Shown here: positions 1 through 64,000 of the stretch, piece by piece
How the letters are laid out: each line of letters opens with the position of its first letter
Position numbering within the stretch: the first letter of the stretch is position 1
Source of the DNA: a virus
Lineage: Duplodnaviria > Caudoviricetes
IMG/VR virus record: IMGVR_UViG_3300045747_000505
Reading direction: 5' to 3' (one strand)
Length of the DNA stretch: 64,000 bases
Translations under genes and position numbers: made by a program
The notes under the pieces: model-generated
Database searches by the model: none
What the model was told of the DNA's origin: nothing
What the model saw: the letters and a program-made list of their open reading frames with translations, nothing else

Positions 1-282
1 CGCGCCAAGCTGTTCTACTCACTGTCGGGCTACGACACGTTCAACTACGACCGCAAGTTCTGCATCAACAAGGTTCTCGACGAGATCGAGTTTGACATTC
101 GGCCGCTGGACTTTGAAGGCATCGAGGACTTCGTACAGGCGAACTTTGGTCTTGAGCACGAGCTGTGGCTGGCGGTGATTTGGATCGCGCTTGGTCAGTA
201 CATCAAGAACGATCCGATCAAGGCGATCGCCGCGCACTATCACGGCATGACCCTTGGCGAGAAGGTTCTCGCTAGCCTATGA
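1..282 (+). CDS. Partial hypothetical protein (3' end)
   Basis: Frame 1 is open from base 1 to TGA 280-282 (RAKLFYSLSGYDTFNY...EKVLASL), with phage-like codon usage. Confidence 0.7.
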   Translation, partial: RAKLFYSLSGYDTFNYDRKFCINKVLDEIEFDIRPLDFEGIEDFVQANFGLEHELWLAVIWIALGQYIKNDPIKAIAAHYHGMTLGEKVLASL

Positions 283-1056
283 TCACATGAAGCCGAGGGC
301 TTCAGCGTTGAAGATGACTGCGCCGTGACTGGCAAGCGGATCGAGATACACGAACTGCTTGCCGCGCATGGCGAAGTTGTCCTCAGCGAAGTCAAGAGTG
401 CCGCCGTGCTTCTTTGCGATGATGGCTATCTCCTTGAGCAGCCAAGCCGCTTTACCGGTCTCCTCGCTGACCTGCGAGATGTAGCGCATGAAGTCGAACT
501 TGAGATTGCGCAGCTTCGAGTGCGCGTCAAGCACTACGGCAATGTTCTTGCTGTAGTTGTTGTCGAGCAAACCCTTCTCTGCGAGATCGCCAACGTATGA
601 GGCGTCGAGCGTGTTCGCCACGTGCAGCGGAACGTTCGCAGCCTTGGCGGCTTCGGTCAGCGCAGCGAGAGCTGGATTGTGATTGAAGATCGACCAGTAT
701 GGAATGGCGTTGGTCTGGCTCAGCTTCTCCATCTGAACGTACTTGAGACGATTGCCAACCTTCTCACGAGCCTTGTCGCTGACCTTGAAGAACAGCGGCA
801 TCGTCTTGATCTTCGTGTAGTACTTCGGCAGCTCTGGCACCTTGGGATTGGCACGGCAGTAGTCGACCCACGCGTCGAAGCATGGGTCGTAGAGCCAGAA
901 CTTGTAGACGATCGTGCCGTTCGTGACGGCAACGGCGTTCGCGCCCGCACCCAGATAGCGCAGCTTACCCTTGCCCTGCCCGTCGAAGAGCTCATCGACG
1001 ATGTCTGAGGCTGATTTGTCGGCGTACTTCTTGACGCCTAGAAGTTCTGTGAGCAT
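283..1056 (-). CDS. Protein kinase-like protein (T7 gp0.7-like Ser/Thr kinase fold)
   Basis: Gly loop LGAGANAVAV, VYK lysine, catalytic D-FAED-N, YLDP metal motif; late promoter TAAATA on minus strand at 1079-1084. Confidence 0.7.
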   Translation of the reverse strand: MLTELLGVKKYADKSASDIVDELFDGQGKGKLRYLGAGANAVAVTNGTIVYKFWLYDPCFDAWVDYCRANPKVPELPKYYTKIKTMPLFFKVSDKAREKVGNRLKYVQMEKLSQTNAIPYWSIFNHNPALAALTEAAKAANVPLHVANTLDASYVGDLAEKGLLDNNYSKNIAVVLDAHSKLRNLKFDFMRYISQVSEETGKAAWLLKEIAIIAKKHGGTLDFAEDNFAMRGKQFVYLDPLASHGAVIFNAEALGFM

Positions 1057-1090
1057 GCTGAACCTGAGTTGATTTTTCTATTTACAGACA

Positions 1091-1153
1091 AGCGTAACAG
1101 ACGAGGGACTGTTACGCTTTCGGGCAACCTGAAATCTAAAAGCGTGATAGAAT
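1091..1153 (+). promoter_or_regulatory. GTAAC/GTTAC inverted repeat plus -10 box
   Basis: AGCGTAACAG-8nt-CTGTTACGCT; TAGAAT at 1148-1153, 31 nt after GTTACG. Confidence 0.7.
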
Positions 1154-1182
1154 GGACACATCCAATCAAAAGGAACCCAATC

Positions 1183-1575
1183 ATGGCCCGCAAAACAGTC
1201 GCTCAACAACGTCAAGAAGAAGCCGCTCAACGCCTCGCCGAGTTTCAAGAGCTCGAGAAGACGCTGCCCAAGCAGCTCTTCGACCTTCAAGTGCGCGCCT
1301 CGAGGCTCAACTGGCTCACGATGCTGACGCTGTCCCCAGTTGGATACACCGTCGAGTTCCTCAATGGAACGCACGACTCGCTGCTCACCGTCGAGATGCC
1401 ACTGCGAATGGGAGACACCGAGCAGTGGCAGCTGGACGCCGTCGCCAACGTGCTGAAGACTCGCGAGGACGAGCTGGCTGAAGAAGCTGCCCGTCGCGAG
1501 CTGGCCAACACGGCTCTCGCCAAGCTGACCAAGGAAGAGCGCGCCGCACTGCGCCAACACTCCCACTTCCTCTGA
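1183..1575 (+). CDS. Hypothetical protein
   Basis: ORF MARKTVAQQRQEE..., AAGGA RBS, downstream of promoter. Confidence 0.75.
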   Translation: MARKTVAQQRQEEAAQRLAEFQELEKTLPKQLFDLQVRASRLNWLTMLTLSPVGYTVEFLNGTHDSLLTVEMPLRMGDTEQWQLDAVANVLKTREDELAEEAARRELANTALAKLTKEERAALRQHSHFL

Positions 1576-1656
1576 ACCGCACACAATTCCTTATTTGCCT
1601 ACTAATGCTATTAGAAGTGCGCTGAGTGGTGTTAGTACGGCATCTCCTTTCATAGG

Positions 1657-1971
1657 GTGAAAATGATCAATCTGAATCAGAAACCTGCCGAGGTCTTCAA
1701 CCTCAAAGAAGGCGATCATGTCCTGCTCAATGGGATAGAATGCGTCATGTACTGTCAAGAGCTGACCAACGAGATCTTCTTCTCGACTGCGGACTCGCGC
1801 TTGGCTGAGTATCAAGCGCTTTGGGCTCACGGCGAGGGCCACAGTACTCGCTACACCGACTACGTCCGCCACGCTCGCATCGGACGCCCTGCCGTCAATT
1901 CGCGCGCCGAGTTTCATCAAGCGCTGCTCAACGACCAAGTCGTCATCGACCCGCCGTTCATCGGCATCTAA
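1657..1971 (+). CDS. Hypothetical protein
   Basis: ORF with phage codon usage. Confidence 0.65.
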   Translation: MKMINLNQKPAEVFNLKEGDHVLLNGIECVMYCQELTNEIFFSTADSRLAEYQALWAHGEGHSTRYTDYVRHARIGRPAVNSRAEFHQALLNDQVVIDPPFIGI

Positions 1972-1980
1972 GGATTCCAC

Positions 1981-2427
1981 ATGTCTCTCCTCATTCGCAT
2001 CAAGGCTGACCAACTTCAGGCTCGCAAGGGCAAGATGACCATGGTTGCCGCTCTGCTCACGACCCTCATCGGCGAAGCCGAAGCCATCGGCAAGAACGCC
2101 GGCAACCGTGCCACGACCGATGACGAGGTCCTGGCCCTCATCGCCAAGTTCATCAAGAATCTCGACGAAACGATTCGTCTGCTTCCCGACACCGACGAGC
2201 GCAAGCTGTCGGCGATCTGTGAGCGCACCTGCCTCATGCAGTACCAGCCACGGCAGCTGACCGAGGCCGAGCTGAAGGACCACGTGCGCGCCATTCACGC
2301 CGGCCTGCTCGGCATGCAAGCCAAGGCTTCGATGGGCGACATCATAGGCGTGCTCAAGTCGCGCTTCGGCGGTCAGTACGACGGCAAGCTCGCTTCGGCC
2401 ATCGTCAAGGCGGAGCTGGCATCATGA
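1981..2427 (+). CDS. yqeY: GatB/YqeY domain protein
   Basis: IKADQLQARK...TDDEVLALIAKFIK...YQPRQLTEAEL...MGDIIG...DGKLASAIVKAEL matches the YqeY pattern. Confidence 0.85.
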   Translation: MSLLIRIKADQLQARKGKMTMVAALLTTLIGEAEAIGKNAGNRATTDDEVLALIAKFIKNLDETIRLLPDTDERKLSAICERTCLMQYQPRQLTEAELKDHVRAIHAGLLGMQAKASMGDIIGVLKSRFGGQYDGKLASAIVKAELAS

Positions 2428-2639
2428 GATTTCACGACATCACCGGTCAGGGCATGATCGACGTTGACGAGATCGCCTTCGTCGGCGTCGTGCTGACCGA
2501 CGAGCGGACCTACATCAACTGGCCGTACTCCATCGTGATTCGCCTGCGCGCCACCGACTCGATCATTCTGTCCTTCAAGGACAAGGGCGACGCAATCGAG
2601 GCCCGCCGAAGCCTTATCACAGCCTGGGGTGATGTATGA
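2424..2639 (+). CDS. Hypothetical protein
   Basis: ATGA overlaps with both neighbours. Confidence 0.65.
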   Translation: MRFHDITGQGMIDVDEIAFVGVVLTDERTYINWPYSIVIRLRATDSIILSFKDKGDAIEARRSLITAWGDV

Positions 2640-4159
2640 AGTTCGAGTTCGACCGTGTTCTGAACACCTCACTGAAGGTGTACTCGCAGCTCTACGTCGG
2701 CATTCGGCCGTACGCCGAGGGTCAAGCCACCGACCGTGCGCCGCTCGCCTTCGCCACGCCGTACGAGAACACCGCCGCCGGCAAGAAGCGGCAGGACTCC
2801 GTGAACAGCTGGAACCGTGAGCAGATTCGCGAGGACAACAAGTGGGTCTACAAGAACGGCATCACCAAGATCGTCGACAACAAGCCGCGCGGTGGCTTTC
2901 GCATCACCGATGACGTCAAGCGCGTCTACTGGGGTGGCGGCAACGTCGTGTTTCGCGTCGAGGACCCAGACGGTTGGGAGGTCGAGATTCAATCGTCCAA
3001 CCTCATGGCGCTGATTCAGGTCAGCGGCATCAACGAGGGTGGCCTCATCCCCGGCTACTGCATGTGGGGTCGTGATTCGACCGGCAAGAACATTCTGCTG
3101 CATGAGCGCAGCGACGAGTACAAGAACGCCATTCTGGCTGCCGAAGCCGTGGCCAAGCCGAAGCAGCTCGGCGTCGGTGGTCGTGAGCTCGGCAGCGTGT
3201 ATCGTCTCAAGGACGGTCAGGCTGGCGCCTACCTCGGCAAGGTCTGGGTTGTGCCTGAGCGCTACGCCGACGACTACGACACTCGCTATCGCAGCGAAGC
3301 CATTGGCATGCGCGGTGTCGGCAAGTTCATCGCCAAGGACCTTCAAGGTGAAACGGCGATGTTCGACGTCGAGCTGCACGGCTCTGGCTACAACAGCGAC
3401 AAGATTCTCGGCGAGCCCGAGCAGTTCGAAGCCGTTCGCATCGTCAGCGACGACAGCGAGACCGTTCGCCTCTACAAGAAGGCCTATCTCATCGAGCTGA
3501 TTCAATCGAAGCTGTTCGACCTCACCCCCGAGACCGCCGCCGACTGGGCCAATCAACACAAGCTCGAGTGGGCTGGCGGCGGTCGCAACGACAGCCCGCG
3601 CTGGTGCTTCGCGACGAAGCCGGAGAAGCCCGTCTACGATCTGGCGCCAGTGTCCGAGCAGCTGGTTCAGCTGGCCATCGACAAAACCATTGAAGTCCAG
3701 CGCCGCTCTCGTGGCTACGCCTACAACGGCGTCAACACTCGCTGGATTCCGAATAGGCCATCCTACGGCCTGGCCAACATCGTGCAGAAGGTCGATGGGC
3801 AGCTCGTCAGCGACGTGCTGACCTGCACTCGGCCGAACGTGCTGATCCAGAGCGAGCTTCATCAGCTTCACAAGGACGGCTACTCACACGAGAACGACGT
3901 GCTCTACGGCCTGCCGTTCTTCATCATCAAGGACGGTACTGGCACTCGTCAACTCCGTGCTCGCCACGTCTGGAACGGTCGCGACAATCGTCAGCGCCCG
4001 ATCTCCTACTACGGCGCAATGCCGACGCCGGTCATCGCGCAAGGCACGCAGCGCATGCCGCTGCTCCCAAGCTTCAGCACCGAGGAGCTCCTCACCGACT
4101 ACCTCGAAACCCACTACAAGCACGACCTCTTTCAGGTCATCGTCAAGGATTCAGCATGA
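2636..4159 (+). CDS. Hypothetical protein (507 aa)
   Basis: Long ORF, translationally coupled, no recognised motif. Confidence 0.8.
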   Translation: MKFEFDRVLNTSLKVYSQLYVGIRPYAEGQATDRAPLAFATPYENTAAGKKRQDSVNSWNREQIREDNKWVYKNGITKIVDNKPRGGFRITDDVKRVYWGGGNVVFRVEDPDGWEVEIQSSNLMALIQVSGINEGGLIPGYCMWGRDSTGKNILLHERSDEYKNAILAAEAVAKPKQLGVGGRELGSVYRLKDGQAGAYLGKVWVVPERYADDYDTRYRSEAIGMRGVGKFIAKDLQGETAMFDVELHGSGYNSDKILGEPEQFEAVRIVSDDSETVRLYKKAYLIELIQSKLFDLTPETAADWANQHKLEWAGGGRNDSPRWCFATKPEKPVYDLAPVSEQLVQLAIDKTIEVQRRSRGYAYNGVNTRWIPNRPSYGLANIVQKVDGQLVSDVLTCTRPNVLIQSELHQLHKDGYSHENDVLYGLPFFIIKDGTGTRQLRARHVWNGRDNRQRPISYYGAMPTPVIAQGTQRMPLLPSFSTEELLTDYLETHYKHDLFQVIVKDSA

Positions 4160-4677
4160 GCCACAACTTTCGCCTCTACACCTTCGTCGCCGGTCTGTAC
4201 CTCAGCGAGCTTCAGAAGGGTCTGCAGACCGCTCACGTGGTCGGCGAGCTGCACACGCTCTATCGCTCGTACAGCGGTGCTGAAGAACGCGAGACGGCCA
4301 TTCTCGACGAGTGGGCCGAGCTCGACAAGACCATCATCATTCTGTCGGCTGACAACCAGGCTGGTGTGCTGAACGCCTTCAACATGTTCGCCCCAGTCGC
4401 CATGGCCTCGCTGCGACTGCCGATGGCCCTGTTCTACGAGGACAAGGAGTCGATGAACGGCATGGCCACGGCCTGCGGTGTCATCGTGCCGCAAGTCCTG
4501 TGGGACGTGACCTTCACGCCGTCGCAGTCGTTCTCTGGAGCTGAGGGCAAGATGCCAAGCTGGAAGCCCGCCTTCTACCAGCACATTCCGACCAACGGCG
4601 ACCCGACCATCATCTACGGCGAGGGCTCTGACGAGTTCTCCTTCTGCAAGCTCCTCAAATCCTACAGGTTCGCATAA
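4156..4677 (+). CDS. Peptidyl-tRNA hydrolase 2 (PTH2)-like protein
   Basis: YLSELQKGLQTAH...W...KTIIIL...LPMALFYED...ATACGVIVP resembles the PTH2 motif order (Q..AH, K.vl, D/E, T.lg). Confidence 0.45.
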   Translation: MSHNFRLYTFVAGLYLSELQKGLQTAHVVGELHTLYRSYSGAEERETAILDEWAELDKTIIILSADNQAGVLNAFNMFAPVAMASLRLPMALFYEDKESMNGMATACGVIVPQVLWDVTFTPSQSFSGAEGKMPSWKPAFYQHIPTNGDPTIIYGEGSDEFSFCKLLKSYRFA

Positions 4678-5069
4678 TGCTTCGTCTCTCACAGCTCATC
4701 GCCTCCCTTCAGGCGTGTCAACAGATGTACGGCGACGTCGAGGTCATGAAGAATGATTTCGAGGACGGCATCATCCCTATTGCGCCACACGTCGAGTATC
4801 GGCGCGTGGCGCTCGATCTCGCCAACGGCAAGACCTCTGAGCTGCTCAGCGCCGCGGACTACTTCATGGCGCACGACGCGGTGCAGAATCACAACCACAC
4901 TGTGACCGAGATTCAAGAGATCGTGGACAACTGGGAGATGCTGGGCGCCGAGCTGCGCGGCGTCTTCACCGATCCCAAGGAGCTCATGGACATGCACATG
5001 GTCGCCCACTGGCGGAACATCGCCATCGTGCAGGCCTGGGACAACTCGCCAGTCGTGCTGGTTCTGTAA
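4677..5069 (+). CDS. Hypothetical protein
   Basis: Coupled ORF; its stop TAA lies in the GTAAC arm. Confidence 0.7.
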   Translation: MLRLSQLIASLQACQQMYGDVEVMKNDFEDGIIPIAPHVEYRRVALDLANGKTSELLSAADYFMAHDAVQNHNHTVTEIQEIVDNWEMLGAELRGVFTDPKELMDMHMVAHWRNIAIVQAWDNSPVVLVL

Positions 5070-5114
5070 CAGCCGGCAATCGTTACACCTGAACCAACGA
5101 TTGTGTGGTACAAT
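5065..5114 (+). promoter_or_regulatory. TGTAAC..GTTACA element plus -10 (short class)
   Basis: GTTACA 5082-5087, TACAAT 5109-5114, 21-nt spacer. Confidence 0.7.
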
Positions 5115-5120
5115 GCAGAC

Positions 5121-5363
5121 ATGCAATCGGAGCTTCAAGTGACCAAAGACCAAAAGGCCAAGCTGTTCTTCTACGCGATCACGATCGTCGCCTTCCCTGG
5201 CTTTCTGATCCTGCTCGCCTTGATGCTGATCAACCCGTTCTGGTTTCGCCAGGACATGATTCAGTGGCTCATTCGCCTCTCGAAGCGCTTCGCCACCTAT
5301 CGGCGCGAGACGGTCGAGGACATTCGTCGTGGTTACGTTCTCTTCGTGGACTGCTCAAAATGA
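5121..5363 (+). CDS. Small membrane protein
   Basis: Hydrophobic stretch LFFYAITIVAFPGFLILLALMLINPFWF; ATG 6 nt after -10. Confidence 0.7.
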   Translation: MQSELQVTKDQKAKLFFYAITIVAFPGFLILLALMLINPFWFRQDMIQWLIRLSKRFATYRRETVEDIRRGYVLFVDCSK

Positions 5364-5569
5364 AACTTTTCCTCGCCACCTTTCGCCTCGAGCACAATCC
5401 CTACATGGGCCGGACCCGTGTTGACAAGGAGGTGTCCATGCGGCTGATCTGGGCCGCCAGCGACGACGAGGCGGAGAAGAAGCTGTACGCTGCACTGGAG
5501 AAGCCGGCGCGCCCTGGCGACGACTCTACGTACGTCAAGGACCTGGACATCAACGAGGCCATTTCGTAA
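5360..5569 (+). CDS. Hypothetical protein
   Basis: MKLFLATFRLEHNPY..., ATGA overlap. Confidence 0.65.
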   Translation: MKLFLATFRLEHNPYMGRTRVDKEVSMRLIWAASDDEAEKKLYAALEKPARPGDDSTYVKDLDINEAIS

Positions 5570-5640
5570 CATGTCCATGGTAGGTAACATGGACATGTTA
5601 CACTTTCGCCTGAGCCAGGATGCTCAGGCTGAAGTATAAT
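5566..5640 (+). promoter_or_regulatory. 14-bp GTAAC..GTTAC hairpin plus -10 (long class)
   Basis: GTAACATGTCCATG-8nt-CATGGACATGTTAC; TATAAT 5635-5640, 32-nt spacer containing stem GCCTGAGC/GCTCAGGC. Confidence 0.8.
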
Positions 5641-5667
5641 GACTCACCGTCAACCAAGGACCCAATC

Positions 5668-6249
5668 GTGATCGCACAAGACATCACCACCAAGAAGTTC
5701 ATCGCCGTCTTCCCGCTCAGCCAGATCTGCGCTCAGTGGAAGGGCTACGTCATCGACGCCGCCGGCACCATCTACTCGAACCGTCAGACGAAGGACCCCA
5801 AGACCGTCAAGAAGATGCTCGGGACTCGGGTCTACGGCTCCAGTCAGCGCAACTTCACGCTGAACAAGGTCAACCACCGTGGTGACCGTGTGCTGGCTCA
5901 AGCCAAGCGCGCCTCGACCTGGGTCAGGGAAACCGACCCGAAGCAGCTGGAGGTGCCGGAACTGCCGGCCGAAGCCAAGCCGCAGTGGCCGTTCCCGACC
6001 GACAAGGCGCAGAGCGATGCCTACCTCGGCAAGAAGCAGGACGTTCTGCAAGCCGTCAAGGACCGTGGCCACGTCATCGCCTCCATCACCGAGGGCAAGC
6101 TGACCTTCGGTGCCGAGCCGAAGATTCACTCGACTCTGAAGTCCGTCGACGAAGAGGTCGCTCGTCTGGCCAAGCTGATGCCCGGCACCGTCTTCGTCAA
6201 GCTGCTCATCACCGGTGCCGTCGTCGCCGGTGGCCTGACCCACCTCTGA
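5668..6249 (+). CDS. Hypothetical protein
   Basis: GTG start after AAGGA. Confidence 0.7.
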   Translation: MIAQDITTKKFIAVFPLSQICAQWKGYVIDAAGTIYSNRQTKDPKTVKKMLGTRVYGSSQRNFTLNKVNHRGDRVLAQAKRASTWVRETDPKQLEVPELPAEAKPQWPFPTDKAQSDAYLGKKQDVLQAVKDRGHVIASITEGKLTFGAEPKIHSTLKSVDEEVARLAKLMPGTVFVKLLITGAVVAGGLTHL

Positions 6250-6266
6250 ATCCAGGAGTCGTCAAC

Positions 6267-6842
6267 ATGTACCAATCCGCATCAATCGCTGGCAAGCTGT
6301 CCGGCTCCGATCGTCTCGGCCTGGGTGCTGCCCGCTCCGCCGAAGCCGCGCCAAGCTGGGCTCGTCCTGGTCAGGCCGCTCGCTGGGCAGCGGCCGCTCC
6401 CAAACCGTTGCCCGAGTGGGTCAGCGGTCCCGAGTTGACCGAGGCCGACAAGCCGCTGATGGATCCCGCCGAGCAGATCCTCGACATCGCGCTGGCCGGC
6501 TCCGCCATGCTCGCTGACGTCTGGCGCGTCAAGACGATCGACGCCATCAACGACACCATCGACAAGTTCCTGCGGCCGAAGAGCAACGAGTTCTTCAAGT
6601 TTCACGACCACGGCACTCGTGAAGGTCTCATCATGACGAAGATGAAGGCCGTCCCACCAGGCGGTCGTGTCATCATCGCCCCGCACCGCGCGTTCTCCAT
6701 GGGCGGCCCCAATGACGTGGACCGTGGGTTGGTCGTCATGGGCGGCCTCGGTCAACACGCCGAGGTGAACTCGTTTCGTCGAGAGATGATCGAGGAAACG
6801 TTCTACGATCTGGCCAGCGCGCCGTATTCGACCGGCTACTGA
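6267..6842 (+). CDS. Hypothetical protein
   Basis: MYQSASIAGK..., AGGAG RBS. Confidence 0.7.
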   Translation: MYQSASIAGKLSGSDRLGLGAARSAEAAPSWARPGQAARWAAAAPKPLPEWVSGPELTEADKPLMDPAEQILDIALAGSAMLADVWRVKTIDAINDTIDKFLRPKSNEFFKFHDHGTREGLIMTKMKAVPPGGRVIIAPHRAFSMGGPNDVDRGLVVMGGLGQHAEVNSFRREMIEETFYDLASAPYSTGY

Positions 6843-6845
6843 GTC

Positions 6846-6907
6846 GTTACACCTTCCACGGGTTGTTACACTTTACCGGTGTACAACCCGTCAGGGTATG
6901 GTAGAAT
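6846..6907 (+). promoter_or_regulatory. Tandem GTTACAC boxes plus -10
   Basis: GTTACAC at 6846 and 6865; TAGAAT 6902-6907, 31-nt spacer. Confidence 0.7.
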
Positions 6908-6932
6908 GGTCTCACCAACCGAGAACCTCACC

Positions 6933-7205
6933 ATGCGCCTCATCCTCTCCTTCAACGTCTCCGACGACTGCACGTTCTCCTACACGGAGACGGTGCCGAT
7001 CGAAGCCGAATCACCCGAAGCGGCAATCGTCGAGTTCGAAGAGCAGTGCACCGCCGCCAAGGCTCGGTGTGAGAAGTCCTGGTTCGACGGTGAGTTCACC
7101 GCCTTTGGTCGCACGTTCGACACGACCAACTTCTACTCTGGCGGTCTGATTCAGCTGCCATCCATTCAAACCTTCGACGAGTGGTTCGAAGCCAACAAGG
7201 AATAA
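6933..7205 (+). CDS. Hypothetical protein
   Basis: MRLILSFNVSDD... downstream of promoter. Confidence 0.7.
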   Translation: MRLILSFNVSDDCTFSYTETVPIEAESPEAAIVEFEEQCTAAKARCEKSWFDGEFTAFGRTFDTTNFYSGGLIQLPSIQTFDEWFEANKE

Positions 7206-7207
7206 TC

Positions 7208-7468
7208 GTGAAGCACGAACCCGCACCCTACCGCCGCGTTCGGCAGCAGGAATCCTGGCTCTCGCCGCTCCATCACCCGCCGACGCCCAGCACCGTGTAC
7301 TGGATCTCGTACGGCGACCTGCTCGGTCACGATGACCGCATGCAAGCCTACTACACGGCTGGTTGTGAGTGGCGTCGGATCCGTATCAACGGCGACGGCA
7401 CTCGCGAGCTCGGTCCCAAGCTGACTCGAACCCAAGGCCTCGTCTACCTGACCCTGCTCATCGCGTGA
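7208..7468 (+). CDS. Hypothetical protein
   Basis: GTG start, phage codon usage. Confidence 0.55.
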   Translation: MKHEPAPYRRVRQQESWLSPLHHPPTPSTVYWISYGDLLGHDDRMQAYYTAGCEWRRIRINGDGTRELGPKLTRTQGLVYLTLLIA

Positions 7469-7518
7469 GACGTCCCGCAGGCCGTGATAAGATACGACCT
7501 GACAACTCCATCAAAGCC

Positions 7519-9498
7519 ATGATCAAATCCAATCAGAAGTCCGTCGAGCAAAAGTACAAGAAGCTCTCAGAGGTCGAGCACGTTCTGCTTCGACCTGGGC
7601 GCTACATCGGCTCCATCACGCCGCACACCGCCGTTGAGTGGGTGCCGGCTGACCAAGCAACGCGCATGGTCCAGCGTGAGGTCACGTACAACCCTGGCTT
7701 TCTGAAGATCTTCGACGAGATCATCACGAACTCGTCAGACCACAGCAAGACGGCGGAGGGCAAGCACCTTGACGTCATTCGTGTGGATGTTGATCAGGCC
7801 ACCGGCGAGATCACCGTCTACGACAACGGCGGCATCCCCGTCGTCAAGCACTCCGAGTACGAGCAGTGGATTCCGGAGATGATCTTCGAACTTCGCGCTG
7901 GCTCCAACTTCGACGACGAAGACCAAGCTCAGCTCGCTGGCCAGAACGGCGAGGGTGCCGCGCTGACCTGCATCTTCTCGACCAAGTTCCGCATCGAGAC
8001 GTGCGACGGCAAGAACCGCTTTCTGATGACGCTCACCGACAACAGTCAGGGTGGGCGCGATCCCAAGGTCAACAAGACCGACCAAGCCGGCTTCACGCGC
8101 ATCACCTACCGTCCTGACTTCGAGAAGCTCGGCTTGCCCGGCATCGATGACAGCAACTTCGCAATGCTGTACGCTCGCACGGTCGAGGTCGCCGCCACCA
8201 ACACGCACCTCAAGGTCTACTTCAACGGCAAGCGGATCATGACCCGCTCGTTCAAGGACTACATCGAGCTGTTCACCGACGGCGCCGAGTACGCGTTCGA
8301 CGAGGGCGACGCCTTCAAGGTCGGCGTGGCCAAGTCTGTCGATGGCTTTCAGCACACGTCCTTCGTGAACACGTCGAAGACCAAGATCGGCGGTACGCAC
8401 ATTCACTACATCATCAATCAGATCGTCGACGGTCTGCGCGGTGCGCTCGAGAAGAAGGCCAAGGTCAAGATCGCGCCGGCCGACATTCGCAATCACCTGC
8501 ACCTGTTCGTCGACGCCACCATCGTCAATCCGCGCTACTCGTCGCAGACGAAGGACGAGCTCATCACCGAGCCGAGCGCCTACGGCCGTGGCTGGAAGTG
8601 CCCCGACAAGCTCGTGCAGAAGATTCTGAAGACGGACATCGTTCAGTCGGTGCTCGACTGGGTCGAGGCGAAGAAGGTCCTCGAGGACATGAAGGCGGTC
8701 AAGGCCGCTGGCAAGGAGATTGGCAAGGCCGACCCACGCAAGATCGAGAAGTTCTCCGACGCCGCCGAGCGCAATCAACGCATCAAGTGCATTCTGTTCC
8801 TCTCAGAAGGTGACTCGGCTGCCAAGTCCATTCAAGGCGGTCGCGGCAACAATCCGTACATCGGCTCGTTCCCACTGAAGGGCAAGCCGGCCAACGTTCG
8901 TGAGAAGGACGTCATCAAGGTCCTCGGTCTCGATCGCGAGAAGAAGGACAAGGACGGCAAGGTTCAGCCGAACGAGATTCAGAAGATTCTGACCATCATC
9001 GGCCTGAAGATCGGCACGCCGGTCACCTCGCTCGATCAGCTCCGCTTCGGCAAGGTAGCGATCGCCTCCGACGCCGACGTCGACGGCTTTCACATCTGCG
9101 GCCTCCTCATGAACATGTTCGACCGCTTCTGGCCTGAGCTGTTCACCCTCGGCTTCGTCCACATTCTGCGGACCCCTGTCGTGGTCGTCACGCTGAAGGA
9201 CAAGACCACGCTCGAGTTCTTCACCGAGCGCGAGTACAAGGACTGGGAAGCCAAGAGCGGCGCCAAGACCAAGGGCTGGACGATGAAGTACTACAAGGGT
9301 CTGTCGACGTGGAGCACGAAGCAGTTCGGCGCCTTCCTCGGCGACCTCGAGAAGTACCTCTATCGCATCGAGCACATCGACGGCGAGGATGACGAGGCGA
9401 TCGACCTGGCTTTCAACTCTCAGCGCGCCGACGACCGCAAGGTCTGGCTCGAAACGCCCGCCGCTGAGTTCGATGACTTTGTGACGGAGACAGCATGA
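7519..9498 (+). CDS. Type IIA DNA topoisomerase large subunit (GyrB/ParE-like; T4 gp39+gp60 equivalent)
   Basis: EHVLLRPGRYIGS, GHKL motifs EIITN/DNGGIP/GSNFDD/GQNGEGA, TOPRIM EGDSA, PLKG, DADVDG, YYKGL. Confidence 0.95.
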   Translation: MIKSNQKSVEQKYKKLSEVEHVLLRPGRYIGSITPHTAVEWVPADQATRMVQREVTYNPGFLKIFDEIITNSSDHSKTAEGKHLDVIRVDVDQATGEITVYDNGGIPVVKHSEYEQWIPEMIFELRAGSNFDDEDQAQLAGQNGEGAALTCIFSTKFRIETCDGKNRFLMTLTDNSQGGRDPKVNKTDQAGFTRITYRPDFEKLGLPGIDDSNFAMLYARTVEVAATNTHLKVYFNGKRIMTRSFKDYIELFTDGAEYAFDEGDAFKVGVAKSVDGFQHTSFVNTSKTKIGGTHIHYIINQIVDGLRGALEKKAKVKIAPADIRNHLHLFVDATIVNPRYSSQTKDELITEPSAYGRGWKCPDKLVQKILKTDIVQSVLDWVEAKKVLEDMKAVKAAGKEIGKADPRKIEKFSDAAERNQRIKCILFLSEGDSAAKSIQGGRGNNPYIGSFPLKGKPANVREKDVIKVLGLDREKKDKDGKVQPNEIQKILTIIGLKIGTPVTSLDQLRFGKVAIASDADVDGFHICGLLMNMFDRFWPELFTLGFVHILRTPVVVVTLKDKTTLEFFTEREYKDWEAKSGAKTKGWTMKYYKGLSTWSTKQFGAFLGDLEKYLYRIEHIDGEDDEAIDLAFNSQRADDRKVWLETPAAEFDDFVTETA

Positions 9499-9839
9499 GC
9501 TCAGCGGGACACTACATTGGACGTGACGACACGTCGGCAGAACCAACCAGGAAGCCGCTAGGGATTGAGGGAGCACGGGATGGTGTTCTCAGTGTCGACC
9601 GCCTGAGCAAGCTCCCTGCCGTCGAACACCTGGCCGTCCTCGTCGAGAAGCCGTTCTCAGGACCCGACGGCTACGGTGGAACCGAGTACGGTCACCTGCT
9701 CGAGTACCTCGCCTTCGAAAGTGAAAAAGCCCTCGAGGGCTGGATCCTCGCCGCCACCAAGCGGAACGATGTGTTTCGCATTCTTCGCACGAAGAAGCTA
9801 AGTTACACTGTTCACGCGTCAATCTCACTCGAAGCGTGA
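9495..9839 (+). CDS. Hypothetical protein between topoisomerase subunits
   Basis: Coupled ORF; its 3' end contains a GTTACA box. Confidence 0.65.
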   Translation: MSSAGHYIGRDDTSAEPTRKPLGIEGARDGVLSVDRLSKLPAVEHLAVLVEKPFSGPDGYGGTEYGHLLEYLAFESEKALEGWILAATKRNDVFRILRTKKLSYTVHASISLEA

Positions 9840-20020: not shown

Positions 20021-21721
20021 ATGGCCCTCATCTCCACACTTTCAGAAGCCTCAGGGCACGACATCGCAAGCCTGAAGAAGGTCATGCAGAAGGATCCCCG
20101 CGTCAAGCAGATCTTTCAGAAGGCGCTTGACGTTGACGACCTTGAGAACAAGGTTCAGTTCCTCGCGACGCTGAAGTTCTTTCTGCTGAACAATCGCAAC
20201 GTCATTGACTTCGTGGAGGGTCGCACCTACATCAAGGACATGAGCAAGACCTCGCTGAAGAAGTTCCGCGAGCTGAAGCCTGATGACTTGACGCAGGCGA
20301 AGCTCGACGAGCTGCGCGAGTTCGTTGCCGATCTGTTCCGTGAGCACGGCACCGTCGAGAAATCTGGCGTCTCAGCCACCGCTCGCAAGGCGCTGGTTGA
20401 CTGGGCGAACGGCAACGGGCGCTGGTTCAACCTGTCGAAGCCGATTCAGCAGGAGCTGCTCTCAGTGCCTGGCATTCGCCCAGACAAGAAGATCGTTCTC
20501 TATCGTGGTCTGCTCTTCGGCAATCACGATCTGAAGGAACGCAAGCGCTACGACGGACAGCTCGAGGTCGGGCACGGTCTGAAGTTTCTGCGCTCAGTTC
20601 GCAACGGCGGGCGCGTCGTTGACCTTGAGTGGGACCGTCCAAGCTCGTGGTCGACGAGCCGTGAGGTCGCCGAGAAGTTCGCTCGCTTCGCGCCAGCCGG
20701 CTCCAACTTCTCCGCCACGCTACAGTGGCTGTCTCGTGATGGCAAGATCGACGGCGACCTCGGCTTCATCGTCTCGATGCTCGTCGATCCAAAGGACATC
20801 CTCATCGACATGAATCGTCTTCAGACCGCTGCTCACCTACAGCACGGCAATGAGGGCGAGATCATCGTCGCGCCTGGCACCTACACCTGCCGCGTCAACA
20901 CGAAGTACACGAAGGCTGGTGAGGTTGATCCTACCGCCTCCGTCAAGGGCGACGAGAAGATGACTGAGCTCGCCTCAACCGTCAAGGACTTCGCAACGGG
21001 CTGGTCGCACAAGATTGATACGGATCTGCAGCATGGTAATTGGGGTCTTGCTGATGCCGATCGTGCGCTGAAGGACGGCAACATTGAGCACCTCAAGAAG
21101 CTCATCGCGCCTGGCTTCAAGGACAAGCTCATCGCTGACACAGACGATCTGCAAACGTTCTACCGCGACCACATCAAGGGTCTCACGGACGACGAGGTCG
21201 AGACCGCTGTCGCTCACGCCGACCACGGCAAGGTCGCTGCATGGATCAGTGAGCTGCGCAAGACGGCGAACACCTCGCTGCGCCACAAGGACTTTGTGAC
21301 GAAGGACAACTTTCGTGGCGATGCCAAGCATGGCGACGCCAAGGGTCATCACATTCGCGATTCGTACAATGGCTGGCTGTCGAAGGACATCAAGGGCATC
21401 AAGTACGGCGTGCGCTTCACCGACCGTGGCGAGGGTGCTGTCTTCGGCAATTTGATGAAGGCCTTCGTCAAAGACGAGAGTGGCGATTGGAATCGCCGAA
21501 GCAAGGTCGATCAGCAGAAGGCGCTCGACAAGCTCATCCCAGCATTCTTCAAGCAGATGGGTCTCTCTGAACCTGAGGACAAGGACGCCGCGATTCAGAA
21601 GATGGGGCTTGCACTTCTCACCGCTGAGCGCAATGCTCGCATGATTGACAATCTCGCACACGCTCGCACCGAGCTCGACAAAGCGCTGGGCACCATCCCA
21701 GACACCGACACCGACAACTGA
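20021..21721 (+). CDS. Late protein with ADP-ribosyltransferase-like domain (Alt-like)
   Basis: LYRG 20498-20509, SSWST..VAEKFA, NEGEII (R-S-E pattern); TAAATA 19990-19995; N-terminus MALISTLSEA. Confidence 0.6.
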   Translation: MALISTLSEASGHDIASLKKVMQKDPRVKQIFQKALDVDDLENKVQFLATLKFFLLNNRNVIDFVEGRTYIKDMSKTSLKKFRELKPDDLTQAKLDELREFVADLFREHGTVEKSGVSATARKALVDWANGNGRWFNLSKPIQQELLSVPGIRPDKKIVLYRGLLFGNHDLKERKRYDGQLEVGHGLKFLRSVRNGGRVVDLEWDRPSSWSTSREVAEKFARFAPAGSNFSATLQWLSRDGKIDGDLGFIVSMLVDPKDILIDMNRLQTAAHLQHGNEGEIIVAPGTYTCRVNTKYTKAGEVDPTASVKGDEKMTELASTVKDFATGWSHKIDTDLQHGNWGLADADRALKDGNIEHLKKLIAPGFKDKLIADTDDLQTFYRDHIKGLTDDEVETAVAHADHGKVAAWISELRKTANTSLRHKDFVTKDNFRGDAKHGDAKGHHIRDSYNGWLSKDIKGIKYGVRFTDRGEGAVFGNLMKAFVKDESGDWNRRSKVDQQKALDKLIPAFFKQMGLSEPEDKDAAIQKMGLALLTAERNARMIDNLAHARTELDKALGTIPDTDTDN

Positions 21722-21745
21722 TTCCCTCTCCAACCAAGCACCACT

Positions 21746-22054
21746 ATGGGCGAACACCTGAACACCAAGAAAGATCCCTCCAAGCACCACAAGCGTGGTT
21801 TCTCCGAGGGCGTAGACGTCGTCACGCAGCGCAAGTCGAAAGCGTCCTTCAAGAACTACCTTCAGGATCTGGAGGACGACCTCATGAATGAGGAGCTCGC
21901 GGCGAACGAAGAGTGGATCATCGAGAAGCTCGTGGAGGGTGAGTGGGTTCGTGCTGACGACTTCTCAAGCCCGAGCGTCGACCACGCTGAGTATCACATG
22001 GTGATGATGGCAGGCATCGATGACATCGACCAGTACCGCGTCACGCTAGGTTGA
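21746..22054 (+). CDS. Hypothetical protein
   Basis: ORF. Confidence 0.65.
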   Translation: MGEHLNTKKDPSKHHKRGFSEGVDVVTQRKSKASFKNYLQDLEDDLMNEELAANEEWIIEKLVEGEWVRADDFSSPSVDHAEYHMVMMAGIDDIDQYRVTLG

Positions 22055-22102
22055 GTTCTATCGGGAGCGACATAAATAGGAGACATTCTGTGGATCCTAT
22101 TT

Positions 22103-22588
22103 ATGTACGTTGTCCCGCTAGCAGGCGATCGCATCACCAATAAGAACGGACTGCCCTTCAAGGTCGTCTCGTTCACCAACTACAAGAAAGAAGGCCCAGC
22201 GGTTATCGCTGAGCCTTTGGGGGGTGGCGAGTCTGAGACGGTGCTGTTCACTGAGATCGACGAGCTGAACGGGCAGAAGCCACGCTTCATCAAGGACGAC
22301 AAGGCCTTCAAGGTCTTCGAGATCGACGGCGTGCTTGATCGTGAGTGGGACCTACCACAGCCAGGTGATAAATTTTCAAGCGGCGATCGATCCTACAAGC
22401 TCGTGCGCTTGAAGCTGCACGTCAAGGATGAGCTCAGCCGTGGCTTGATTCTCGTTTCGACGAGCGACGAGGCTGATGGCACAGTCGATTTGGTGCTTGG
22501 CAACATCGACGCCATTGACGGAGCTCGCTTCGCGAAGGCCAAGTTCCTCGCCTACTACTCAGACTATCGTGAGAAGGGTACAGCATGA
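22103..22588 (+). CDS. Hypothetical late protein
   Basis: TAAATA 22073-22078 and GGAG upstream. Confidence 0.7.
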   Translation: MYVVPLAGDRITNKNGLPFKVVSFTNYKKEGPAVIAEPLGGGESETVLFTEIDELNGQKPRFIKDDKAFKVFEIDGVLDREWDLPQPGDKFSSGDRSYKLVRLKLHVKDELSRGLILVSTSDEADGTVDLVLGNIDAIDGARFAKAKFLAYYSDYREKGTA

Positions 22589-22803
22589 AGCTGCTGGACA
22601 ACATCGAAAAGCACCCGTATCAGGGCTACACCCTTGAGCACGGCATCGAGCGCATTCGCGTGAAGGTCCCGCTGCGAAGCTCTCGAGCCTTCGAAGCTGC
22701 CATCGCCGAAGCAATCGCTGAGGGAGCTCCAACCAAATCAACGCTGCTTGAGATCGTCGCCAATCACGGCGGATCACAACGGTCAGCTAAGCGGAGCGTC
22801 TGA
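22585..22803 (+). CDS. Hypothetical protein
   Basis: Coupled ORF. Confidence 0.65.
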   Translation: MKLLDNIEKHPYQGYTLEHGIERIRVKVPLRSSRAFEAAIAEAIAEGAPTKSTLLEIVANHGGSQRSAKRSV

Positions 22804-24149
22804 TGGCCACTCAACTCTTTTCCAACAATGCCGTCTCGCTCCTTGCTGCTCCAATAGCAGCAACGGACACGATGATGACCGTGATGACCAATCACGGCAC
22901 CCTGTTCCCACAACCAACGAACGACGGCTCTGACTACTTTCTGATCACGCTTGAGGATCAGACTGGGACCTATCGAGAAATCATTCGTGTTCGCGCTCGC
23001 TATGGTGACACGTTCACGGACATTCAACGTGGACAAGAAGGCTCTACACAACGGGCGTGGAGCGCATCTGCTGGTAGCGACACGCTCGTCGACCATCGTA
23101 TCACTGCCGAGACGATGCGACTGGCGATGCAGCTTCCGCTACCGCCAGTGTCGCCGTCTGGTGGCATTCAAGGCGTCACGGTTCAGGATGAAGGTGTTGT
23201 TCTCCCAGCGCTCGCAACGACGCTGAACTTCGTCGGCACCAACGTTAGCGTCACTGGCAACGGCGCCACGAAGACCGTTACCATCGCTGGCACTGGCGGA
23301 ACCGGACCAGCCGGCCCTACTGGGCCTATGGGTCCCGAAGGTCCAGCCGGTCCTGCCGGTCCGTCTGGTATTCAAGGCGTCACGCTTCAGGAGGAGGGCG
23401 TTGCGCTCTCCACTCTGGCAACGACGCTGAACTTCGTTGGTCCGAACGTCACGGTCACCGGTGCTGGTGCTACGAAGACCGTCACGATTGACGCCTACTC
23501 TGGTCCATCAGGCATTCTTGGCATTGAGGTTCAAGACGAGAGCGTTCCAATCGCTGGGCTGGCTACGAAGCTGGACTTCGCTGGCGCTGGTGTCAGCGTT
23601 GTGGACAACGGCAACACCAAGACCATCGTCATTCCAGGCGCAACGGCAGGCATTCAAGGCATCACGGTCGAGGATGAGGGCGTTGCTCTTGTCAATCCAG
23701 CCGTCGGGCTGAACTTCACTGGTGCAGGCGTCACGGTCACTGGCTCTGGCGCCACGAAGATAGTCAACATTCCTGGCGGTGGCAGCACTGGTACGGCGTG
23801 GATCAACGGTGCTTCTGCCGGTCCTACAGAGGTCGACGTTGGTTGGACGCTGCCAATCAGCTCGGTGACCTACTCGCAGTTCAACCGTGGCTTCAAGTTC
23901 TTCGTCACCATCGTGATGCCTGCGAATGGCAGAACGATGACGTGCGAGGTTGCCGTCACCGTGACCGGCGACATCAGCGCCAACGCAGAAACAGCAGACT
24001 GGACGACCTACGCCGTCGTTGGACCTCGCCTGCTCGGATCAATTGGTTGCTCGCTCAACACGGTTTCTAACACGCTGCATCTGACGTGGACGAACAACGA
24101 GGCGCTCACAACGCAAGTGATGTGCACACGAATTCAGCACGCTTTGTGA
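22803..24149 (+). CDS. Virion fibre protein with collagen-like segment
   Basis: N-terminal EIIRV..R.GDTFT.IQRGQEG fibre-anchor motif; (GPx)n; four repeats of about 42 aa. Confidence 0.8.
   Translation: MATQLFSNNAVSLLAAPIAATDTMMTVMTNHGTLFPQPTNDGSDYFLITLEDQTGTYREIIRVRARYGDTFTDIQRGQEGSTQRAWSASAGSDTLVDHRITAETMRLAMQLPLPPVSPSGGIQGVTVQDEGVVLPALATTLNFVGTNVSVTGNGATKTVTIAGTGGTGPAGPTGPMGPEGPAGPAGPSGIQGVTLQEEGVALSTLATTLNFVGPNVTVTGAGATKTVTIDAYSGPSGILGIEVQDESVPIAGLATKLDFAGAGVSVVDNGNTKTIVIPGATAGIQGITVEDEGVALVNPAVGLNFTGAGVTVTGSGATKIVNIPGGGSTGTAWINGASAGPTEVDVGWTLPISSVTYSQFNRGFKFFVTIVMPANGRTMTCEVAVTVTGDISANAETADWTTYAVVGPRLLGSIGCSLNTVSNTLHLTWTNNEALTTQVMCTRIQHAL
23160..23780 (+). repeat. Four coding repeats GIQGVTVQDEGV..LATTLNFVG..VTVTG.GATKTVTI, with a Gly-Pro-X collagen stretch after the first
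   Basis: Visible in translation; coordinates approximate. Confidence 0.8.
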
Positions 24150-24217
24150 CCTTCAGATAAATACACACGAACCCCATCCCGCGCCCGGCTTTGGGCAACA
24201 ATTCTTAGGAGATACAA

Positions 24218-25624
24218 ATGGCACTCTCAATGTTCCGCATCGAACGTGGTCTTGACCTCGACAACTCAGTCCAGTACCTGCAAGGCAACGTCGCCCCAGG
24301 CGCAGCTGGTGATACCGCTGCCGCTCCGGTCGGCTCCGTCTATACCGACAACGTCACTGGTCAGCTCTACACGAAGATCGCAGCCGGCACTGGCCTCGAC
24401 AAGTGGCAGAAGATGGCGTCTGAGACGTACGTCGACAATGCCCTCGGTGCTACCGTTTCTTGGCGTGAACCAGTCATCGTTCGCGACAACGTCGCTTCGT
24501 CGCTGCCAACCGGCACGGCAACGCAACCAATCGTCGTTGATGGCGTCTCGGTCAGCAACGGCCAACGCGTGCTGTTCTCGGCAATCGTCGGCGGCAATGG
24601 CAAGAACATCTACGTCTACAATCAGGCCACTGGCGCCTTCGTTGAAGACGTCAATCCAGAAACGAACGGTGACGCCGTCTACGTCGACAGCGGTACCGCT
24701 GCTGGCAAGACCTTCATCTACAACGGCGCTGACTGGGTTCAGTCTGACCAATCGTCCCTCGACGAGCTCGGCTACATCCGTGCCTTCATCGGCAAGAACG
24801 CTGCCGGCAACGACGTCCCTGGCTACACCTCGACCAACTTCGTCGTTCAGTCGTCTGACCTCGAAACCGCTGTCTCCGCTCTCGACCTCGAGCTCGGTGC
24901 CAACGTCGCGCTCGGCAACTACATCGATCCGGCTGCCAAGATCAACGCCAACATTCAGTCACTTGACACCGCCATCGGCGCCAACGTCACGACTGGTGGC
25001 TTCATCGCTGCTGCGAACAAGGTCCAAGGCAACATTCAGGCAATCGACACTCACCTCGGCGTGAACTTCGTCGTCGGCAACTACATCGGCGCCGGTCAAA
25101 CCGTCTCTGGTGCTGTCACCGCTCTCGACGTGGCGATTGGTCCAAACGTTGTCGACGGCAACTGGATCCTCGCTGCCAACAAGGTTCAGCAGAACGTTCA
25201 AGCACTTGACGCCGAGATCGGTGCCAACGTCACGAACGGTGGCTACATTCTCGCCGCCAACAAGGTCAACGCCAACATTCAGTCGCTCGACGCAGCGATG
25301 ACCAAGGCGACACAGCAAACTGCCGTCACCAACGTCACCTCCGTTCAGAACATCGACGTCCTCCCAGTCGGCGTCACCGCTGCCAAGTGGTTCGTCCGTG
25401 TCGAGCTCATCTCTGACCTGACCCGCGTCTACGCCACTGAAGTCTACGCTGTCACCGATGGCACGGCTTCTGACTACACTCGCTACGGCACGCTCGTCCT
25501 CGGCACCGCCATCCCAGGCCTGGTCGTCTCGGTCGACGTCGACGGCACTGGCGCTCTGCGTCTCCGTGCTGCTGCCACCGGCGCTGTCAACGTTGTCGCT
25601 CGCCGCGCTTCAGTCATCGCCTAA
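24218..25624 (+). CDS. Virion structural protein (fibre/baseplate-like)
   Basis: TAAATA 24158-24163; about five 27-aa repeats (LD.AIGANV..G.YI.AANKV..NIQ). Confidence 0.8.
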   Translation: MALSMFRIERGLDLDNSVQYLQGNVAPGAAGDTAAAPVGSVYTDNVTGQLYTKIAAGTGLDKWQKMASETYVDNALGATVSWREPVIVRDNVASSLPTGTATQPIVVDGVSVSNGQRVLFSAIVGGNGKNIYVYNQATGAFVEDVNPETNGDAVYVDSGTAAGKTFIYNGADWVQSDQSSLDELGYIRAFIGKNAAGNDVPGYTSTNFVVQSSDLETAVSALDLELGANVALGNYIDPAAKINANIQSLDTAIGANVTTGGFIAAANKVQGNIQAIDTHLGVNFVVGNYIGAGQTVSGAVTALDVAIGPNVVDGNWILAANKVQQNVQALDAEIGANVTNGGYILAANKVNANIQSLDAAMTKATQQTAVTNVTSVQNIDVLPVGVTAAKWFVRVELISDLTRVYATEVYAVTDGTASDYTRYGTLVLGTAIPGLVVSVDVDGTGALRLRAAATGAVNVVARRASVIA

Positions 25625-25644
25625 GCGTTCTTCGCTTCGCCAAT

Positions 25645-25676
25645 GAAAGGGCTCATTCGGGAGCCCTTTCTGTTTT
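25645..25676 (+). terminator. Rho-independent terminator
   Basis: GAAAGGGCTC-ATTCGG-GAGCCCTTTC then TGTTTT. Confidence 0.85.
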
Positions 25677-25715
25677 CTGAATAAATAGGACATCACTCCT
25701 ACTCGGAAGCAGCAC

Positions 25716-28700
25716 GTGGCAAATTTCGACCTCGCATTTCAGCCAGAGAATGGCATCAACCTCGACGGGCTCGTCGGCATCTTCACCGGCATCATTGACC
25801 CGTCAATCGTTGGTGAGGCGGCGCCAATCGGCTCGCTCTACCTCAGCACCTCTGGTCGCCTCTATCAGAAGGTCACCGCGCTCGATACAGGGTGGATGGT
25901 CTTCTCACAAGGTCTTGGCGAAGCGCTGAAGATCTCAGCGACCGACACGACGGCTGGCTACCTCAACACGAAGCTGCTGACCTCAGCAGCGCTGACCAAG
26001 ACGGTCGGCAATGCTGGTGCTAACGAGACGCTCACGCTTGATCTAGCAAGCGTCGGCACCGCTGGCACGTATCGCTCGGTCACGACGAACTCCAAGGGTC
26101 AGGTCACCGCTGGTACCAATCCAACGACCCTTTCCGGCTACGGCATCACCGACGCGCAGCCACTGGCTACGAACCTTACGGCGCTCGCTGGCGTCGCAAC
26201 AACAGGACTCTATGTTCGTCAAACTGCTGGTGGCACAACTATCACTCGCACAATCGTCGGCACGACGAACCAGATCAACGTACTTGCTGGCGACGGCGTC
26301 AGCGGAAACCCGACGCTCTCATTCTCATCGACCGTTCTGTTTCCAGGCACGACTGGCATTCGACCGCCAAGCGGCACCACGGCTCAGCGCGTTGCCACCG
26401 CCTCGTACCTGCGCTTCAATACAACCACGGCAGCGCTCGAGTACTACAACGGCACCACGTGGGTCTCACTCGTCGCCTCCACTGGCGGCACAGTCACCTC
26501 CATCAGCACGGTAGCGCCAACTGAAGGTCTCACAATCACTGGCGGTCCAATCACCGCGGCTGGCACGCTGACCTTCACGCTTGCCAACGATCTCGCCGCT
26601 CTTGAGAGCATCGCAACCACTGGCTTCAGCGCTCGCATCGGCACGGACACTTGGGCGGCGCGCAACCTCACTGGCACGCTCGACCGTCTCGAAATCACAA
26701 ACGGTGCTGGCGTCGCTGGTGACCCAACCTTCGACATCGCCTCTACCTACGCGGGTCAATCGTCCATCATCACGCTCGGCAACATCACGACTGGCTCTTG
26801 GGCTGCGACGACGATTGACATTGGTCACGGTGGCACGGGTCGCACCAGCATCGGCGGCGCCAACACTGTCCTCGGCGTAAACACGACCGCCACAGCTCTT
26901 GAGTACAAGGTCATCGTTGGCGGTACTGGCATCAGCGTCTCACCAACTGCCAATCAACTACAGATCACCAACAGCGGCGTCACATCGGTGACTGGCACGA
27001 CCAATCAGGTCAACGTCTCTGGCAGCACCGGCTCCATCACGTTCTCGCTGCCACAGTCGATCGCTACGACGTCCACGCCAACGTTCGCGCAGGTTACCGT
27101 TGCAGCTGATCCAGCTGCACCGTTGCAGCTCGCTACCAAGCAGTACGTTGACAACGCTGTTCAAGGTCTCGATGCCAAGCAGTCGGTCGCCGCTGCGACC
27201 ACGACGAACATCACGCTGAGCGGTGAGCAGACGATCGACAACGTGGCGCTCGACACGGGTGATCGTGTCCTCGTCAAGAACCAGACGACCGCTTCACAGA
27301 ACGGTATCTACGTTGTTTCGTCCGGTGCGTGGACTCGCGCACTCGATCTCGACACCTGGGCTGAGGCTGTTGACGCCTTCACCTTCGTCGAGGGTGGCAT
27401 CGCTCTGGCTGGCACTGGGTGGATTGCCAACGGCTCCCGCACTGGCACCATCGACACCACCGCGATGCCGTGGGTTCAGTTCTCACAGGCAGGCGTCGTC
27501 AACGCCGGCGGTGGTCTCACGCAGTCGGGCACGACCATCAGTCTGTCACCAGTCGGCACCGCCGGCACGTACAACGACGTTACAACGAACGCCTACGGTC
27601 AGGTCATCAGTGGCACGAACCAACCATACCTCACCGCCAATCAGAACATCACGCTTCAGGGCGATGTCACCGGTGTTGGCAACACGCTCATCACCACCGC
27701 GCTCTCGGCAACCGGCGTGGCGCCTGGCACCTACAAGTCGGTGACCGTCGATGCCAAGGGTCGCATTGGCGCCGCCACGAATCCAACCACGCTCGCTGGC
27801 TACGGCATCACCGACGCGCAGCCAATCAACGCCTATCTGACGGCGCTGTCTGGTCTGGCGACCAACGGCATCGTCATTCGCTCTGGCAACACGACCACGA
27901 CTCGCACCATCGACGCTGGCTCCACGAAGGTCTCGGTCAACTTCGCCGATGGCGTCGCTGGCAATCCAACGATCGACGTCGTCGAAGCCAACCTTGCGCT
28001 GAACAACATCAGCGGCACGCTTGCGGTCAGCAAGGGCGGCACTGGTCTCAGCGCCGTCAATGGCGCCAACACGCTGCTTGGTGTCAACGCTTCATCGAAC
28101 GCGCTTGAGTACAAGGCGCTCACTGGCACCGGCATCACCATCACGCACTCACCGGCTGGCATCAACTTCACCACCATCAACAACGGCACCGTCACCTCTG
28201 TCGCAGCGACTGGAAGCACGGGTCTGACGGTTGGCGGCACGCCAATCACCAGCGCTGGCACGCTGACCTTCACGCTCAGCACGGAACTTCAGGCGCTCTC
28301 TGGTCTTGCCACGCTCGGCTTCGTGTCGCGCACCGCCGCCAACACCTACGTCACGCGCTCGGTGGTCAGCGGCAACGCTACCATCAGCATCTCGAACCCA
28401 GCCGGCTCAGCTGGCAACGTCAGTCTTGACCTCGCCACCGTCGGCACCGCTGGCACCTTCAAGTCAGTCACGACCGACATCTACGGTCGCGTCACCTCTG
28501 GCACGAATCCAACAACGCTCGCCGGCTATGGCATCACCGATGCCGCACCGAACACGCTCGCCTACCTCACGGTCGGTTCTGAGCCGACGCTGACCAATGA
28601 GCGCCGTCTTGCTGGCACGACCAGCCAGATCACGCTCGCCGACAATGGCGCCAACTCAACGCTTGTCATTGGACTCGCAGCCGACGCCGTGCTTCCAGGC

Positions 28701-31529
28701 ACTGGCTCAGTCACCGTTCCGGCTGGTACTACGGCTCAGCGAACTCCAGCGCCAGCCGTTGGCGCGTCTCGCTTCAACACCGACCTGCTCGCCATCGAGT
28801 ATTGGGACGGTTCGACGTGGCAACCAGTTGGTCGTCAGACGTTCGTTGATGCGAAGTTCCCAATGGGTTTCTACGACCGTCTTGGCGAATCAACGCTCGC
28901 CGTCGTCGCTGGCACTCGCACCTTCACCATCACGCCGATTGGCGCTCACTTCACGTACTACCACTCTGGTACGCGCATCGAGAAGACGACCGCCGAGAGC
29001 GTGGTCTGGCCAAACTCAAGCGGCATGTGGTACTTCTCGTACAGCGCCGCTGGCGTGCTCACCGCGTCTGGCTCGTTCTACGACCTCGCAACGCAGGTCC
29101 CAGCCGCCAATCTGTACTGGGACGCGACCAATCAGAAGATTCTGACCTTCGCCGACGAGCGCCACGGCGCTACGATGGACTGGGCAACGCACCAGTACCT
29201 GCACCTCACCGTCGGTCCGAAGTACTACAGCGGTCTTCAGCTCGGCAACTACACGACGGCCGGCACTGGCACGGCAGCGGCTGACGCTGAGCTCAGCCTC
29301 ACCAGCGGCGTGCTGTTCGACGAAGACCTGCGCATTGCCATCACGCACTCCGCGACGCCAACGAGCGCCAACGAGCAGAACCTGACGCCAATCGCTCAGA
29401 TCCCAGTCTTCTATCGCATCGGCGCTGGCGTTGCGAACTGGCAGGGCGACACGGCTAGCAACTTCCCAATCAAGTTCGGCACCGCCCGCGCTCGCTACAA
29501 TCTGAACACCGCTGGCACTTGGTCGCTGGCTGATGTGGGTGAGGGCGAGTACCTTGCAATGTGGGTCTTCGCCTCGAACGGCTACACGGACCCGGTCTTT
29601 GCGATGATGGGTCAGCGCACTGACACAACGCTGCAGAACGCCATCGACAACAACCTGTTCAGCACGATGGACTTCGGTGCGCACGTCTCTGCTGAGTCCA
29701 AGCTGCTGTACCGTCTCATCTACCAGACGAGCTCCGCCTACACGAACGCCGTCAAGGCTCGACTGGTCGATGTGCACGACATGCGCACCACGACCGAGCT
29801 GACAATTGCTGCGACCTCGCTCGTTGACCACAGCGACCTGGCTGGTCTCAACGGCGATGACCATATTCAGTATGTCCACCTTGCCAACGTTCGCACCATC
29901 TCGGCTCAGCACATCTATCAGCCGATTACTGCAGCTGCACCATTCGCTCTTGGCGCCAACGCTCAAGGTCAGCTCGTCACAGGCTTCAACGCTGACACCG
30001 TCGATGGCCTGCACGCAGCCTCGTTCCAAGCGGCCGATGCTGACCTCACCGCCATCGCTGCGCTGACTGGCACCGGCATCGCTGTTCGCACTGCCGCTGA
30101 CACGTGGACGACGCGCACTCTCGTAGCGCCTGCCGCTGGTCTGACCATCGCCAATCCAGCCGGCATTGCCGCTGGTCCGACCTTCGCGCTCGCTGATGAC
30201 CTGAACGCCCTTGAAGCGCTCGCCACCACTGGTCTCGCCGTTCGCACTGGCACCTCCGCCTGGACGACGCGCACGCTCGTCGCTGGCACTGGCATCACCA
30301 TCGCCAACACTGATGGTGTTGCTGGCAACATCACCATCTCTGCGCCTGGCGGCTCTGGAGTTACGTCGGTCGCTCTCGCCCTACCGTCCATCTTCACGGT
30401 GTCTGGTTCGCCGATCACCACGACTGGTACGCTGACTGGCACTCTCGCCACGCAGGCGCAGAAGACCGTCTTCGCTGGTCCTACGTCTGGCGTCAACGCC
30501 GCACCAACGTTCCGTACTCTGGCGCTCGCCAACGACCTCAGCGACGTCGTGGTCACCACGCCAACCGTCGGTCAGGTCCTCGCCTACGACAACACGACAT
30601 CCAAGTGGGTCAACGCTGGTGCCGTCGGCACGAGCGCTGCTGGTCTCATAGGCGCTGGTCAGGCTGGTGCCGCCGCTTGGACGCTGTCCTCTGGCACTCG
30701 CTACTTCGCCGACTTCACCCACGGGCTTGGCACGACCAACGTCGTCATCACCGTCTACGACACGGCGACGAACGCCGTCGTCATTCCAGACAGCATCATT
30801 CTGACGACCACGACCACGGTCCGTGTCACAGTCATCGGCAACACTCGCACGCTTCGAGTCGTCGTTGTTGCCAACGGCAACTCTGTCACCATCGGTGGTG
30901 GAGGTGGAGGTGGCAACGTCGCCATCGCCAAGGATGGCGCGACGGTCGTCGCAACGGCATCGACCATCAACTTCCGTGGTGCGCCAATCACGGTGGCTGA
31001 CGCTGGTGCTGGCACTGCAAACGTAACGATTGGCGCTCGCTACTCGTTCATGGCGCACTCGCTTGACACACCGAACACCGCTGACTACGCCGTCAACGCA
31101 ATCGCCGCAGCCACAACCGACCCGACCTCCACCTCACTGAGCGTTCGCTCGTTCAGCAACACGGTCGAGCAGGGCGTCGCGTTTCAGGTCTCCATTCCGG
31201 CGAACGCAACGACGATGACGCTCAAGATTCGTGGTCGCGCTGCGACAGCCCCTGGTGCTGTCAACGTCGTTCAACCTCGCCTCTACTCGCGCGTCATTCC
31301 AAACAACGCCGCGATGGGCGCCTGGTCTGCAGCGTTCGAGCTGAACAACATCTCCATTCCAACGAACGCGTTCTTTCAGTATTCGACGCAGACCATTCCG
31401 CTGACGACACTTGGCATCACCGCTGACAGTCTCTATCAGTTCGAGCTGACACGGCGCATCACTGGCGTGACTGGCACTAACCTCGCCTCAGCCTTCTATA
31501 TGGTTGAGCTAATCTGTGAGTTCAGCTAA
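25716..31529 (+). CDS. Long tail fibre protein (1937 aa)
   Basis: T/G/A-rich; repeats VGTAGTY.SVT.D.KGRVT.GTNPTTLAGYGITDA; GTTAQR..RFNT..EY.G..W; ATKQYVD; TAAATA 25682-25687. Confidence 0.9.
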   Translation: MANFDLAFQPENGINLDGLVGIFTGIIDPSIVGEAAPIGSLYLSTSGRLYQKVTALDTGWMVFSQGLGEALKISATDTTAGYLNTKLLTSAALTKTVGNAGANETLTLDLASVGTAGTYRSVTTNSKGQVTAGTNPTTLSGYGITDAQPLATNLTALAGVATTGLYVRQTAGGTTITRTIVGTTNQINVLAGDGVSGNPTLSFSSTVLFPGTTGIRPPSGTTAQRVATASYLRFNTTTAALEYYNGTTWVSLVASTGGTVTSISTVAPTEGLTITGGPITAAGTLTFTLANDLAALESIATTGFSARIGTDTWAARNLTGTLDRLEITNGAGVAGDPTFDIASTYAGQSSIITLGNITTGSWAATTIDIGHGGTGRTSIGGANTVLGVNTTATALEYKVIVGGTGISVSPTANQLQITNSGVTSVTGTTNQVNVSGSTGSITFSLPQSIATTSTPTFAQVTVAADPAAPLQLATKQYVDNAVQGLDAKQSVAAATTTNITLSGEQTIDNVALDTGDRVLVKNQTTASQNGIYVVSSGAWTRALDLDTWAEAVDAFTFVEGGIALAGTGWIANGSRTGTIDTTAMPWVQFSQAGVVNAGGGLTQSGTTISLSPVGTAGTYNDVTTNAYGQVISGTNQPYLTANQNITLQGDVTGVGNTLITTALSATGVAPGTYKSVTVDAKGRIGAATNPTTLAGYGITDAQPINAYLTALSGLATNGIVIRSGNTTTTRTIDAGSTKVSVNFADGVAGNPTIDVVEANLALNNISGTLAVSKGGTGLSAVNGANTLLGVNASSNALEYKALTGTGITITHSPAGINFTTINNGTVTSVAATGSTGLTVGGTPITSAGTLTFTLSTELQALSGLATLGFVSRTAANTYVTRSVVSGNATISISNPAGSAGNVSLDLATVGTAGTFKSVTTDIYGRVTSGTNPTTLAGYGITDAAPNTLAYLTVGSEPTLTNERRLAGTTSQITLADNGANSTLVIGLAADAVLPGTGSVTVPAGTTAQRTPAPAVGASRFNTDLLAIEYWDGSTWQPVGRQTFVDAKFPMGFYDRLGESTLAVVAGTRTFTITPIGAHFTYYHSGTRIEKTTAESVVWPNSSGMWYFSYSAAGVLTASGSFYDLATQVPAANLYWDATNQKILTFADERHGATMDWATHQYLHLTVGPKYYSGLQLGNYTTAGTGTAAADAELSLTSGVLFDEDLRIAITHSATPTSANEQNLTPIAQIPVFYRIGAGVANWQGDTASNFPIKFGTARARYNLNTAGTWSLADVGEGEYLAMWVFASNGYTDPVFAMMGQRTDTTLQNAIDNNLFSTMDFGAHVSAESKLLYRLIYQTSSAYTNAVKARLVDVHDMRTTTELTIAATSLVDHSDLAGLNGDDHIQYVHLANVRTISAQHIYQPITAAAPFALGANAQGQLVTGFNADTVDGLHAASFQAADADLTAIAALTGTGIAVRTAADTWTTRTLVAPAAGLTIANPAGIAAGPTFALADDLNALEALATTGLAVRTGTSAWTTRTLVAGTGITIANTDGVAGNITISAPGGSGVTSVALALPSIFTVSGSPITTTGTLTGTLATQAQKTVFAGPTSGVNAAPTFRTLALANDLSDVVVTTPTVGQVLAYDNTTSKWVNAGAVGTSAAGLIGAGQAGAAAWTLSSGTRYFADFTHGLGTTNVVITVYDTATNAVVIPDSIILTTTTTVRVTVIGNTRTLRVVVVANGNSVTIGGGGGGGNVAIAKDGATVVATASTINFRGAPITVADAGAGTANVTIGARYSFMAHSLDTPNTADYAVNAIAAATTDPTSTSLSVRSFSNTVEQGVAFQVSIPANATTMTLKIRGRAATAPGAVNVVQPRLYSRVIPNNAAMGAWSAAFELNNISIPTNAFFQYSTQTIPLTTLGITADSLYQFELTRRITGVTGTNLASAFYMVELICEFS

Positions 31530-32239
31530 TGGCTATTCAAACCGTCGGCGCCGACAGTCACCTGCGCTCAAGTCAGACAATGAGTCTGTCTGCAACTTCT
31601 GCCTTCTCAATCACCTGCTGGATTAGCGCCAACTGGAACTCTGGTGGTCGACGCTCGTTCGTCGGCATCTACGGACCTGCGACTGACGTTGCGCTTGGCG
31701 CCCCAGTCACAGCTGTTCAGATTGGTTCCAGCCTTGGAACCAATGACCTAACCTGCTGGACTTGGGGTGGTGGTACGCTCGTCGGCACCGCAACAGGAGC
31801 GATGGCTGCTTACAACAACGTGTGGACGCACATCGTCTACACATTCGACGGAACGACGCATCGTCTCTATCGTGATGGCGTGCTGTTGGCTTCGCAAGCT
31901 GCGGTTCAGCTCGCCGGCTTTCTCAATCAAATCTACATCAACGGCTATCCAGGCGGAACTACCGGCGAGGTTGACGCTTTCCAAGCCGACCAGTACGCGA
32001 TCTATCGCAGGACCCTGTCTGCCGATGAGGTGCTGACAATGGCTTCGTGCTACGGAACTCGCCACGGCATCAACAACGCAATCGCTCGCTTCGAGTTCGA
32101 CGGTGGCGTAGGAACGGTGTCGAACGAGCTCGACCTTACTGGCAATGGACACCATCTGACCTTTACTGGCGCCGGCACCGCCCCGTCGTATTCCTACATA
32201 AATACGATAGCAAGCTCCAACATTAGGCGAGTCCAATGA
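31529..32239 (+). CDS. LamG/concanavalin A-like lectin domain protein
   Basis: FSITCWI, WTHIVYTFDGTTHRLYRDG, DQYAIYRRTLSADEV. Confidence 0.85.
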   Translation: MAIQTVGADSHLRSSQTMSLSATSAFSITCWISANWNSGGRRSFVGIYGPATDVALGAPVTAVQIGSSLGTNDLTCWTWGGGTLVGTATGAMAAYNNVWTHIVYTFDGTTHRLYRDGVLLASQAAVQLAGFLNQIYINGYPGGTTGEVDAFQADQYAIYRRTLSADEVLTMASCYGTRHGINNAIARFEFDGGVGTVSNELDLTGNGHHLTFTGAGTAPSYSYINTIASSNIRRVQ

Positions 32240-33102
32240 CGACAGAAGTTCTCGGCAAATACTCCTTTTCTCAGGTTCCTGACGTCGCCGGCAGTGACCT
32301 GATGCTGAACACGGGCGGTGTTCCATCGATGTCGAGCGGCACGACCGCGGCTCGTCCTGCAGCTGGAACCGCCGGCACTCTGTACGTTGACACCACTGCG
32401 AACATTCTCTATCGTGACAACGGCTCTGCCTGGGTTGCGATCGGCGCAGGCTCGACGCTGACGGGCACGGCAAGCGAAATCACAGTCATCGGCACCGTCA
32501 TCTCACTCGCAGCGGATCCGATTCTGCCTGGCACTGGCGCCTTTCAACCGCCAACTGGAACGACAGCGCAGCGCCCCGTTGCGCCGGCAGCAGGCTTCTC
32601 TCGCTTCAACACGACGCTTGGCTACACTGAAGAGTACAATGGGGCTAGCTGGCGCCCTGCCGGCGGCCAGCTGATTCAGCACGTAGAAGGCTCAATTCCA
32701 GCTTCGACCGGTGCAACAGCGATTCCACTTGACAACACAGTCCCGCTCTCAACCGAGGGTTCGCAGATTTGGACGTACACGTTCACGCCGACGTCAACGA
32801 CCTCGAAGCTGTACATCACCTTCTCGCTGTCGCACTCGAACTCGAACACATCGACGACGAACCTCTGCACGCTCTTCGCTGGCACGACGCTCATCGGCGC
32901 ACAAGCTGCTCGTATCGTCGCCAACAACGCACTTGGTATGATGTCAATGCACGTCGTGTACGCACCAGGTTCAACGGCACCAGTCACCATCTCAGCTCGC
33001 TTCGGTGGCAGCACGACGACTACTTGGTATGTCAATCAGACCAACAATGCTACGCTCGGTGGAGCGCTCGCCTCCGAATTCACCATTCAGGAATTTGAAT
33101 AA
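32236..33102 (+). CDS. Short tail fibre-like protein
   Basis: GTTAARP, GTTAQRP..GFSRFNTT..EEYNG.SW; TAAATA 32199-32204. Confidence 0.75.
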   Translation: MTTEVLGKYSFSQVPDVAGSDLMLNTGGVPSMSSGTTAARPAAGTAGTLYVDTTANILYRDNGSAWVAIGAGSTLTGTASEITVIGTVISLAADPILPGTGAFQPPTGTTAQRPVAPAAGFSRFNTTLGYTEEYNGASWRPAGGQLIQHVEGSIPASTGATAIPLDNTVPLSTEGSQIWTYTFTPTSTTSKLYITFSLSHSNSNTSTTNLCTLFAGTTLIGAQAARIVANNALGMMSMHVVYAPGSTAPVTISARFGGSTTTTWYVNQTNNATLGGALASEFTIQEFE

Positions 33103-33620
33103 TGCTCAAGATCGCAATTCCATCCTACGTTGAACTTCTCGGAGCGCGTGTTCCGCCTGTTGTCGTCACCACGATTGGTGATGGCAGCGACTACGACACG
33201 CTCGTTTGGCAAGCTGGCCCTCCAATCCCGCCGAAGGCTGAGCTCGACGCGGCTCGCCTAGTCGAAGCGAAGCATCGCCAGTGGTTGGCCATTCAAGGCG
33301 TTCGCGACTATCTGCGCGGCAACGGTGTTCAGGTGGGTGCCAACTGGTTTCACTCAGACGACTCATCGCGCATTCAGCAGCTTGGCCTCGTCATGTTCGG
33401 CTCTAACATGCCAGGCGGCATCATGTGGAAGACGATGGGTGGTGCCTTCGTGCTGATGACGCCAGCGCTTGCAATGTCAATCTTCACTGGTCATGCGCAG
33501 CATGACACGATCATCTTCTCGATCGCGGAGCAGAAGAAGACCGCAGTCAATGCACTTACGACCCTACAAGAAGTAGGCGAGTTCGATCACGACTCTGGCT
33601 GGCCAGCAACGTTTACATAA
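33102..33620 (+). CDS. Tail-fibre-associated protein, DUF4376-like
   Basis: W.AIQ..RD.LR.NGVQVG.NWFHSDDSSRIQQLGL..WKTM. Confidence 0.65.
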   Translation: MLKIAIPSYVELLGARVPPVVVTTIGDGSDYDTLVWQAGPPIPPKAELDAARLVEAKHRQWLAIQGVRDYLRGNGVQVGANWFHSDDSSRIQQLGLVMFGSNMPGGIMWKTMGGAFVLMTPALAMSIFTGHAQHDTIIFSIAEQKKTAVNALTTLQEVGEFDHDSGWPATFT

Positions 33621-33631
33621 GGAGCATCATC

Positions 33632-34252
33632 ATGAACATTTTTCAGCGTATTGAGCGAGGCGTTGCACTCACCATTGGCAAGGTCCACTGGCGAGGAAAA
33701 CGCCTGCTCGACGCGAAGCAGATTGACGAGGTCACGGCACGACTGGCGAAGGACCACTACATTCTGCTGTCTCATCGCAGCAATCACCTCTCGACCTTCT
33801 TCATTGGGCTGGCTTCGTTCCTGCTCACTGGCAAGTGGGCGTACTGGACGCACGCGCTGATGAACCTGGAAAATGAAGTCTCGAGCGAAGCAGACTTCCG
33901 TTTCATCGAAGCTGTTGGCACCGGCGTCAAGTACACGGGCGTCAACGGCGTGCTAGACGTGCAGGGTCTCGTGCTGCTGCGCCCGAAGAACATGACCATC
34001 GACCGTTGGACGACCGTGCTTGACAAGGCTCGCACTAATCTTGGCAAGCCGTACGATACGCTGTTCGATCTGAGCAATGATCAGGCGTTGAGCTGCGTTG
34101 AGCTCGTTCGCTCCGCGCTGCAAAGCGAGCCGACCTACTGGCAGGACTTCGCTCACTTCGAGGAGATGATCGCAGCCAAGAAGAACCTCACCCCAGAGAT
34201 GTTCTACAACTGCCCTGACTTCGTCGTCGAGTACGAGGTTCGCAACAAGTAA
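33632..34252 (+). CDS. Permuted papain-like (YiiX/YebB-type NlpC/P60) hydrolase
   Basis: His before Cys: WTHA...IEAV..GV...LGKPYD..F....LSCVELV. Confidence 0.75.
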   Translation: MNIFQRIERGVALTIGKVHWRGKRLLDAKQIDEVTARLAKDHYILLSHRSNHLSTFFIGLASFLLTGKWAYWTHALMNLENEVSSEADFRFIEAVGTGVKYTGVNGVLDVQGLVLLRPKNMTIDRWTTVLDKARTNLGKPYDTLFDLSNDQALSCVELVRSALQSEPTYWQDFAHFEEMIAAKKNLTPEMFYNCPDFVVEYEVRNK

Positions 34253-34255
34253 CCT

Positions 34256-34603
34256 ATGTCAATCAACGCTTGCACGCTCAATCGCGCCACGGTGGATACG
34301 TTCTGCTCGCCTCGGCGCGCGATCGTGTTTGCCAAGCTGGTTGATGAGCTGCATCCTGTCTACCCACCGCAGGCTACCGCAAGCAAGACGCACCTCGGCT
34401 ACGCACCGTATCGTGATGAGGAAGATGATCGTCCAACGCTCAAGTTCGAGCAGCCGATCATCACCGTCCACGTCGACATTCTCGGCTTCTCTGGCTCCGA
34501 CACGCAGGACATCTCTGGTGCGCAGCTTGACTTCGTCACCGTCACTGACTTCGAGCACGTCGGCGCAATCGACGTTTCGATCACAGACATAACCTTCGAC
34601 TAA
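34256..34603 (+). CDS. Hypothetical protein
   Basis: ORF in late cluster. Confidence 0.65.
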   Translation: MSINACTLNRATVDTFCSPRRAIVFAKLVDELHPVYPPQATASKTHLGYAPYRDEEDDRPTLKFEQPIITVHVDILGFSGSDTQDISGAQLDFVTVTDFEHVGAIDVSITDITFD

Positions 34604-34606
34604 TCT

Positions 34607-35395
34607 ATGCTGACTGCTGGACAATCATCAACCGTCGCCTTCGCCGTCAACGTGATGGGCACCTCCGCTGATCCGAGCGTTCGCGTCATTCTTGCCGCGC
34701 ACCCAGAGCTCAGCTTTCCAGCGACGAAGGACGGCGACAAGTGGTCGACTCACCTCGCCATTCCGGCTACGCTCGCGCCTGGGTCCTATGACCTGCGCGT
34801 TGAGGTTATGCTCAACGGGCGCCTGTTCACTCCGATTCGCAAGAAGGTCGAGGTCAGCGCTGCTGCACCATCGAACGAACCGTTGCCGAAGGTCGAAGCA
34901 CCGGCGGAGGCGAAGGTCGAGGCGAAGGTCGAGGCGAAGGTCGAGGCGAAGGCAACCGCAGTGCCGAACCCAATCGTTGCACCGCCGAAGACGCAGGTCA
35001 TCGCCCCAAAGAATTCTCTGTTCGTTCAGGTGACTCAGACCAAGCAGCAGCCAACCGCACCGTCGGTCTCGTATCCTAAACTTCGGTCGTTCGAGAGTAT
35101 CAACAGTGATACTATTGGTGTTGAGCCAATTGAGCTTGCTGAAGCGCCTGAGCTAACTGGGCTGGCGGCAATTGTTGAGCGGGGTCCTCGAAAGATTTAC
35201 TCCGTTCACACGCCGTTGCCACGAAAAGCACAGGTTTCTGAAGGACCAATTACCGTTCGCATCAGCGAAATTGATTCAATCACCGCACATACTTCGGTTC
35301 GCACGCTTGAAGCAGCGCCAGTTATTCGGGCTCAGAAGCCGATTCATAATTCAACCCTAGTGAAGCTCGTCAAAGAAGACGTGTTTTACGAATAA
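34607..35395 (+). CDS. Hypothetical protein with Ig-like N-terminus and Pro/Ala linker
   Basis: beta-rich N-terminus, (EAKV)n linker. Confidence 0.65.
   Translation: MLTAGQSSTVAFAVNVMGTSADPSVRVILAAHPELSFPATKDGDKWSTHLAIPATLAPGSYDLRVEVMLNGRLFTPIRKKVEVSAAAPSNEPLPKVEAPAEAKVEAKVEAKVEAKATAVPNPIVAPPKTQVIAPKNSLFVQVTQTKQQPTAPSVSYPKLRSFESINSDTIGVEPIELAEAPELTGLAAIVERGPRKIYSVHTPLPRKAQVSEGPITVRISEIDSITAHTSVRTLEAAPVIRAQKPIHNSTLVKLVKEDVFYE
34907..34952 (+). repeat. 12-bp tandem repeat GAGGCGAAGGTC x3.8
   Basis: Direct reading; encodes EAKV. Confidence 0.9.
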
Positions 35396-35404
35396 GGATA
35401 TCAA

Positions 35405-35602
35405 ATGAAAGTATTCAGTGACGCCGCCGTTTCGAAGGACTACGTTGATGCAGCAGCCACTGCTGCAGTTGCAACATCGTCGACCGTTATTGACGCTGTC
35501 GACGCCAAGCAAACGCTGCAAATCAAGCAGCTGCGCAATATCGTCGCCTTGTCCTTTGTTCTGAACCTCGTCATCACGCTGACGCTCAAGTTCCTCGTGT
35601 AA
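35405..35602 (+). CDS. Small protein with C-terminal transmembrane helix
   Basis: IVALSFVLNLVITLTLKFLV; AAGGA RBS. Confidence 0.65.
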   Translation: MKVFSDAAVSKDYVDAAATAAVATSSTVIDAVDAKQTLQIKQLRNIVALSFVLNLVITLTLKFLV

Positions 35603-35660
35603 CGACGCTTCGGTGTCGTTACACTTTAGTCCTACAGATTCCTGTAGGCTGATGTATAAT
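35597..35660 (+). promoter_or_regulatory. GTGTAACGAC/GTCGTTACAC hairpin plus -10
   Basis: 10-bp stem; TATAAT 35655-35660, 31-nt spacer with inner stem CCTACAG/CTGTAGG. Confidence 0.8.
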
Positions 35661-35666
35661 GGCACC

Positions 35667-36131
35667 ATGGACACCGATACCTACACCCTCCTGGAGTCAG
35701 AAGTCAACGACTGGCTGGCATACGCTTCCGTCACCCCGTACGATGCGCAATCGCGCGCCAAGTACAAGGCGATTCGTGAGCGCATCTGCATGCTGTTCCG
35801 CGACTATCGTGCCGCTCACGTCGCCAACTGCAAGGTCACCGAGCTGCCCGAGCGCATCGTTCAGGTCAGCGAACGGACTCTCCGGCACATCGCCACCTGT
35901 CGCGCCAAGGAAGAGCAGGACAAAGAGGACCTGCGCAAGGAGCTTCTTGACAAGCTCACCCGCGCCAGTCGCGAGGCGCTCGTCAACCTCATCTGGGATC
36001 AGAAGGAAGACTACATTCGCGGCTTCGACTCGGTCACCGAAGGTGTCAGCGCCTGGGACTGCCTCATCGACTCCATTCGCTACGGCTACATCACTCGCGA
36101 CAACCTCGCCCATCACGGCATCACCATCTGA
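35667..36131 (+). CDS. Hypothetical early protein
   Basis: ATG 6 nt after -10. Confidence 0.7.
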   Translation: MDTDTYTLLESEVNDWLAYASVTPYDAQSRAKYKAIRERICMLFRDYRAAHVANCKVTELPERIVQVSERTLRHIATCRAKEEQDKEDLRKELLDKLTRASREALVNLIWDQKEDYIRGFDSVTEGVSAWDCLIDSIRYGYITRDNLAHHGITI

Positions 36132-36138
36132 GAACATC

Positions 36139-36282
36139 ATGAAGATCGTCGTCCCAAATCTGAAGCCACGCAACCACCTGGTTGTGCTGGTCAAGTTCCG
36201 TAAGGCCGGCGCTCACAAGGTCGGCAACGTCCGTCAACGTCAGCAACGTGAGCTTCGCGCTCACCTGAAGGAGACTCAATGA
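36139..36282 (+). CDS. Small basic protein
   Basis: MKIVVPNLKPRNHLVV..RKAGAHK. Confidence 0.6.
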   Translation: MKIVVPNLKPRNHLVVLVKFRKAGAHKVGNVRQRQQRELRAHLKETQ

Positions 36283-36536
36283 GAGTTTACCGGTCCAGCC
36301 AGGACTTCGCTGAACGGCTGCACGAGCGCCGCTACCTGGCGAAGTACCGTTGGCACTACGAGCGCCAACACAAGGCCATGGAGCATCCGCGCGTCTGCGT
36401 CCGCTTCGTCAAGGGCCACGTCTACGTCGGCTGCCAGTCCGGCCACCGTCGGCAAGAATCCCGCTACCGTCGCTCGCTCGAGCGCTGCGCCAACGACCGT
36501 CGCAATCGCGACTACGAGAACAAGTATGAATCCTGA
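36279..36536 (+). CDS. Hypothetical basic protein
   Basis: GGAG RBS, ATGA overlap. Confidence 0.6.
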   Translation: MRVYRSSQDFAERLHERRYLAKYRWHYERQHKAMEHPRVCVRFVKGHVYVGCQSGHRRQESRYRRSLERCANDRRNRDYENKYES

Positions 36537-36819
36537 CTTCAGCCCAGACAACCACAACGCTGCCACCGCCATGCGAGCGGTGATCGAGCGGCAAGAAGCC
36601 GAAGCCAGGCTCGAAGTGGCAGAGCGCAACATTCGCGTCGCGCTCGTCAACATCGACGCTCGACTGCCGACGCTCTACAAGGCGCAGGGCACCTTCAACG
36701 CCATGCGTGAACTGGCCCGAACACCCGATCAGAAGGTCGCCTCTGACGCGCTGGTCTCTTTCGCTGCCGCCTACGTCGACATGCTGGAAGGGCTTCGCAA
36801 GGAACTGACGAAGGTGTAA
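36526..36819 (+). CDS. Hypothetical protein
   Basis: ORF; stop in GTGTAAC. Confidence 0.65.
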   Translation: MNPDFSPDNHNAATAMRAVIERQEAEARLEVAERNIRVALVNIDARLPTLYKAQGTFNAMRELARTPDQKVASDALVSFAAAYVDMLEGLRKELTKV

Positions 36820-36877
36820 CGATGGACGAGGGCGTTACACTTTGGCTTGAGCAGATTCCCCAGGATCAGGGTATAAT
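36814..36877 (+). promoter_or_regulatory. GTGTAAC..GTTACAC plus -10
   Basis: TATAAT 36872-36877, 32-nt spacer. Confidence 0.75.
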
Positions 36878-36908
36878 GACTCATCGTCACGCTGATACTG
36901 ATTCTGAT

Positions 36909-37160
36909 ATGCACTGCCTCAACACCGCCCGCCGCGTCAGCTTCGCTGAATTTGTCGCGACCACCACCCAGTTCATCTCGATGGTGCCTTCACTGCCGAT
37001 CGACGATGCCGAGCGCATCTACGCCGTCATCAATCGGGACTACCTCAACACCACCTGCACCGACAGCGATGAACCTCGCGCCGCTAGTCTGCTTCGCTGC
37101 GCTGCCGATGCCGTGTGCATCGCCGGTGGTCACGCTCCCCTCTTCAACTCCTTCGAGTGA
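36909..37160 (+). CDS. Hypothetical protein
   Basis: ORF downstream of promoter; start uncertain. Confidence 0.55.
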   Translation: MHCLNTARRVSFAEFVATTTQFISMVPSLPIDDAERIYAVINRDYLNTTCTDSDEPRAASLLRCAADAVCIAGGHAPLFNSFE

Positions 37161-37163
37161 ATC

Positions 37164-37403
37164 GTGGTTTCAAACCTTTCACTTCTTTCACCTGAAGCGT
37201 TTCGCGATCTCGTCGGCATGATCCTCGAGGCAGAGCGCGAGGCACGCGGAGGCCTGAAGACTTCGACGATGCATCAGCTCGAAAAGTGGCTGATCACAGG
37301 CGCCGCCCTGCACAACCCTTGGACTGACGAGCAGCTCCGTGAACTGCGCTTCACCGGTCTCATGACCCTCGTCTACCGTCGCGTCCGTGACCAGGGCGTG
37401 TAA
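37164..37403 (+). CDS. Hypothetical protein
   Basis: ORF; stop in GTGTAAC. Confidence 0.55.
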   Translation: MVSNLSLLSPEAFRDLVGMILEAEREARGGLKTSTMHQLEKWLITGAALHNPWTDEQLRELRFTGLMTLVYRRVRDQGV

Positions 37404-37447
37404 CGGTTACAACTTTTCCTACCACGGATTCAGGTTCGTGGTATAAT
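37398..37447 (+). promoter_or_regulatory. GTGTAAC-G-GTTACA plus -10
   Basis: TATAAT 37442-37447, 30-nt spacer. Confidence 0.75.
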
Positions 37448-37472
37448 GGTCGCATACCAACGAAGGATCCCA

Positions 37473-38597
37473 ATGTTCCCGACCATCAACCATCTCAACG
37501 ACCTGCTCCCGTACATTCAGGACAACCCGCAAATCCGGGTGAAGGTCGAGCCGAACGGCATGACCGTCGTGTGCTACATGCTGCAAGACGAGGACACCTT
37601 CTCGGGTGCCAACGCCGACTTCGCTGCCGAGTGCCGTGGCATCACCTTTCACCAGAATGGCAAGATCGCTGCTCGTACCCTCCACAAGTTCTTCAACGTT
37701 GGTCAGGAAGACAGCACCCGTCCGGAGAACATCGACTGGACCAAGGTCGTTCGCATCATGGACAAGCGTGATGGTTCGATGATCACTCCGGTCCTGGTCG
37801 GCGGTCTCGTGAAGTGCAAGACCAAGAAGTCGTTCGACACCAAGGAAGCGGCGCTGGCCGATTCGCTGGTGCGCGCTGATCCGGCGAAGCTGCAGTGGGT
37901 GAACGATCTGCTGCTTTGCGGCTACACCCCGACCTTCGAGGTGACCTCGCCGTCGCTGCCGATCGTGCTGCTCTACGACAAGGACGAGCTGACCCTGCTT
38001 CACATTCGCTCGAACCGCACCGGTCGCTATCTGGACGAGGACGAGGTCAAGGCGTTCAAGCCGCCGTTCCCAATGGTCGAGAACGTGATGCAACGGTTCG
38101 TCGATGAGGCCACTGGCCTGGTCGACTGGGCGCTGCTGAAGGAAGCTGCTGAGGTCGCCACTGGTGTCGAGGGCTGGGTCATCCAGTTCGAGAACGGCGA
38201 CATGGTCAAGCTGAAGACTCAGTGGTACTGCGACCTGCATCACTCGGTGACCTTCACCCGGTGGCGTGACATCGCCCGCTCGGTGGTTGCGGACCAGTCC
38301 GACGACTTGAAGGGCGCGTTCGCGATGACCGGTCGTTCGATCGAGCCGATTCTGACCGTCGAGCGTGGCATCAAGGGCAAGATCGAAACCGCCAAGATGG
38401 CGGTGAAGGAGATCGTGTTGCTGGGCGTCGTGACCGAGAAGGACGTCAAGGCCATGGCCATGGAGTACAAGTCGCACCCGATGTTCGGTCAGATCATGCG
38501 CGCCTTCCGTGGTCAAGAGATCAACTGGATGGAGTGGTACGAGAAGTTCCACCTCGACACTGATTGGTCGCTGCTGGTTGTTGGAGATGAAGCATGA
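37473..38597 (+). CDS. rnlA: RNA ligase 1 (T4 Rnl1-like)
   Basis: ECRGITF, KFFN, motif I KRDGS, TFEVTSP, EGWVI, VKLKTQWY. Confidence 0.9.
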   Translation: MFPTINHLNDLLPYIQDNPQIRVKVEPNGMTVVCYMLQDEDTFSGANADFAAECRGITFHQNGKIAARTLHKFFNVGQEDSTRPENIDWTKVVRIMDKRDGSMITPVLVGGLVKCKTKKSFDTKEAALADSLVRADPAKLQWVNDLLLCGYTPTFEVTSPSLPIVLLYDKDELTLLHIRSNRTGRYLDEDEVKAFKPPFPMVENVMQRFVDEATGLVDWALLKEAAEVATGVEGWVIQFENGDMVKLKTQWYCDLHHSVTFTRWRDIARSVVADQSDDLKGAFAMTGRSIEPILTVERGIKGKIETAKMAVKEIVLLGVVTEKDVKAMAMEYKSHPMFGQIMRAFRGQEINWMEWYEKFHLDTDWSLLVVGDEA

Positions 38598-38923
38598 GCT
38601 ATCGTGAACGCTCCCACTGGCTCCTCCTCACGCAGGAGGAGCTGAACGCCAAGCCGACTCGCGAGCTGCTCGCCATCCTGCAGTGGGCGCGGTACGTGCC
38701 GAAGTGCTCTTGCGGTCAGATGCTCGGTGACTGCGACGGTGGTCTCACGAAGGACGAGCTCGATCGCGTCGAGCAGCGCTTCGCTCTGAAGATTAGAACC
38801 AAGACTGCGCTAAATACCCTGTACGGCAGTCTGGTTCGTGAACACGTGCCAGGTCGTGCAGAGGGCAAAAAGATCCGTCGTGATCGTCAGGCTCGAAAGG
38901 AACGCAAGCAGCTGGAGTACTGA
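38594..38923 (+). CDS. Hypothetical protein
   Basis: Coupled ORF. Confidence 0.65.
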   Translation: MSYRERSHWLLLTQEELNAKPTRELLAILQWARYVPKCSCGQMLGDCDGGLTKDELDRVEQRFALKIRTKTALNTLYGSLVREHVPGRAEGKKIRRDRQARKERKQLEY

Positions 38924-38924
38924 G

Positions 38925-39101
38925 ATGATTGTAGATGCCCACACCGTTGTTGATGACCTGTTCGAGTTCCTCTACCAAGAGCGTGACGAGCTGAACGCTG
39001 GGCACGCTGAGTCGCGCGAGGAGATGGTGCATCGACACAAGGAAGTTGGCATCATCCTCACCGAGCTGAAGCGCCTCATCGCACTACACACCACTGAGTG
39101 A
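38925..39101 (+). CDS. Hypothetical protein
   Basis: GGAG RBS, coupled. Confidence 0.55.
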   Translation: MIVDAHTVVDDLFEFLYQERDELNAGHAESREEMVHRHKEVGIILTELKRLIALHTTE

Positions 39102-39331
39102 TCATGAAACACGAAGTTGAAGAAGCGCAGCGGTTGCTGCAACCAATGCTTGACCTGTTCGGCGGTGCCGATGGTGGCGTTGCGTTCGCCAAGCTTCGGC
39201 ACGGATTCCTGCCGGACATCATCAGAGTGCACACCGAGAAGTCAACCCAAACGTCGGAGGACTTTCTGCGAATGGTCGAGCAGTTCTCAAGGCTTTGCCA
39301 GCTGATGCTGGACCAGAGCAAAAAGGGTTAG
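39098..39331 (+). CDS. Hypothetical protein
   Basis: Coupled ORF. Confidence 0.55.
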   Translation: MIMKHEVEEAQRLLQPMLDLFGGADGGVAFAKLRHGFLPDIIRVHTEKSTQTSEDFLRMVEQFSRLCQLMLDQSKKG

Positions 39332-39540
39332 AGCGACGAACCCAGATTGCGCTCGATCAGCGCATCGATCTTCTCCAACGACTGCTTCAACACCAACCCG
39401 ATCTGAGGATGGGAGCGAAACGCCCACGCCTTTTCTTGCAGCTGGGATCGAACATCGACCAGCTGCATAGGGGTAAGGGTCTCCCAAGTGTTCGCTGGCG
39501 GGATCGGCTTGGTGGCTTCGTCGACGTACTGAATTGACAT
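39328..39540 (-). CDS. Hypothetical late protein
   Basis: AGGAG RBS; minus-strand TAAATA 39565-39570. Confidence 0.65.
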   Translation of the reverse strand: MSIQYVDEATKPIPPANTWETLTPMQLVDVRSQLQEKAWAFRSHPQIGLVLKQSLEKIDALIERNLGSSL

Positions 39541-39629
39541 AGGCTGCTCCTGAGTTTGACTGACTATTTATGTTCGTTCAACGGCGGACTATAAATAGAA
39601 TCAGAACAACACTTACCGCGAGCACTTAC

Positions 39630-40004
39630 ATGGCGTTCACTCTTCTTCAGCAAGTCTCCGTCTTCGAAGGTCAAGGACCTGTCTCGGTCAAGCTCACCCT
39701 TGGCGAGATCATTCGCGACGGTAAGGTCACGAACCCTTATCAAATCTACGTGCTCTCGTGGTTGTCCGAGTTCTTCAAGAACGGGCAGAAGTCAGCTGCC
39801 CTTCAGCTCGAGATGCCAGTCTCGATTGGCAGCAACGCGACAAATACCGAAGTCATCGACAGTCTCAAGAAGATGTCGCCTGCCGACCAAGTTCACCTTG
39901 CCCAGTACCTCAGTGATTGCATAGATGCCGGCGAATCGGCGGTGCACGACGCGAAGTCGACCATTGTGGATTGGATGAAGTTCGTTCTGCACAAGCAGAA
40001 GTAA
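39630..40004 (+). CDS. Hypothetical late protein
   Basis: TAAATA 39592-39597. Confidence 0.7.
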   Translation: MAFTLLQQVSVFEGQGPVSVKLTLGEIIRDGKVTNPYQIYVLSWLSEFFKNGQKSAALQLEMPVSIGSNATNTEVIDSLKKMSPADQVHLAQYLSDCIDAGESAVHDAKSTIVDWMKFVLHKQK

Positions 40005-40170
40005 AGAATTCACGTCGAGTAATCGACCTCTGAAAGCCGACGCTGGTCAATCCTACAAATAGTGAATCGCTATTGCGACTCAAGCACTCTCCTCAGACCA
40101 GCCCGTTCGGTAACTCGCGCCTCGACTAACGTCGAGGTATTCCGTCCTCCCTGTTTTCGTAGGAGAAATA

Positions 40171-40965
40171 ATGGGAAGAAGACTCGCACTGGCATCAAAG
40201 CAAAAGTATCCACAAGACTCTAAGTCTGCTCAACTTCACGAGGGAAAAGCTATTCGACTGCGCAACAATCCAACCCCACAATCGGCCTCTCAAGAGTACT
40301 ACCTTGAGTCGCTGAACAATGCCGATGTCACAATCGGAACAGGGCCAGCCGGCTCTGGCAAGTCCTTTCTGGCGATGTCCGTCGCCGTCAAGAAGCTCCT
40401 CGATGGAGACGTCCAGCGGGTCGTGATCACACGGCCAATCGTTGAGGCGGGTGAATCACTTGGCTTTCTGCCAGGCACCTTCGAGGAGAAAATCTCTCCG
40501 TACCTCCTCCCACTGCTCGATGCGCTGCAGGACCTAGTCGGTCCGACGATGGCGAAGAAACTCCTCGACGAGAAGAAGATCGAGTTTGCTCCGTTGGCGT
40601 ACATGCGCGGTCGCACGTTCAACAACTGCTACGTCATTCTTGACGAGGCGCAGAACACGACCATTGAGCAGATGAAGCTGTTCCTGACCCGCATCGGCAA
40701 CTACTCGCGGTTCGCTGTGAATGGTGATGCAAGTCAGACGGACCTTCGTGGAGTGCCGGAGACTGGACTTGAGTGGGCAGTACGAAAGCTGCGTGGTCGC
40801 ATGGAAGGGATCAACGTGATCGAGTTTAGCCATAGCGACGTCGTCCGCTCCGAGGTGCTGAAGCGCATGCTGAAGTATCTCGACGCGCCGGATGAGCGTG
40901 TTGTGCGCGAGCCGCGAGCCGCTCGCGCCACCGGTGGTGTGAAGCCTGCTATCTTCGCAGGCTAA
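40171..40965 (+). CDS. phoH: PhoH-family ATPase
   Basis: GPAGSGKS, TRPIVEAGESLGFLPG, APLAYMRGRTF, LDEAQN, GDASQTD. Confidence 0.95.
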   Translation: MGRRLALASKQKYPQDSKSAQLHEGKAIRLRNNPTPQSASQEYYLESLNNADVTIGTGPAGSGKSFLAMSVAVKKLLDGDVQRVVITRPIVEAGESLGFLPGTFEEKISPYLLPLLDALQDLVGPTMAKKLLDEKKIEFAPLAYMRGRTFNNCYVILDEAQNTTIEQMKLFLTRIGNYSRFAVNGDASQTDLRGVPETGLEWAVRKLRGRMEGINVIEFSHSDVVRSEVLKRMLKYLDAPDERVVREPRAARATGGVKPAIFAG

Positions 40966-40984
40966 GGAGCCCGCCGCACCTTTG

Positions 40985-41009
40985 AAGGGACCCTTGTGGT
41001 CCCTTTTTT
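40985..41009 (+). terminator. Rho-independent terminator
   Basis: AAGGGACC-CTTGT-GGTCCCTT then TTTT. Confidence 0.85.
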
Positions 41010-41084
41010 GCGTAAATACATTTGCGCTTTGTTAGACAGTCGGCCTTAAGCGCGTCCATTATCCCCAGCCGACGAGGAGTCATC

Positions 41085-43118
41085 ATGAGCTACACATTCA
41101 ACTACACAAACGCCGCGCTGAACAACAAGGCACCATTCAGCGTTGCCGTCGGCACGCTTGACACGACCACCACGGACTTGACCTTCACCGGCAAGGGCGC
41201 TGCGAACTTTGGTCAAGCACAGCAAACCAATCTTCTTCGCCTGCTTGAGAACTTCGCCAACACGACCGAACCGACTCACGCCACCATCGGTCAGCTCTGG
41301 TATGACTCGTCTGAACGCACTCTCAAGGTCTGCACGCAGTCCACGCCGACCAAGGTCTGGCAAGAGCTGAATGGCGTTCAAGTCACGGACATTGGTGAGC
41401 CAGCACCTGGCACCGTGTCGCTTCCACCGCTGCTCGGTGACATGTGGCTTCAGCGCACTGGCACTGGCTCTGGCTATCTCTACGTCTTCACTGGGCTCGG
41501 ACGCTATCCAACGACGGCAACTACCATCGGCGGCTGGGAGCAGATTTGGCCCGCCGTTGAAGTCTACGCTGGACGCGACGAGTATGACTCGATGCGTCAG
41601 CTGCTTGACATGCTCTGCGGCGTCGGTGTCTCGACCTACGGGTCTGGAGCCATTGGGCACTCGACCAGCGCGTCAAACCTGACTGACTTCGCAGCACTCG
41701 ACCTCGACCTGCGCACCAAGTACAAGGCGCTCGGTGTCGATGCCAACGTGCTGTACTCGCCGAACTCCGAGCTTGGCATCAGCGAGCAGGACATCAGCAA
41801 GACGCTCTTCTACTTCAACGATGCGAACACCTCTGGCGACGGTTACCTCAGCGGACCTGACGTTGGTGGCTACCCATCGCTGACCTCAGCCGGTTCATTC
41901 CTTCTCGATGGTGTCGTCACCGCCGTAGCTGCGCAAACTCCAATCTGGCACAGTCAGCAGGTTGATGGTGGCTACATCATGTACGACGGCACCAACGCGC
42001 TGGTCGCCACGAACGTTGGTGCTCTCACGGCTGACTACTTCGTCGTTCAGCAGCTGCCGACTGGTCAGTGGCAGTATGACAACAACACAACGTGGGTCAA
42101 CTTCACGCCAGCTGCCAATCAGCTCATCATCGGCACCATCACGTCTGGTCTCGACAACAACTCGCTCAGTCCAGTCGACATCGTCGCAATCGTCTGGGCG
42201 CACGCTGTACCGTTGGTGGTCGCTCGTCCGAAGTACGAACATCTGAAGGTCGAGCCGAACTCACAGGACTGGGACGCTCTGCTCTCAGTCGTGAAGTACG
42301 CGCTCAGCCGTCTTGACCTGCCAGCTGGTTTCACTCGCACCGTCAGTCAGCTGCCGTTCGTCTGCGACGGTCGTCAGGTGCCAGCATCGCTTCAAGGTCT
42401 CGCCACCACCGACGTTCGCTATCCATCGCCAGCTCGTCGAGCCGGTCGTCGTGGTTCATCCGTTGGTCTTGGACAATCATTCGCTGAGACCATCAACGCA
42501 TTGAACGTTGCCATCGACAATCGCTTCTCGCTGCGTGGCATCAACGGCGCCTCTGGCACGAACACCACGCTGCTCTCGACAGCCAGCATCGACACTGGGC
42601 TCACCGCAACTGGCGCGCCAACCGTCGTTGGCGTCACAACGGATGCAACGTTCCGACTTTCATTCGCGTCCGATGACCAGCTGATGCGCTGGCTTGGTGC
42701 TGGCTCCGCCATTCGCTTTGCCTTCACGCACACTGGTGGCGCTAGCCCAGGCGACACGAACCTGCGCACGCTGTTCAGCAGCGGTCTGTACGTCATCACC
42801 GCTGACCGAGTCCGCGTCTTCGACAGTACCGCCTCGCTGCACGCCACTCAGGCAACCGTGGGCATGGGGCTGTGGAATGCTACAGCCGGTGGTCAGCAGC
42901 TCGCTACGTACACCAACGGCGCTACGCTGACGGTCTTTGCCGCCGTGTCTCGAACAATTGGTTCGGTCTATTTCGATATCACCTTCGTCCTCACTCCAAA
43001 TGGTGCGGTTGCTGGTTCTTTGTCGACCGTGATTACTTTGGTTCAAGACCACGAAAATAGCGGCGCAGTTTACCCAATTTTGACCAACGCAAATCTGACC
43101 GCAACGAATAGTTTCTAA
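41085..43118 (+). CDS. Virion structural protein (baseplate/tail-associated)
   Basis: N-terminal GKG..NFG..Q.TNLLRLLENFA...P...IGQLWYD, a motif typical of large-myophage virion proteins; TAAATA 41013-41018. Confidence 0.75.
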   Translation: MSYTFNYTNAALNNKAPFSVAVGTLDTTTTDLTFTGKGAANFGQAQQTNLLRLLENFANTTEPTHATIGQLWYDSSERTLKVCTQSTPTKVWQELNGVQVTDIGEPAPGTVSLPPLLGDMWLQRTGTGSGYLYVFTGLGRYPTTATTIGGWEQIWPAVEVYAGRDEYDSMRQLLDMLCGVGVSTYGSGAIGHSTSASNLTDFAALDLDLRTKYKALGVDANVLYSPNSELGISEQDISKTLFYFNDANTSGDGYLSGPDVGGYPSLTSAGSFLLDGVVTAVAAQTPIWHSQQVDGGYIMYDGTNALVATNVGALTADYFVVQQLPTGQWQYDNNTTWVNFTPAANQLIIGTITSGLDNNSLSPVDIVAIVWAHAVPLVVARPKYEHLKVEPNSQDWDALLSVVKYALSRLDLPAGFTRTVSQLPFVCDGRQVPASLQGLATTDVRYPSPARRAGRRGSSVGLGQSFAETINALNVAIDNRFSLRGINGASGTNTTLLSTASIDTGLTATGAPTVVGVTTDATFRLSFASDDQLMRWLGAGSAIRFAFTHTGGASPGDTNLRTLFSSGLYVITADRVRVFDSTASLHATQATVGMGLWNATAGGQQLATYTNGATLTVFAAVSRTIGSVYFDITFVLTPNGAVAGSLSTVITLVQDHENSGAVYPILTNANLTATNSF

Positions 43119-43215
43119 CCAGCATTATTCGGTGTACACGGGGTTCGTTTTACTCTATAATGAGCCATCGCTTCGAGAAAGCGAACCCCGTTAATCCAAA
43201 CTAGAGGAGCAGATT

Positions 43216-43482
43216 TTGATCCCAACCCGTGCACCCGTTATCGCCACCGGTCAACTCTTTCTCAACGAGGCTCTCAACGAATACCTCATAGTGACCAAAA
43301 ATGTTCGAGGTCAAATCTATTACGCTGGACCTGGCTTTCGTGGTTTCTCGGAGGACAATAGCTTCGTCGAGCGTTTTCAACCCGTGGATCCGGCTGACGT
43401 CGAGCCGACAGAACTTCGGACGCTGATCGAGTTCTGCCCAATTGGCACTCGCGCTGCGACCGGCTATATTGCAAAGGACTAA
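43216..43482 (+). CDS. Hypothetical protein
   Basis: TTG start after GAGGAG. Confidence 0.65.
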   Translation: MIPTRAPVIATGQLFLNEALNEYLIVTKNVRGQIYYAGPGFRGFSEDNSFVERFQPVDPADVEPTELRTLIEFCPIGTRAATGYIAKD

Positions 43483-43487
43483 ATCAA

Positions 43488-43964
43488 ATGGCTATTATCT
43501 CAACACGAATGCTTGGCGAGGGAACTGACGAACAGTTTCTCAAGGAGCTTCGAGACGAAATTCAACTCCGCGCCAATCGAGTTCTCGGCGCCAACGCCAT
43601 TCAAATCACCACAGATAAGGTCGATTTGATGTCGTCGCTGTCCGGCCTGATCGAAGGTTACGAGAACGCGACCATGACGATGCTGAGCGATATTCGTGGC
43701 TACCAGCTCACCAACGCCATCATGCAGGTCGAGCTGTCTCAAGCGGCAGCGACGATTCGCGCTTTGACCGCCGTTCCATACGATGCCGCCCTTGATTCGG
43801 CGGTGACCGAGTTCATGGACGTGCTGACGTCAACGGTTAATGGTGCCAGCATGTCGCCGGACAATACTGTCGTCTTCGATGGGCGTCAAACGATTGGCAA
43901 GGGTGATTTGAAACCCGTGCTGCGTGAAGCCATCACGCGCTGGATCGATCAGCGCCTTTCGTAA
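43488..43964 (+). CDS. Hypothetical protein
   Basis: ORF; stop in GTAAC. Confidence 0.7.
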   Translation: MAIISTRMLGEGTDEQFLKELRDEIQLRANRVLGANAIQITTDKVDLMSSLSGLIEGYENATMTMLSDIRGYQLTNAIMQVELSQAAATIRALTAVPYDAALDSAVTEFMDVLTSTVNGASMSPDNTVVFDGRQTIGKGDLKPVLREAITRWIDQRLS

Positions 43965-44021
43965 CAAGCTCAGGATCGTTACACTTTAACCGGTGGCGAT
44001 CCACCGAATCGAGTGTATAAT
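43961..44021 (+). promoter_or_regulatory. GTAAC..GTTACAC plus -10
   Basis: TATAAT 44016-44021, 32-nt spacer with inner stem CGGTGG/CCACCG. Confidence 0.75.
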
Positions 44022-44045
44022 GGTCCTACCAACCAAGGATACCAA

Positions 44046-44477
44046 ATGACACTCGACGATCTTCAAGCCCTGCTCCTGGACCAAGATGCTTTTCGTCGTG
44101 CACTCCGTCGTGATGACGTGGTCGCCCTGCTCAAAGGCCAGTTCCGCGAAGGTCGCCTGCCGAACATTCATCAGGTGACCTTCCCCAACGGGAGCCAGCT
44201 GCGCATCAAGTTCTTCGACACGGTCAAGCGCCTCTTCAACGCCAAGAATGTCGAGCTCATCGGCAAGGAATCCTTCCTGTCCTACATGGAGATCAGCGTG
44301 CTGCCCGTCGGCAGCAAGGGCTACTTCTACACCACGGACGTGAGCCAAATCGTCTGGGGCATGTCACAGACCAAGGCTCGTGTCAAGCACGAAGCCGCCG
44401 TGGCTGCCATTCGTGACTTCGCCACCTCGCTCGACATCACGCCGACCTGGACCACGACCTACACCGAGAACTATTGA
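44046..44477 (+). CDS. Hypothetical early protein
   Basis: AAGGA RBS. Confidence 0.7.
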   Translation: MTLDDLQALLLDQDAFRRALRRDDVVALLKGQFREGRLPNIHQVTFPNGSQLRIKFFDTVKRLFNAKNVELIGKESFLSYMEISVLPVGSKGYFYTTDVSQIVWGMSQTKARVKHEAAVAAIRDFATSLDITPTWTTTYTENY

Positions 44478-44479
44478 TC

Positions 44480-44698
44480 ATGAATGCACGAATTTACGCC
44501 TTCGCTTGGTCGCTGATCATCGTCGGTCTCAGCATTGCCGTCTTCATCTGGTACGACAATGTCGGAGAAGCCTTCAATGCCTTCCACTTCGTCATCGACG
44601 GCATGTTCTCGCTGTCCGCTCTCTGGGCAGCTGGCTTCGGTGCCTTCATGATTCACGAGACCAGCCGCCCGAGCTCGATTCAGTCAATCGCTCGGTAA
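44480..44698 (+). CDS. Small membrane protein
   Basis: Two hydrophobic segments. Confidence 0.6.
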   Translation: MNARIYAFAWSLIIVGLSIAVFIWYDNVGEAFNAFHFVIDGMFSLSALWAAGFGAFMIHETSRPSSIQSIAR

Positions 44699-44700
44699 CC

Positions 44701-47700
44701 TTAGGTGCGCTGGTAGTACAGCGTGACCTTGAGACCCTTGGCACCAGCGCCAGCCGCTGCGATGTCAAGGGTAAACTCTGCATCGTCGGCGATCGTCGTA
44801 GTGATAAGCGTCGTTGCTGCAGCAGCGGTGGTGCTTGTCTTCTCAGCTGCATCAATGGTCAGCTTGGCAACTCCAAGAATTGAAGTGCCATTGACCTTGA
44901 CGTCCACCGAGGTCGTGCCCGTGCCAGCGCTCGAAAGACCTGCACGCGGAATCTGATAGAGCGTCATCGCGTACGGCGCACGGAAGGTAACCTTCGCGGT
45001 GCCCGTGCTCAATGCCGTCGTCTCATCGCTGAGCGCAATGACCATGAACTCGCCGCTGTCCTTCCAGACCGGTGATGCTGCACCGGCAGAGGTAAGCACT
45101 TGACCCGTGGTACCAGTTGCCGTGCCAGTTGCGCCGAAGCTGACGCCGCCAGTTGATGTGACGCGCATCTTTTCGGTGCTACCAGCAACGAACGAAACGT
45201 AGCCAGCTTGACCAAGAATGGCGTTGCCTGAGGTGTCAAGCGAAAGCGTTGGCGCTGTAGTACCCGCCGAGCTATAACCAAGACGAACAGCTGCCGTTGA
45301 GCTGCGCAGCACGAGGTCACCAGCAAGCGTGCCAGTGAAGTGTTGAGCAGCAACGCCGGTCACACCAATGACCGCTTCAGCCGCAGCGCGACCAAGGTCA
45401 AGCCAAGATGCCACCGCTGTGGTAGAGCGAATCGCGACGGCAGCACCAGCGGCTGTGCCCGTGAAGGTGGTGGTCGGTGCTGTGTAGACACCGTTGCCAG
45501 CAGCAAGAACGCCACCAGCACCAACAATCTGAATTGTTCCAGTTGAGCCAGCGGTTGAAAGACCACCAGGCATTGACGTCCACGCCGGTGCCGTGGTTGC
45601 GCCAGTTGACATCAGCACTTGACCCGACGTGCCAGTGGCGGTGCCGCCTGTGCCAACAGACCATGCGCCATTTGCAAGAACGCGTAGGCGTTCGGTGGTG
45701 CCAGTCTTGACCATCAACGCAGACGAGTTGAGCGTCAGCGTGTCAGCGACGTTGGTAGTGATGGTCGTGTTGCTCGCGGTGCCGCCAAGCAGCAGCGTCG
45801 AGGTGCTGGTCACCCAAGCCAGATTGGCAGAGAATGCCGTCGCGCTGCCTGCTGATTGGAATGGGATTTGGCTGGCTGCACCGCCGAGAAGGTTGGTTGC
45901 CGTTGAAGCGCTGACAGTACCCCATGATGAGTTGATGCCGTCAGTGGTCAGCACCTTGCCAGAGTTGCCCGACTGTGCCGGTAGCACTGAGTCAGGCGTG
46001 ATGGTTGACCACACCGCTGCCGTACCGTTCGTGATGAGCGCTTTGCCGGCGTTGCCGACTTGCGACGGTAGCAGCGTTGAAGCTGAGATGGCAGCCCAAG
46101 AGCTGTTGGTGCCATCTGACGTCAGGAACTGCGTAGCGTGTCCGGCTTGTGCCGGCAGAATCGCGTTGGCTGAGAATGCAGTCCAAGAGATTGTCGTGCC
46201 GTCTGTGCCAAGATACTTGCCGCTGTTGCCAGTGATTGCTGGCAACACGTTGGACGCTGAAACAGTGGACCAAGATGAGTTCGTACCGTCGGTGGTCAAA
46301 ACCTTGTTGGCATTGCCAGCTTGAGACGGCAGCAAACCAGTCAACGCAGCCGAAGCGGTTGTAGCGCCGGTACCACCAGATGCGATGTTGAGCGTGCCAC
46401 CGAGCGTCAGCGTGCCAGTCGTGGTAATTGGACCACCAGCGAGCGTGAGACCTGTCGTGCCACCAGCGCCAGACACCGATGAGACGGTACCAAGACCAGC
46501 TGCGCTGATGATGCCAGTGGTTGAGTCATAGCTGATTGGTGCGGTTGCACTGATGGCCGTGCGGGCACGACTCGTGGTGAAGTACTGATTGGTGCCCTCG
46601 GTGATGTTCGTCGAGGACAGCACGACAGCGCCAGTGAAGCCGTTGACGCTTGACACGGCGCTTGCTGGAGTGCGGGGCTTCCACAGCGATGAGGCGGCAA
46701 CCCACGTCAGCACCTGACCATCAGTCGGTGCTGGAGCAACGGTGTCAACGTCGGCAAGAGCGTTGATGGATGAACCAGCAATGCCAGCTGCGACACGAAG
46801 GTCCGCTTGAGCGTCGGTGTAGGTCGTGCTGCCAAGGTCGGCAAGCGACGTGATGAACTTGTGAAAGATGAGACCGTCATTGGTGAACTCCCACTGGTCA
46901 AGCGCCTCGTTCCAGCGCATTGACACCTCTGGCGACGTGCCGCGATTGACGGCGAACGAAGCGTTCTGCGTCGGGACGCCAGTGACGAGGTTGAGCAGCG
47001 AGATAGAGGCGTTGCCAACGTCAAGCGAGGCTGAAGCAATGGTAGTTGTAGTGCCAGTGACCGTCAGATTGCCTTGAATGACCACGCTGCCGGAAGCGTT
47101 GATGTTGTTGAAGACTGGATTGCTGGTTGTTGCGACTGGTTGCCCAATGGCGACGACGCCGCTAGTGATGGTGATGCCCGTGCCAGCGGTGAGCGATGAA
47201 GCGGACATTGCAGAGTCAACGTACTGCTTCGTGGCTGCGTGCAACGGAACAACCGGCGCACCACTCAGCGTGATAGGACCAGACATCGTGCCGCCAGTGA
47301 GGCTCAACTTGCCGTCAAGCAGCGTCCCGACGCCGGCGGTGATGGTCGCCGTTGTTGTATCAACGTAGCTCTTGGAGGCGGCATCAAGCGCATTGACTGG
47401 GGCGCCAGAGAGCGACAGCGGACCCGTCATCGAACCGCCGGTGATGTTCAGCTTGCCGTCGAGCTGAGATTGAAAGCTGGTGTTGGCGGAGGCGATTGAT
47501 GAGATTGCCGTGTCAACATAGCCCTTTGTCACAGCGTGCAGGCTTGCTGTTGGCGCTGCGTTCAGCGTAATGAAGCCTGTCATAGTGCCGCCGGCGAGCG
47601 GCAGCTTATTGGACAGCTCGGTTGTCAGACCAGTCACGTCGGTAATGAGGTGCGAGTGGTTGGCGTTCGCCTTGGTGCTCTGCAACGTCGTGATGTTGCC

Positions 47701-48861
47701 AGCGTTCGTCGTGATGCGAGCATCGAGACCGTTCAACTGAACGACCTGTGATGGCGTCATCACACCAGCCGCTGTCGTCGAGGCTTGGTCCACGGTGAGT
47801 GTGACCGTTGTCAGATCACCAGAGGTCTGAGCGTGCAGTGGAGCGACAGCATTGATCGTGGTCAGCGTACCGTTGCCGGTGCCACCACCGCCACCCGCTG
47901 CTTCACAGACGATGTTGAGCAGAATGGTGCGATCGTTCTTGATCGTGCCGACGCGATAGACGATGTCCGCAATTGGGCGAGTCGTTGTGAGCTGTCCAAG
48001 AGCGTCTGACCACAGCGCTTCGCCAGCATGCCCAGCCCAGTCCCACTGGTCGTAGGTGATTTCGCCAGACTGCGTGAGCGTGCCAACCTCAGTCTCGTTC
48101 AGACCGTATTCGACGAGACCAACTGGTGCCTTGCGAGCTGCAACGGCGTCAACTGAGCTGGACAGCGAGACTGTGTCGACGTCGCTGAAGTAGACCAAGC
48201 TCATCGGCGGGAGATTCTCGCCGGCACGAACTGGAACGAAGTTGTTGATGGCGTTGCTGAGAACGCCAGACGTGCCGACGGTGATGGCGGCACGAACTGG
48301 TGTGTCAGTCGTCAGCAGCGTGCCAGCTGCCGTGCGGACTGGGCGAAGACCTGCGTCGTAGAGGACGAAGCCTGGCTGGCATGGGACGTTGAGACCGACG
48401 CCTGAGCCGGCAATGTAGCCAACAAGCTGCGACGTGCTGCCACCAACTGCCTTGCCGATGAACACGCGTGGCGCCGGAAGCCACTTGGTGTTGGCTGAAT
48501 TGCGCACCTTCATTACCTGGTCGTTGAGGTCAAACCAGTGCTGACCAGCTACCAGCGACGGCTCAACAAGGCTTGTGACTGGCTCGAGCTGCGTCGTGCC
48601 AGTTTGAACCTCGCCAGACAGCAGGTCGATGCCGACGTAGAAGTAGTTGGTTGGACCCAGCACGACCGGACCGAAGGCAGCCGCCTTCTGAACGTCAAAC
48701 TTGAGTAGATAGTCGGTCGGACCGTGCGCGATGGTCGCGAAGAACGGGGTCGGGGCTACCTTCAGGTCGACGTAATCTGGAATGGCAGCCTGAACGAGGA
48801 AGTCTGGCGCCGGTCCGTTTAGTTGGAATGAGATAAGACCTTGGCGGAAAATTAGCTTCAT
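44701..48861 (-). CDS. Large fibre/adhesin-like virion protein (about 1386 aa)
   Basis: Start MKLIFRQG after minus-strand TAAATA 48887-48892; three GG.M.G...L..AP....HA.TK.YVD repeats; five LP.Q.GN.GK.L.TDGT..SW repeats. Confidence 0.8.
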   Translation of the reverse strand: MKLIFRQGLISFQLNGPAPDFLVQAAIPDYVDLKVAPTPFFATIAHGPTDYLLKFDVQKAAAFGPVVLGPTNYFYVGIDLLSGEVQTGTTQLEPVTSLVEPSLVAGQHWFDLNDQVMKVRNSANTKWLPAPRVFIGKAVGGSTSQLVGYIAGSGVGLNVPCQPGFVLYDAGLRPVRTAAGTLLTTDTPVRAAITVGTSGVLSNAINNFVPVRAGENLPPMSLVYFSDVDTVSLSSSVDAVAARKAPVGLVEYGLNETEVGTLTQSGEITYDQWDWAGHAGEALWSDALGQLTTTRPIADIVYRVGTIKNDRTILLNIVCEAAGGGGGTGNGTLTTINAVAPLHAQTSGDLTTVTLTVDQASTTAAGVMTPSQVVQLNGLDARITTNAGNITTLQSTKANANHSHLITDVTGLTTELSNKLPLAGGTMTGFITLNAAPTASLHAVTKGYVDTAISSIASANTSFQSQLDGKLNITGGSMTGPLSLSGAPVNALDAASKSYVDTTTATITAGVGTLLDGKLSLTGGTMSGPITLSGAPVVPLHAATKQYVDSAMSASSLTAGTGITITSGVVAIGQPVATTSNPVFNNINASGSVVIQGNLTVTGTTTTIASASLDVGNASISLLNLVTGVPTQNASFAVNRGTSPEVSMRWNEALDQWEFTNDGLIFHKFITSLADLGSTTYTDAQADLRVAAGIAGSSINALADVDTVAPAPTDGQVLTWVAASSLWKPRTPASAVSSVNGFTGAVVLSSTNITEGTNQYFTTSRARTAISATAPISYDSTTGIISAAGLGTVSSVSGAGGTTGLTLAGGPITTTGTLTLGGTLNIASGGTGATTASAALTGLLPSQAGNANKVLTTDGTNSSWSTVSASNVLPAITGNSGKYLGTDGTTISWTAFSANAILPAQAGHATQFLTSDGTNSSWAAISASTLLPSQVGNAGKALITNGTAAVWSTITPDSVLPAQSGNSGKVLTTDGINSSWGTVSASTATNLLGGAASQIPFQSAGSATAFSANLAWVTSTSTLLLGGTASNTTITTNVADTLTLNSSALMVKTGTTERLRVLANGAWSVGTGGTATGTSGQVLMSTGATTAPAWTSMPGGLSTAGSTGTIQIVGAGGVLAAGNGVYTAPTTTFTGTAAGAAVAIRSTTAVASWLDLGRAAAEAVIGVTGVAAQHFTGTLAGDLVLRSSTAAVRLGYSSAGTTAPTLSLDTSGNAILGQAGYVSFVAGSTEKMRVTSTGGVSFGATGTATGTTGQVLTSAGAASPVWKDSGEFMVIALSDETTALSTGTAKVTFRAPYAMTLYQIPRAGLSSAGTGTTSVDVKVNGTSILGVAKLTIDAAEKTSTTAAAATTLITTTIADDAEFTLDIAAAGAGAKGLKVTLYYQRT

Positions 48862-48922
48862 TGAGAGCTCCACGAATTGGTTTGAGTATTTATCACGTTG
48901 GCAGCTTCTGGTTGATGCCCCG

Positions 48923-48930
48923 TATAAATA
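48923..48930 (+). promoter_or_regulatory. T4-type late promoter TATAAATA (divergent from minus-strand TAAATA 48887-48892)
   Basis: Exact T4 late consensus. TAAATA also precedes late genes at 1079(-), 13343, 19990, 22073, 24158, 25682, 32199, 39565(-), 39592, 41013, 56791, 62120, 63900(-). Confidence 0.8.
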
Positions 48931-48954
48931 GCTGACTGGAATACGGAGCACTGA

Positions 48955-50436
48955 ATGCAACTCACAGAACTATTCGAAGCCAAGTACAGCGGTGCAAACG
49001 TTGGCTCGGCTATGTCAAAGATCGTCTCGTACCTTGAGCGAGCAATGAGCTTCAAGCTGCTCAAGCTCGGAGTCGAAACCTTTCACAACAGCGCAGAGAA
49101 CGCTCGTGGCATTCGCTACGTCGAGCTCGGCACGCTCAACTGCATTCGCTTCAACTGGGTTGGTTCGAAGTCATCAGAGATCGTCTCGATCGACCTGTGG
49201 AATGGTTCATCGCGCGACCCGAACTTTCACATCAAGCTGAACGGTACCTCGCTCGTCAAGGCGCTGCCCGCTCTCGTTCAAGTGCTGAAGTCGCCGAAGA
49301 TCGGCAAGGTCTCCGTGACCGAAGCGCTCGTGCTTGAGGTCAAGAAGGGTGAGTTCAGCGAGACGTCTGCCGTCAACGACATGATTCAGAAGCTTGAAGC
49401 TGGTCGCAGCTTCAACCGCTCAGAGTTCATCAACGCCTATCACGTGGACAATGCTCACGCATTCGACGAGTTCGTTGAGGCGAACAAGGATGATCTCGTC
49501 TTCACTGGCAAGCGCATCAGCATTCCAAAGGGCACCAAGCTCGGCGCCAAGTCTGATGGTGGTGGCGGCGGACTGACGGTCACGAAGGGTGGCAGCGGTG
49601 AAGAGTACGAGGTCGAGGTTCCAGAGTCTGAGGACCGTGTCACCTTCAGCGACAGCATCAAGGATCTGGAAGGTCTGACGACCGCAGTCATTCGTGGCAA
49701 CGCCAACGCGCTGTTCGTCGCTGGCCGTGGTGGTACCGGCAAGACGCAGACGGTTGAGGACGTGCTCGCTGCCGCTGGTCTTGAGGATGGCAAGGGCTAC
49801 GAGAAGATCACTGGCTCGGCCTCGCCAATCGGCATCTACTACGCGCTCTACAAGAATCGCACCGGCATCATTCTGTTCGACGACTGCGACGGCGCGCTCG
49901 ATCAGCAAGACGGCCGCAACGTCATCAAGGCGGCGACCGACACGAAGAAGATTCGCAAGATCGCTTGGGGCAAGAAGAATCCAGGCATGTACGACCCAGA
50001 CTCACGCGCGCCACCGCCGTCTGATCCAGATGAGGACGAGGGTGTTGACGATGAAGAGGGTGGCGATGATGACGGTGGTTCTTCTGGCAAGCAAGACGAC
50101 AAGATTCCAAACCGCTTCAACTTCGAAGGTCGCGTCATCTTCATCTCGAACATGCCGCTGAACAAGCTCGACCCAGACGGCGCCCTTCGCACTCGCGCCT
50201 TCGTCATCAGCGTTGACCCAACGCCAGAGGAAATGTTCGAGCGCATGGGTGAGATTCTGCACAGCATTCGCCTTGAGTCTGGCTCGCTGTCGCCTAAGGA
50301 GCGTCAAGAGGTTCTGACGGTTGTTCGTGGCTCCAAGCGCGCCAAGGACGCCTCACTGCGTACGCTCGTTCGCGCCCTCAACCTCGCAAGCAGCGGAGCT
50401 CCAAACTGGAAGCTTCTGGTTCAGCGCTACGCGTAA
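48955..50436 (+). CDS. Late AAA+ ATPase with N-terminal extension
   Basis: GRGGTGKT, IILFDDCD, RVIFISN, ALRTR; N-terminus MQLTELFEAK; acidic insert. Confidence 0.85.
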   Translation: MQLTELFEAKYSGANVGSAMSKIVSYLERAMSFKLLKLGVETFHNSAENARGIRYVELGTLNCIRFNWVGSKSSEIVSIDLWNGSSRDPNFHIKLNGTSLVKALPALVQVLKSPKIGKVSVTEALVLEVKKGEFSETSAVNDMIQKLEAGRSFNRSEFINAYHVDNAHAFDEFVEANKDDLVFTGKRISIPKGTKLGAKSDGGGGGLTVTKGGSGEEYEVEVPESEDRVTFSDSIKDLEGLTTAVIRGNANALFVAGRGGTGKTQTVEDVLAAAGLEDGKGYEKITGSASPIGIYYALYKNRTGIILFDDCDGALDQQDGRNVIKAATDTKKIRKIAWGKKNPGMYDPDSRAPPPSDPDEDEGVDDEEGGDDDGGSSGKQDDKIPNRFNFEGRVIFISNMPLNKLDPDGALRTRAFVISVDPTPEEMFERMGEILHSIRLESGSLSPKERQEVLTVVRGSKRAKDASLRTLVRALNLASSGAPNWKLLVQRYA

Positions 50437-50500
50437 GTGTAACAGGGCTGCGTGAGCAGCTCGGTTCGTTACACCTGGGCTGAGGATTTCGGTGTATAAT
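50437..50500 (+). promoter_or_regulatory. GTGTAAC..GTTACAC plus -10 (short class)
   Basis: TATAAT 50495-50500, 21-nt spacer. Confidence 0.75.
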
Positions 50501-50525
50501 GGTTCCAACAACTCGGAACCTCATC

Positions 50526-50726
50526 ATGCTCACCCCTGAACAACTCGCCCGCCTCGAAGAGCTCCTCGCCGAGCATCGCTACGCCGGCTCGAAGGACTGG
50601 CGTGAAGGTTCGCTCGTCGAGCGCGTCGACTGGCTCATCGCCATGTATGAAGCCAAGAAGGCGGTGGTCGAAGACCTCGAGGCGACCATCACCCACCTCG
50701 CCCATCAAGCGTTCATCATCACCTAA
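50526..50726 (+). CDS. Hypothetical early protein
   Basis: First ORF after promoter. Confidence 0.65.
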   Translation: MLTPEQLARLEELLAEHRYAGSKDWREGSLVERVDWLIAMYEAKKAVVEDLEATITHLAHQAFIIT

Positions 50727-50736
50727 GGAGCACATC

Positions 50737-50934
50737 ATGTGCCAGTGCTATCAAATCGGAGGTCCCTTCATCGCTGAAGACCCTGACTGCGAAGTGCACG
50801 GTCGTGAAGCTCAGCGCGCTGCCGAGGACCGTGATGTCCTCATCGAGCGGCTCACGCTCGTCTCACGGCAAGGCAGCGAGACCGAAATCTGGCAGGGCCT
50901 CATCGCCGCTATCGAATACCTCCGCACGCTATGA
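50737..50934 (+). CDS. Hypothetical protein
   Basis: AAGGAG RBS; MCQCYQIGGPFIAEDPDC. Confidence 0.65.
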   Translation: MCQCYQIGGPFIAEDPDCEVHGREAQRAAEDRDVLIERLTLVSRQGSETEIWQGLIAAIEYLRTL

Positions 50935-51188
50935 CCACTGAACAAACGATGTCGCGTGACGAGTTCCTCGCCTACGCTGAAGAAGTGCTGTTCGGTGAGG
51001 GTGCCGAGTGCCTCTACGAAGCCGTCGCCGAGCACAACGGTGAGGTCGCCATGTTCGGTGACGCTGGACCAGGTTCTGGTTACCGTCTTCGTCAATCCAT
51101 CGCTGAGTTCAACTCCATCGCTCGTCAGTACGCTCGCCTCACTGGGCGCAGGACGCCACCCGCCCCTACCCTTCGTTCCCCTGCCTGA
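50931..51188 (+). CDS. Hypothetical protein
   Basis: Coupled ORF. Confidence 0.6.
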   Translation: MTTEQTMSRDEFLAYAEEVLFGEGAECLYEAVAEHNGEVAMFGDAGPGSGYRLRQSIAEFNSIARQYARLTGRRTPPAPTLRSPA

Positions 51189-51198
51189 AAGAACCATC

Positions 51199-51633
51199 AT
51201 GCTGAACCTTCCAGTTGGCGCGAAGCGCGTCACCCTTCCCGCCGGTACCTACATCGTCGGCGACCCGTGCTACAACATCCCCGACGACTCGTGGGACGGT
51301 GTGCTCAGCGACTCCGACTCCTTTGAGGCGCAGTGCTTCGGCAAGTTCGCCAAGGGCGACGGCACCGATGGCATCGCCGTGGCGTTCGGCACCAAGTACG
51401 GCGACGGCACCTACGAGTACGGCAAGCTGGAGTTCCCAGTCGACGCTGGCCTCATTGGCATCATCCCCGTCGAGGACGTGCTCGAGCCGAACCTGAACTG
51501 CTCGAACCTCGTGACCTTCACGCAGCCGTTCGAGTGCTTCGAGGAGGGTGGTGTGATTGTCTTTGGCCACATCGAGATCAACACCGGCGACGATCCCGAG
51601 GAGTTCGTGGACTCGAACTGGGACGACGAGTGA
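51199..51633 (+). CDS. Hypothetical acidic protein
   Basis: YIVGDPCY...YGDGTY...FPVDAGLIGIIP. Confidence 0.7.
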   Translation: MLNLPVGAKRVTLPAGTYIVGDPCYNIPDDSWDGVLSDSDSFEAQCFGKFAKGDGTDGIAVAFGTKYGDGTYEYGKLEFPVDAGLIGIIPVEDVLEPNLNCSNLVTFTQPFECFEEGGVIVFGHIEINTGDDPEEFVDSNWDDE

Positions 51634-51893
51634 ACTACAACCGCTACTTCAACGCGTCGCTCAACCGCTCCTACAAGCGGTGGCGGCGAGCGCCTGGTCC
51701 AGTCGGGCAGAGTGTGCCCGGCAACGTCTTCGATCCGGACCCGCGCAAGGACTCCAAGCACAAGTTCGATCGCTGGCTCTTTCGATCTGATGCCGCCAAG
51801 CGCGTCTACTGGCGGACTCATCCCCAATATGGCAAGAATGGCAAGAATGGCAAGTCGCCCTTCAAGTACTGGACAGAGCTGATCAGAGTGTAA
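51630..51893 (+). CDS. Hypothetical basic protein
   Basis: GTGA overlap; 9-bp repeat GGCAAGAAT 51831-51854; stop in GTGTAAC. Confidence 0.6.
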   Translation: MNYNRYFNASLNRSYKRWRRAPGPVGQSVPGNVFDPDPRKDSKHKFDRWLFRSDAAKRVYWRTHPQYGKNGKNGKSPFKYWTELIRV

Positions 51894-51937
51894 CGATCGC
51901 GCTTCGTTACACCTGAACCTTCGAATTGGTGTATAAT
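51888..51937 (+). promoter_or_regulatory. GTGTAACGA/TCGTTACAC hairpin plus -10 (short class)
   Basis: TATAAT 51932-51937, 20-nt spacer. Confidence 0.8.
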
Positions 51938-51961
51938 GGCGTCAGACCACAAGGATACGCC

Positions 51962-52267
51962 ATGACACCCAAGTTCCTCGCCAAGCGCACCATGACCATG
52001 ACCGGTCATCACCGGCAGTGCGTCGGCATTGAAACGGAGGACGGCGTCAAGTTCACCTGGCAGTTCCTTCAAAGCGGTCAGCAGGACATCAAGGTCGGCG
52101 ACAAGGCCTGGGTTGCCAAGCGCCTCAACGTGTCGAAGGAAGGTCTCTGCTACGAGGTCTACGAGGTCACCATCGAGGAAGATGCCTACATGGTCAAGAA
52201 CGGCCACAAGCACTACCCTAAGACCTGGTTCGGCAAGGGTCGTCAAATCGTTGTGAAGGTTAACTAA
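51962..52267 (+). CDS. Hypothetical early protein
   Basis: AAGGA RBS. Confidence 0.7.
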   Translation: MTPKFLAKRTMTMTGHHRQCVGIETEDGVKFTWQFLQSGQQDIKVGDKAWVAKRLNVSKEGLCYEVYEVTIEEDAYMVKNGHKHYPKTWFGKGRQIVVKVN

Positions 52268-52474
52268 ATGAACGCCTATCTCTTGACCTTCGACATCAGC
52301 CTCGCGCTGGCCGCCATCGGCTTCTGGATGTACACCTATGAAGTGATTCAAGGCCGCATCACCCGCACAACTCGCTGGAGCGAGCTGACCGGTGACCAGT
52401 TGTCCTACGCCATTGCTATGGGTGCCGGCGCCGTCGGCATCATCGCCACCGTTCTCATCAAGGCACTGTCATGA
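52268..52474 (+). CDS. Small membrane protein
   Basis: Two hydrophobic helices. Confidence 0.65.
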   Translation: MNAYLLTFDISLALAAIGFWMYTYEVIQGRITRTTRWSELTGDQLSYAIAMGAGAVGIIATVLIKALS

Positions 52475-52773
52475 GCAAGCAAGACATCACCTTCGTCAAG
52501 ATCTCGCCCCGTCACGAGGCAGCGCTCCTCATCACCGAGACGCTGCGCTGCCTCGGCCTCGACGACGCCTACGGCATCTCGTGCGAGCGCGCCGTCGACA
52601 AGAAGGGCAAGAACCACTGGTCCATTCTGTTCTGCAAGGCGCGGACCGTCGACGGCCACGTGCGCGTCTACGCTGACCGCTACATCACCATCGCCATTCA
52701 ACAACGGCGTGGCGTCGAACGCTTCACCTCACCGCGCCAAGCCCAATCGTGGCTCGTGCAGCAGTTCGTATGA
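52471..52773 (+). CDS. Hypothetical protein
   Basis: Coupled ORF. Confidence 0.65.
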   Translation: MSKQDITFVKISPRHEAALLITETLRCLGLDDAYGISCERAVDKKGKNHWSILFCKARTVDGHVRVYADRYITIAIQQRRGVERFTSPRQAQSWLVQQFV

Positions 52774-52946
52774 AGTGGACCGTCTGGCTCTTCTTCTCCT
52801 GCCTGCTCGCCATCATCGGCGTGTTGATGGCGGACCTGCTCGACTGGGACCCATTCAAGGACAACAGCGGACCGGAGTACGTGAAGTACAAGATCGTTTG
52901 GATCGTGCTGCCGAAGCCGAAGCCGTGGTTCGAGTGGATGAAGTAA
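52770..52946 (+). CDS. Small membrane protein
   Basis: N-terminal hydrophobic helix. Confidence 0.6.
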   Translation: MKWTVWLFFSCLLAIIGVLMADLLDWDPFKDNSGPEYVKYKIVWIVLPKPKPWFEWMK

Positions 52947-52998
52947 CCTGCATTTAGGTCAAAACTTCTTTACAATGTTGATAGAATCAAGGTGTGAT

Positions 52999-53184
52999 AT
53001 GAGATACGTCTGCGTGCTACCGTCCACCGCTCTTGATGCCGCGCTGATTGGAATGCCAGCAGCGCTCATCGGCGTTCTGATTGGCGGCATTGTCGATTCA
53101 CCAATCATCGGAGCGTGCTGCGCAGTGCTGGCATGCTTCTCATCCATCGTCATCAACATGATTCTTTATCACCACCACAGATGA
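52999..53184 (+). CDS. Small membrane protein
   Basis: Hydrophobic; after TAGAAT 52982-52987; overlaps the SCO start. Confidence 0.5.
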   Translation: MRYVCVLPSTALDAALIGMPAALIGVLIGGIVDSPIIGACCAVLACFSSIVINMILYHHHR

Positions 53185-53756
53185 AAAAGCTTTCACTCGC
53201 CCTCATGCTCGTCGCCATGCTCACACCAACGCTGGCGCAGCACAACCACACTGCTTCGGCGACGCCAATCCAGGCTGCACAAACGCCTGGCAACTATCGA
53301 TTGCCTGACGTCGTCGTCATTCGGCAGGATGGTGTCAACCTCCCGTTTCCGGCTGTGGTGGACGACGGTCGCCCGGTGATGCTCAACTTCGTCTACACGA
53401 CCTGCACCGCCGTCTGTCCTATCACCAGTCAAGTCTTCGCTGAGGTGCGTGGTCTGCTCGGTGAGCACCGAGACCACGTCAACATGGTCTCGGTCTCAAT
53501 CGACCCCGAGCATGATACACCGCGCGCGCTCAAGACCTACGCCAAAAAGTACGGCGCCTACGGTACGTGGACGCACATCACATCCACCACCGCTGGCTCT
53601 GTCATGATTCAGCGGGCCTTCGAGGTCTGGCGCGGCGACAAGATGAACCACACACCCACCACGTTCATTCGCTGCTCGCCGAGCAAGCCGTGGATTCGTT
53701 TCGATGGTTTTGCGACACCGCAAGACCTCGTCAAGGGCCTCGCTTGCGCCAGCTAA
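53181..53756 (+). CDS. SCO1/SenC-family copper chaperone, exported
   Basis: Signal peptide; LNFVYTTCTAVCP (CxxxC); SIDPEHDTP; conserved His in KMNH. Confidence 0.9.
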   Translation: MKKLSLALMLVAMLTPTLAQHNHTASATPIQAAQTPGNYRLPDVVVIRQDGVNLPFPAVVDDGRPVMLNFVYTTCTAVCPITSQVFAEVRGLLGEHRDHVNMVSVSIDPEHDTPRALKTYAKKYGAYGTWTHITSTTAGSVMIQRAFEVWRGDKMNHTPTTFIRCSPSKPWIRFDGFATPQDLVKGLACAS

Positions 53757-53787
53757 GACAAGCACACTTCAACTACCGGACCATCCA

Positions 53788-53991
53788 ATGAAACGCTCCC
53801 TCTTCGTCGTTCTCGCTCTCATCTCCTTCGCTGCCGTCGCCGCCCCGCTGGCACCAGCCGACGCAGCCTCGGCCTCCAAGGCCACCGCCGACGCTCAGCG
53901 CAAGCTTCACAGCTGCCAATCGAAGGCGCGTGCCGAAGGCCTCTCCGGCCTCGAAGGGCGCGTGTTCGTGGCTGATTGCCTCAAGGCCTGA
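53788..53991 (+). CDS. PsiF-like small exported protein
   Basis: Signal peptide; QRKLHSCQSKARAEGLSGLEGRVFVADCLK resembles the PsiF repeat. Confidence 0.65.
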   Translation: MKRSLFVVLALISFAAVAAPLAPADAASASKATADAQRKLHSCQSKARAEGLSGLEGRVFVADCLKA

Positions 53992-53992
53992 C

Positions 53993-54199
53993 ATGCACAT
54001 CGGCGACTTCGACCCCCTAAGGGAGGGAATTCTCCCGCCGTCGGTTGGGCTCGCGCTCGCCGAGTACACCACCGCTGTGGCCAACTACGCCATCTCAGTG
54101 GAGCTGCAAGACAAATCGCTTCAGGCCGAGGATGAGGCGAGAGCTATCGTCGCCCTACGGGCGCTTGCTGCCGAGATGGTCAAGCTGACGCAGCGTTAG
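53993..54199 (+). CDS. Hypothetical protein
   Basis: ORF. Confidence 0.55.
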   Translation: MHIGDFDPLREGILPPSVGLALAEYTTAVANYAISVELQDKSLQAEDEARAIVALRALAAEMVKLTQR

Positions 54200-54247
54200 C
54201 CTGATTACCTTCGGTGATAAGTATACGCAATCGACACCGGAGGTTTC

Positions 54248-54445
54248 ATGATAGTTCGAGCCACCTTCAATCAACTCCCAGTCGGCATATTGCCAGGGCA
54301 GAACATTCGATATCAACTTCAGCACGGGCTTTGGTATGTCGATTTGGCAGAGAATATACCATGGCGCAACGTCACGGCGTATGAGATAGATACTCAACGG
54401 CAAGTCCTCTGTGGCTACAAAACCGCCTCCATGCAAGAGGTGTAA
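54248..54445 (+). CDS. Hypothetical protein
   Basis: GGAGG RBS; TAAGTA upstream; stop in GTGTAAC. Confidence 0.6.
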   Translation: MIVRATFNQLPVGILPGQNIRYQLQHGLWYVDLAENIPWRNVTAYEIDTQRQVLCGYKTASMQEV

Positions 54446-54502
54446 CGAGCGGAAAGTTCGTTACACTTTAGCCAGCCTGATTCCCGTGCAGTATGTTATA
54501 GT
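54440..54502 (+). promoter_or_regulatory. GTGTAACGAGC/GTTCGTTACAC hairpin plus -10
   Basis: TGtTATAGT with TATAGT at 54497-54502, 31-nt spacer. Confidence 0.7.
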
Positions 54503-54529
54503 TGCACTATCGAATCAAGGACTGGACCA

Positions 54530-55495
54530 ATGTCTAAAACAGCTCTCCTCGCGTTGAACGTCAGAACCGGCAAGTGGGAAGCCTCCTTCGGCGGCAAGAC
54601 CATCGTGTCGTCTGCCGACAAGAAGTACGTGGCCCACGTCATCACCAAGGGTCTGAACACCAAGGCCCGTGAGCTTGGCATCACCAAGGTCGAGGAGCTG
54701 GGCGTTGCCAACGGCAAGCTCGAAGCTCACGCCGCTCCCCTCGTCGAGTTCGACATCAACGAACGCTTCGACTTCCTCGCCGACTTCGTCGACATGGTCG
54801 CTGACCGTCAGCGCAAGTCGGTGGTCGTCGTTGGTGAGGGTGGTCTCGGCAAGACCTTCACGGTCATGAACCAACTTCGCAAGCGCGGTCTCAAGGACAT
54901 CTCCAAGATGGAGATCGGCGCCATGATGAACGCATCGCTGGATGCCAAGTCCTACGTGGTCGTCAAGGGCTACAGCACGCCGAAAGGCCTGTTCCGCACG
55001 CTCTTCGAGAACCGCAATCGCCTTGTGATCTTCGACGACTGCGACAGCATCCTCCACGACGAGACCGCCAGCAACCTTCTGAAGGCAGCGCTGGACAGCT
55101 ACGACGAGCGCATCGTGACGTGGAACGCTGAGTCGTTCGGCGAGTCCGATCTGCCGAAGAGCTTCGAGTTCACTGGTGCTGTGATCTTCATCAGCAACAA
55201 GTCGATGCACAAGATTCCGCAAGCCATCATCAGCCGCTCGGCTCCTGCCGACGTCTCGATGACCCGCGCCGAGATCATCGCTCGCATGCGTCAAATCGTC
55301 AAGGGTGGTGAGTTCATGGCCGACGACTCCATGGACGTCAAGCTCGAAGCCCTCGAGTTCATCGCCGGCCACATCAACAACCCGCAGATCAAGGCGATCA
55401 ACCTGCGGACCCTCATCGCTGTGGTGACCAACCGTCGCTGCAAGCCGTCCAACTGGCAACGTCTCTCGCTGTGCGAGATGATGGCCGCTCGCTAA
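54530..55495 (+). CDS. Early AAA+ ATPase (paralogue of 48955-50436)
   Basis: GEGGLGKT, LVIFDDCD, NLLKAALD, AVIFISN, AIISR. Confidence 0.85.
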   Translation: MSKTALLALNVRTGKWEASFGGKTIVSSADKKYVAHVITKGLNTKARELGITKVEELGVANGKLEAHAAPLVEFDINERFDFLADFVDMVADRQRKSVVVVGEGGLGKTFTVMNQLRKRGLKDISKMEIGAMMNASLDAKSYVVVKGYSTPKGLFRTLFENRNRLVIFDDCDSILHDETASNLLKAALDSYDERIVTWNAESFGESDLPKSFEFTGAVIFISNKSMHKIPQAIISRSAPADVSMTRAEIIARMRQIVKGGEFMADDSMDVKLEALEFIAGHINNPQIKAINLRTLIAVVTNRRCKPSNWQRLSLCEMMAAR

Positions 55496-55506
55496 GGAGA
55501 AACAAC

Positions 55507-55668
55507 ATGGCAACATACTTTGCAATGGTCCGCGTCGAAATCGAAGCGGATGACGTTGATGAAGCCCGCTCCATCTTCATGGAGGCCGTCGGTCTCGTGG
55601 ACGACTCTGACCTCGGTCAGAACATCAGCATCGACGTTGAAGTCGACTTCGAAGATGGAGAGGTCTGA
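55507..55668 (+). CDS. Small acidic protein
   Basis: AAGGAG RBS. Confidence 0.6.
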   Translation: MATYFAMVRVEIEADDVDEARSIFMEAVGLVDDSDLGQNISIDVEVDFEDGEV

Positions 55669-55670
55669 TC

Positions 55671-55820
55671 ATGTCGATCCTCACCATCATCTTCTGCATC
55701 CTCCTTGCCGCGCTGGTCGGCTCGCTCTTCATGGCGCTGCACTGTGCCTACGGCAAGCCGGACAACACGCCGCCGGCCTTCCCCAACCAAACCAACGCTG
55801 ACATCTACCGAGGCCTCTGA
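55671..55820 (+). CDS. Small membrane protein
   Basis: MSILTIIFCILLAALVGSLFMAL... Confidence 0.55.
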   Translation: MSILTIIFCILLAALVGSLFMALHCAYGKPDNTPPAFPNQTNADIYRGL

Positions 55821-55822
55821 TC

Positions 55823-56131
55823 ATGTCGCTCACACTTCAACAGCTCGAAACCGGCAAGGGCTACGTCTTTCACCGGACGGGCTTTGCCAACGACTTTGCC
55901 GCCACCTTCATCGCGCTCGGCATCAACGAGTCGACTGGTCTCATCACCAGCCTGCTCGTGCGCAACATCGAGACGGGGCAAGAGGAAGACATCGACGTCT
56001 ACACCCAGTGCATCGAGATCGTGCCGCTGACCCGCGAGTGGCTCGAAGCCCGCATGGACGCTCACGCCGCCACCGTCATCACCCTTCACGCCCGCTGCTC
56101 CAACCTCCTCAATGCTCGAAAGGAGCTGTGA
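55823..56131 (+). CDS. Hypothetical protein
   Basis: ORF. Confidence 0.65.
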   Translation: MSLTLQQLETGKGYVFHRTGFANDFAATFIALGINESTGLITSLLVRNIETGQEEDIDVYTQCIEIVPLTREWLEARMDAHAATVITLHARCSNLLNARKEL

Positions 56132-56319
56132 TGACCGTCACCGCCGTCTACATCGTGTTCTCCACGGTGCTGTTCCTTGTGCTCGCTGTGCTGCTCAACG
56201 GCGGGCACTGGCTCACGACAATGCTGAAGATCATCTCGATCGGCATGTTCATCTTCGGCGTCATCGTCGGGCTGGCGAGCAGCGGCATCATTCTGTCCAA
56301 CGGCATTCGCCTGGTCTAA
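56131..56319 (+). CDS. Small membrane protein
   Basis: AAGGAG RBS; two hydrophobic helices. Confidence 0.6.
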   Translation: MTVTAVYIVFSTVLFLVLAVLLNGGHWLTTMLKIISIGMFIFGVIVGLASSGIILSNGIRLV

Positions 56320-56323
56320 GATC

Positions 56324-56440
56324 ATGAAGCGCCTGAAGACTCTCATCAGAGCTCTGCTCTACACCATAGCTATGGCGGGGTTCTTCATCGCCCTGCTCGG
56401 CCTCACCGTCAGCTTTCGCTACTCTGGAGGTCCAACGTGA
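56324..56440 (+). CDS. Small membrane peptide
   Basis: MKRLKTLIRALLYTIAMAGFFIALLGL... Confidence 0.45.
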   Translation: MKRLKTLIRALLYTIAMAGFFIALLGLTVSFRYSGGPT

Positions 56441-56793
56441 CCACGCTCCCTCGCATTCTCGAAGCAGTCAACATCGGTCAAACCGTGCTGGTCCGACGCC
56501 AACGAGGTGGACCACCGTCCCGTCGCTTCGAACCCGCCACGGTCCTCGCCGTCGGCTATGGCGCGCAGCGTGAGCTCGACCTCGACGGTGTGCCGCTCGT
56601 TGGTGGCATCATCTCCGTTCGCTGGGAGTTCGACGGCGTCGACGAGACGGTCGACTGGCACTTCGGCAGCGTTCGTGAGCTGCCGGTCAGCTGGGTTCGC
56701 GAGGTGTATCTGCTGAACGAAGCCGAGCTCGAGGCGAACAAGACCAGGTTGGGCGCGCTCGCAAAGCTGCTGTTGAAGCTCCACGCACCGTAA
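56437..56793 (+). CDS. Hypothetical protein
   Basis: GGAGG RBS, GTGA overlap. Confidence 0.65.
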   Translation: MTTLPRILEAVNIGQTVLVRRQRGGPPSRRFEPATVLAVGYGAQRELDLDGVPLVGGIISVRWEFDGVDETVDWHFGSVRELPVSWVREVYLLNEAELEANKTRLGALAKLLLKLHAP

Positions 56794-56812
56794 ATAGATC
56801 CATCGGAGGTCT

Positions 56813-57217
56813 ATGAAGAACGCTGCGCTCAAGTCGAGCCTCATTGCTCAAGCAGATGAATCGTTCCTGTCGCTCACGCAGCAGGTTCAGTATCTGCTTG
56901 ACATCATCGATTTCTACACGGTGCGCTATCAGGTTGACGAGTGCGCCAAGGTCGGCGTGCAGTTCAACCCAAGCATTCAGACGCTTGGATCTATCCCATA
57001 CCAGCTAGCAGGTGTTGTCGCCCGTTTTCGAACGGAAGAAGAACGAATTCTAAGTCGAGAGGGTGTTGAGCTCGAGCTCATCAACGAGCTTTGGTGCACA
57101 ATGGAGACGCTGTTTCTATTCTTCATCGGGCGCGATGTGTGCGTTGAGCCATACGACCGACAGATTGCTCTCAAGGCAATCGAAACGCTACGCATTAGCA
57201 ATCGGCTGCTGTCGTGA
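56813..57217 (+). CDS. Hypothetical late protein
   Basis: TAAATA 56791-56796, GGAGG RBS. Confidence 0.7.
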   Translation: MKNAALKSSLIAQADESFLSLTQQVQYLLDIIDFYTVRYQVDECAKVGVQFNPSIQTLGSIPYQLAGVVARFRTEEERILSREGVELELINELWCTMETLFLFFIGRDVCVEPYDRQIALKAIETLRISNRLLS

Positions 57218-57393
57218 AGCGAGCTACCGCCAAGCGCGTCGTCGAGGTGTCGGCGACAATCTTTCTTGAGACGCTGATCATCATCTGCTTCTACCCAGAG
57301 CTGCGTCAAGCACCAGCCGCACTGGTCGCATCTGTTTCGCTGGTGACGAGCGTCGTCACGTTGTTCGACAACTTCTACGGAGACCGTCGATGA
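57214..57393 (+). CDS. Small membrane protein
   Basis: GTGA/ATGA overlaps; two hydrophobic segments. Confidence 0.5.
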   Translation: MKRATAKRVVEVSATIFLETLIIICFYPELRQAPAALVASVSLVTSVVTLFDNFYGDRR

Positions 57394-57923
57394 AAAAGCT
57401 GCTCGTCGCCCTTTGCTTCCCAGTTGCCGCTCTTGCCGCCGAACCCCCAGATGCCTGGGACGAGCTCGCCAAGTTTGGTCCAATCGAAACCATTCTCGTC
57501 ACCGCCCCAACGCAGCCGACGCCGTTTCTGACGGGCTATCTGCCTGAGACGAAGACGTGCCACCTGCTCGTCAACACGCTCGCCATTCAGCCAGCTGGGC
57601 TCGAATATCACGTGCAGCGCACGCACGAGGCTGGACACTGCATTGCGCTGCGCGCTGCCGTGCCGAACGCTGGTGGTCTGTACCCATGGGCGATGCGCAT
57701 GAGCGAGGCGTTCGCCGACGTCTACACGCTGGCGTGGTACTTCAGAAACGAACCAGCGAGCTTCGAAGAGGTTTTTCTGCTGCTGAACGACACGCGCAAG
57801 GTCTCTCGCCGTCAAAGCTCGGCGTACGACACGCTGCTGCCGATGAATCGAGCTCGGGCGCTGCTGATGGCGACCTCGCCCGCTCCTGACCCGGCGACGT
57901 TCACTCTCGAGATGTTCAAGTGA
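57390..57923 (+). CDS. Exported zinc metallopeptidase-like protein
   Basis: Signal peptide; THEAGHC (HExxH) and downstream SEAFAD. Confidence 0.65.
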   Translation: MKKLLVALCFPVAALAAEPPDAWDELAKFGPIETILVTAPTQPTPFLTGYLPETKTCHLLVNTLAIQPAGLEYHVQRTHEAGHCIALRAAVPNAGGLYPWAMRMSEAFADVYTLAWYFRNEPASFEEVFLLLNDTRKVSRRQSSAYDTLLPMNRARALLMATSPAPDPATFTLEMFK

Positions 57924-57957
57924 CGATAAGTATAGGTGTTAGACCGACGCCTATGCT

Positions 57958-59118
57958 GTGATCACATTCAAACTATTCCTCGAATCTAAAGAGCTCGCCG
58001 TTCACGACGTTCGCCCATTGGGGGCGCTCGAGCTGAAGCGCGCTCAGGACATGGCGGCGATCTTTCTCAAGGCGCACGAGCTGCTCGACCACGGTTCACG
58101 TGGCTTCGAACTTCACCACATCGGTGAGATGCGCAGCGTCCTGATCAAGTACGGCAAGGGCTTCATCTTCGCCAAGCGAATGCTGCAGCACCTCGACGAG
58201 CTGCTCGCCTCGCACGATAAGATGCTGAGCGCTGGTGATCGGTTGCAAGACAAGCACGCTGACCTGAAGAACGGCGCCAACGATCTGAAGGCAGCGTTCC
58301 TCTCTGGCGATCGTGGCGCGATGCGCAAGCACAAGAAGGCGCTCGACGCCCACATCGACGATCTCGATCATCACGTCAACGCGCCAGGCTCAGCTCACCG
58401 AGCGATCGAGAACGAGTTCACCGAGTCGCCGTCGGTCTTCGGCTCGACTCGCCTGATGCAGCGCATTGGCAGCGACGAGCTGACCAAGGTCAAGGCGCTC
58501 GACTTCTCCAAGACGCTCTTCACCAACATCGACTTTCCACACGGCGCCTCTGACAGCATCGACCACGCTCTGTACTTTCTGCTGCAGCTCAGTGAGTCGC
58601 CAAAGACTCGCCGCGTCACCGACGCCAGCGACCTGCGCCAGCACAGCAAGATCAAGTACGCCACCGACAAGGGCTTCAATGAGCTGATGCGCCTGATGGA
58701 GCAGTACCTCCACTCGAACGACAAGACGCTGATCCCACGCATCGTAGAGCTGATCAACGCCAACCCAGCGCTGAAGGCTGCCAACGAGAAGGCGAAGCTG
58801 AAGACTAAGGTCGTGTATCGTGGTCTTGGCTTCGGTGAGGACGACAACGTCTCGCAGAAGAAGGTTATGGCTGGCGAGAAGAAACGCAAGTACGTCGCCA
58901 CCAGCATCTCACGCCACGCAGCAAAGAACTTCGCTCTTCAGAAGGGTCACCTCGAGGACGAGGACTCACGTCGCTCAGAGGTTGGCGTGATGCTGACCTA
59001 CTCAGTGACGCCAGCAGCGATCGTGTTCGACACGCGCGTGCTCGACGTCGCCTACGGCGAGTCAGAGATTCTGATCGACGCCACCAAAGCAAAACTAACA
59101 AACTTCGAGGAGCTCTGA
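57958..59118 (+). CDS. Protein with C-terminal ADP-ribosyltransferase-like domain
   Basis: VYRG (58813-58824), ATSISRHAAKNFA, YGESEILI; N-terminus MITFKLFLES. Confidence 0.6.
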   Translation: MITFKLFLESKELAVHDVRPLGALELKRAQDMAAIFLKAHELLDHGSRGFELHHIGEMRSVLIKYGKGFIFAKRMLQHLDELLASHDKMLSAGDRLQDKHADLKNGANDLKAAFLSGDRGAMRKHKKALDAHIDDLDHHVNAPGSAHRAIENEFTESPSVFGSTRLMQRIGSDELTKVKALDFSKTLFTNIDFPHGASDSIDHALYFLLQLSESPKTRRVTDASDLRQHSKIKYATDKGFNELMRLMEQYLHSNDKTLIPRIVELINANPALKAANEKAKLKTKVVYRGLGFGEDDNVSQKKVMAGEKKRKYVATSISRHAAKNFALQKGHLEDEDSRRSEVGVMLTYSVTPAAIVFDTRVLDVAYGESEILIDATKAKLTNFEEL

Positions 59119-59621
59119 TGAGCGACACTTCAGCAATCAAGGTCGATCTGTACGGCGGGTCCTACAGTCAAGACAAGGTCACGCTGCACGGTGGTGATCA
59201 CGACTATCGCATGCGCCTGCCTGGCACGCCGACCGAGCTGATCTACAAGTTCCCACCAGGCATGGAGCTTGGTTGGAGTCTGTACAGCAAGTACTTCGAT
59301 CAGCTTGACGATACGCTTGAGGCGATCTCAGCCAAGCACGGCGTGACGGTGGCGAAGAACGCGCGAGCCGTGGCGGTCAGCACGATCATTCAAGGTGCGA
59401 ACGAGGCGCCAGGCAACGAAGCGCTGGTTGAGGACGTTGGCGAGATTCTTGACCATCTGATCACGCTGCTCAAGGCAAAGCTGATGGCGCACGCCAGCGC
59501 TTCCGTCAAGCGCACGCACGCTGAGCTGAAGTCAAAGACCGCAGAGGCGATCACCGACCTTCAGCAAGTTCTCGCCAAGGGTGAAAGCGCTATCAAGCCA
59601 GACCCGAGGAAGGACAAGTGA
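59118..59621 (+). CDS. Hypothetical protein
   Basis: GAGGAG RBS, coupled between two ART-like genes. Confidence 0.7.
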   Translation: MSDTSAIKVDLYGGSYSQDKVTLHGGDHDYRMRLPGTPTELIYKFPPGMELGWSLYSKYFDQLDDTLEAISAKHGVTVAKNARAVAVSTIIQGANEAPGNEALVEDVGEILDHLITLLKAKLMAHASASVKRTHAELKSKTAEAITDLQQVLAKGESAIKPDPRKDK

Positions 59622-60070
59622 AGCTCTTCGAGGTCGCTGAGTACTCTACCGCCAAGCAGGTCTACAAGGTCCTGCTCAAGTGGCACGAGCGCAACACGCC
59701 AGCCATTGGCAAGCTGAACATCGTGCCGAACTGGCGTCGATGCTTTGAGAGCGAGCTGTACCGTGGCGTTGAGGTCTCACGAGAGGAGCGCGCTGCGCTT
59801 GATCGTGGTGACTCCATCGAGCTGCCAACGAAGGGCTTCTCAAGTTGGACAGCCGATTCAAAGGTGGCGAAGCAGTTCGCAACCGGAGCCGGCGTGGATG
59901 GCATCGTCATTCGGCGCAAGAAGGCGCAGCTCAGCATCTGGCTGAACGTCGACGACTTTCTCTCTCGCAACAAGCTGCCCGAGCTTGACCGTGGCGAAGA
60001 GCAGGAGTACATCGTCAGAGACAAGGGTCCGCTCACCATCACAAAGGCTGATCTGTATGCTGCTGATTGA
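59618..60070 (+). CDS. Small ADP-ribosyltransferase-like protein
   Basis: LYRG, FSSWT..SKVAKQFA, EEQEYIV (ExE); N-terminus MKLFEVAE. Confidence 0.65.
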   Translation: MKLFEVAEYSTAKQVYKVLLKWHERNTPAIGKLNIVPNWRRCFESELYRGVEVSREERAALDRGDSIELPTKGFSSWTADSKVAKQFATGAGVDGIVIRRKKAQLSIWLNVDDFLSRNKLPELDRGEEQEYIVRDKGPLTITKADLYAAD

Positions 60071-60443
60071 GATCGTTGAGACGTTCGACGTCAAGCCGAC
60101 GATTGACAAGCTGCGCGCAGATCTTGCTGAGCTCGGCATCAAGTCGCCAGCCTTCAGCGCTGGCTTCTGCTTTCACGCTGCCGCTCGTCTCTACGACGCG
60201 CTGCACGCCAAGTACCCGTCACACGAGATAGTGATTCTTCACGATGGTGCGCACGTTGTCGTGCATGACTTCGAGACGGACACAAGCTACGACGCCACAG
60301 GCTTTGGCAAGACCATGGGCTGGCATCAGTCCAGACCACCGAAGCATCAGTGGAAGAACTCGGCGGCTCTCGTGAAGTTCCTAAAGAGGAACGAGAAGAA
60401 GCTTCGTCCTGAAAGTGTAACAGGACTCAAGGCGCTCGAGTAA
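60057..60443 (+). CDS. Hypothetical protein
   Basis: MLLIEIVETF...; overlaps the previous gene. Confidence 0.65.
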   Translation: MLLIEIVETFDVKPTIDKLRADLAELGIKSPAFSAGFCFHAAARLYDALHAKYPSHEIVILHDGAHVVVHDFETDTSYDATGFGKTMGWHQSRPPKHQWKNSAALVKFLKRNEKKLRPESVTGLKALE

Positions 60444-60488
60444 TCGTTACAGCTTGAGTGTGCCTGAACCTCAGGATTGGTGTATAAT
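60415..60488 (+). promoter_or_regulatory. GTGTAAC..GTTACA plus -10
   Basis: GTTACA 60446-60451; TATAAT 60483-60488, 31-nt spacer. Confidence 0.7.
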
Positions 60489-60514
60489 GTGCTCACACCA
60501 ACCGGAGCTACACA

Positions 60515-60790
60515 GTGTCCCTCGCCAAGTTCATCGCTCAAGAAAACGCCATCGCTCAATTCTTCAGCGCTTCGAAGAATCCGTGGACCGTCTACCCCAC
60601 CGAGACGTCGGCACTCACCGACGCACACAAGGCCGAGCTCGCGGCTCGCCTCAGCTCCGCCATGAGCCCCGAGTCGCTGACCTGCGACGGTGAGCTGCGC
60701 GGTGCCAAGCTCGCCGCCAAGCGCAAGCTGCTCGAGAAGGCGATCGCCGACCTGGCCGCCCTCGGCGAAATCGTCGTGCTGCTCGACTGA
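60515..60790 (+). CDS. Hypothetical early protein
   Basis: GGAG RBS; LSPE.LTCDGEL motif. Confidence 0.7.
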   Translation: MSLAKFIAQENAIAQFFSASKNPWTVYPTETSALTDAHKAELAARLSSAMSPESLTCDGELRGAKLAAKRKLLEKAIADLAALGEIVVLLD

Positions 60791-60800
60791 AGGAGCCATC

Positions 60801-61145
60801 GTGATCAACGCACACGAAGCCAGAGCCCTCGTTGCTCAAAGCAGCAAGATGCTGCTTCACCGCCTCGAGGCGATCTGCGCTCAGATCGAAGTGGCTGCCA
60901 AGCTTGGCAGGTCTGAGATTTGGCTAGACATCGCGCTGCCGCATCACAAGGAGTTCATCGTCGAGCCGACGGCGTTCTACCCTGTCACCTTCACTCCGAT
61001 TCAGGCTCAAGTGGCGAAGGGTCTCGATGACCTCGGCTTCGTCATGAAGATCGAAAATCGTCGCACGAAGATCGGCGGCGGTCTCGGCAGCATGGATGAC
61101 GAGGTCAGGTACGAGGATCTGCCGTACATCAAGGTGACCTGGTAA
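60801..61145 (+). CDS. Hypothetical protein
   Basis: AAGGAG RBS, GTG start. Confidence 0.7.
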   Translation: MINAHEARALVAQSSKMLLHRLEAICAQIEVAAKLGRSEIWLDIALPHHKEFIVEPTAFYPVTFTPIQAQVAKGLDDLGFVMKIENRRTKIGGGLGSMDDEVRYEDLPYIKVTW

Positions 61146-61162
61146 GTCACCGCTGAACCTAG

Positions 61163-61186
61163 GAATGGGACCACGTGGTCCCATTC
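61163..61186. repeat. Perfect 24-bp palindrome
   Basis: GAATGGGACCAC|GTGGTCCCATTC. Confidence 0.9.
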
Positions 61187-61251
61187 GGCTATGTTAGAAT
61201 AGCCACACCGGCGATGAGTCGGTACCCTTCAACCCGTTACCAAGGATCACT

Positions 61252-62082
61252 ATGCCATACGCCACACTAGGCGAAAGATTGAAGGCTTATGAAGCCTCAG
61301 ACACTCAACGCAAGGCCTTCAAGGGCCAGCCCATCATCGCTCGACTTGATGGAAAGTCGTTTCATACATTCTGCAAGGGCCTTCGTCGCCCGTTCGACGT
61401 TCGTCTCAGCGATCTGATGATCAAGACGATGTCGTTTCTGGTCGATCGCTTTCAAGCCTCGGCCGGCTACTGTCAGAGCGACGAGATCACGCTGGCTTGG
61501 TTCGCAGACAGCACCTCAGCCACCGAGTATCCCTTCGACGGCCGCTTTCAAAAGATGGACTCGCTGCTCGCCTCGACGGCCTCGGTCTACTTCAATCAGT
61601 TCCTCGAAGAGTTTCTGCCTGAGAAGGCCGATCTGATGCCGGTGTTCGACTGCCGCACCTTCACCGTGCCGAACCTGCTCGAAGCCTACCACTGCTTCCT
61701 CTGGCGGCAGCAGGATTGTACGAAGAATGCAATCAGCATGGCCGCGCAGTCGATGTTCTCGCACAAGAGCCTGCAAGGCCTCAAGGGCCGTCAGATGCAG
61801 GAGAAGATGTGGGCCGAGAAGGGCGTGAACTTCAACGACTACCCAGCCTTCTTCCGGCGTGGCACCTTCGCTCGGCGCGTGCTGGCTCGGCGTCAGATGA
61901 CCGACATGGACTTCGAGCGCATCCCGCCGATGTATCAGCCGAAGGACGGCATGATCGAACGGTCGGTGATCGAAACCTGTAACGCTTGGCTTCAACGCCT
62001 CGAGGATCCGGTGTCGTTCCTCTTCAAGGGCGGCGCTGAAGCGTACCGGACGGCGACAGGGACAGTTGACGACGAGGACTGA
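61252..62082 (+). CDS. thg1: tRNA(His) guanylyltransferase-like protein (Thg1-like 3'-5' polymerase)
   Basis: IIARLDGKSFH, PFD, QSDEI, FDGRFQK, FDCR, WRQQDC.KNAIS, RRGT. Confidence 0.92.
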   Translation: MPYATLGERLKAYEASDTQRKAFKGQPIIARLDGKSFHTFCKGLRRPFDVRLSDLMIKTMSFLVDRFQASAGYCQSDEITLAWFADSTSATEYPFDGRFQKMDSLLASTASVYFNQFLEEFLPEKADLMPVFDCRTFTVPNLLEAYHCFLWRQQDCTKNAISMAAQSMFSHKSLQGLKGRQMQEKMWAEKGVNFNDYPAFFRRGTFARRVLARRQMTDMDFERIPPMYQPKDGMIERSVIETCNAWLQRLEDPVSFLFKGGAEAYRTATGTVDDED

Positions 62083-62156
62083 TAGGCACTGTCAGGCAAG
62101 GAGGGACGTTCCCTGCGCGTAAATAGAACGTTCCTCAATCGTAACGAAAGCCAACA

Positions 62157-62279
62157 ATGCCAGGTCTCAGCTCAATCCTCTTCGAGCTCGCTCCCAAAAT
62201 GATAATGAGCCTGATGTTCTGGTGGCTCCCAGTCCAGCCGAAGGCAAAGCCGTTACAAGTGTCAAGAAGTTACAGGTGA
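62157..62279 (+). CDS. Small late peptide
   Basis: TAAATA 62120-62125; MPGLSSILFELAPKMIMSLMFWWLP... Confidence 0.4.
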   Translation: MPGLSSILFELAPKMIMSLMFWWLPVQPKAKPLQVSRSYR

Positions 62280-62312
62280 TTCGAACCTAACCGAGAGTTC
62301 ATGTGGTATAAT
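62269..62312 (+). promoter_or_regulatory. GTTACA box plus -10
   Basis: TATAAT 62307-62312, 32-nt spacer; second GTTACA at 62252. Confidence 0.65.
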
Positions 62313-62338
62313 CGCTGCATGAACTTTCGGAGCTTCAG

Positions 62339-62656
62339 ATGACCCTCGAACTTGAGGTTGGTCGCGTCTTCATGTACGCGGAGATCACGAACATCGTCTG
62401 GGATGATGGCGTCGACGGCGAAGGATCGCTGCCCGACCCCGTCTATGGACGCACCAAGATGGAGCCGTACTACTCGACCCCTACCGACGACGCTCTGCGC
62501 ATCGCTCGTGTCGAGGACGTCGGGACCGAGGAGTTCGAAAACTGGCGCGCTTACGTCACGGACTACCTGATGGACAAGGCGCAGAACCTCGAACAGCGCG
62601 GCATCATTCAGTGCTCACCAGCTCGCATGCGTCTAGAAGACGGCACGTGGCTCTAA
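62339..62656 (+). CDS. Hypothetical protein
   Basis: GGAG RBS. Confidence 0.65.
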   Translation: MTLELEVGRVFMYAEITNIVWDDGVDGEGSLPDPVYGRTKMEPYYSTPTDDALRIARVEDVGTEEFENWRAYVTDYLMDKAQNLEQRGIIQCSPARMRLEDGTWL

Positions 62657-62666
62657 CGGAACAACC

Positions 62667-62876
62667 ATGAACTTCTTCTCCAAGCCGGTTTTCGCGATCG
62701 GCTACCTACCGCTCGCCTACCTCGTGGCGATCGCCATCGCCGCCTACTCAACCTTCGGACACTTCGTCGAGGTCTTCATGTACACCGTGAAGCACGCACA
62801 TCGCGTCTACGGGCGAATGATGCGCAAGCCGATTCCGAAGACGGATGAGCAAGACGACTTCTGGAACTTCAGCTGA
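62667..62876 (+). CDS. Small membrane protein
   Basis: N-terminal hydrophobic helix. Confidence 0.6.
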   Translation: MNFFSKPVFAIGYLPLAYLVAIAIAAYSTFGHFVEVFMYTVKHAHRVYGRMMRKPIPKTDEQDDFWNFS

Positions 62877-62931
62877 TCAGCTCAGCGCACTTTCAATAGC
62901 ATTAGTTGGCAAATAAGGAATTGCGTGCGGT

Positions 62932-63111
62932 TCAAGCGCCGCTGAGTTCGCGATCTGGGAAGATCGGTTTGCCCGCCTTGTCCTGCTCGATGATCTCACG
63001 CAGAATGTCGTTGCACAGCTCGTTGAAGGTGATGTCGCGCTCGTGCGCGAGCTTCAACAGCGCGAAGAACTCCGCTTCGGTGAGTCCAAGCTCGATGAAT
63101 TCGTCGTCCAT
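62932..63111 (-). CDS. Small protein, possibly ribbon-helix-helix-like
   Basis: MDDEFIELGLTEAEFFALLKLAHERDITFNELCNDILRE (59 aa, not in the ORF track). Confidence 0.5.
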   Translation of the reverse strand: MDDEFIELGLTEAEFFALLKLAHERDITFNELCNDILREIIEQDKAGKPIFPDRELSGA

Positions 63112-63114
63112 AGC

Positions 63115-63873
63115 TTAGGCTCGCACGACCTCGACGGTGTGTGGATCCTCGTCGTTCGCCTTGCCCATGCCGCCGTTCGGATAGACGTTGAAGTCCTCGG
63201 CGCGAATTCGCTTCGCCAGTCGATCGGCTTCAGCCTTTGAGAGGCGCTTGGCGCTCGTTGGCCCAGACGTCCAGTTGTACTCACCACCGGCGTAGTACGA
63301 CTCACGTGGCTTGGCAAGCGCTTCCTTCTTGCCAGCGCGTGGATAGTTGTGCGACTTCGTCATCTTGATGATGAACTCACTCGCTTCTGTTTCCTCGCGA
63401 ATGCGCTTTCGCGGCATCGGCGCGATGGTCAGCAGCTTCATCCCGTGAAAGTTCTTCGAGAACTTCTCGCGAACGTCACGGGCATCACGACCCTTGAGGG
63501 TCGTCTTCTTCTCGACATCGCTGTTGCGAGCGCAGAAGGTGATCTTGAACTCGAGCGCTTCAGCGAGCGCGCCCGCAACGGCATCAGCTGGGTCGACGCC
63601 TTGACGTGAGCCTGGCTTCAGCTTGCGCATCGCCATGTCGGCTTCACGCTTCTCCTGCGGCGTGAGCTGCACCTTCGGTCCCGGCTGCTTCGGCAGGTTC
63701 GGTTGACCAGGCTTCTTTGTCTTCAGCCCGCCCTTCTTGTCGACGATGCTCTTCAACTTGTCAGCGCCCTGCTGGCCGAGCTTGGTCTTGATGGCGTCCC
63801 ACACCTTGCCATCGTCAGCCTCGGCTTCTTCGAGCTGCTTGGCGATGAGTACGTAGTCCTTGAATCCTAGCAT
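63115..63873 (-). CDS. Late protein, possible internal head protein
   Basis: MLGFKDYVLIAKQLEEAE; minus-strand TAAATA 63900-63905. Confidence 0.7.
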   Translation of the reverse strand: MLGFKDYVLIAKQLEEAEADDGKVWDAIKTKLGQQGADKLKSIVDKKGGLKTKKPGQPNLPKQPGPKVQLTPQEKREADMAMRKLKPGSRQGVDPADAVAGALAEALEFKITFCARNSDVEKKTTLKGRDARDVREKFSKNFHGMKLLTIAPMPRKRIREETEASEFIIKMTKSHNYPRAGKKEALAKPRESYYAGGEYNWTSGPTSAKRLSKAEADRLAKRIRAEDFNVYPNGGMGKANDEDPHTVEVVRA

Positions 63874-63984
63874 GTTTGCATCCAATCTGTTGCGTCCTCT
63901 ATTTATCTGCGTGCTCGTCCTGCGCCCAAGTCGAGGGCAATACATAGCTTGATACAATGAGAACAACATAGCAAAGGATACTCC

Positions 63985-64000
63985 ATGGCTGACACTGCCA
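63985..64000 (+). CDS. Start of a truncated CDS
   Basis: TACAAT 63953-63958, AAGGA RBS, ATG at 63985. Confidence 0.4.

Follow-up and report, generated by a model that had tools for sequence, protein, structure and literature searches.

Candidate T4-type capsid-targeting leaders on ADP-ribosyltransferase-fold, kinase-like and ATPase proteins of a jumbo phage

In the window (the whole 64,000-nt stretch of phage DNA analysed here), the first 4-10 residues of the proteins encoded at 57958, 48955 and 20021, and probably of that at 283-1056, are likely to be capsid-targeting propeptides of the T4 type. These leaders are very like the tag by which T4 loads proteins into its head, and it is therefore probable that the enzymes bearing them, which belong to three different folds, travel in the virion. 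A sequence-only reading of the same DNA had proposed seven genes with such leaders, and the seven N-termini are all found as it quoted them (Table 1). Conservation among homologues and evidence from relatives uphold four of them as candidate capsid-targeting leaders, while those at 59618, 60057 and 63873 gave marginal matches.

Table 1. Leader candidates and associated features of the window. A slash marks the predicted cut; (M) is encoded by GTG; p is from the position matrices described in the text.
Feature	Coordinates	Strand	N-terminus	Leader codons	p	Late-promoter-like motif (position, strand, distance to start)
257-aa protein-kinase-like phosphotransferase	283..1056	-	MLTE/LLGVKKY		0.0034 (earlier Alt-type matrix)	TAAATA, 1079..1084, -, 28 nt
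566-aa second ART-like protein	20021..21721	+	MALISTLSE/AS	20021-20047	0.0025	TAAATA, 19990..19995, +, 31 nt before ATG
493-aa ATPase, Alt-type leader	48955..50436	+	MQLTELFE/AKY	48955-48978		TAAATA, 48925..48930, +, 30 nt
Second TAAATA copy, serving divergent 1390-aa gene	48887-48892	opposite
313-aa short paralogue of the ATPase	54554..55495	+
386-aa ART-fold protein, IP-type leader	57958..59118	+	(M)ITFKLFLE/S	57958-57984	<6e-5	TAAGTA, 57927..57932, +, 31 nt
150-aa operon member, weak candidate	59618..60070	+	(M)KLFEVAE/Y		0.010 (Alt-type matrix)
128-aa operon member, weak candidate	60057..60443	+	MLLIEIVE/T		0.029
252-aa protein, weak IP-type candidate	63115..63873	-	MLGFKDYVLIAKQLEEAE/A		0.011 (IP-type matrix)	TAAATA, 63900-63905

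Leader-bearing proteins and their genes

Two tight leader types exist, an IP-type with the pattern M-[IKL]-T-F-K-x-[FY]-L-(x)-E and an Alt/gp24-type with the pattern M-x-L-x-[ED]-L-[FL]-E. In each of the four main candidates a short leader ends in hydrophobic-x-Glu (FLE at 57958, LFE at 48955, LSE at 20021 and LTE at 1056). All four family alignments keep this Glu without exception or in at least 90% of sequences, and Ser or Ala directly follows it in those of the two ART-fold proteins and the ATPase.

The leader at 57958, whose Met is supplied by initiation since the start codon is GTG, has F4, F7, L8 and E9. Orthologues read MITFKEFLFE, the family keeps F4 and F/Y7, at the positions that direct targeting in T4 (a feature that applies to the IP-type and not to Alt-type leaders), and in an alignment of 35 sequences MITFKQFL(x)ES is retained down to ~30% identity, with E9 in at least 90%. 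Conservation is 0.63 in the leader versus 0.39 in the next 40 residues, and residues 1-9 are disordered in the AF2 model (pLDDT 87). The body carries the motifs YRG, ATS.S and ESE (Y287 R288 G289, T315 S316, E368-S-E370), and residues 254-386 align with Tpt1/KptA (VIA-align Z 7.9) and with Rhs ART toxins (TreX, Z 7.0), an ART-fold match that is moderate, with Foldseek E-values of only 0.08-1. In relatives, the ART operon lies between the tail sheath gene and terL.

The family of the protein at 20021 has the leader consensus M[QK]L[IL]xxL[QN]EAS, with E9 in 53, A10 in 51 and S11 in 50 of 53 sequences, and its homologue in phage RsoM2USA begins MNFKSFLNINKLFEA. The body motifs are YRG, SWSTS and EGE (Y161 R162 G163, S208-W-S-T-S, E278-G-E280), and both families thus present Arg, Ser-x-Ser and Glu-x-Glu on an ART fold in the order of R-S-E ADP-ribosyltransferases. 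The leader-bearing proteins had been described as unrelated, which is right only in part: these two families are distantly homologous in their ART domains (hhalign 96%, E 5e-9).

The protein at 48955 joins a conserved 230-aa N-terminal domain to a P-loop ATPase of the T4 NrdC.10/phrog_1250 type (profile match E 3e-33), and GRGGTGKT and LFDDCD (Walker A and Walker B) are conserved in its family. By tblastn, residues 227-490 match T4-like phages, and the matches comprise an Acj9 gene annotated nrdC.10 and over 1,200 further phage records. E8 is invariant and MxLxELFEAK conserved among 31 sequences; conservation of the leader (0.67) does not, however, exceed that of the remaining N-terminal domain (0.72), which counts against a targeting role. 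An internal contrast is given by the short paralogue at 54554, which is without the N-terminal domain, the leader or the late motif.

For the protein at 283-1056, 186 homologues were found, and the family consensus reads MxLxELxGVKKF, in which E4 and G7 never vary; two homologues place MTTFKEYL before the same Glu, and the leader ranks 8th of 247 windows in conservation. The motifs LGxGxxG, VYK, DLHxxN and IxDP supply the Gly-rich loop, VxK, D-x-x-x-x-N and metal-binding Asp of a protein-kinase-like phosphotransferase, and the modelled fold (AF2, pLDDT 92) is bilobal. Foldseek matched it to APH(2'') with an E-value of 1.5e-4 and probability 1.0 at a low TM-score, and searches of Pfam and PHROG gave no matches. 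Of the enzyme labels proposed earlier, kinase holds as a protein-kinase-like fold, ART-like for the two ART-fold proteins with R-S-ExE motifs, and ATPase as a P-loop enzyme.

TAAATA occurs 18 times in the window, with 15 intergenic copies at 7-72 nt before a start. As a sequence motif it stands 28-32 nt upstream of the 1056, 20021, 48955 and 63873 starts. Adding the TAAGTA of 57958, five genes have a motif at this spacing, and 59618 and 60057 are downstream members of the 57958 operon, in agreement with the earlier description of these genes.

Relatives, published virions and rival explanations

Leader-bearing proteins are present in the virions of one cultured relative, the Ralstonia phage RsoM2USA. 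Ten bands were identified by mass spectrometry in its virions, ORFs 38, 86, 89, 132, 257, 356, 359, 361, 383 and 438 (PMC8504454), and three of them bear leaders (Fisher p 1e-3): ORF89 begins MKTFKQFLSES, ORF132 begins MKTFKQFLNTLME, and an internal Met of ORF438 gives MLTFKQYAQPILTE. ORFs 38 and 86 are without a leader, and the chitinase and lipase of the XacN1 virion have no such leader either, which indicates that other routes into virions exist beside the tag. Genes for an S77 protease, of the T4 gp21 family, are found above the Pfam cut-off in RsoM2USA, in a complete relative of 343 kb and in a 148-kb relative; no head-module genes were found within the window.

An unlikely alternative, although the best placed of those considered, is that the leader proteins serve the prohead core or scaffold, where they would be processed and act in assembly or be degraded, like T4 gp22, gp67 and gp68. 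T4 core proteins do have similar leaders (gp22, MLKEQLIAE in NC_000866; gp68, MLLIPETHE) and are cleaved into fragments (PMC9026906); they are degraded rather than injected. In the 148-kb relative, moreover, the orthologue of the long ATPase lies inside the head gene cluster adjoining scaffold and capsid genes, directly after the major capsid gene, with the gene for the S77 protease ~2.4 kb upstream. However, ART-fold and kinase-like enzymes have no obvious role in assembly and parallel T4 Alt, an ejected protein, and the leader proteins of RsoM2USA belong to the abundant bands of the virion, where they run at about their full size (PMC8504454).

There is little chance that the resemblance of the seven leaders reflects only coincidence or a generic bias, by which Met-Lys/Leu-rich, Glu-containing amphipathic N-termini would be common. 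The generic L/F/I-x-E criterion of the sequence-only reading does prove uninformative: a hydrophobic-x-Glu near the N-terminus is not enriched in a complete relative (101 proteins versus 87 expected), and without enrichment so loose a pattern proves nothing. The tight motifs, in contrast, are 20- to 150-fold enriched at the N-termini of two complete relatives. Of the 433 proteins of the 343-kb relative, 10 carry [ED]L[FL]E within residues 2-7, where 0.42 would be expected (p 3e-11). The ten show no homology when compared with one another and are over-represented behind TAAATA (Fisher p 0.004). In RsoM2USA, a TFKx[FY] leader is found on 9 of 393 proteins (0.06 expected, p 1e-17). When IMG/VR was scanned with MKTFKQF[LF], over 120 stretches were found, and the protein bodies behind the leader are unrelated. 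Of 82 leaders, 60 have Glu at residue 10 and 34 have Ser or Ala at residue 11; the Glu is thus coupled to the TFKQF part, though it was outside the search pattern. The leader Glu is also invariant over 53 homologues of the protein at 20021 and 61 of that at 283-1056.

Within the window, the 87 genes were scored with position matrices trained on other phages only, against a background of ~16,000 internal windows. The leaders at 57958 and 48955 outscore every one of these internal windows. Chance fares better with the leaders at 59618, 60057 and 63873, whose matches are marginal: p is only 0.01-0.03 among 87 genes, and about one marginal match per matrix is expected by chance. The leader at 63873 has F4 and Y7 and is second best under the IP-type matrix, but no homologues of this protein were found in phages or IMG/VR, and a protein atlas search was empty. 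Searches with the proteins at 59618 and 60057 gave no homologues either; the former, which starts at a GTG with an AGGAAGG ribosome-binding site, shows no homology to its positional counterpart in the operon of relatives.

Equally improbable is that the leader is another kind of tag, read by a modifying enzyme, a chaperone or the membrane, or that it serves translation initiation or protein stability; the N-terminus of the kinase-like protein may be a structural helix and part of the fold, because it is short, has no second Glu and is modelled as a moderate-confidence helix, but synonymous codons vary freely within the leaders of relatives, which speaks against a signal in the RNA, the leaders come close to the T4 tag as defined by experiment, down to its targeting and cleavage positions, and three leader bearers are found in virions of RsoM2USA, with S77 proteases encoded in the relatives.

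Proposed route and implications

As capsid-targeting propeptides, the leaders would act as follows. The genes would be transcribed late from TAAATA-type promoters, and the amphipathic leader of each protein would bind the scaffold core while the prohead assembles, in the IP-type through the aromatics of residues 4 and 7. A prohead protease of the gp21 family (Peptidase_S77) would then cut after the conserved hydrophobic-x-Glu, and the mature enzyme, freed inside the head, would remain with the DNA. T4 Alt and the internal proteins offer an analogy for the last step, in which the ART-like enzymes and the kinase-like one, at the least, may reach the next host along with it. We infer these steps, from core binding to packaging and ejection, for the phage of the window, and roles in host takeover or anti-defence would be in keeping with them.

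It may be, and we propose it tentatively, that the T4 capsid-targeting tag is a sequence-readable address label retained throughout the T4 superfamily, jumbo phages of the XacN1/RsoM2USA type among them. In that case the injected proteome of uncultured phages could be predicted from nothing but N-termini, and the phage of the window would bring two or more ADP-ribosyltransferases into the cell with its DNA, along with a kinase-like enzyme and an AAA-type ATPase, ahead of phage gene expression. Should the tag work as in T4, sequence would yield a list of the proteins that uncultured large phages package and probably inject, which would be a direct route to the enzymes of host takeover and counter-defence in the first minute; the two ART-fold proteins, the kinase-like protein and the ATPase are concrete candidates. 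The matter also bears on tag-based protein delivery by phages other than T4.

Comparison with known systems

Head proteins of phiKZ and SPN3US carry longer propeptides that are cut by a gp21-related protease (PMC5694885, PMC10052503). In phiKZ-like phages, the cut follows (S/A/G)-x-Glu and most propeptides exceed 100 residues, whereas the leaders of the window are short and T4-like. In the latter respect they recall T4 gp24 (MAKINELLRE, NC_000866), gp22 and gp68, with leaders on proteins of the prohead that are cut after Glu by a gp21-related protease, a cut that is predicted here.

T4 Alt, a head-carried and ejected ART, loses ~7 N-terminal residues from its MELITELFDE propeptide (NC_000866; PMC9026906) and is processed at its C-terminus as well. 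Leaders likewise stand on both R-S-ExE ART-fold proteins of the window, and MQLTELFE, the leader of the ATPase, resembles that of Alt. Unlike a relative of Alt, neither ART-fold family has a detectable sequence relationship to it, and membership in the T4 Alt family was rejected for both (hhalign probability <1% against T4 Alt); the nearest solved folds are Tpt1/KptA and the Rhs ART toxins, with Z of only ~7-8.

The closest parallel is the T4 capsid-targeting sequence, in which residues 4 and 7 (Tyr4 and Phe7 of IPIII) direct targeting and residues 8 and 10 processing (PMC9026906). The likeness includes 10-19 N-terminal residues with aromatics at 4 and 7 and a terminal hydrophobic-x-Glu followed by Ala or Ser, a tag on otherwise unrelated proteins, late-promoter-like motifs and, among relatives of the phage, a gp21-family protease. 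MITFKLFLE before Ser in the window and MKTFKQFLSE before Ser in relatives compare with MKTYQEFIAE before Ala in T4 IPII and IPIII and with the MKTFKEF of IPI (MKTFKEF..ITE; both NC_000866). The leader at 57958 is one residue shorter than the T4 sequence, and targeting and cleavage are predicted from sequence here. The cargo also differs, with large enzymes of 250-570 aa in place of the small basic proteins of T4, and so does the bearer, a jumbo phage with 58% GC that belongs to the XacN1/RsoM2USA-related group and is distant from Tevenvirinae. The targeting and cleavage residues of the T4 sequence are thus still coupled over a very large evolutionary distance; the mechanism is already known from T4, and what is new is that a distant phage lineage carries such tags.

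Late-gene N-termini in the window

The short leaders that head several late enzymes are best read as T4-type capsid-targeting propeptides, which would be removed by a Peptidase_S77 prohead protease known here from relatives. All seven N-termini quoted by the sequence-only reading are present where it placed them (Table), with GTG as the start codon of 57958 and 59618, and its claim that most of these genes follow such a motif or lie in an operon behind one also held: TAAATA or TAAGTA lies 28-32 nt upstream of five of the seven, and 59618 and 60057 are downstream members of the 57958 operon. The T4 late promoter TATAAATA has the hexamer TAAATA as its core; of the 18 copies of TAAATA in the window, 15 are intergenic and 7-72 nt upstream of a start codon, with coding sequence making up 90% of the DNA. 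The window (58% GC, 87 genes called, nearly all on the + strand) also codes for thymidylate synthase, DnaJ-like proteins, very large fibre-like proteins and a T4-type topoisomerase II with 49% identity to that of Xanthomonas phage X1 and 44-46% to those of XacN1 and RsoM2USA; megablast found no cultured-phage match to 12 kb of it, and IMG/VR had no exact match to a 41-mer taken from it.

The description of the seven proteins as unrelated needs one exception, since the families of 57958 and 20021 are homologous (hhalign 96%, E 5e-9). The generic signature, a hydrophobic-x-Glu within the first dozen residues, occurs in 101 proteins of a complete relative against 87 expected from internal positions of proteins, and it was therefore dropped as a test. 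Pfam and PHROGs searches with the seven proteins gave a sole match, phrog_1250 for 48955, and an all-frame search of the window found no leaders beyond those claimed. The proteins at 59618, 60057 and 63873 are weak candidates: their scores are marginal (p 0.010, 0.029 and 0.011, matrices trained outside the window), no homologues could be gathered for them, and for 63873 there was no tblastn match among phages and the protein atlas was uninformative. Related loci in IMG/VR were not found for 283-1056, 20021 or 63873. Orthology of 20021 and 59618 with leader-bearing genes of two related loci (L043, L044) was rejected (no tblastn match, pairwise E 0.06).

Features of the window, its relatives and T4; a slash marks a putative cut site
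Genome	Coordinates	Feature	N-terminus
Window	283-1056 (-)	Kinase-like protein	
Window	11910-12770; 13370-14257	Neighbouring DnaJ-like J-domain proteins; TAAATA directly ahead of the second	
Window	20021 (start)	ART-like protein	
Window	25716-31529	1937-aa late protein, internal repeats, each segment similar to RsoM2USA fibre-like proteins; probably giant tail fibre or baseplate protein	
Window	44701-48873 (-)	1390-aa gene	
Window	48887-48930	TAAATA on both strands, back to back, 33 nt apart; putative divergent late promoter pair serving the 1390-aa gene and 48955	
Window	48955-50436	P-loop ATPase, long	MQLTELFE/A
Window	54554-55495	P-loop ATPase, short paralogue	
Window	57958 (start)	ART-fold protein	MITFKLFLE/S
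Window	59618; 60057 (starts)	Operon members behind 57958	
Window	63115-63873 (-)	252-aa protein	
G001	220823-222040	Major capsid protein	MELFENW...LLEG/L
RsoM2USA	261286-262521	Major capsid protein	MNLFENW...LLEG/L
RsoM2USA	283386-293966	Fibre-like proteins	
RsoM2USA	302776-304161	ATPase, short form	
RsoM2USA (MG752970.1)	309479-311161	RsoM2USA_438, annotated start	MLHRETLMLTFKQY...
L043	1584-3131	515-aa Amidoligase_2, between gp15-like and tail sheath genes	MITFKEYLTE
L044	13313-13606	Called start conceals leader	MKVADLFEG
T4 (NC_000866)		IPII/IPIII	MKTYQEFIAE/A
T4 (NC_000866)		IPI	MKTFKEF...ITE/A
T4 (NC_000866)		Alt	MELITELFDE
T4 (NC_000866)		gp24	MAKINELLRE/S
T4 (NC_000866)		gp22	MLKEQLIAE/A

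Leaders across relatives and in virions

A tighter pattern was examined in G001, a complete 343-kb IMG/VR genome with terminal repeats that was found via the ATPase family and analysed whole. There 10 of 433 proteins have [ED]L[FL]E within residues 2-7, where 0.42 would be expected (p 3e-11). TAAATA precedes half of the ten, compared with 13% of the genes overall (p 0.004). The ten proteins have no other mutual similarity, and their leader codons vary synonymously. The cultured Ralstonia phage RsoM2USA, whose capsid protein shares 64% identity with its G001 counterpart, has a second leader type, [TS][FY][KQ]x[FY][ILT], which heads 9 of 393 proteins (0.06 expected, p 1e-17) from at least six unrelated families. 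A Peptidase_S77 (T4 gp21) protease scores above the Pfam cut-off in both genomes and in a 148-kb relative, G002; among the window's genes no head gene was found. The propeptide of T4 gp23 has 65 residues; the starts of the capsid proteins of G001 and RsoM2USA, together with their length of only about 405-411 aa, may indicate a much shorter one in this clade.

Across IMG/VR, DNA coding for MKTFKQF[LF] was found in more than 120 stretches, where a rough estimate predicts about one. Among the matches listed, Glu, which lies outside the search pattern, occupies residue 10 in 60 of 82 and one of residues 9-11 in 77 of 82, residue 11 is Ser or Ala in 34 of 82, and the bodies beyond the leader are unrelated.

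Ten abundant virion bands of RsoM2USA were assigned by LC-MS/MS to ORFs 38, 86, 89, 132, 257, 356, 359, 361, 383 and 438, with no comment by the authors on a tag (PMC8504454). Mapped by locus tag, ORF89 starts MKTFKQFLSE/SK, ORF132 starts MKTFKQFLNTLME, and translation of ORF438 from an internal Met gives MLTFKQYAQPILTE/G. Of the six virion proteins whose role is unknown, three are thus tagged, compared with 11 tagged proteins in the full set of 486 ORFs (Fisher p 1e-3 over the ten bands and 1.7e-4 over these six). The start annotated for ORF438 probably lies seven codons upstream of the true one, which would be the internal Met with its canonical leader. The virion enzymes chitinase and lipase of XacN1 have no leader and thus lend no support.

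Enzymes behind the leaders

The leader of 57958 is kept in 35 homologues with identity down to about 30%; it is better conserved than the next 40 residues (0.63 vs 0.39), and residues 1-9 are disordered in the AF2 model (pLDDT 87). YRG, ATS.S and ESE motifs are found in the C-terminal domain of the protein, which can be aligned to structures of the ART superfamily (Z 7.9 for Tpt1/KptA, Z 7.0 for Rhs ART toxins), Foldseek alone being weak. A PDB profile search with the family alignment returned helical noise only, and tblastn against phages gave only a weak C-terminal match in Tenacibaculum phages. The body of 20021 is a second R-S-ExE protein (YRG, SWSTS, EGE); among its 53 homologues E9 is invariant, A10 is found in 51 and S11 in 50, with the consensus M[QK]L[IL]xxL[QN]E/AS. 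Phages closer to that of the window have the ART operon between the tail sheath gene and terL, amid more leader-bearing genes, including those for an amidoligase starting MITFKEYLTE and for small proteins starting MRVQELFED and MKVADLFEG. The Amidoligase_2 of L043, a close relative, is by its N-terminus a further enzyme class with the tag.

The C-terminal half of 48955 belongs to a type of P-loop ATPase encoded near nrdC in T4-like phages. E8 is present in all 31 homologues of the protein and MxLxELFEAK is conserved, the entire N-terminal domain being equally conserved. The short paralogue in the window has neither this 230-aa domain nor a leader or late motif, and RsoM2USA has a counterpart of the short form only. 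In G002 the long orthologue is directly downstream of the scaffold and capsid genes, and the next protein starts MKSFKSYLTE.

Aminoglycoside phosphotransferases have a protein-kinase-like fold, and the confident model of 283-1056 (pLDDT 92) matches them with E 1.5e-4; its motifs are GxGxxG, VYK, DLHxxN and DP. Across 186 homologues the consensus is MxLxELxGVKKF, E4 and G7 are invariant, and the leader ranks 8 of 247 windows in conservation. This stretch could be a structural helix instead of a tag. In two homologues (P0157, P0179) an IP-type MTTFKEYL is placed ahead of the conserved LDEL.GVKK start, giving MTTFKEYLRLDE/L, which suggests that the invariant Glu closes a leader whose length can vary, and that leader types are exchangeable or stackable on one protein family.

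Packaging and comparison with T4

Packaging of the leader-bearing enzymes in the head is likely, and their ejection, by analogy with T4 Alt and the internal proteins, is plausible; a role in the prohead core, without ejection, is possible. The T4 capsid targeting sequence is textbook knowledge, as is its distribution among the T-even phages (PMC3012670, PMC9026906). Among the papers searched, we found none that describes leaders of this kind for XacN1, RsoM2USA or jumbo phages related to Rak2.

Neither ART family shows sequence likeness to T4 Alt, hhalign being negative for both. Among the leaders, that of 57958 matches the IP type of T4 and that of 48955 the Alt/gp24 type (Table). An Asp at position 10 of the T4 tag prevents processing and leaves targeting intact. 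In the T4 IPIII tag residues 4 and 7 serve targeting and residues 8 and 10 processing (PMC9026906); 57958 has F4, F7, L8 and E9, the sequence in its orthologues being MITFKEFLFE/S.

Follow-up and report, generated by a model that had tools for sequence, protein, structure and literature searches.

An oriented, helically phased GTTACA box upstream of sigma70-type promoters in freshwater jumbo phages

A GTTACA box at fixed distances from the -10 hexamer

A T4-like jumbo phage genome, analysed here through a stretch of 64,000 nt (the window), and its relatives have sigma70-type promoters, a subset of which carry an additional asymmetric and putatively protein-binding sequence, GTTACA, at fixed and helically phased distances upstream of the -10. 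Judging from position and conservation, we lean towards the view that the box is an activator site with the geometry of class I/II promoters, similar to that of the marbox.

Within the window, GTTAC(A/G) followed 15-45 nt downstream by TA(T/G/C)AAT gives 13 matches on the + strand, each of them on the coding strand, and none on the - strand, whereas 200 dinucleotide shuffles of the window gave a mean of 0.025 matches and a maximum of one. A fourteenth box, at 54460, precedes a -10 outside the strict pattern. All 14 boxes listed in a first-pass annotation of this DNA were confirmed in position and spacer (Table 1), as were the short-class sequence GTTACACCTG, present in all three short-class promoters, and the long-class sequence GTTACACTTT, present in six of 11. 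Its further case at 14816, with a 40 nt spacer, is unsupported because the -10 is weak and the forward 41-42 nt slot is nearly empty in relatives (two matches, against 0.32 expected per distance). A spacer histogram over whole records has 50 boxes at 30-32 nt versus 0.32 expected per distance.

Table 1. Box promoters and related elements of the window, all on the + strand. Spacer, nt between box (or second motif) and -10.
Type	Span	Upstream partner	Box	-10	Spacer	Other features
Long	1093..1153	Inverted, 1093-1098	GTTACG, 1111-1116	TAGAAT, 1148-1153	31	Layout repeated at matching position in L115
Short	5065..5114	Inverted, 5065-5070, contains TAA of ORF 4677-5069	5082-5087	TACAAT, 5109-5114	21	
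Long	5565..5640	Inverted, at 5566 and 5584, inside 14-bp palindrome	5597-5602	5635-5640	32	
Long, family's full form	6846..6907	Direct, 6846-6851	6865-6870	TAGAAT, 6902-6907	31	-35 GTGTAC 6879-6884, 17 nt from -10
Long, solo box	9802..9854		9802-9807	9840-9845	32	Topoisomerase II medium subunit gene, ATG 9852, leaderless; box kept at orthologous promoter in G005 and G007
Doubtful	14807..14867	Inverted, on TAA of ORF 14254-14811	14816-14821	TATGAT, 14862-14867	40	
Long	35598..35669	Inverted, on TAA of ORF 35405-35602	35618-35623	35655-35660	31	12-bp stem, UUCG loop; ATG 35667, leaderless
Long	36815..36877	Inverted, on TAA of ORF 36526-36819	36834-36839	36872-36877	32	
Long	37399..37447	Inverted, 1 nt upstream of box	37406-37411	37442-37447	30	RNA ligase gene; layout identical in G007, GTAAC variant in G005
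Long	43960..44021	Inverted, on TAA of ORF 43488-43964	43978-43983	44016-44021	32	
Short	50438..50500	Inverted, 50438-50443 (gap 24)	50468-50473	50495-50500	21	
Short	51889..51937	Inverted, 51889-51894 (gap 11)	51906-51911	51932-51937	20	
Long	54441..54502	Inverted, 54441-54446	54460-54465	TATAGT, 54497-54502	31	Gene 54530-55495 encodes a conserved AAA ATPase; five homologues also preceded by a box at 31 nt
Long	60416..60488	Inverted, 60416-60421 (gap 24)	60446-60451	60483-60488	31	Box also precedes homologous gene in G005
Long	62252..62312	Direct, 62252-62257	62269-62274	62307-62312	32	
Box-free basal, family type	43132..43161			TATAAT		GTGTAC, 18 nt from -10
Second motif	61156..61200			TAGAAT, at 61195	34	AACCT(A/G) in same upstream slot as box

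Distribution of the box

The box is present in about 20 related contigs and in the cultured Ralstonia phage RsoM2USA, the carriers being a family of freshwater jumbo phages with this one member in culture, and the genome-wide count of box promoters rests on these relatives. No box was found at 30-32 nt within 21 kb of L117 (topoisomerase identity 64%), the 30-32 nt peak does not rise above the control in phages X1, XacN1, CM1, PhiW-14 and pf16, and the spacing peak is absent from E. coli K-12 (three of 20 matches at 30-32 nt) and from a Ralstonia megaplasmid. The full promoter pattern has five matches across 596 Gb of prokaryote genomes, and scans of viral and metagenome contigs with loose patterns gave, among the matches listed, mostly single chance ones. 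A search of GTDB genomes with the topoisomerase provided no lead to a host. We found no description of the GTTACA box in the literature outside subscription papers; the RsoM2USA paper contains no promoter analysis, and its authors speculate on an unknown phage transcription protein (PMC8504454). The gene content around box promoters varies among the window, L114 and L115, which is no more than suggestive of recombination between copies.

Oriented and helically phased positions

Forward boxes lie at mean distances of 31.2 nt and 20.2 nt from the -10, and the 20-21 nt short class is a minor slot across the family (five instances versus 61 of the long class). Solo reversed boxes occupy slots of their own, at distances of 26-28 and 34-38 nt; these are also phased (R 0.70), with 13 at 26-28 nt versus about one expected, and their phase differs from that of forward boxes by 6 nt of 10.5, approximately half a turn. 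Whichever their orientation, partner boxes are concentrated at 6-9, 16-20, 26-32 and 39 nt, with a periodicity (Rayleigh R 0.64 at a period of 10.5) matched in none of 2000 uniform draws; forward partners near -66 fit the forward lattice poorly, being about 2 nt off. Relative to the -10, 123 boxes are upstream and five downstream. Such orientation-dependent, helically phased positions are characteristic of class I/II promoters, and the forward slots about one turn apart, the periodic partner spacing and the phased solo reverse boxes support the earlier suggestion of a factor that would bind the helix on a single face.

Ahead of orthologous genes that share 45-65% identity the box keeps its distance of 31-32 nt, and forward long boxes are followed by a T-run, with T in 66-75% of sites. 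For a 10-bp site, the centre fits equally well after a shift of -3 or of +2. The strong orientation of the main slot led us to reject GTWAC as a fully symmetric site.

With the start site taken as the seventh base after the -10, as is assumed for all slot positions given here, forward boxes would fall either in a major slot at about -49 to -44, upstream of the -35, or in a minor slot at about -39 to -34, which overlaps it, and reversed boxes at about -45 to -40, -55 to -50 and -67 to -62, out of phase by the half turn described above. A second box often adds a predicted binding site farther upstream.

The -35 and predicted start sites

The basal promoter of the family consists of GTGTAC, 17-18 nt, and TA(T/C/G)AAT, usually with TG just upstream of the -10, and in relatives the box usually lies 7-9 nt upstream of this T4-early-type -35. 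The first-pass annotation reported no consistent -35, which is true of the window but not of the family: among long-class promoters a -35 within one mismatch is present at one of 11 in the window versus 32 of 50 in relatives (p 0.0016), seven of the 27 perfect -35 cases being built in, as G003-G007 were retrieved by a pattern requiring the box plus GTGTACA. The -35 has decayed in the window genome while staying intact in most long-class promoters of relatives, and the box promoters of the window would therefore depend on the factor. The quality of the -35 also falls where boxes are dense; it is retained at nine of 24 promoters with paired boxes versus 13 of 19 with solo boxes (p 0.07), and at none of the short-class promoters within one mismatch, these numbering just five. 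Loss of the -35 has been reported at class II promoters where the activator site overlaps it (PMC10268841). G003 has 38 promoters with the same -35 but without a box, and the box is therefore dispensable in that genome. The sequence YAT(C/G), which resembles a start site, is found 5-6 nt after the -10 at 60 of 96 promoters versus eight of 215 controls.

Partner boxes

A partner lies upstream of 13 of the 14 boxes, inverted in 11 cases and direct in two, which the first-pass annotation did not mention, and inverted pairs number 13 in the window versus 0.285 expected. Such pairs could be RNA hairpins, either terminators or protectors of 3' ends, in cassettes of the PeSL/PmSL type known from RB49, phi1, PST and nt-1, their sequence being shared via copying and recombination (PMC4122927). 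In both systems a compact cassette runs from a stop codon to the next gene and contains a sigma70-like promoter, often beside genes without homologues; many genes downstream of box promoters have no homologue in relatives, as around PeSLs, and the -35 here is one base off the TTTACW reported for PST and T4 (PMC4122927). The upstream TAA lies within the left arm in nine of 12 inverted window pairs, and there are long stems at a few pairs only (5597, 35618 and 54460). However, pairing within the arms is at chance overall (21 of 71 versus 18.5 expected), general RNA hairpins do not appear to be selected, and a terminator scan for a GC-rich stem and U-rich tract called none of four sites in 34500-44500. 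In relatives, half of the promoters lack a partner, and direct repeats account for many of the partners that do occur; cassettes share at most 16 nt of identity, and boxes are retained at orthologous core-gene promoters. The conserved feature here appears to be a phased sequence box rather than a stem-loop, and in place of the AT-rich upstream tract of PeSLs the DNA upstream of box promoters is, by inspection, GC-rich sequence from the end of the preceding gene. We consider the hairpin explanation very unlikely.

More improbable still, and largely refuted, is the idea that the paired arms are recombination sites resembling integron attC. The resemblance lies in a stop codon within an ...AAC arm and GTT in its counterpart: here the left arm, which ends in TAAC, takes in the stop codon of the upstream gene, and GTT opens the right arm. 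The long hairpins are absent though, the fixed distance is to the -10 and not between the arms, and a tyrosine recombinase is absent from G003, G004 and RsoM2USA in a search whose control was positive in 14 of 14 genomes.

Searches for a binding protein

Searches for MotA, AsiA, Mor, AraC-type proteins and sigma region 4 gave nothing over the cut-off in two near-complete relatives; the MotCF, MotA_activ, AsiA and Mor profiles had no match, and sigma region 4 and HTH_18 had one sub-threshold match each, in proteins not common to the genomes. motA and asiA were also unmatched in G003-G007, in a search whose control set contained no positive genome. A DsbA-like protein is the sole shared regulator with an annotation, and among 120 small proteins common to G003 and G004 Pfam scans pointed to no possible regulators other than DsbA and WYL_2. 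A family of small basic proteins has promoters with boxes in all six loci examined, and a weak match to a helix-extended-helix-like fold (Rho N-terminal Z 5.6, SAP Z 4.6) that is below significance. Foldseek gave nothing for this protein, VIA-align only matches with Z below 8, and Atlas nothing usable.

Proposed mechanism

The most likely mechanism is that a sequence-specific activator, probably phage-encoded although possibly a host protein, recruits the host RNA polymerase, and that it would contact the alpha C-terminal domain from the upstream slots or sigma region 4 from the overlapping slot, as class I/II activators do. Alternatively, the polymerase itself may read the box through the alpha C-terminal domain, perhaps ADP-ribosylated as by T4 Alt, as a phage-specific UP-like element, and a separate activator would be unneeded. 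The slots do fall within the UP-element region, with reverse slots centred near -42, -52 and -64, close to the textbook positions of the alpha C-terminal domain, and both the T-run behind the forward long box and the lack of an activator gene among the search results are in keeping with this. But sites for the alpha C-terminal domain are A/T-tracts bound in the minor groove, unlike the invariant G and C core of the box; the minor slot overlaps the -35, where this domain does not bind, and such spacing is absent from E. coli and a Ralstonia replicon. Although T4 early promoters, with an extra consensus and stimulation by Alt-modified alpha, provide a precedent (PMC2988021), we think direct reading by polymerase rather unlikely. 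A phage repressor, for which the boxes would be operators that switch promoters off later in infection, is a poorer candidate again. Repressors typically have paired sites and sites that overlap the -35, and the boxed promoters of the small basic protein would fit autoregulation; strict phasing with the -10, the almost complete lack of sites from the start onwards, and -35 loss at box promoters all fit activation better, and the small basic protein, with its subsignificant fold match, was not detected in RsoM2USA, which carries the box.

To our knowledge, how pre-replicative genes are ordered is poorly known for T4-like and jumbo phages that have neither a recognisable MotA/AsiA nor an RNA polymerase of their own. 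If activation is the role of the box, it is conceivable, and we put this forward tentatively, that the lineage has its own MotA-independent activation of host sigma70 polymerase, in which a predicted phage protein reads a 6-bp site both ways along a half-turn lattice; a second factor may serve AACCT(G/A) in the same slot, which would give two parallel regulons. The surprise would be limited, because the principle of a phased activator box combined with a sigma70 promoter is already known. With an exact target sequence, a rule for its spacing and a carrier phage in culture, the factor can be sought directly; a short activator site that tolerates either orientation would, in addition, be of use in building synthetic promoters.

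Comparison with other phage and host promoters

In T4, where MotA plus AsiA carry out sigma appropriation, the MotA box, (a/t)(a/t)(a/t)TGCTTtA, takes the place of the -35 at 12 +/- 1 bp from the -10 (PMC2988021). As in T4 middle promoters, we see in a T4-like phage a -10 near the host sigma70 consensus, and some promoters, among them those of replication genes, have a phage-specific box upstream. The analogy with MotA drawn in the first-pass annotation is nonetheless not supported, as the GTTACA sequence differs from the MotA box, lies 20-21 or 30-32 nt from the -10 and is usually added upstream of a -35, mostly intact in relatives; it also occurs in both orientations and in pairs, and MotA and AsiA had no match in the relatives searched.

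The likeness to marbox promoters is one of geometry only. In both, the site is asymmetric, a forward slot overlaps the -35 and the -35 is lost there, reverse slots lie farther upstream at helical intervals, and, as at zwf, there is a forward slot just upstream of the -35. The box here differs in being a 6-bp core without sequence likeness to the marbox consensus GCAHWWWWTGYYAAA, its main slot is upstream of the -35, and no AraC-type protein was found.

For the Rak2-like jumbo phage vB_PcaM_CBB, the accessible part of the published description mentions no GTTACA box or orientation-dependent phasing, and reports sigma70-like promoters after a UP-like element, another class in which the -35 is altered, with TGAAACG at that position, and ATAAATA late promoters (PMC5259590). 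Late promoters of the ATAAATA type are also present in the window.

GTTACA boxes in the window and its relatives

The source genome of the window is that of a T4-like jumbo phage (a contig of 273,537 bp), and among the window's genes are those for both topoisomerase II subunits, thymidylate synthase, an RNA ligase, Thg1 and tail fibre proteins, with ATAAATA late-type promoters also present. There is no close cultured relative, identity in the topoisomerase large subunit being at most 49.5%. Related phage contigs were collected by protein homology (L114, 351 kb; L115, 383 kb; L117) or by motif (G003–G007 and further IMG/VR loci), and in four of the five contigs G003–G007 the topoisomerases are 46–65% identical. 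L115 lies inside NCBI assembly GCA_040384225.1 (contig JAWVHC010000046.1), and may be a phage assigned to the wrong bin or a hint of the host. In G004 the gene for the topoisomerase II medium subunit (331758–333083, + strand) contains one in-frame TGA, explained by recoding, by splitting of the gene or by an error.

Every box reported in the first-pass annotation is present where it was placed, and its two spacer classes hold, with 11 sites at 30–32 nt and three at 20–21 nt. A strict box plus -10 pattern occurs 13 times on the plus strand of the window and never on the minus strand (0.025 expected from shuffles), and the genome-wide spacer histogram that had been proposed, run over whole records, gives 50 forward boxes at 30–32 nt against 0.32 expected per distance. 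The tentative 40-nt case at 14816 was left out of the count because its -10 is weak and the forward slot at that distance is nearly empty in the relatives. A phased box at predicted sigma70 promoters is a real observation. Reversed boxes at promoters lacking a forward box peak at 26–28 nt (13, about 1 expected) and again at 34–38 nt (13, about 1.7 expected). The phases of the two orientations lie some 6 nt apart within a turn of 10.5 nt; downstream of the -10, boxes are rare. The cultured Ralstonia phage RsoM2USA, described without mention of promoters (PMC8504454), has four forward boxes at 30–31 nt and six reverse boxes at 26–28 nt, with 0.43 expected for each.

The absence of a consistent -35 holds for the window, where one of 11 long-class promoters has a -35 within one mismatch, but not for the relatives, where 32 of 50 do (p 0.0016; chance about 3%), seven of these being built in by the motif search pattern. 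Their usual layout is GTTACA, 7–9 mostly T-rich bases, GTGTAC, 17–18 nt and the -10, and it is shared by L114, L115 and RsoM2USA, which were found without that pattern. Because only eight of 46 promoters with a GTGTAC-type -35 in G003 carry the box, GTGTAC and a -10 at 17–18 nt constitute the basal promoter, to which the box is added. In the window the complete layout survives at 6865, and a basal promoter without box is retained at 43132. GTGTAC is one base off the TTTACW -35 reported for T4/PST early promoters (PMC4122927).

Conservation and likely start sites

At the AAA ATPase gene the box is 31 nt from the -10 in the window and in five relatives (G003, G004, G007, L131, L287). It is kept at the topoisomerase medium subunit gene in the window, G005 and G007 (absent in L114, L116 and G003), and at the RNA ligase gene in the window and G007. 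Outside the box the intergenic sequences are no longer alike, and this favours selection for the box and its spacing over a recent copying event. No 30–32-nt box was found in the 21 kb of L117 searched, and the box therefore may not be universal. The window has two paralogous AAA-type ATPases of phrog_1250 (48955–50436 and 54530–55495), the second of which owns the most deeply conserved box promoter.

Indirect, sequence-based evidence supports these sites as promoters: YAT(C/G) lies 5–6 nt past the -10 at 60 of 96 predicted promoters, whereas the minor-strand figure is 8 of 215. An ATG at 5–7 nt gives 37 of the 96 box promoters predicted leaderless genes, common in the relatives too. These positions place the likely transcription start at the seventh base after the -10, and numbering relative to the start follows from it.

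Coordinates of features in the window and in related phage loci (L-numbers)
Feature	Location	Strand	Basis or remark
AACCT(G/A) site	window 61156-61200		motif match
AACCT(G/A) site	window 52945-52987		motif match
AACCT(G/A) site	window 14258		motif match
TACACC/GGTGTA inverted repeat	window 50468-50500		
TACACC/GGTGTA inverted repeat	window 51906-51937		
TACACC/GGTGTA inverted repeat	L072 6265	-	
Leaderless gene, topoisomerase II medium subunit	window 9840-9854, ATG 9852	+	ATG spacing from -10
Leaderless gene	window 35655-35669, ATG 35667	+	ATG spacing from -10
ORF, 1419 aa	window 44701-48960	-	no Pfam/PHROG match
ORF, 781 aa	window 14918-17263	+	no Pfam/PHROG match
ORF, 386 aa	window 57958-59118	+	no Pfam/PHROG match
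Small basic protein gene	L177:10193-10465	-	behind box promoter wherever checked
Small basic protein gene	L186:12963-13307	-	behind box promoter wherever checked
Small basic protein gene	L164:16904-17104	-	behind box promoter wherever checked
Small basic protein gene	L159:19508-19786	-	behind box promoter wherever checked
Small basic protein gene	L143:10711-11040	+	behind box promoter wherever checked

Candidate mechanisms

Compared with class I/II activator sites (PMC6900184, PMC10268841), the box would serve sigma70 promoters as an activator site does. Judged from sequence, it is somewhat probable that it behaves as an asymmetric site of this type, because it is oriented, phased to the -10 and upstream only, shifts by half a turn on reversal, and the -35 is lost where overlapped; an asymmetric activator would bind the box and act on the promoter in class I/II fashion. 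A phage origin of this putative activator is suggested by the absence of such spacing in E. coli and on one Ralstonia replicon (the actual host may differ) and by how seldom the full pattern occurs across prokaryote genomes. Recognition by RNA polymerase itself is rather unlikely, and a role in repression more doubtful still. The analogy to T4 middle promoters fails in that the box is not a MotA box (consensus in PMC2988021); marbox identity was also rejected.

The family's promoter cassette resembles PeSL, the composite promoter-terminator element of T4-like phages, and an upstream partner box is inverted at 11 and direct at two of the window's 14 sites. In nine of the 12 inverted cases, counting 14816, the left-arm TAA is the stop codon of an ORF 65 codons or longer. 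Pairs at 5597, 35618 and 54460 fold well; nonetheless, inner-flank pairing is at chance (21 of 71, 18.5 expected), and the arms are therefore not generally selected as RNA stems, which leaves PeSL-type hairpins a very improbable account. Across 96 promoters, partners start 6–9, 16–20, 26–32 or 39 nt upstream, with little phase difference between the orientations (R 0.64 at a period of 10.5). Identity of the pairs with terminators was rejected, none being called at the four sites scanned (34500–44500), as was identity with attC sites, with no tyrosine recombinase in G003, G004 or RsoM2USA.

Regulator profile searches (MotA, AsiA, Mor, AraC-type, sigma region 4) of relatives, and Pfam scans of 120 small proteins shared by G003 and G004, did not find a factor for the predicted activator site. 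A basic protein of 66–118 residues has boxed promoters at all six loci examined. Its conserved family (about 190 homologues, no Pfam or PHROG match) is predicted to be helical, with a weakly helix-extended-helix-like fold and weak likeness to Rho-N, SAP and EndoVII C-terminal domains. It is a lead only, since it was not detected in RsoM2USA, which carries the box. We found no description of the GTTACA box in the open literature searched; what is new here is a -35 shared across the family, the slots of reversed boxes, the conservation at orthologues and a cultured carrier, RsoM2USA.

Other motifs and genes

AACCT(G/A), possibly the site of a second regulator, fills the same upstream slot, 30–34 nt from the -10, at other promoters of the window and G003–G007. 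It also occurs within the -35/-10 spacer at 11–13 nt and, reversed as AGGTT, 3–6 nt ahead of the -10; full dyads are rare. The 1419-aa ORF is on the strand opposite to the main one, preceded by a late-type ATAAATA (48893), and four relatives have homologues of it. Two short-class promoters of the window (50468 and 51906) and one in L072 (6265) have TACACC at the box and its mirror GGTGTA entering the -10, a 6-bp inverted repeat flanking the spacer. Sequence-variable palindromes occupy the -35 region of several promoters (61160–61190; the spacers at 5597 and 35618), and in the one ahead of the 61195 -10 the arms match perfectly over 12 bp.

Follow-up and report, generated by a model that had tools for sequence, protein, structure and literature searches.

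Introduction

Integron attC sites are roughly 57-141 bp long, with RYYYAAC and GTTRRRY cores. They form imperfect inverted repeats, and in many of them the stop codon of the preceding gene overlaps the left core. T4 middle promoters combine a good -10 with a MotA box centred at -30, lack a -35 and depend on sigma appropriation by AsiA. T4-type phages also carry PeSL/PmSL cassettes, in which a stop-to-start unit with a stem-loop, a promoter and a conserved leader precedes small non-structural genes and is absent from the structural block; crossovers in these cassettes have been mapped at SD-ATG repeats (Arbiol et al. 2010, PMC2839356; Comeau et al. 2014, PMC4122927).

GTTACA is the published half-site of OmpR and of RisA. 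The OmpR motif has been described as KWWGTTACAT with the repeat GTTACATTTTGTTACAT (PMC5438342), and the repeat is also given as GTTACAnnnnGTTACA (PMC7315122). GTTACA occurs in 391 of 430 ChIP-seq peaks of RisA of Bordetella, in up to six copies each (PMC11019879), and BfmR sites contain TTACA repeats that are direct and inverted alike (PMC11212878).

Here we analyse a window of 64,000 nt from an uncultured giant phage, in which GTAAC...GTTAC inverted repeats had been predicted to embed upstream stop codons and to form a stop-hairpin-promoter module that insulates, and possibly shuffles, early gene blocks.

Results

A pattern search of the 64-kb window for GTAAC-N(1-30)-GTTAC returned 13 matches, all listed on the + strand, whereas 100 shuffles averaged 0.14 and never exceeded 1; the repeats are real. 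Since the matches at 5566 and 5584 are nested, these correspond to 12 junctions, the nine of the original prediction plus 1094, 50439 and 60417. The gap between arms ranges from 1 nt (37400) to 24 nt (50439, 60417) and the longest stem is 14 bp (5566-5601), in agreement with the loops of 1 to more than 20 nt and the stems described before. Downstream of every right arm, at a distance fixed by class, lies a TATAAT-like hexamer, which bears out the predicted promoter. Across the whole window there are 15 box-promoter modules: 12 inverted, two direct pairs and one single box. They are listed here with the distance from the start of the proximal box (the right arm) to the -10 in brackets.

1094..1185, + strand: module 1; inverted box 1094-1098, proximal box 1111-1116 (GTTACG), -10 TAGAAT 1148-1153, ATG 1183
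5066..5141, + strand: module 2, short class; inverted box 5066-5070, proximal box 5082-5087, -10 TACAAT 5109-5114 (27 nt), GTG 5139; upstream gene 4677-5069, stop TAA 5067-5069
5566..5670, + strand: module 3; inverted boxes 5566-5570 and 5584-5588, proximal box 5597-5602, -10 TATAAT 5635-5640 (38 nt), GTG 5668; upstream gene 5105-5569, stop TAA 5567-5569
6846..6935, + strand: module 4; direct distal box 6846-6851, proximal box 6865-6870, -35-like TGTACA 6880-6885, -10 TAGAAT 6902-6907 (37 nt), ATG 6933; precedes the topoisomerase II large subunit gene
9802..9854, + strand: module 5; single box 9802-9807, -10 TATAAT 9840-9845 (38 nt), ATG 9852, leaderless with the ATG six nt past the -10; heads the topoisomerase II A-type subunit gene
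14808..14901, + strand: module 6, outlier; inverted box 14808-14812, proximal box 14816-14821, -10 TATGAT 14862-14867 (46 nt); upstream Tpt1/KptA gene, stop TAA 14809-14811; lies at the left border of a 3.4-kb insertion
35599..35669, + strand: module 7; inverted box 35599-35603, proximal box 35618-35623, -10 TATAAT 35655-35660 (37 nt), ATG 35667 (leaderless); upstream gene 35405-35602, stop TAA 35600-35602
36816..36911, + strand: module 8; inverted box 36816-36820, proximal box 36834-36839, -10 TATAAT 36872-36877 (38 nt), probable ATG 36909; upstream gene 36526-36819, stop TAA 36817-36819
37400..37475, + strand: module 9; inverted box 37400-37404 and, after a gap of 1 nt, proximal box 37406-37411, -10 TATAAT 37442-37447 (36 nt), ATG 37473 of RNA ligase RnlA; upstream gene 37164-37403, stop TAA 37401-37403
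43961..44048, + strand: module 10; inverted box 43961-43965, proximal box 43978-43983, -10 TATAAT 44016-44021 (38 nt), ATG 44046; upstream gene 43488-43964, stop TAA 43962-43964
50439..50528, + strand: module 11, short class; inverted box 50439-50443, proximal box 50468-50473, -10 TATAAT 50495-50500 (27 nt), ATG 50526; upstream gene 48955-50436, stop TAA 50434
51890..51964, + strand: module 12, short class; inverted box 51890-51894, proximal box 51906-51911, -10 TATAAT 51932-51937 (26 nt), ATG 51962; upstream gene 51333-51893, stop TAA 51891-51893
54442..54532, + strand: module 13; inverted box 54442-54446, proximal box 54460-54465, -10 TATAGT 54497-54502 (37 nt), ATG 54530 of a clamp-loader-like AAA ATPase gene; upstream gene 54248-54445, stop TAA 54443-54445
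60417..60517, + strand: module 14; inverted box 60417-60421, proximal box 60446-60451, -10 TATAAT 60483-60488 (37 nt), GTG 60515; arm TAA not a long-ORF stop
62252..62341, + strand: module 15; direct distal box 62252-62257, proximal box 62269-62274, -10 TATAAT 62307-62312 (38 nt), ATG 62339

The module is compact, with the order stop codon, inverted repeat, promoter, leader and start codon, and it alone makes up the intergenic space (64-98 nt). The promoters have a good, often extended, -10 (TATAAT) and no -35. A near copy of module 11 is present elsewhere in the same phage genome.

The right arm is a promoter element, a 10-bp box with the consensus GTTACACTTT, each position of which is shared by 8-11 of the 11 long-class modules. 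The box starts 36-38 nt ahead of the -10 in 11 of the 15 modules; in three others the distance is 26-27 nt and in the last it is 46 nt, so that a few modules carry it one helical turn nearer or farther. When distances from GTTACA to a -10-like hexamer were tallied between 8 and 89 nt, 10 boxes fell at 36-38 nt (the eleventh long-class module, at 1111, has GTTACG), three at 26-27 nt and one at 46 nt, the two distal direct boxes fell at 55-56 nt and almost all other distances were empty. The long-class box lies at roughly -49 to -40 relative to the predicted start site. The left arm repeats this box in another slot, about 55 nt (54-58 nt) ahead of the -10, in either orientation. In G001, a related phage of 349 kb, eight boxes lie 37-38 nt ahead of a -10, on one strand only, with a control count of 0. 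Modules precede topoisomerase II, RnlA and small ORFs; structural genes bear T4-type late ATAAATA motifs instead. The element is most likely one half, the upstream one, of a phage promoter of the pre-replicative (early/middle) type.

Open frames of 68-192 codons confirm all nine cases in which the TAA of the left arm had been called the stop codon of the preceding gene (5067, 5567, 14809, 35600, 36817, 37401, 43962, 51891 and 54443). At 50439 the gene stops at the TAA at 50434 and the arm TAA is next in frame (TAA GTG TAA); 1094 has no upstream + strand gene, and at 60417 just 11 open codons lie ahead of the arm TAA. The stop therefore falls in the arm in 9 of the 11 cases to which this applies, where reading frame alone would give at most 1/3 (binomial P 0.0014). 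When the distal box stands head-to-head with the proximal one, the two form a GTAAC...GTTAC inverted repeat whose left arm reads TAA on the sense strand, and upstream genes end in this TAA because the intergenic space consists of the module only. The embedded stop codons are most likely a by-product of tight packing.

At orthologous sites in related phages the second box is direct, tripled or missing; hence the pair of boxes is conserved and the hairpin, which the original prediction had placed at the core of the element, is not. The inverted pair at 35599 is a direct pair in two relatives (L011 and G004). In L009 the site orthologous to 36816 keeps both arms, and that orthologous to 37400 has a TAG stop and no left arm. 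Ahead of the AAA ATPase gene (the 54442 site), eight relatives show three inverted pairs, spaced 17-18 nt apart, and five direct arrays of two to three boxes, spaced about 9-10 or 19-22 nt; in L091, three boxes lie 38, 58 and 80 nt ahead of the -10. The box is kept across a phage lineage whose GC content runs from 47% to 58%.

Fold energies of the 12 repeats were compared with those of 200 shuffles. Five are strong hairpins, far better than shuffles (-12 to -24 kcal/mol): 1094 (-15.2 kcal/mol; 0/200 shuffles as good), 5566 (14-bp stem, -23.6 kcal/mol), 35599 (12-bp stem with UUCG loop, -19.5 kcal/mol), 51890 (-11.9 kcal/mol; 0/200) and 54442 (12-bp stem, -17.7 kcal/mol). The repeat at 36816 is marginal (-10.3 kcal/mol; 4/200), and four repeats fold no better than shuffled sequence. 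No significant hairpin was found by this comparison at 5066 (-3.8 kcal/mol; 84/200) or 43961, the arms at 37400 cannot form one, and the minimum-energy fold at 60417 leaves both arms unpaired with each other.

Discussion

The box resembles an OmpR half-site in sequence and in position. Both have a GTTACA core and a T-rich tail (phage GTTACACTTT; OmpR GTTACATTTT; half-site F3b of ompF, GTAGCACTTT). In E. coli DNA the OmpR half-sites start 78, 58 and 38 nt ahead of the presumed -10 at ompF (sites F1-F3) and 78, 57 and 37 nt ahead at ompC (sites C1-C3); the presumed -10 and start sites agree with known leader lengths. The promoter-proximal phage box thus occupies the same 37-38 nt slot, further copies lie about 57-58 and 78-80 nt ahead of the -10 in both, and the -35 is weak or absent in both. 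Several copies, direct or inverted, are also a feature of sites of the OmpR subfamily (RisA, RstA, BfmR). There are differences. Canonical OmpR sites are contiguous 10-bp tandem half-sites, whereas the well-conserved phage boxes mostly lie 16-22 nt apart, the distal one usually inverted and at 16-19 nt, and the intervening 'a' half-sites are not recognisable. The phage modules also have the additional 26-27 and 46 nt spacing classes, a distal copy that overlaps the upstream stop codon, mostly C rather than the T of E. coli ahead of the box, and a phage genome setting with 15 repeats in 64 kb. A match of 6-10 bp to one among many regulator motifs can be chance.

Since the box matches an OmpR half-site and both slots are those of ompF and ompC, regulator binding would be the most likely mechanism. 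We lean towards the view that the GTAAC...GTTAC repeats are paired binding boxes for an OmpR-type regulator, probably the host's, at phage promoters. An OmpR-subfamily winged-helix response regulator would bind the boxes and recruit host RNA polymerase to the -35-less promoter. A search of five relatives for an OmpR-type DNA-binding domain (Trans_reg_C) was negative; one of them is the complete Ralstonia phage RsoM2USA, which itself carries such box promoters. This makes a host regulator the leading candidate. The relatives point to a betaproteobacterial host; Bordetella is a member of the Burkholderiales. None of the RNA runs checked for the phage contains it. The evidence favours the elements being activator sites, the outcome that the original prediction had named in advance as counting against it.

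The same architecture could be read by a phage-encoded factor or a phage-modified RNA polymerase, as an analogue of T4 MotA/AsiA, with the OmpR likeness a coincidence or mimicry. This is a credible minority explanation. It would account for conservation of the box in the phage lineage despite the shift in GC content, and the phage is T4-like in its topoisomerase II, RnlA and late ATAAATA motifs. As at MotA-dependent promoters, a lineage-specific upstream box and a good -10 without -35 precede the same kinds of gene (topoisomerase, RNA ligase). A lytic phage would also seem to run a risk if dozens of its promoters depended on a signalling protein of the host. However, the phage box is unrelated in sequence to the MotA box, lies near -45 (or -35, or -55) rather than -30, and is paired and helically phased. 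MotA_activ (searched for without a positive control) was, like the OmpR-type domain, not found in the five relatives, a Pfam scan of about 60 window proteins found no DNA-binding domain, and a phage factor leaves the coincidence of sequence, slots and multi-box arrays with OmpR unexplained. We judge it rather less probable that the repeat works mainly at the RNA level, as a stem-loop that terminates transcription, insulates or protects 3' ends, in a PeSL-type terminator-promoter cassette that is a crossover point for gene gain and loss. The stop-to-start layout fits the PeSL definition, the modules share the conserved leader, the placement before small non-structural genes and the absence from the structural block, and five of the 12 repeats fold well. 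In three cases the stem continues for 4-9 bp past the box (two via G-U pairs) and one compensatory change is seen in a relative, which suggests some selection on RNA pairing beyond what the box model needs. G001 has separate GC-rich hairpins with T runs ahead of 3 of 10 box promoters. Modules or boxes mark the limits of the indels at 35613-37403 and 14812-18233 (GTTACAA(A)TCG flanks the latter), and one L009 indel falls exactly between SD-ATG repeats. Against this, four repeats fold like shuffles, none has a U tail, a terminator scan (itself without excess over shuffles) calls none, and direct or single boxes replace the repeat at orthologous sites. Unlike PeSL cassettes, the modules have a factor box, which is the 3' arm of the stem, in place of a -35. 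Nor did the predicted shuffling find support: relative to a collinear genome, a module is present at 4 of 22 boundaries of the presence/absence type, compared with 8 of 45 other junctions (P 0.61), no significant breakpoint link at the divergence available; their higher density in window-specific DNA is a trend only (10/44 versus 2/23, P 0.14). Modules share at most 16 identical bases, and contigs of four metagenome runs, which would miss rare forms, contain no joints at modules.

Site-specific recombination, with the elements as attC-like or other sites for a tyrosine recombinase or HUH nuclease, is judged highly improbable. The proposed likeness is correct as far as it goes: GTGTAAC/GTTACAC departs from the attC cores at one position per arm, the left arm can hold a stop codon, and on either side of the 3.4-kb insertion stands a direct repeat of about 11 nt with the box inside it. 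The phage element is far shorter, with arms 1-24 nt apart and neither L boxes (inner repeats) nor extrahelical bases. Each unit brings a promoter with it, quite unlike integron cassettes, which are promoterless, and it is the -10 rather than the gene end that fixes where the right arm lies; the element persists without its left arm. A search of five relatives for the tyrosine recombinase domain (Phage_integrase) found none, while the positive control was found in 14/14 genomes. Of the predicted stop-hairpin-promoter module, the anatomy, the early/middle-type genes and the PeSL-like layout stand; recombination does not.

With paired regulator boxes as the preferred reading, the extension of the repeat to a stable RNA hairpin in about five modules may also serve to end or stabilise the upstream message. 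In the 5566 module another hairpin lies between the box and the -10.

Promoter anatomy of the repeat modules

The element built around the GTAAC..GTTAC repeats is a real, well-defined regulatory module, and a phage promoter carrying paired OmpR-type activator boxes is its best explanation. The original prediction of stop-hairpin-promoter modules that insulate, and possibly shuffle, gene blocks described the anatomy correctly; the mechanism was wrong, and paired OmpR-type boxes are favoured in its place. The window holds 13 matches to GTAAC-N(1-30)-GTTAC against 0.14 expected. As predicted, the left-arm TAA is the stop codon of the upstream gene in exactly nine cases, and a promoter follows, with a TATAAT-like hexamer downstream of every right arm. 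A tenth overlap is an in-frame tandem stop.

Distances from GTTACA to the -10 hexamer fall into sharp classes. Ten boxes start 36-38 nt before it (long class), three at 26-27 nt (short class) and one at 46 nt, and the background outside these classes is almost nil; a distance of 55-56 nt is seen for the two distal boxes in direct orientation. The module with its box at 1111 is an eleventh long-class member and carries GTTACG. The long-class consensus is GTTACACTTT, with a T-rich 3' flank after GTTACA, and the short-class box is GTTACACCTG. Each unit has its own -10, leader and start codon. The -10 is followed either by a conserved leader of about 20 nt (ACCAACCAAGGA...ATG) or by a start codon six nt past the hexamer, which would yield a leaderless message. 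Genes that would be leaderless on this count include the topoisomerase II A-type subunit (ATG at 9852, TATAAT within 9840-9854) and ORF 35667-36131 (TATAAT within 35655-35669); in the ortholog on contig L011 of a related phage, the ATG comes seven nt after the -10.

A TTGACA-like hexamer 16-18 nt upstream of the -10 is absent from 14 of the 15 modules. The box recurs at 37-38 nt in relatives of 47-58% GC and in the cultured Ralstonia phage RsoM2USA, often accompanied by TGTACA at the -35 position, and two more distant relatives (L005, L008) have TGTACA-N17-TATAAT with no box. The window phage has mostly lost the TGTACA hexamer. Across the wider group (L005, L008, G001) the -35 hexamer is TGTACA, not TTGACA, with examples on the minus strand of G001 at 302272, 251244 and 180082.

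Structural genes bear the T4-type late motif ATAAATA in place of the box, so the box promoters would belong to the pre-replicative class. Copies of the motif lie at:
11407, 22072, 24157, 25681, 32198, 39591 and 48924, plus strand, ATAAATA
22104, 39571, 48893 and 63906, minus strand, ATAAATA
The motif matches the T4 late-promoter core and precedes the starts of several structural and minus-strand genes by about 25-40 nt, a placement that suggests gp55-type late transcription.

A strict pattern scan of IMG/VR for the module gave single, chance-level matches only; a repeat finder did not recover the modules as long repeats, Rfam had no match in the window, and our literature search found no description of the box promoter for this phage group. 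One module (50439-50502) is matched to just past its -10 by a second contig, at equal depth, in all four DNA runs. This contig differs by a one-base insertion after 50482 and a two-base deletion at 50486, and beyond the -10 it continues into a different leader and gene, so a near-identical paralogous module probably lies elsewhere in the genome.

Resemblance to OmpR half-sites

The OmpR half-site has been described as KWWGTTACAT, with the repeat GTTACATTTTGTTACAT (PMC5438342), and in another published form as GTTACAnnnnGTTACA (PMC7315122); set against the phage consensus, the motif reads GTTACATTTT/KWWGTTACAT (PMC5438342). RisA, the OmpR ortholog of Bordetella (Burkholderiales), has GTTACA in 391 of its 430 ChIP-seq peaks, a single peak containing as many as six copies (PMC11019879), and the related regulator BfmR binds TTACA repeats, both direct and inverted (PMC11212878). 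The phage box shares the GTTACA core with its T-rich 3' flank and matches the OmpR repeat at 9 of 10 positions; positions next to the box are not conserved.

Spacing was compared by script on the E. coli ompF and ompC upstream regions. The conserved 'b' half-sites begin 78, 58 and 38 nt before the -10 hexamer in ompF and 78, 57 and 37 nt before it in ompC. The -10 assignments used here fit the known leader lengths; no paper stating these hexamers was found. The ompF F3b half-site is GTAGCACTTT. Phage boxes, at 36-38, 54-58 and 80 nt, occupy the same slots as this E. coli series if these -10 assignments are right. Canonical OmpR half-sites are contiguous 10-bp tandems bound by dimers, whereas the phage boxes are mostly 16-22 nt apart and often inverted, and a spacing of 9-10 nt occurs only in three related contigs (L090, L092, L094).

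No OmpR-type DNA-binding domain was found in five relatives (positive control, 10 of 14 genomes), so the regulator, if the match is functional, would be the host's. We infer that an OmpR-type regulator, probably of the host, reads the box. A search for MotA_activ, run with no positive control, was negative. LacI-type palindromes, TyrR boxes, CRP, UP elements, the P2 Ogr TGT-N12-ACA site and a -35 hexamer were considered and rejected on spacing or sequence.

We tentatively propose, at somewhat short of an even chance, that giant T4-like phages of Betaproteobacteria have wired dozens of early and middle promoters to the host's OmpR/RisA-type envelope-stress regulator by copying porin-promoter architecture (F3b/F2b/F1b slots, no -35), and that here the flipped distal half-site would serve in the same 8 bp as regulator box, stop codon and hairpin arm. 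If a host OmpR-type regulator does read the box, phage genes would be expressed according to the state of envelope and osmotic signalling in the host; in the searchable literature we found no description of lytic-phage expression tied to host OmpR-type signalling. The promoter grammar defined here, with a single box, three slots for it, an extended -10 and a leader that is conserved, lets early and middle genes be annotated throughout the phage group.

Second box or hairpin arm

Judged by its placement and orientation among relatives, the left arm is a second box and not primarily half of a hairpin. In the window, two modules have a direct distal box and one has none. After the tail genes, the window has an inverted pair where L011 and G004 have a direct one. 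Before rnlA the window pair is again inverted; the L009 junction, which differs there by only a few substitutions, stops the gene with TAG and lacks the left arm. Ahead of the AAA ATPase gene, inverted pairs occur in three phages and direct arrays of two or three boxes in five (a single-protein search for this locus found nothing; an alignment query succeeded). Distances between boxes cluster near 7, 18, 30 and 42 nt in both orientations; shifting the inverted distances by +5 nt to reach one helical phase lowered the periodicity statistic, and this idea was dropped. The distal box lies 54-58 nt before the -10 regardless of the position of the proximal box, with a third box at 80 nt in L091. 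The 'loop' is thus variable because the distal box is fixed relative to the -10, not to the proximal box.

Folding gives a mixed picture. Five of 12 repeats fold strongly, three marginally and four no better than shuffled sequence, the repeat at 37400, one of these four, being unable to fold at all. An intrinsic (Rho-independent) terminator would combine a GC-rich stem with a U tract, and the repeats do not have this form: no repeat is followed by a U tail, the right arm leading instead into ACTTT or ACCTG. A terminator scan called none of the repeats and showed no excess in the window (14 and 19 sites against 16.6 expected). On the other side, three stems run 4-9 bp past the box, two of them via G-U pairs, and G004 has a compensatory change in the stem that precedes the ATPase gene; a subset of modules is therefore likely to be under some selection for RNA pairing. 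In G001, separate terminator-like, GC-rich hairpins with T runs stand directly upstream of 3 of 10 box promoters.

Three or four of 12 modules have a second hairpin between box and -10, in the -35/spacer region:
5603-5637, second hairpin
35624-35657, second hairpin
37412-37444, second hairpin
9808-9842, weaker second hairpin
These hairpins reach -12.6 to -17.9 kcal/mol (0-1 of 200 shuffles as stable), vary in sequence and are lacking in the remaining modules; they would be transcribed only through upstream read-through.

Stop-codon overlap and gene turnover

The stop codon coincides with the left arm in 9 of 11 applicable cases, against at most one third expected by frame (P = 0.0014). An inverted box reads GTGTAAC on the sense strand and so contains TAA. 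Genes adjoin the promoter, the whole stop-to-start gap at repeat junctions being just 64-98 nt, and L009 has TAG where the window has TAA; this comparison shows an arm that arose around a stop already in place. The overlap is best read as compaction together with the ease with which a box evolves from a stop-codon context, and it is no sign of recombination. The case shows the extent to which regulatory and coding signals may overlap.

An attC site consists of two inverted core pairs (R''-L'' ... L'-R') spanning 57-141 bp with extrahelical bases, and integron cassettes are promoterless and expressed from a common Pc promoter. The attC-like recombination once suggested for the repeats is rejected, since they (i) have a single pair of arms, 5-8 bp long and separated by 1-24 nt, with no inner repeats; (ii) sit in units that each have their own promoter; and (iii) occur in a group in which a search of five related phage records, among them one that is 97% complete and RsoM2USA, which is complete, found no tyrosine recombinase (PF00589); the control gave a hit in 14 of 14 genomes. 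The case warns that short inverted repeats of AAC...GTT type at the ends of genes are not necessarily attC-like.

As to the suggestion that modules serve as shuffling breakpoints, no enrichment was seen: modules lie at 4 of 22 presence/absence boundaries against 8 of 45 other junctions (P 0.61). Module density is somewhat higher in window-specific DNA (10/44 vs 2/23, P 0.14), and the longest identity between modules is 16 bases. Compared with G004, a collinear contig, the window contains seven clean insertions. Some are bounded by modules or boxes (35613-37403; 14812-18233, flanked by GTTACAA(A)TCG; and a 10-kb block that ends near module 54442), and others have no module at either edge. Contigs of four pond and wetland DNA runs, aligned to the 35-55 kb part of the window, showed no strain-level indels or back-joints at modules; the few contig joints seen, inside genes, at low depth and with unrelated letters between, were not trusted.

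The modules were also compared with the PeSL cassettes of T4-type phages. Their sigma70 pair of -35 and -10 is only half present here, with the -10 in place and a TTGACA-like hexamer missing in 14 of 15 modules. Such a cassette also has a terminating stem-loop just ahead of its promoter, where the repeats here fold unevenly and carry no U tail, and it bounds indels and replacements between related phages, as some single indels here do. In L009 one indel falls precisely between two SD-ATG repeats of AAGGAnCCCAAATG type, the position to which PeSL crossovers have been mapped (PMC2839356); this gene gain or loss used translation-start microhomology. A PeSL-like role in gene turnover is possible. 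The segment in L009, a close relative (1279-1615, against window 37473), is an extra 107-aa ORF inserted right where the start codon follows the orthologous module, bounded by the similar SD-ATG strings AAGGATCCCAAATG and AAGGACACCAAATG.

Insertions, gene content and relatives

The 3.4-kb insertion relative to G004 (14812-18288) lies between the Tpt1/KptA gene and the thymidylate-synthase-family gene, with GTTACAAATCG at 14816 and GTTACAATCGG at 18234 as flanks. It encodes a protein of 781 aa that matches nothing in Pfam and a glycosyltransferase whose match to the TET-associated glycosyltransferase family is borderline (26.8 bits, cutoff 27.5); the insertion may be a DNA-modification cassette. 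A block of about 9.5 kb (44486-54017), absent from G004, contains a minus-strand gene of 1419 aa without a Pfam match, two short-class modules, an SCO1/SenC-like gene (53115-53756) and a paralog (493 aa, phrog_1250) of the AAA ATPase gene that is conserved at 54530. The ends of the convergent genes 44474-44698 (plus) and 44701-48960 (minus) are separated by 2 nt, and no terminator lies there (44695-44703); the TAA of the plus-strand gene sits inside a lone GGTAACC.

The window is part of a contig of 273.5 kb, from an uncultured phage of pond or wetland origin. It codes for T4-type topoisomerase II subunits, the RNA ligase RnlA, PhoH, Tpt1/KptA and a thymidylate-synthase-family enzyme, and includes a long structural-gene block. 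The nearest cultured phage is the Ralstonia jumbo phage RsoM2USA (39% amino-acid identity on RnlA), with Burkholderia phages next; a search found no nucleotide relatives among cultured phages. In the paper on RsoM2USA, no phage RNA polymerase genes were found and promoters are not discussed (PMC8504454). The related uncultured contigs compared (L001-L012, G001-G005, L087-L097) are 53-84% identical on RnlA, and the relatives include no phage pair above 90% identity with long contigs. The window also carries an RNA/chaperone set unusual for a phage:
1981-2427, YqeY-like protein
11910-12770, DnaJ-domain protein
12767-13345, circularly permuted YpsA/SLOG protein
13370-14257, DnaJ-domain paralog
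61252-62082, Thg1-like tRNA-His guanylyltransferase
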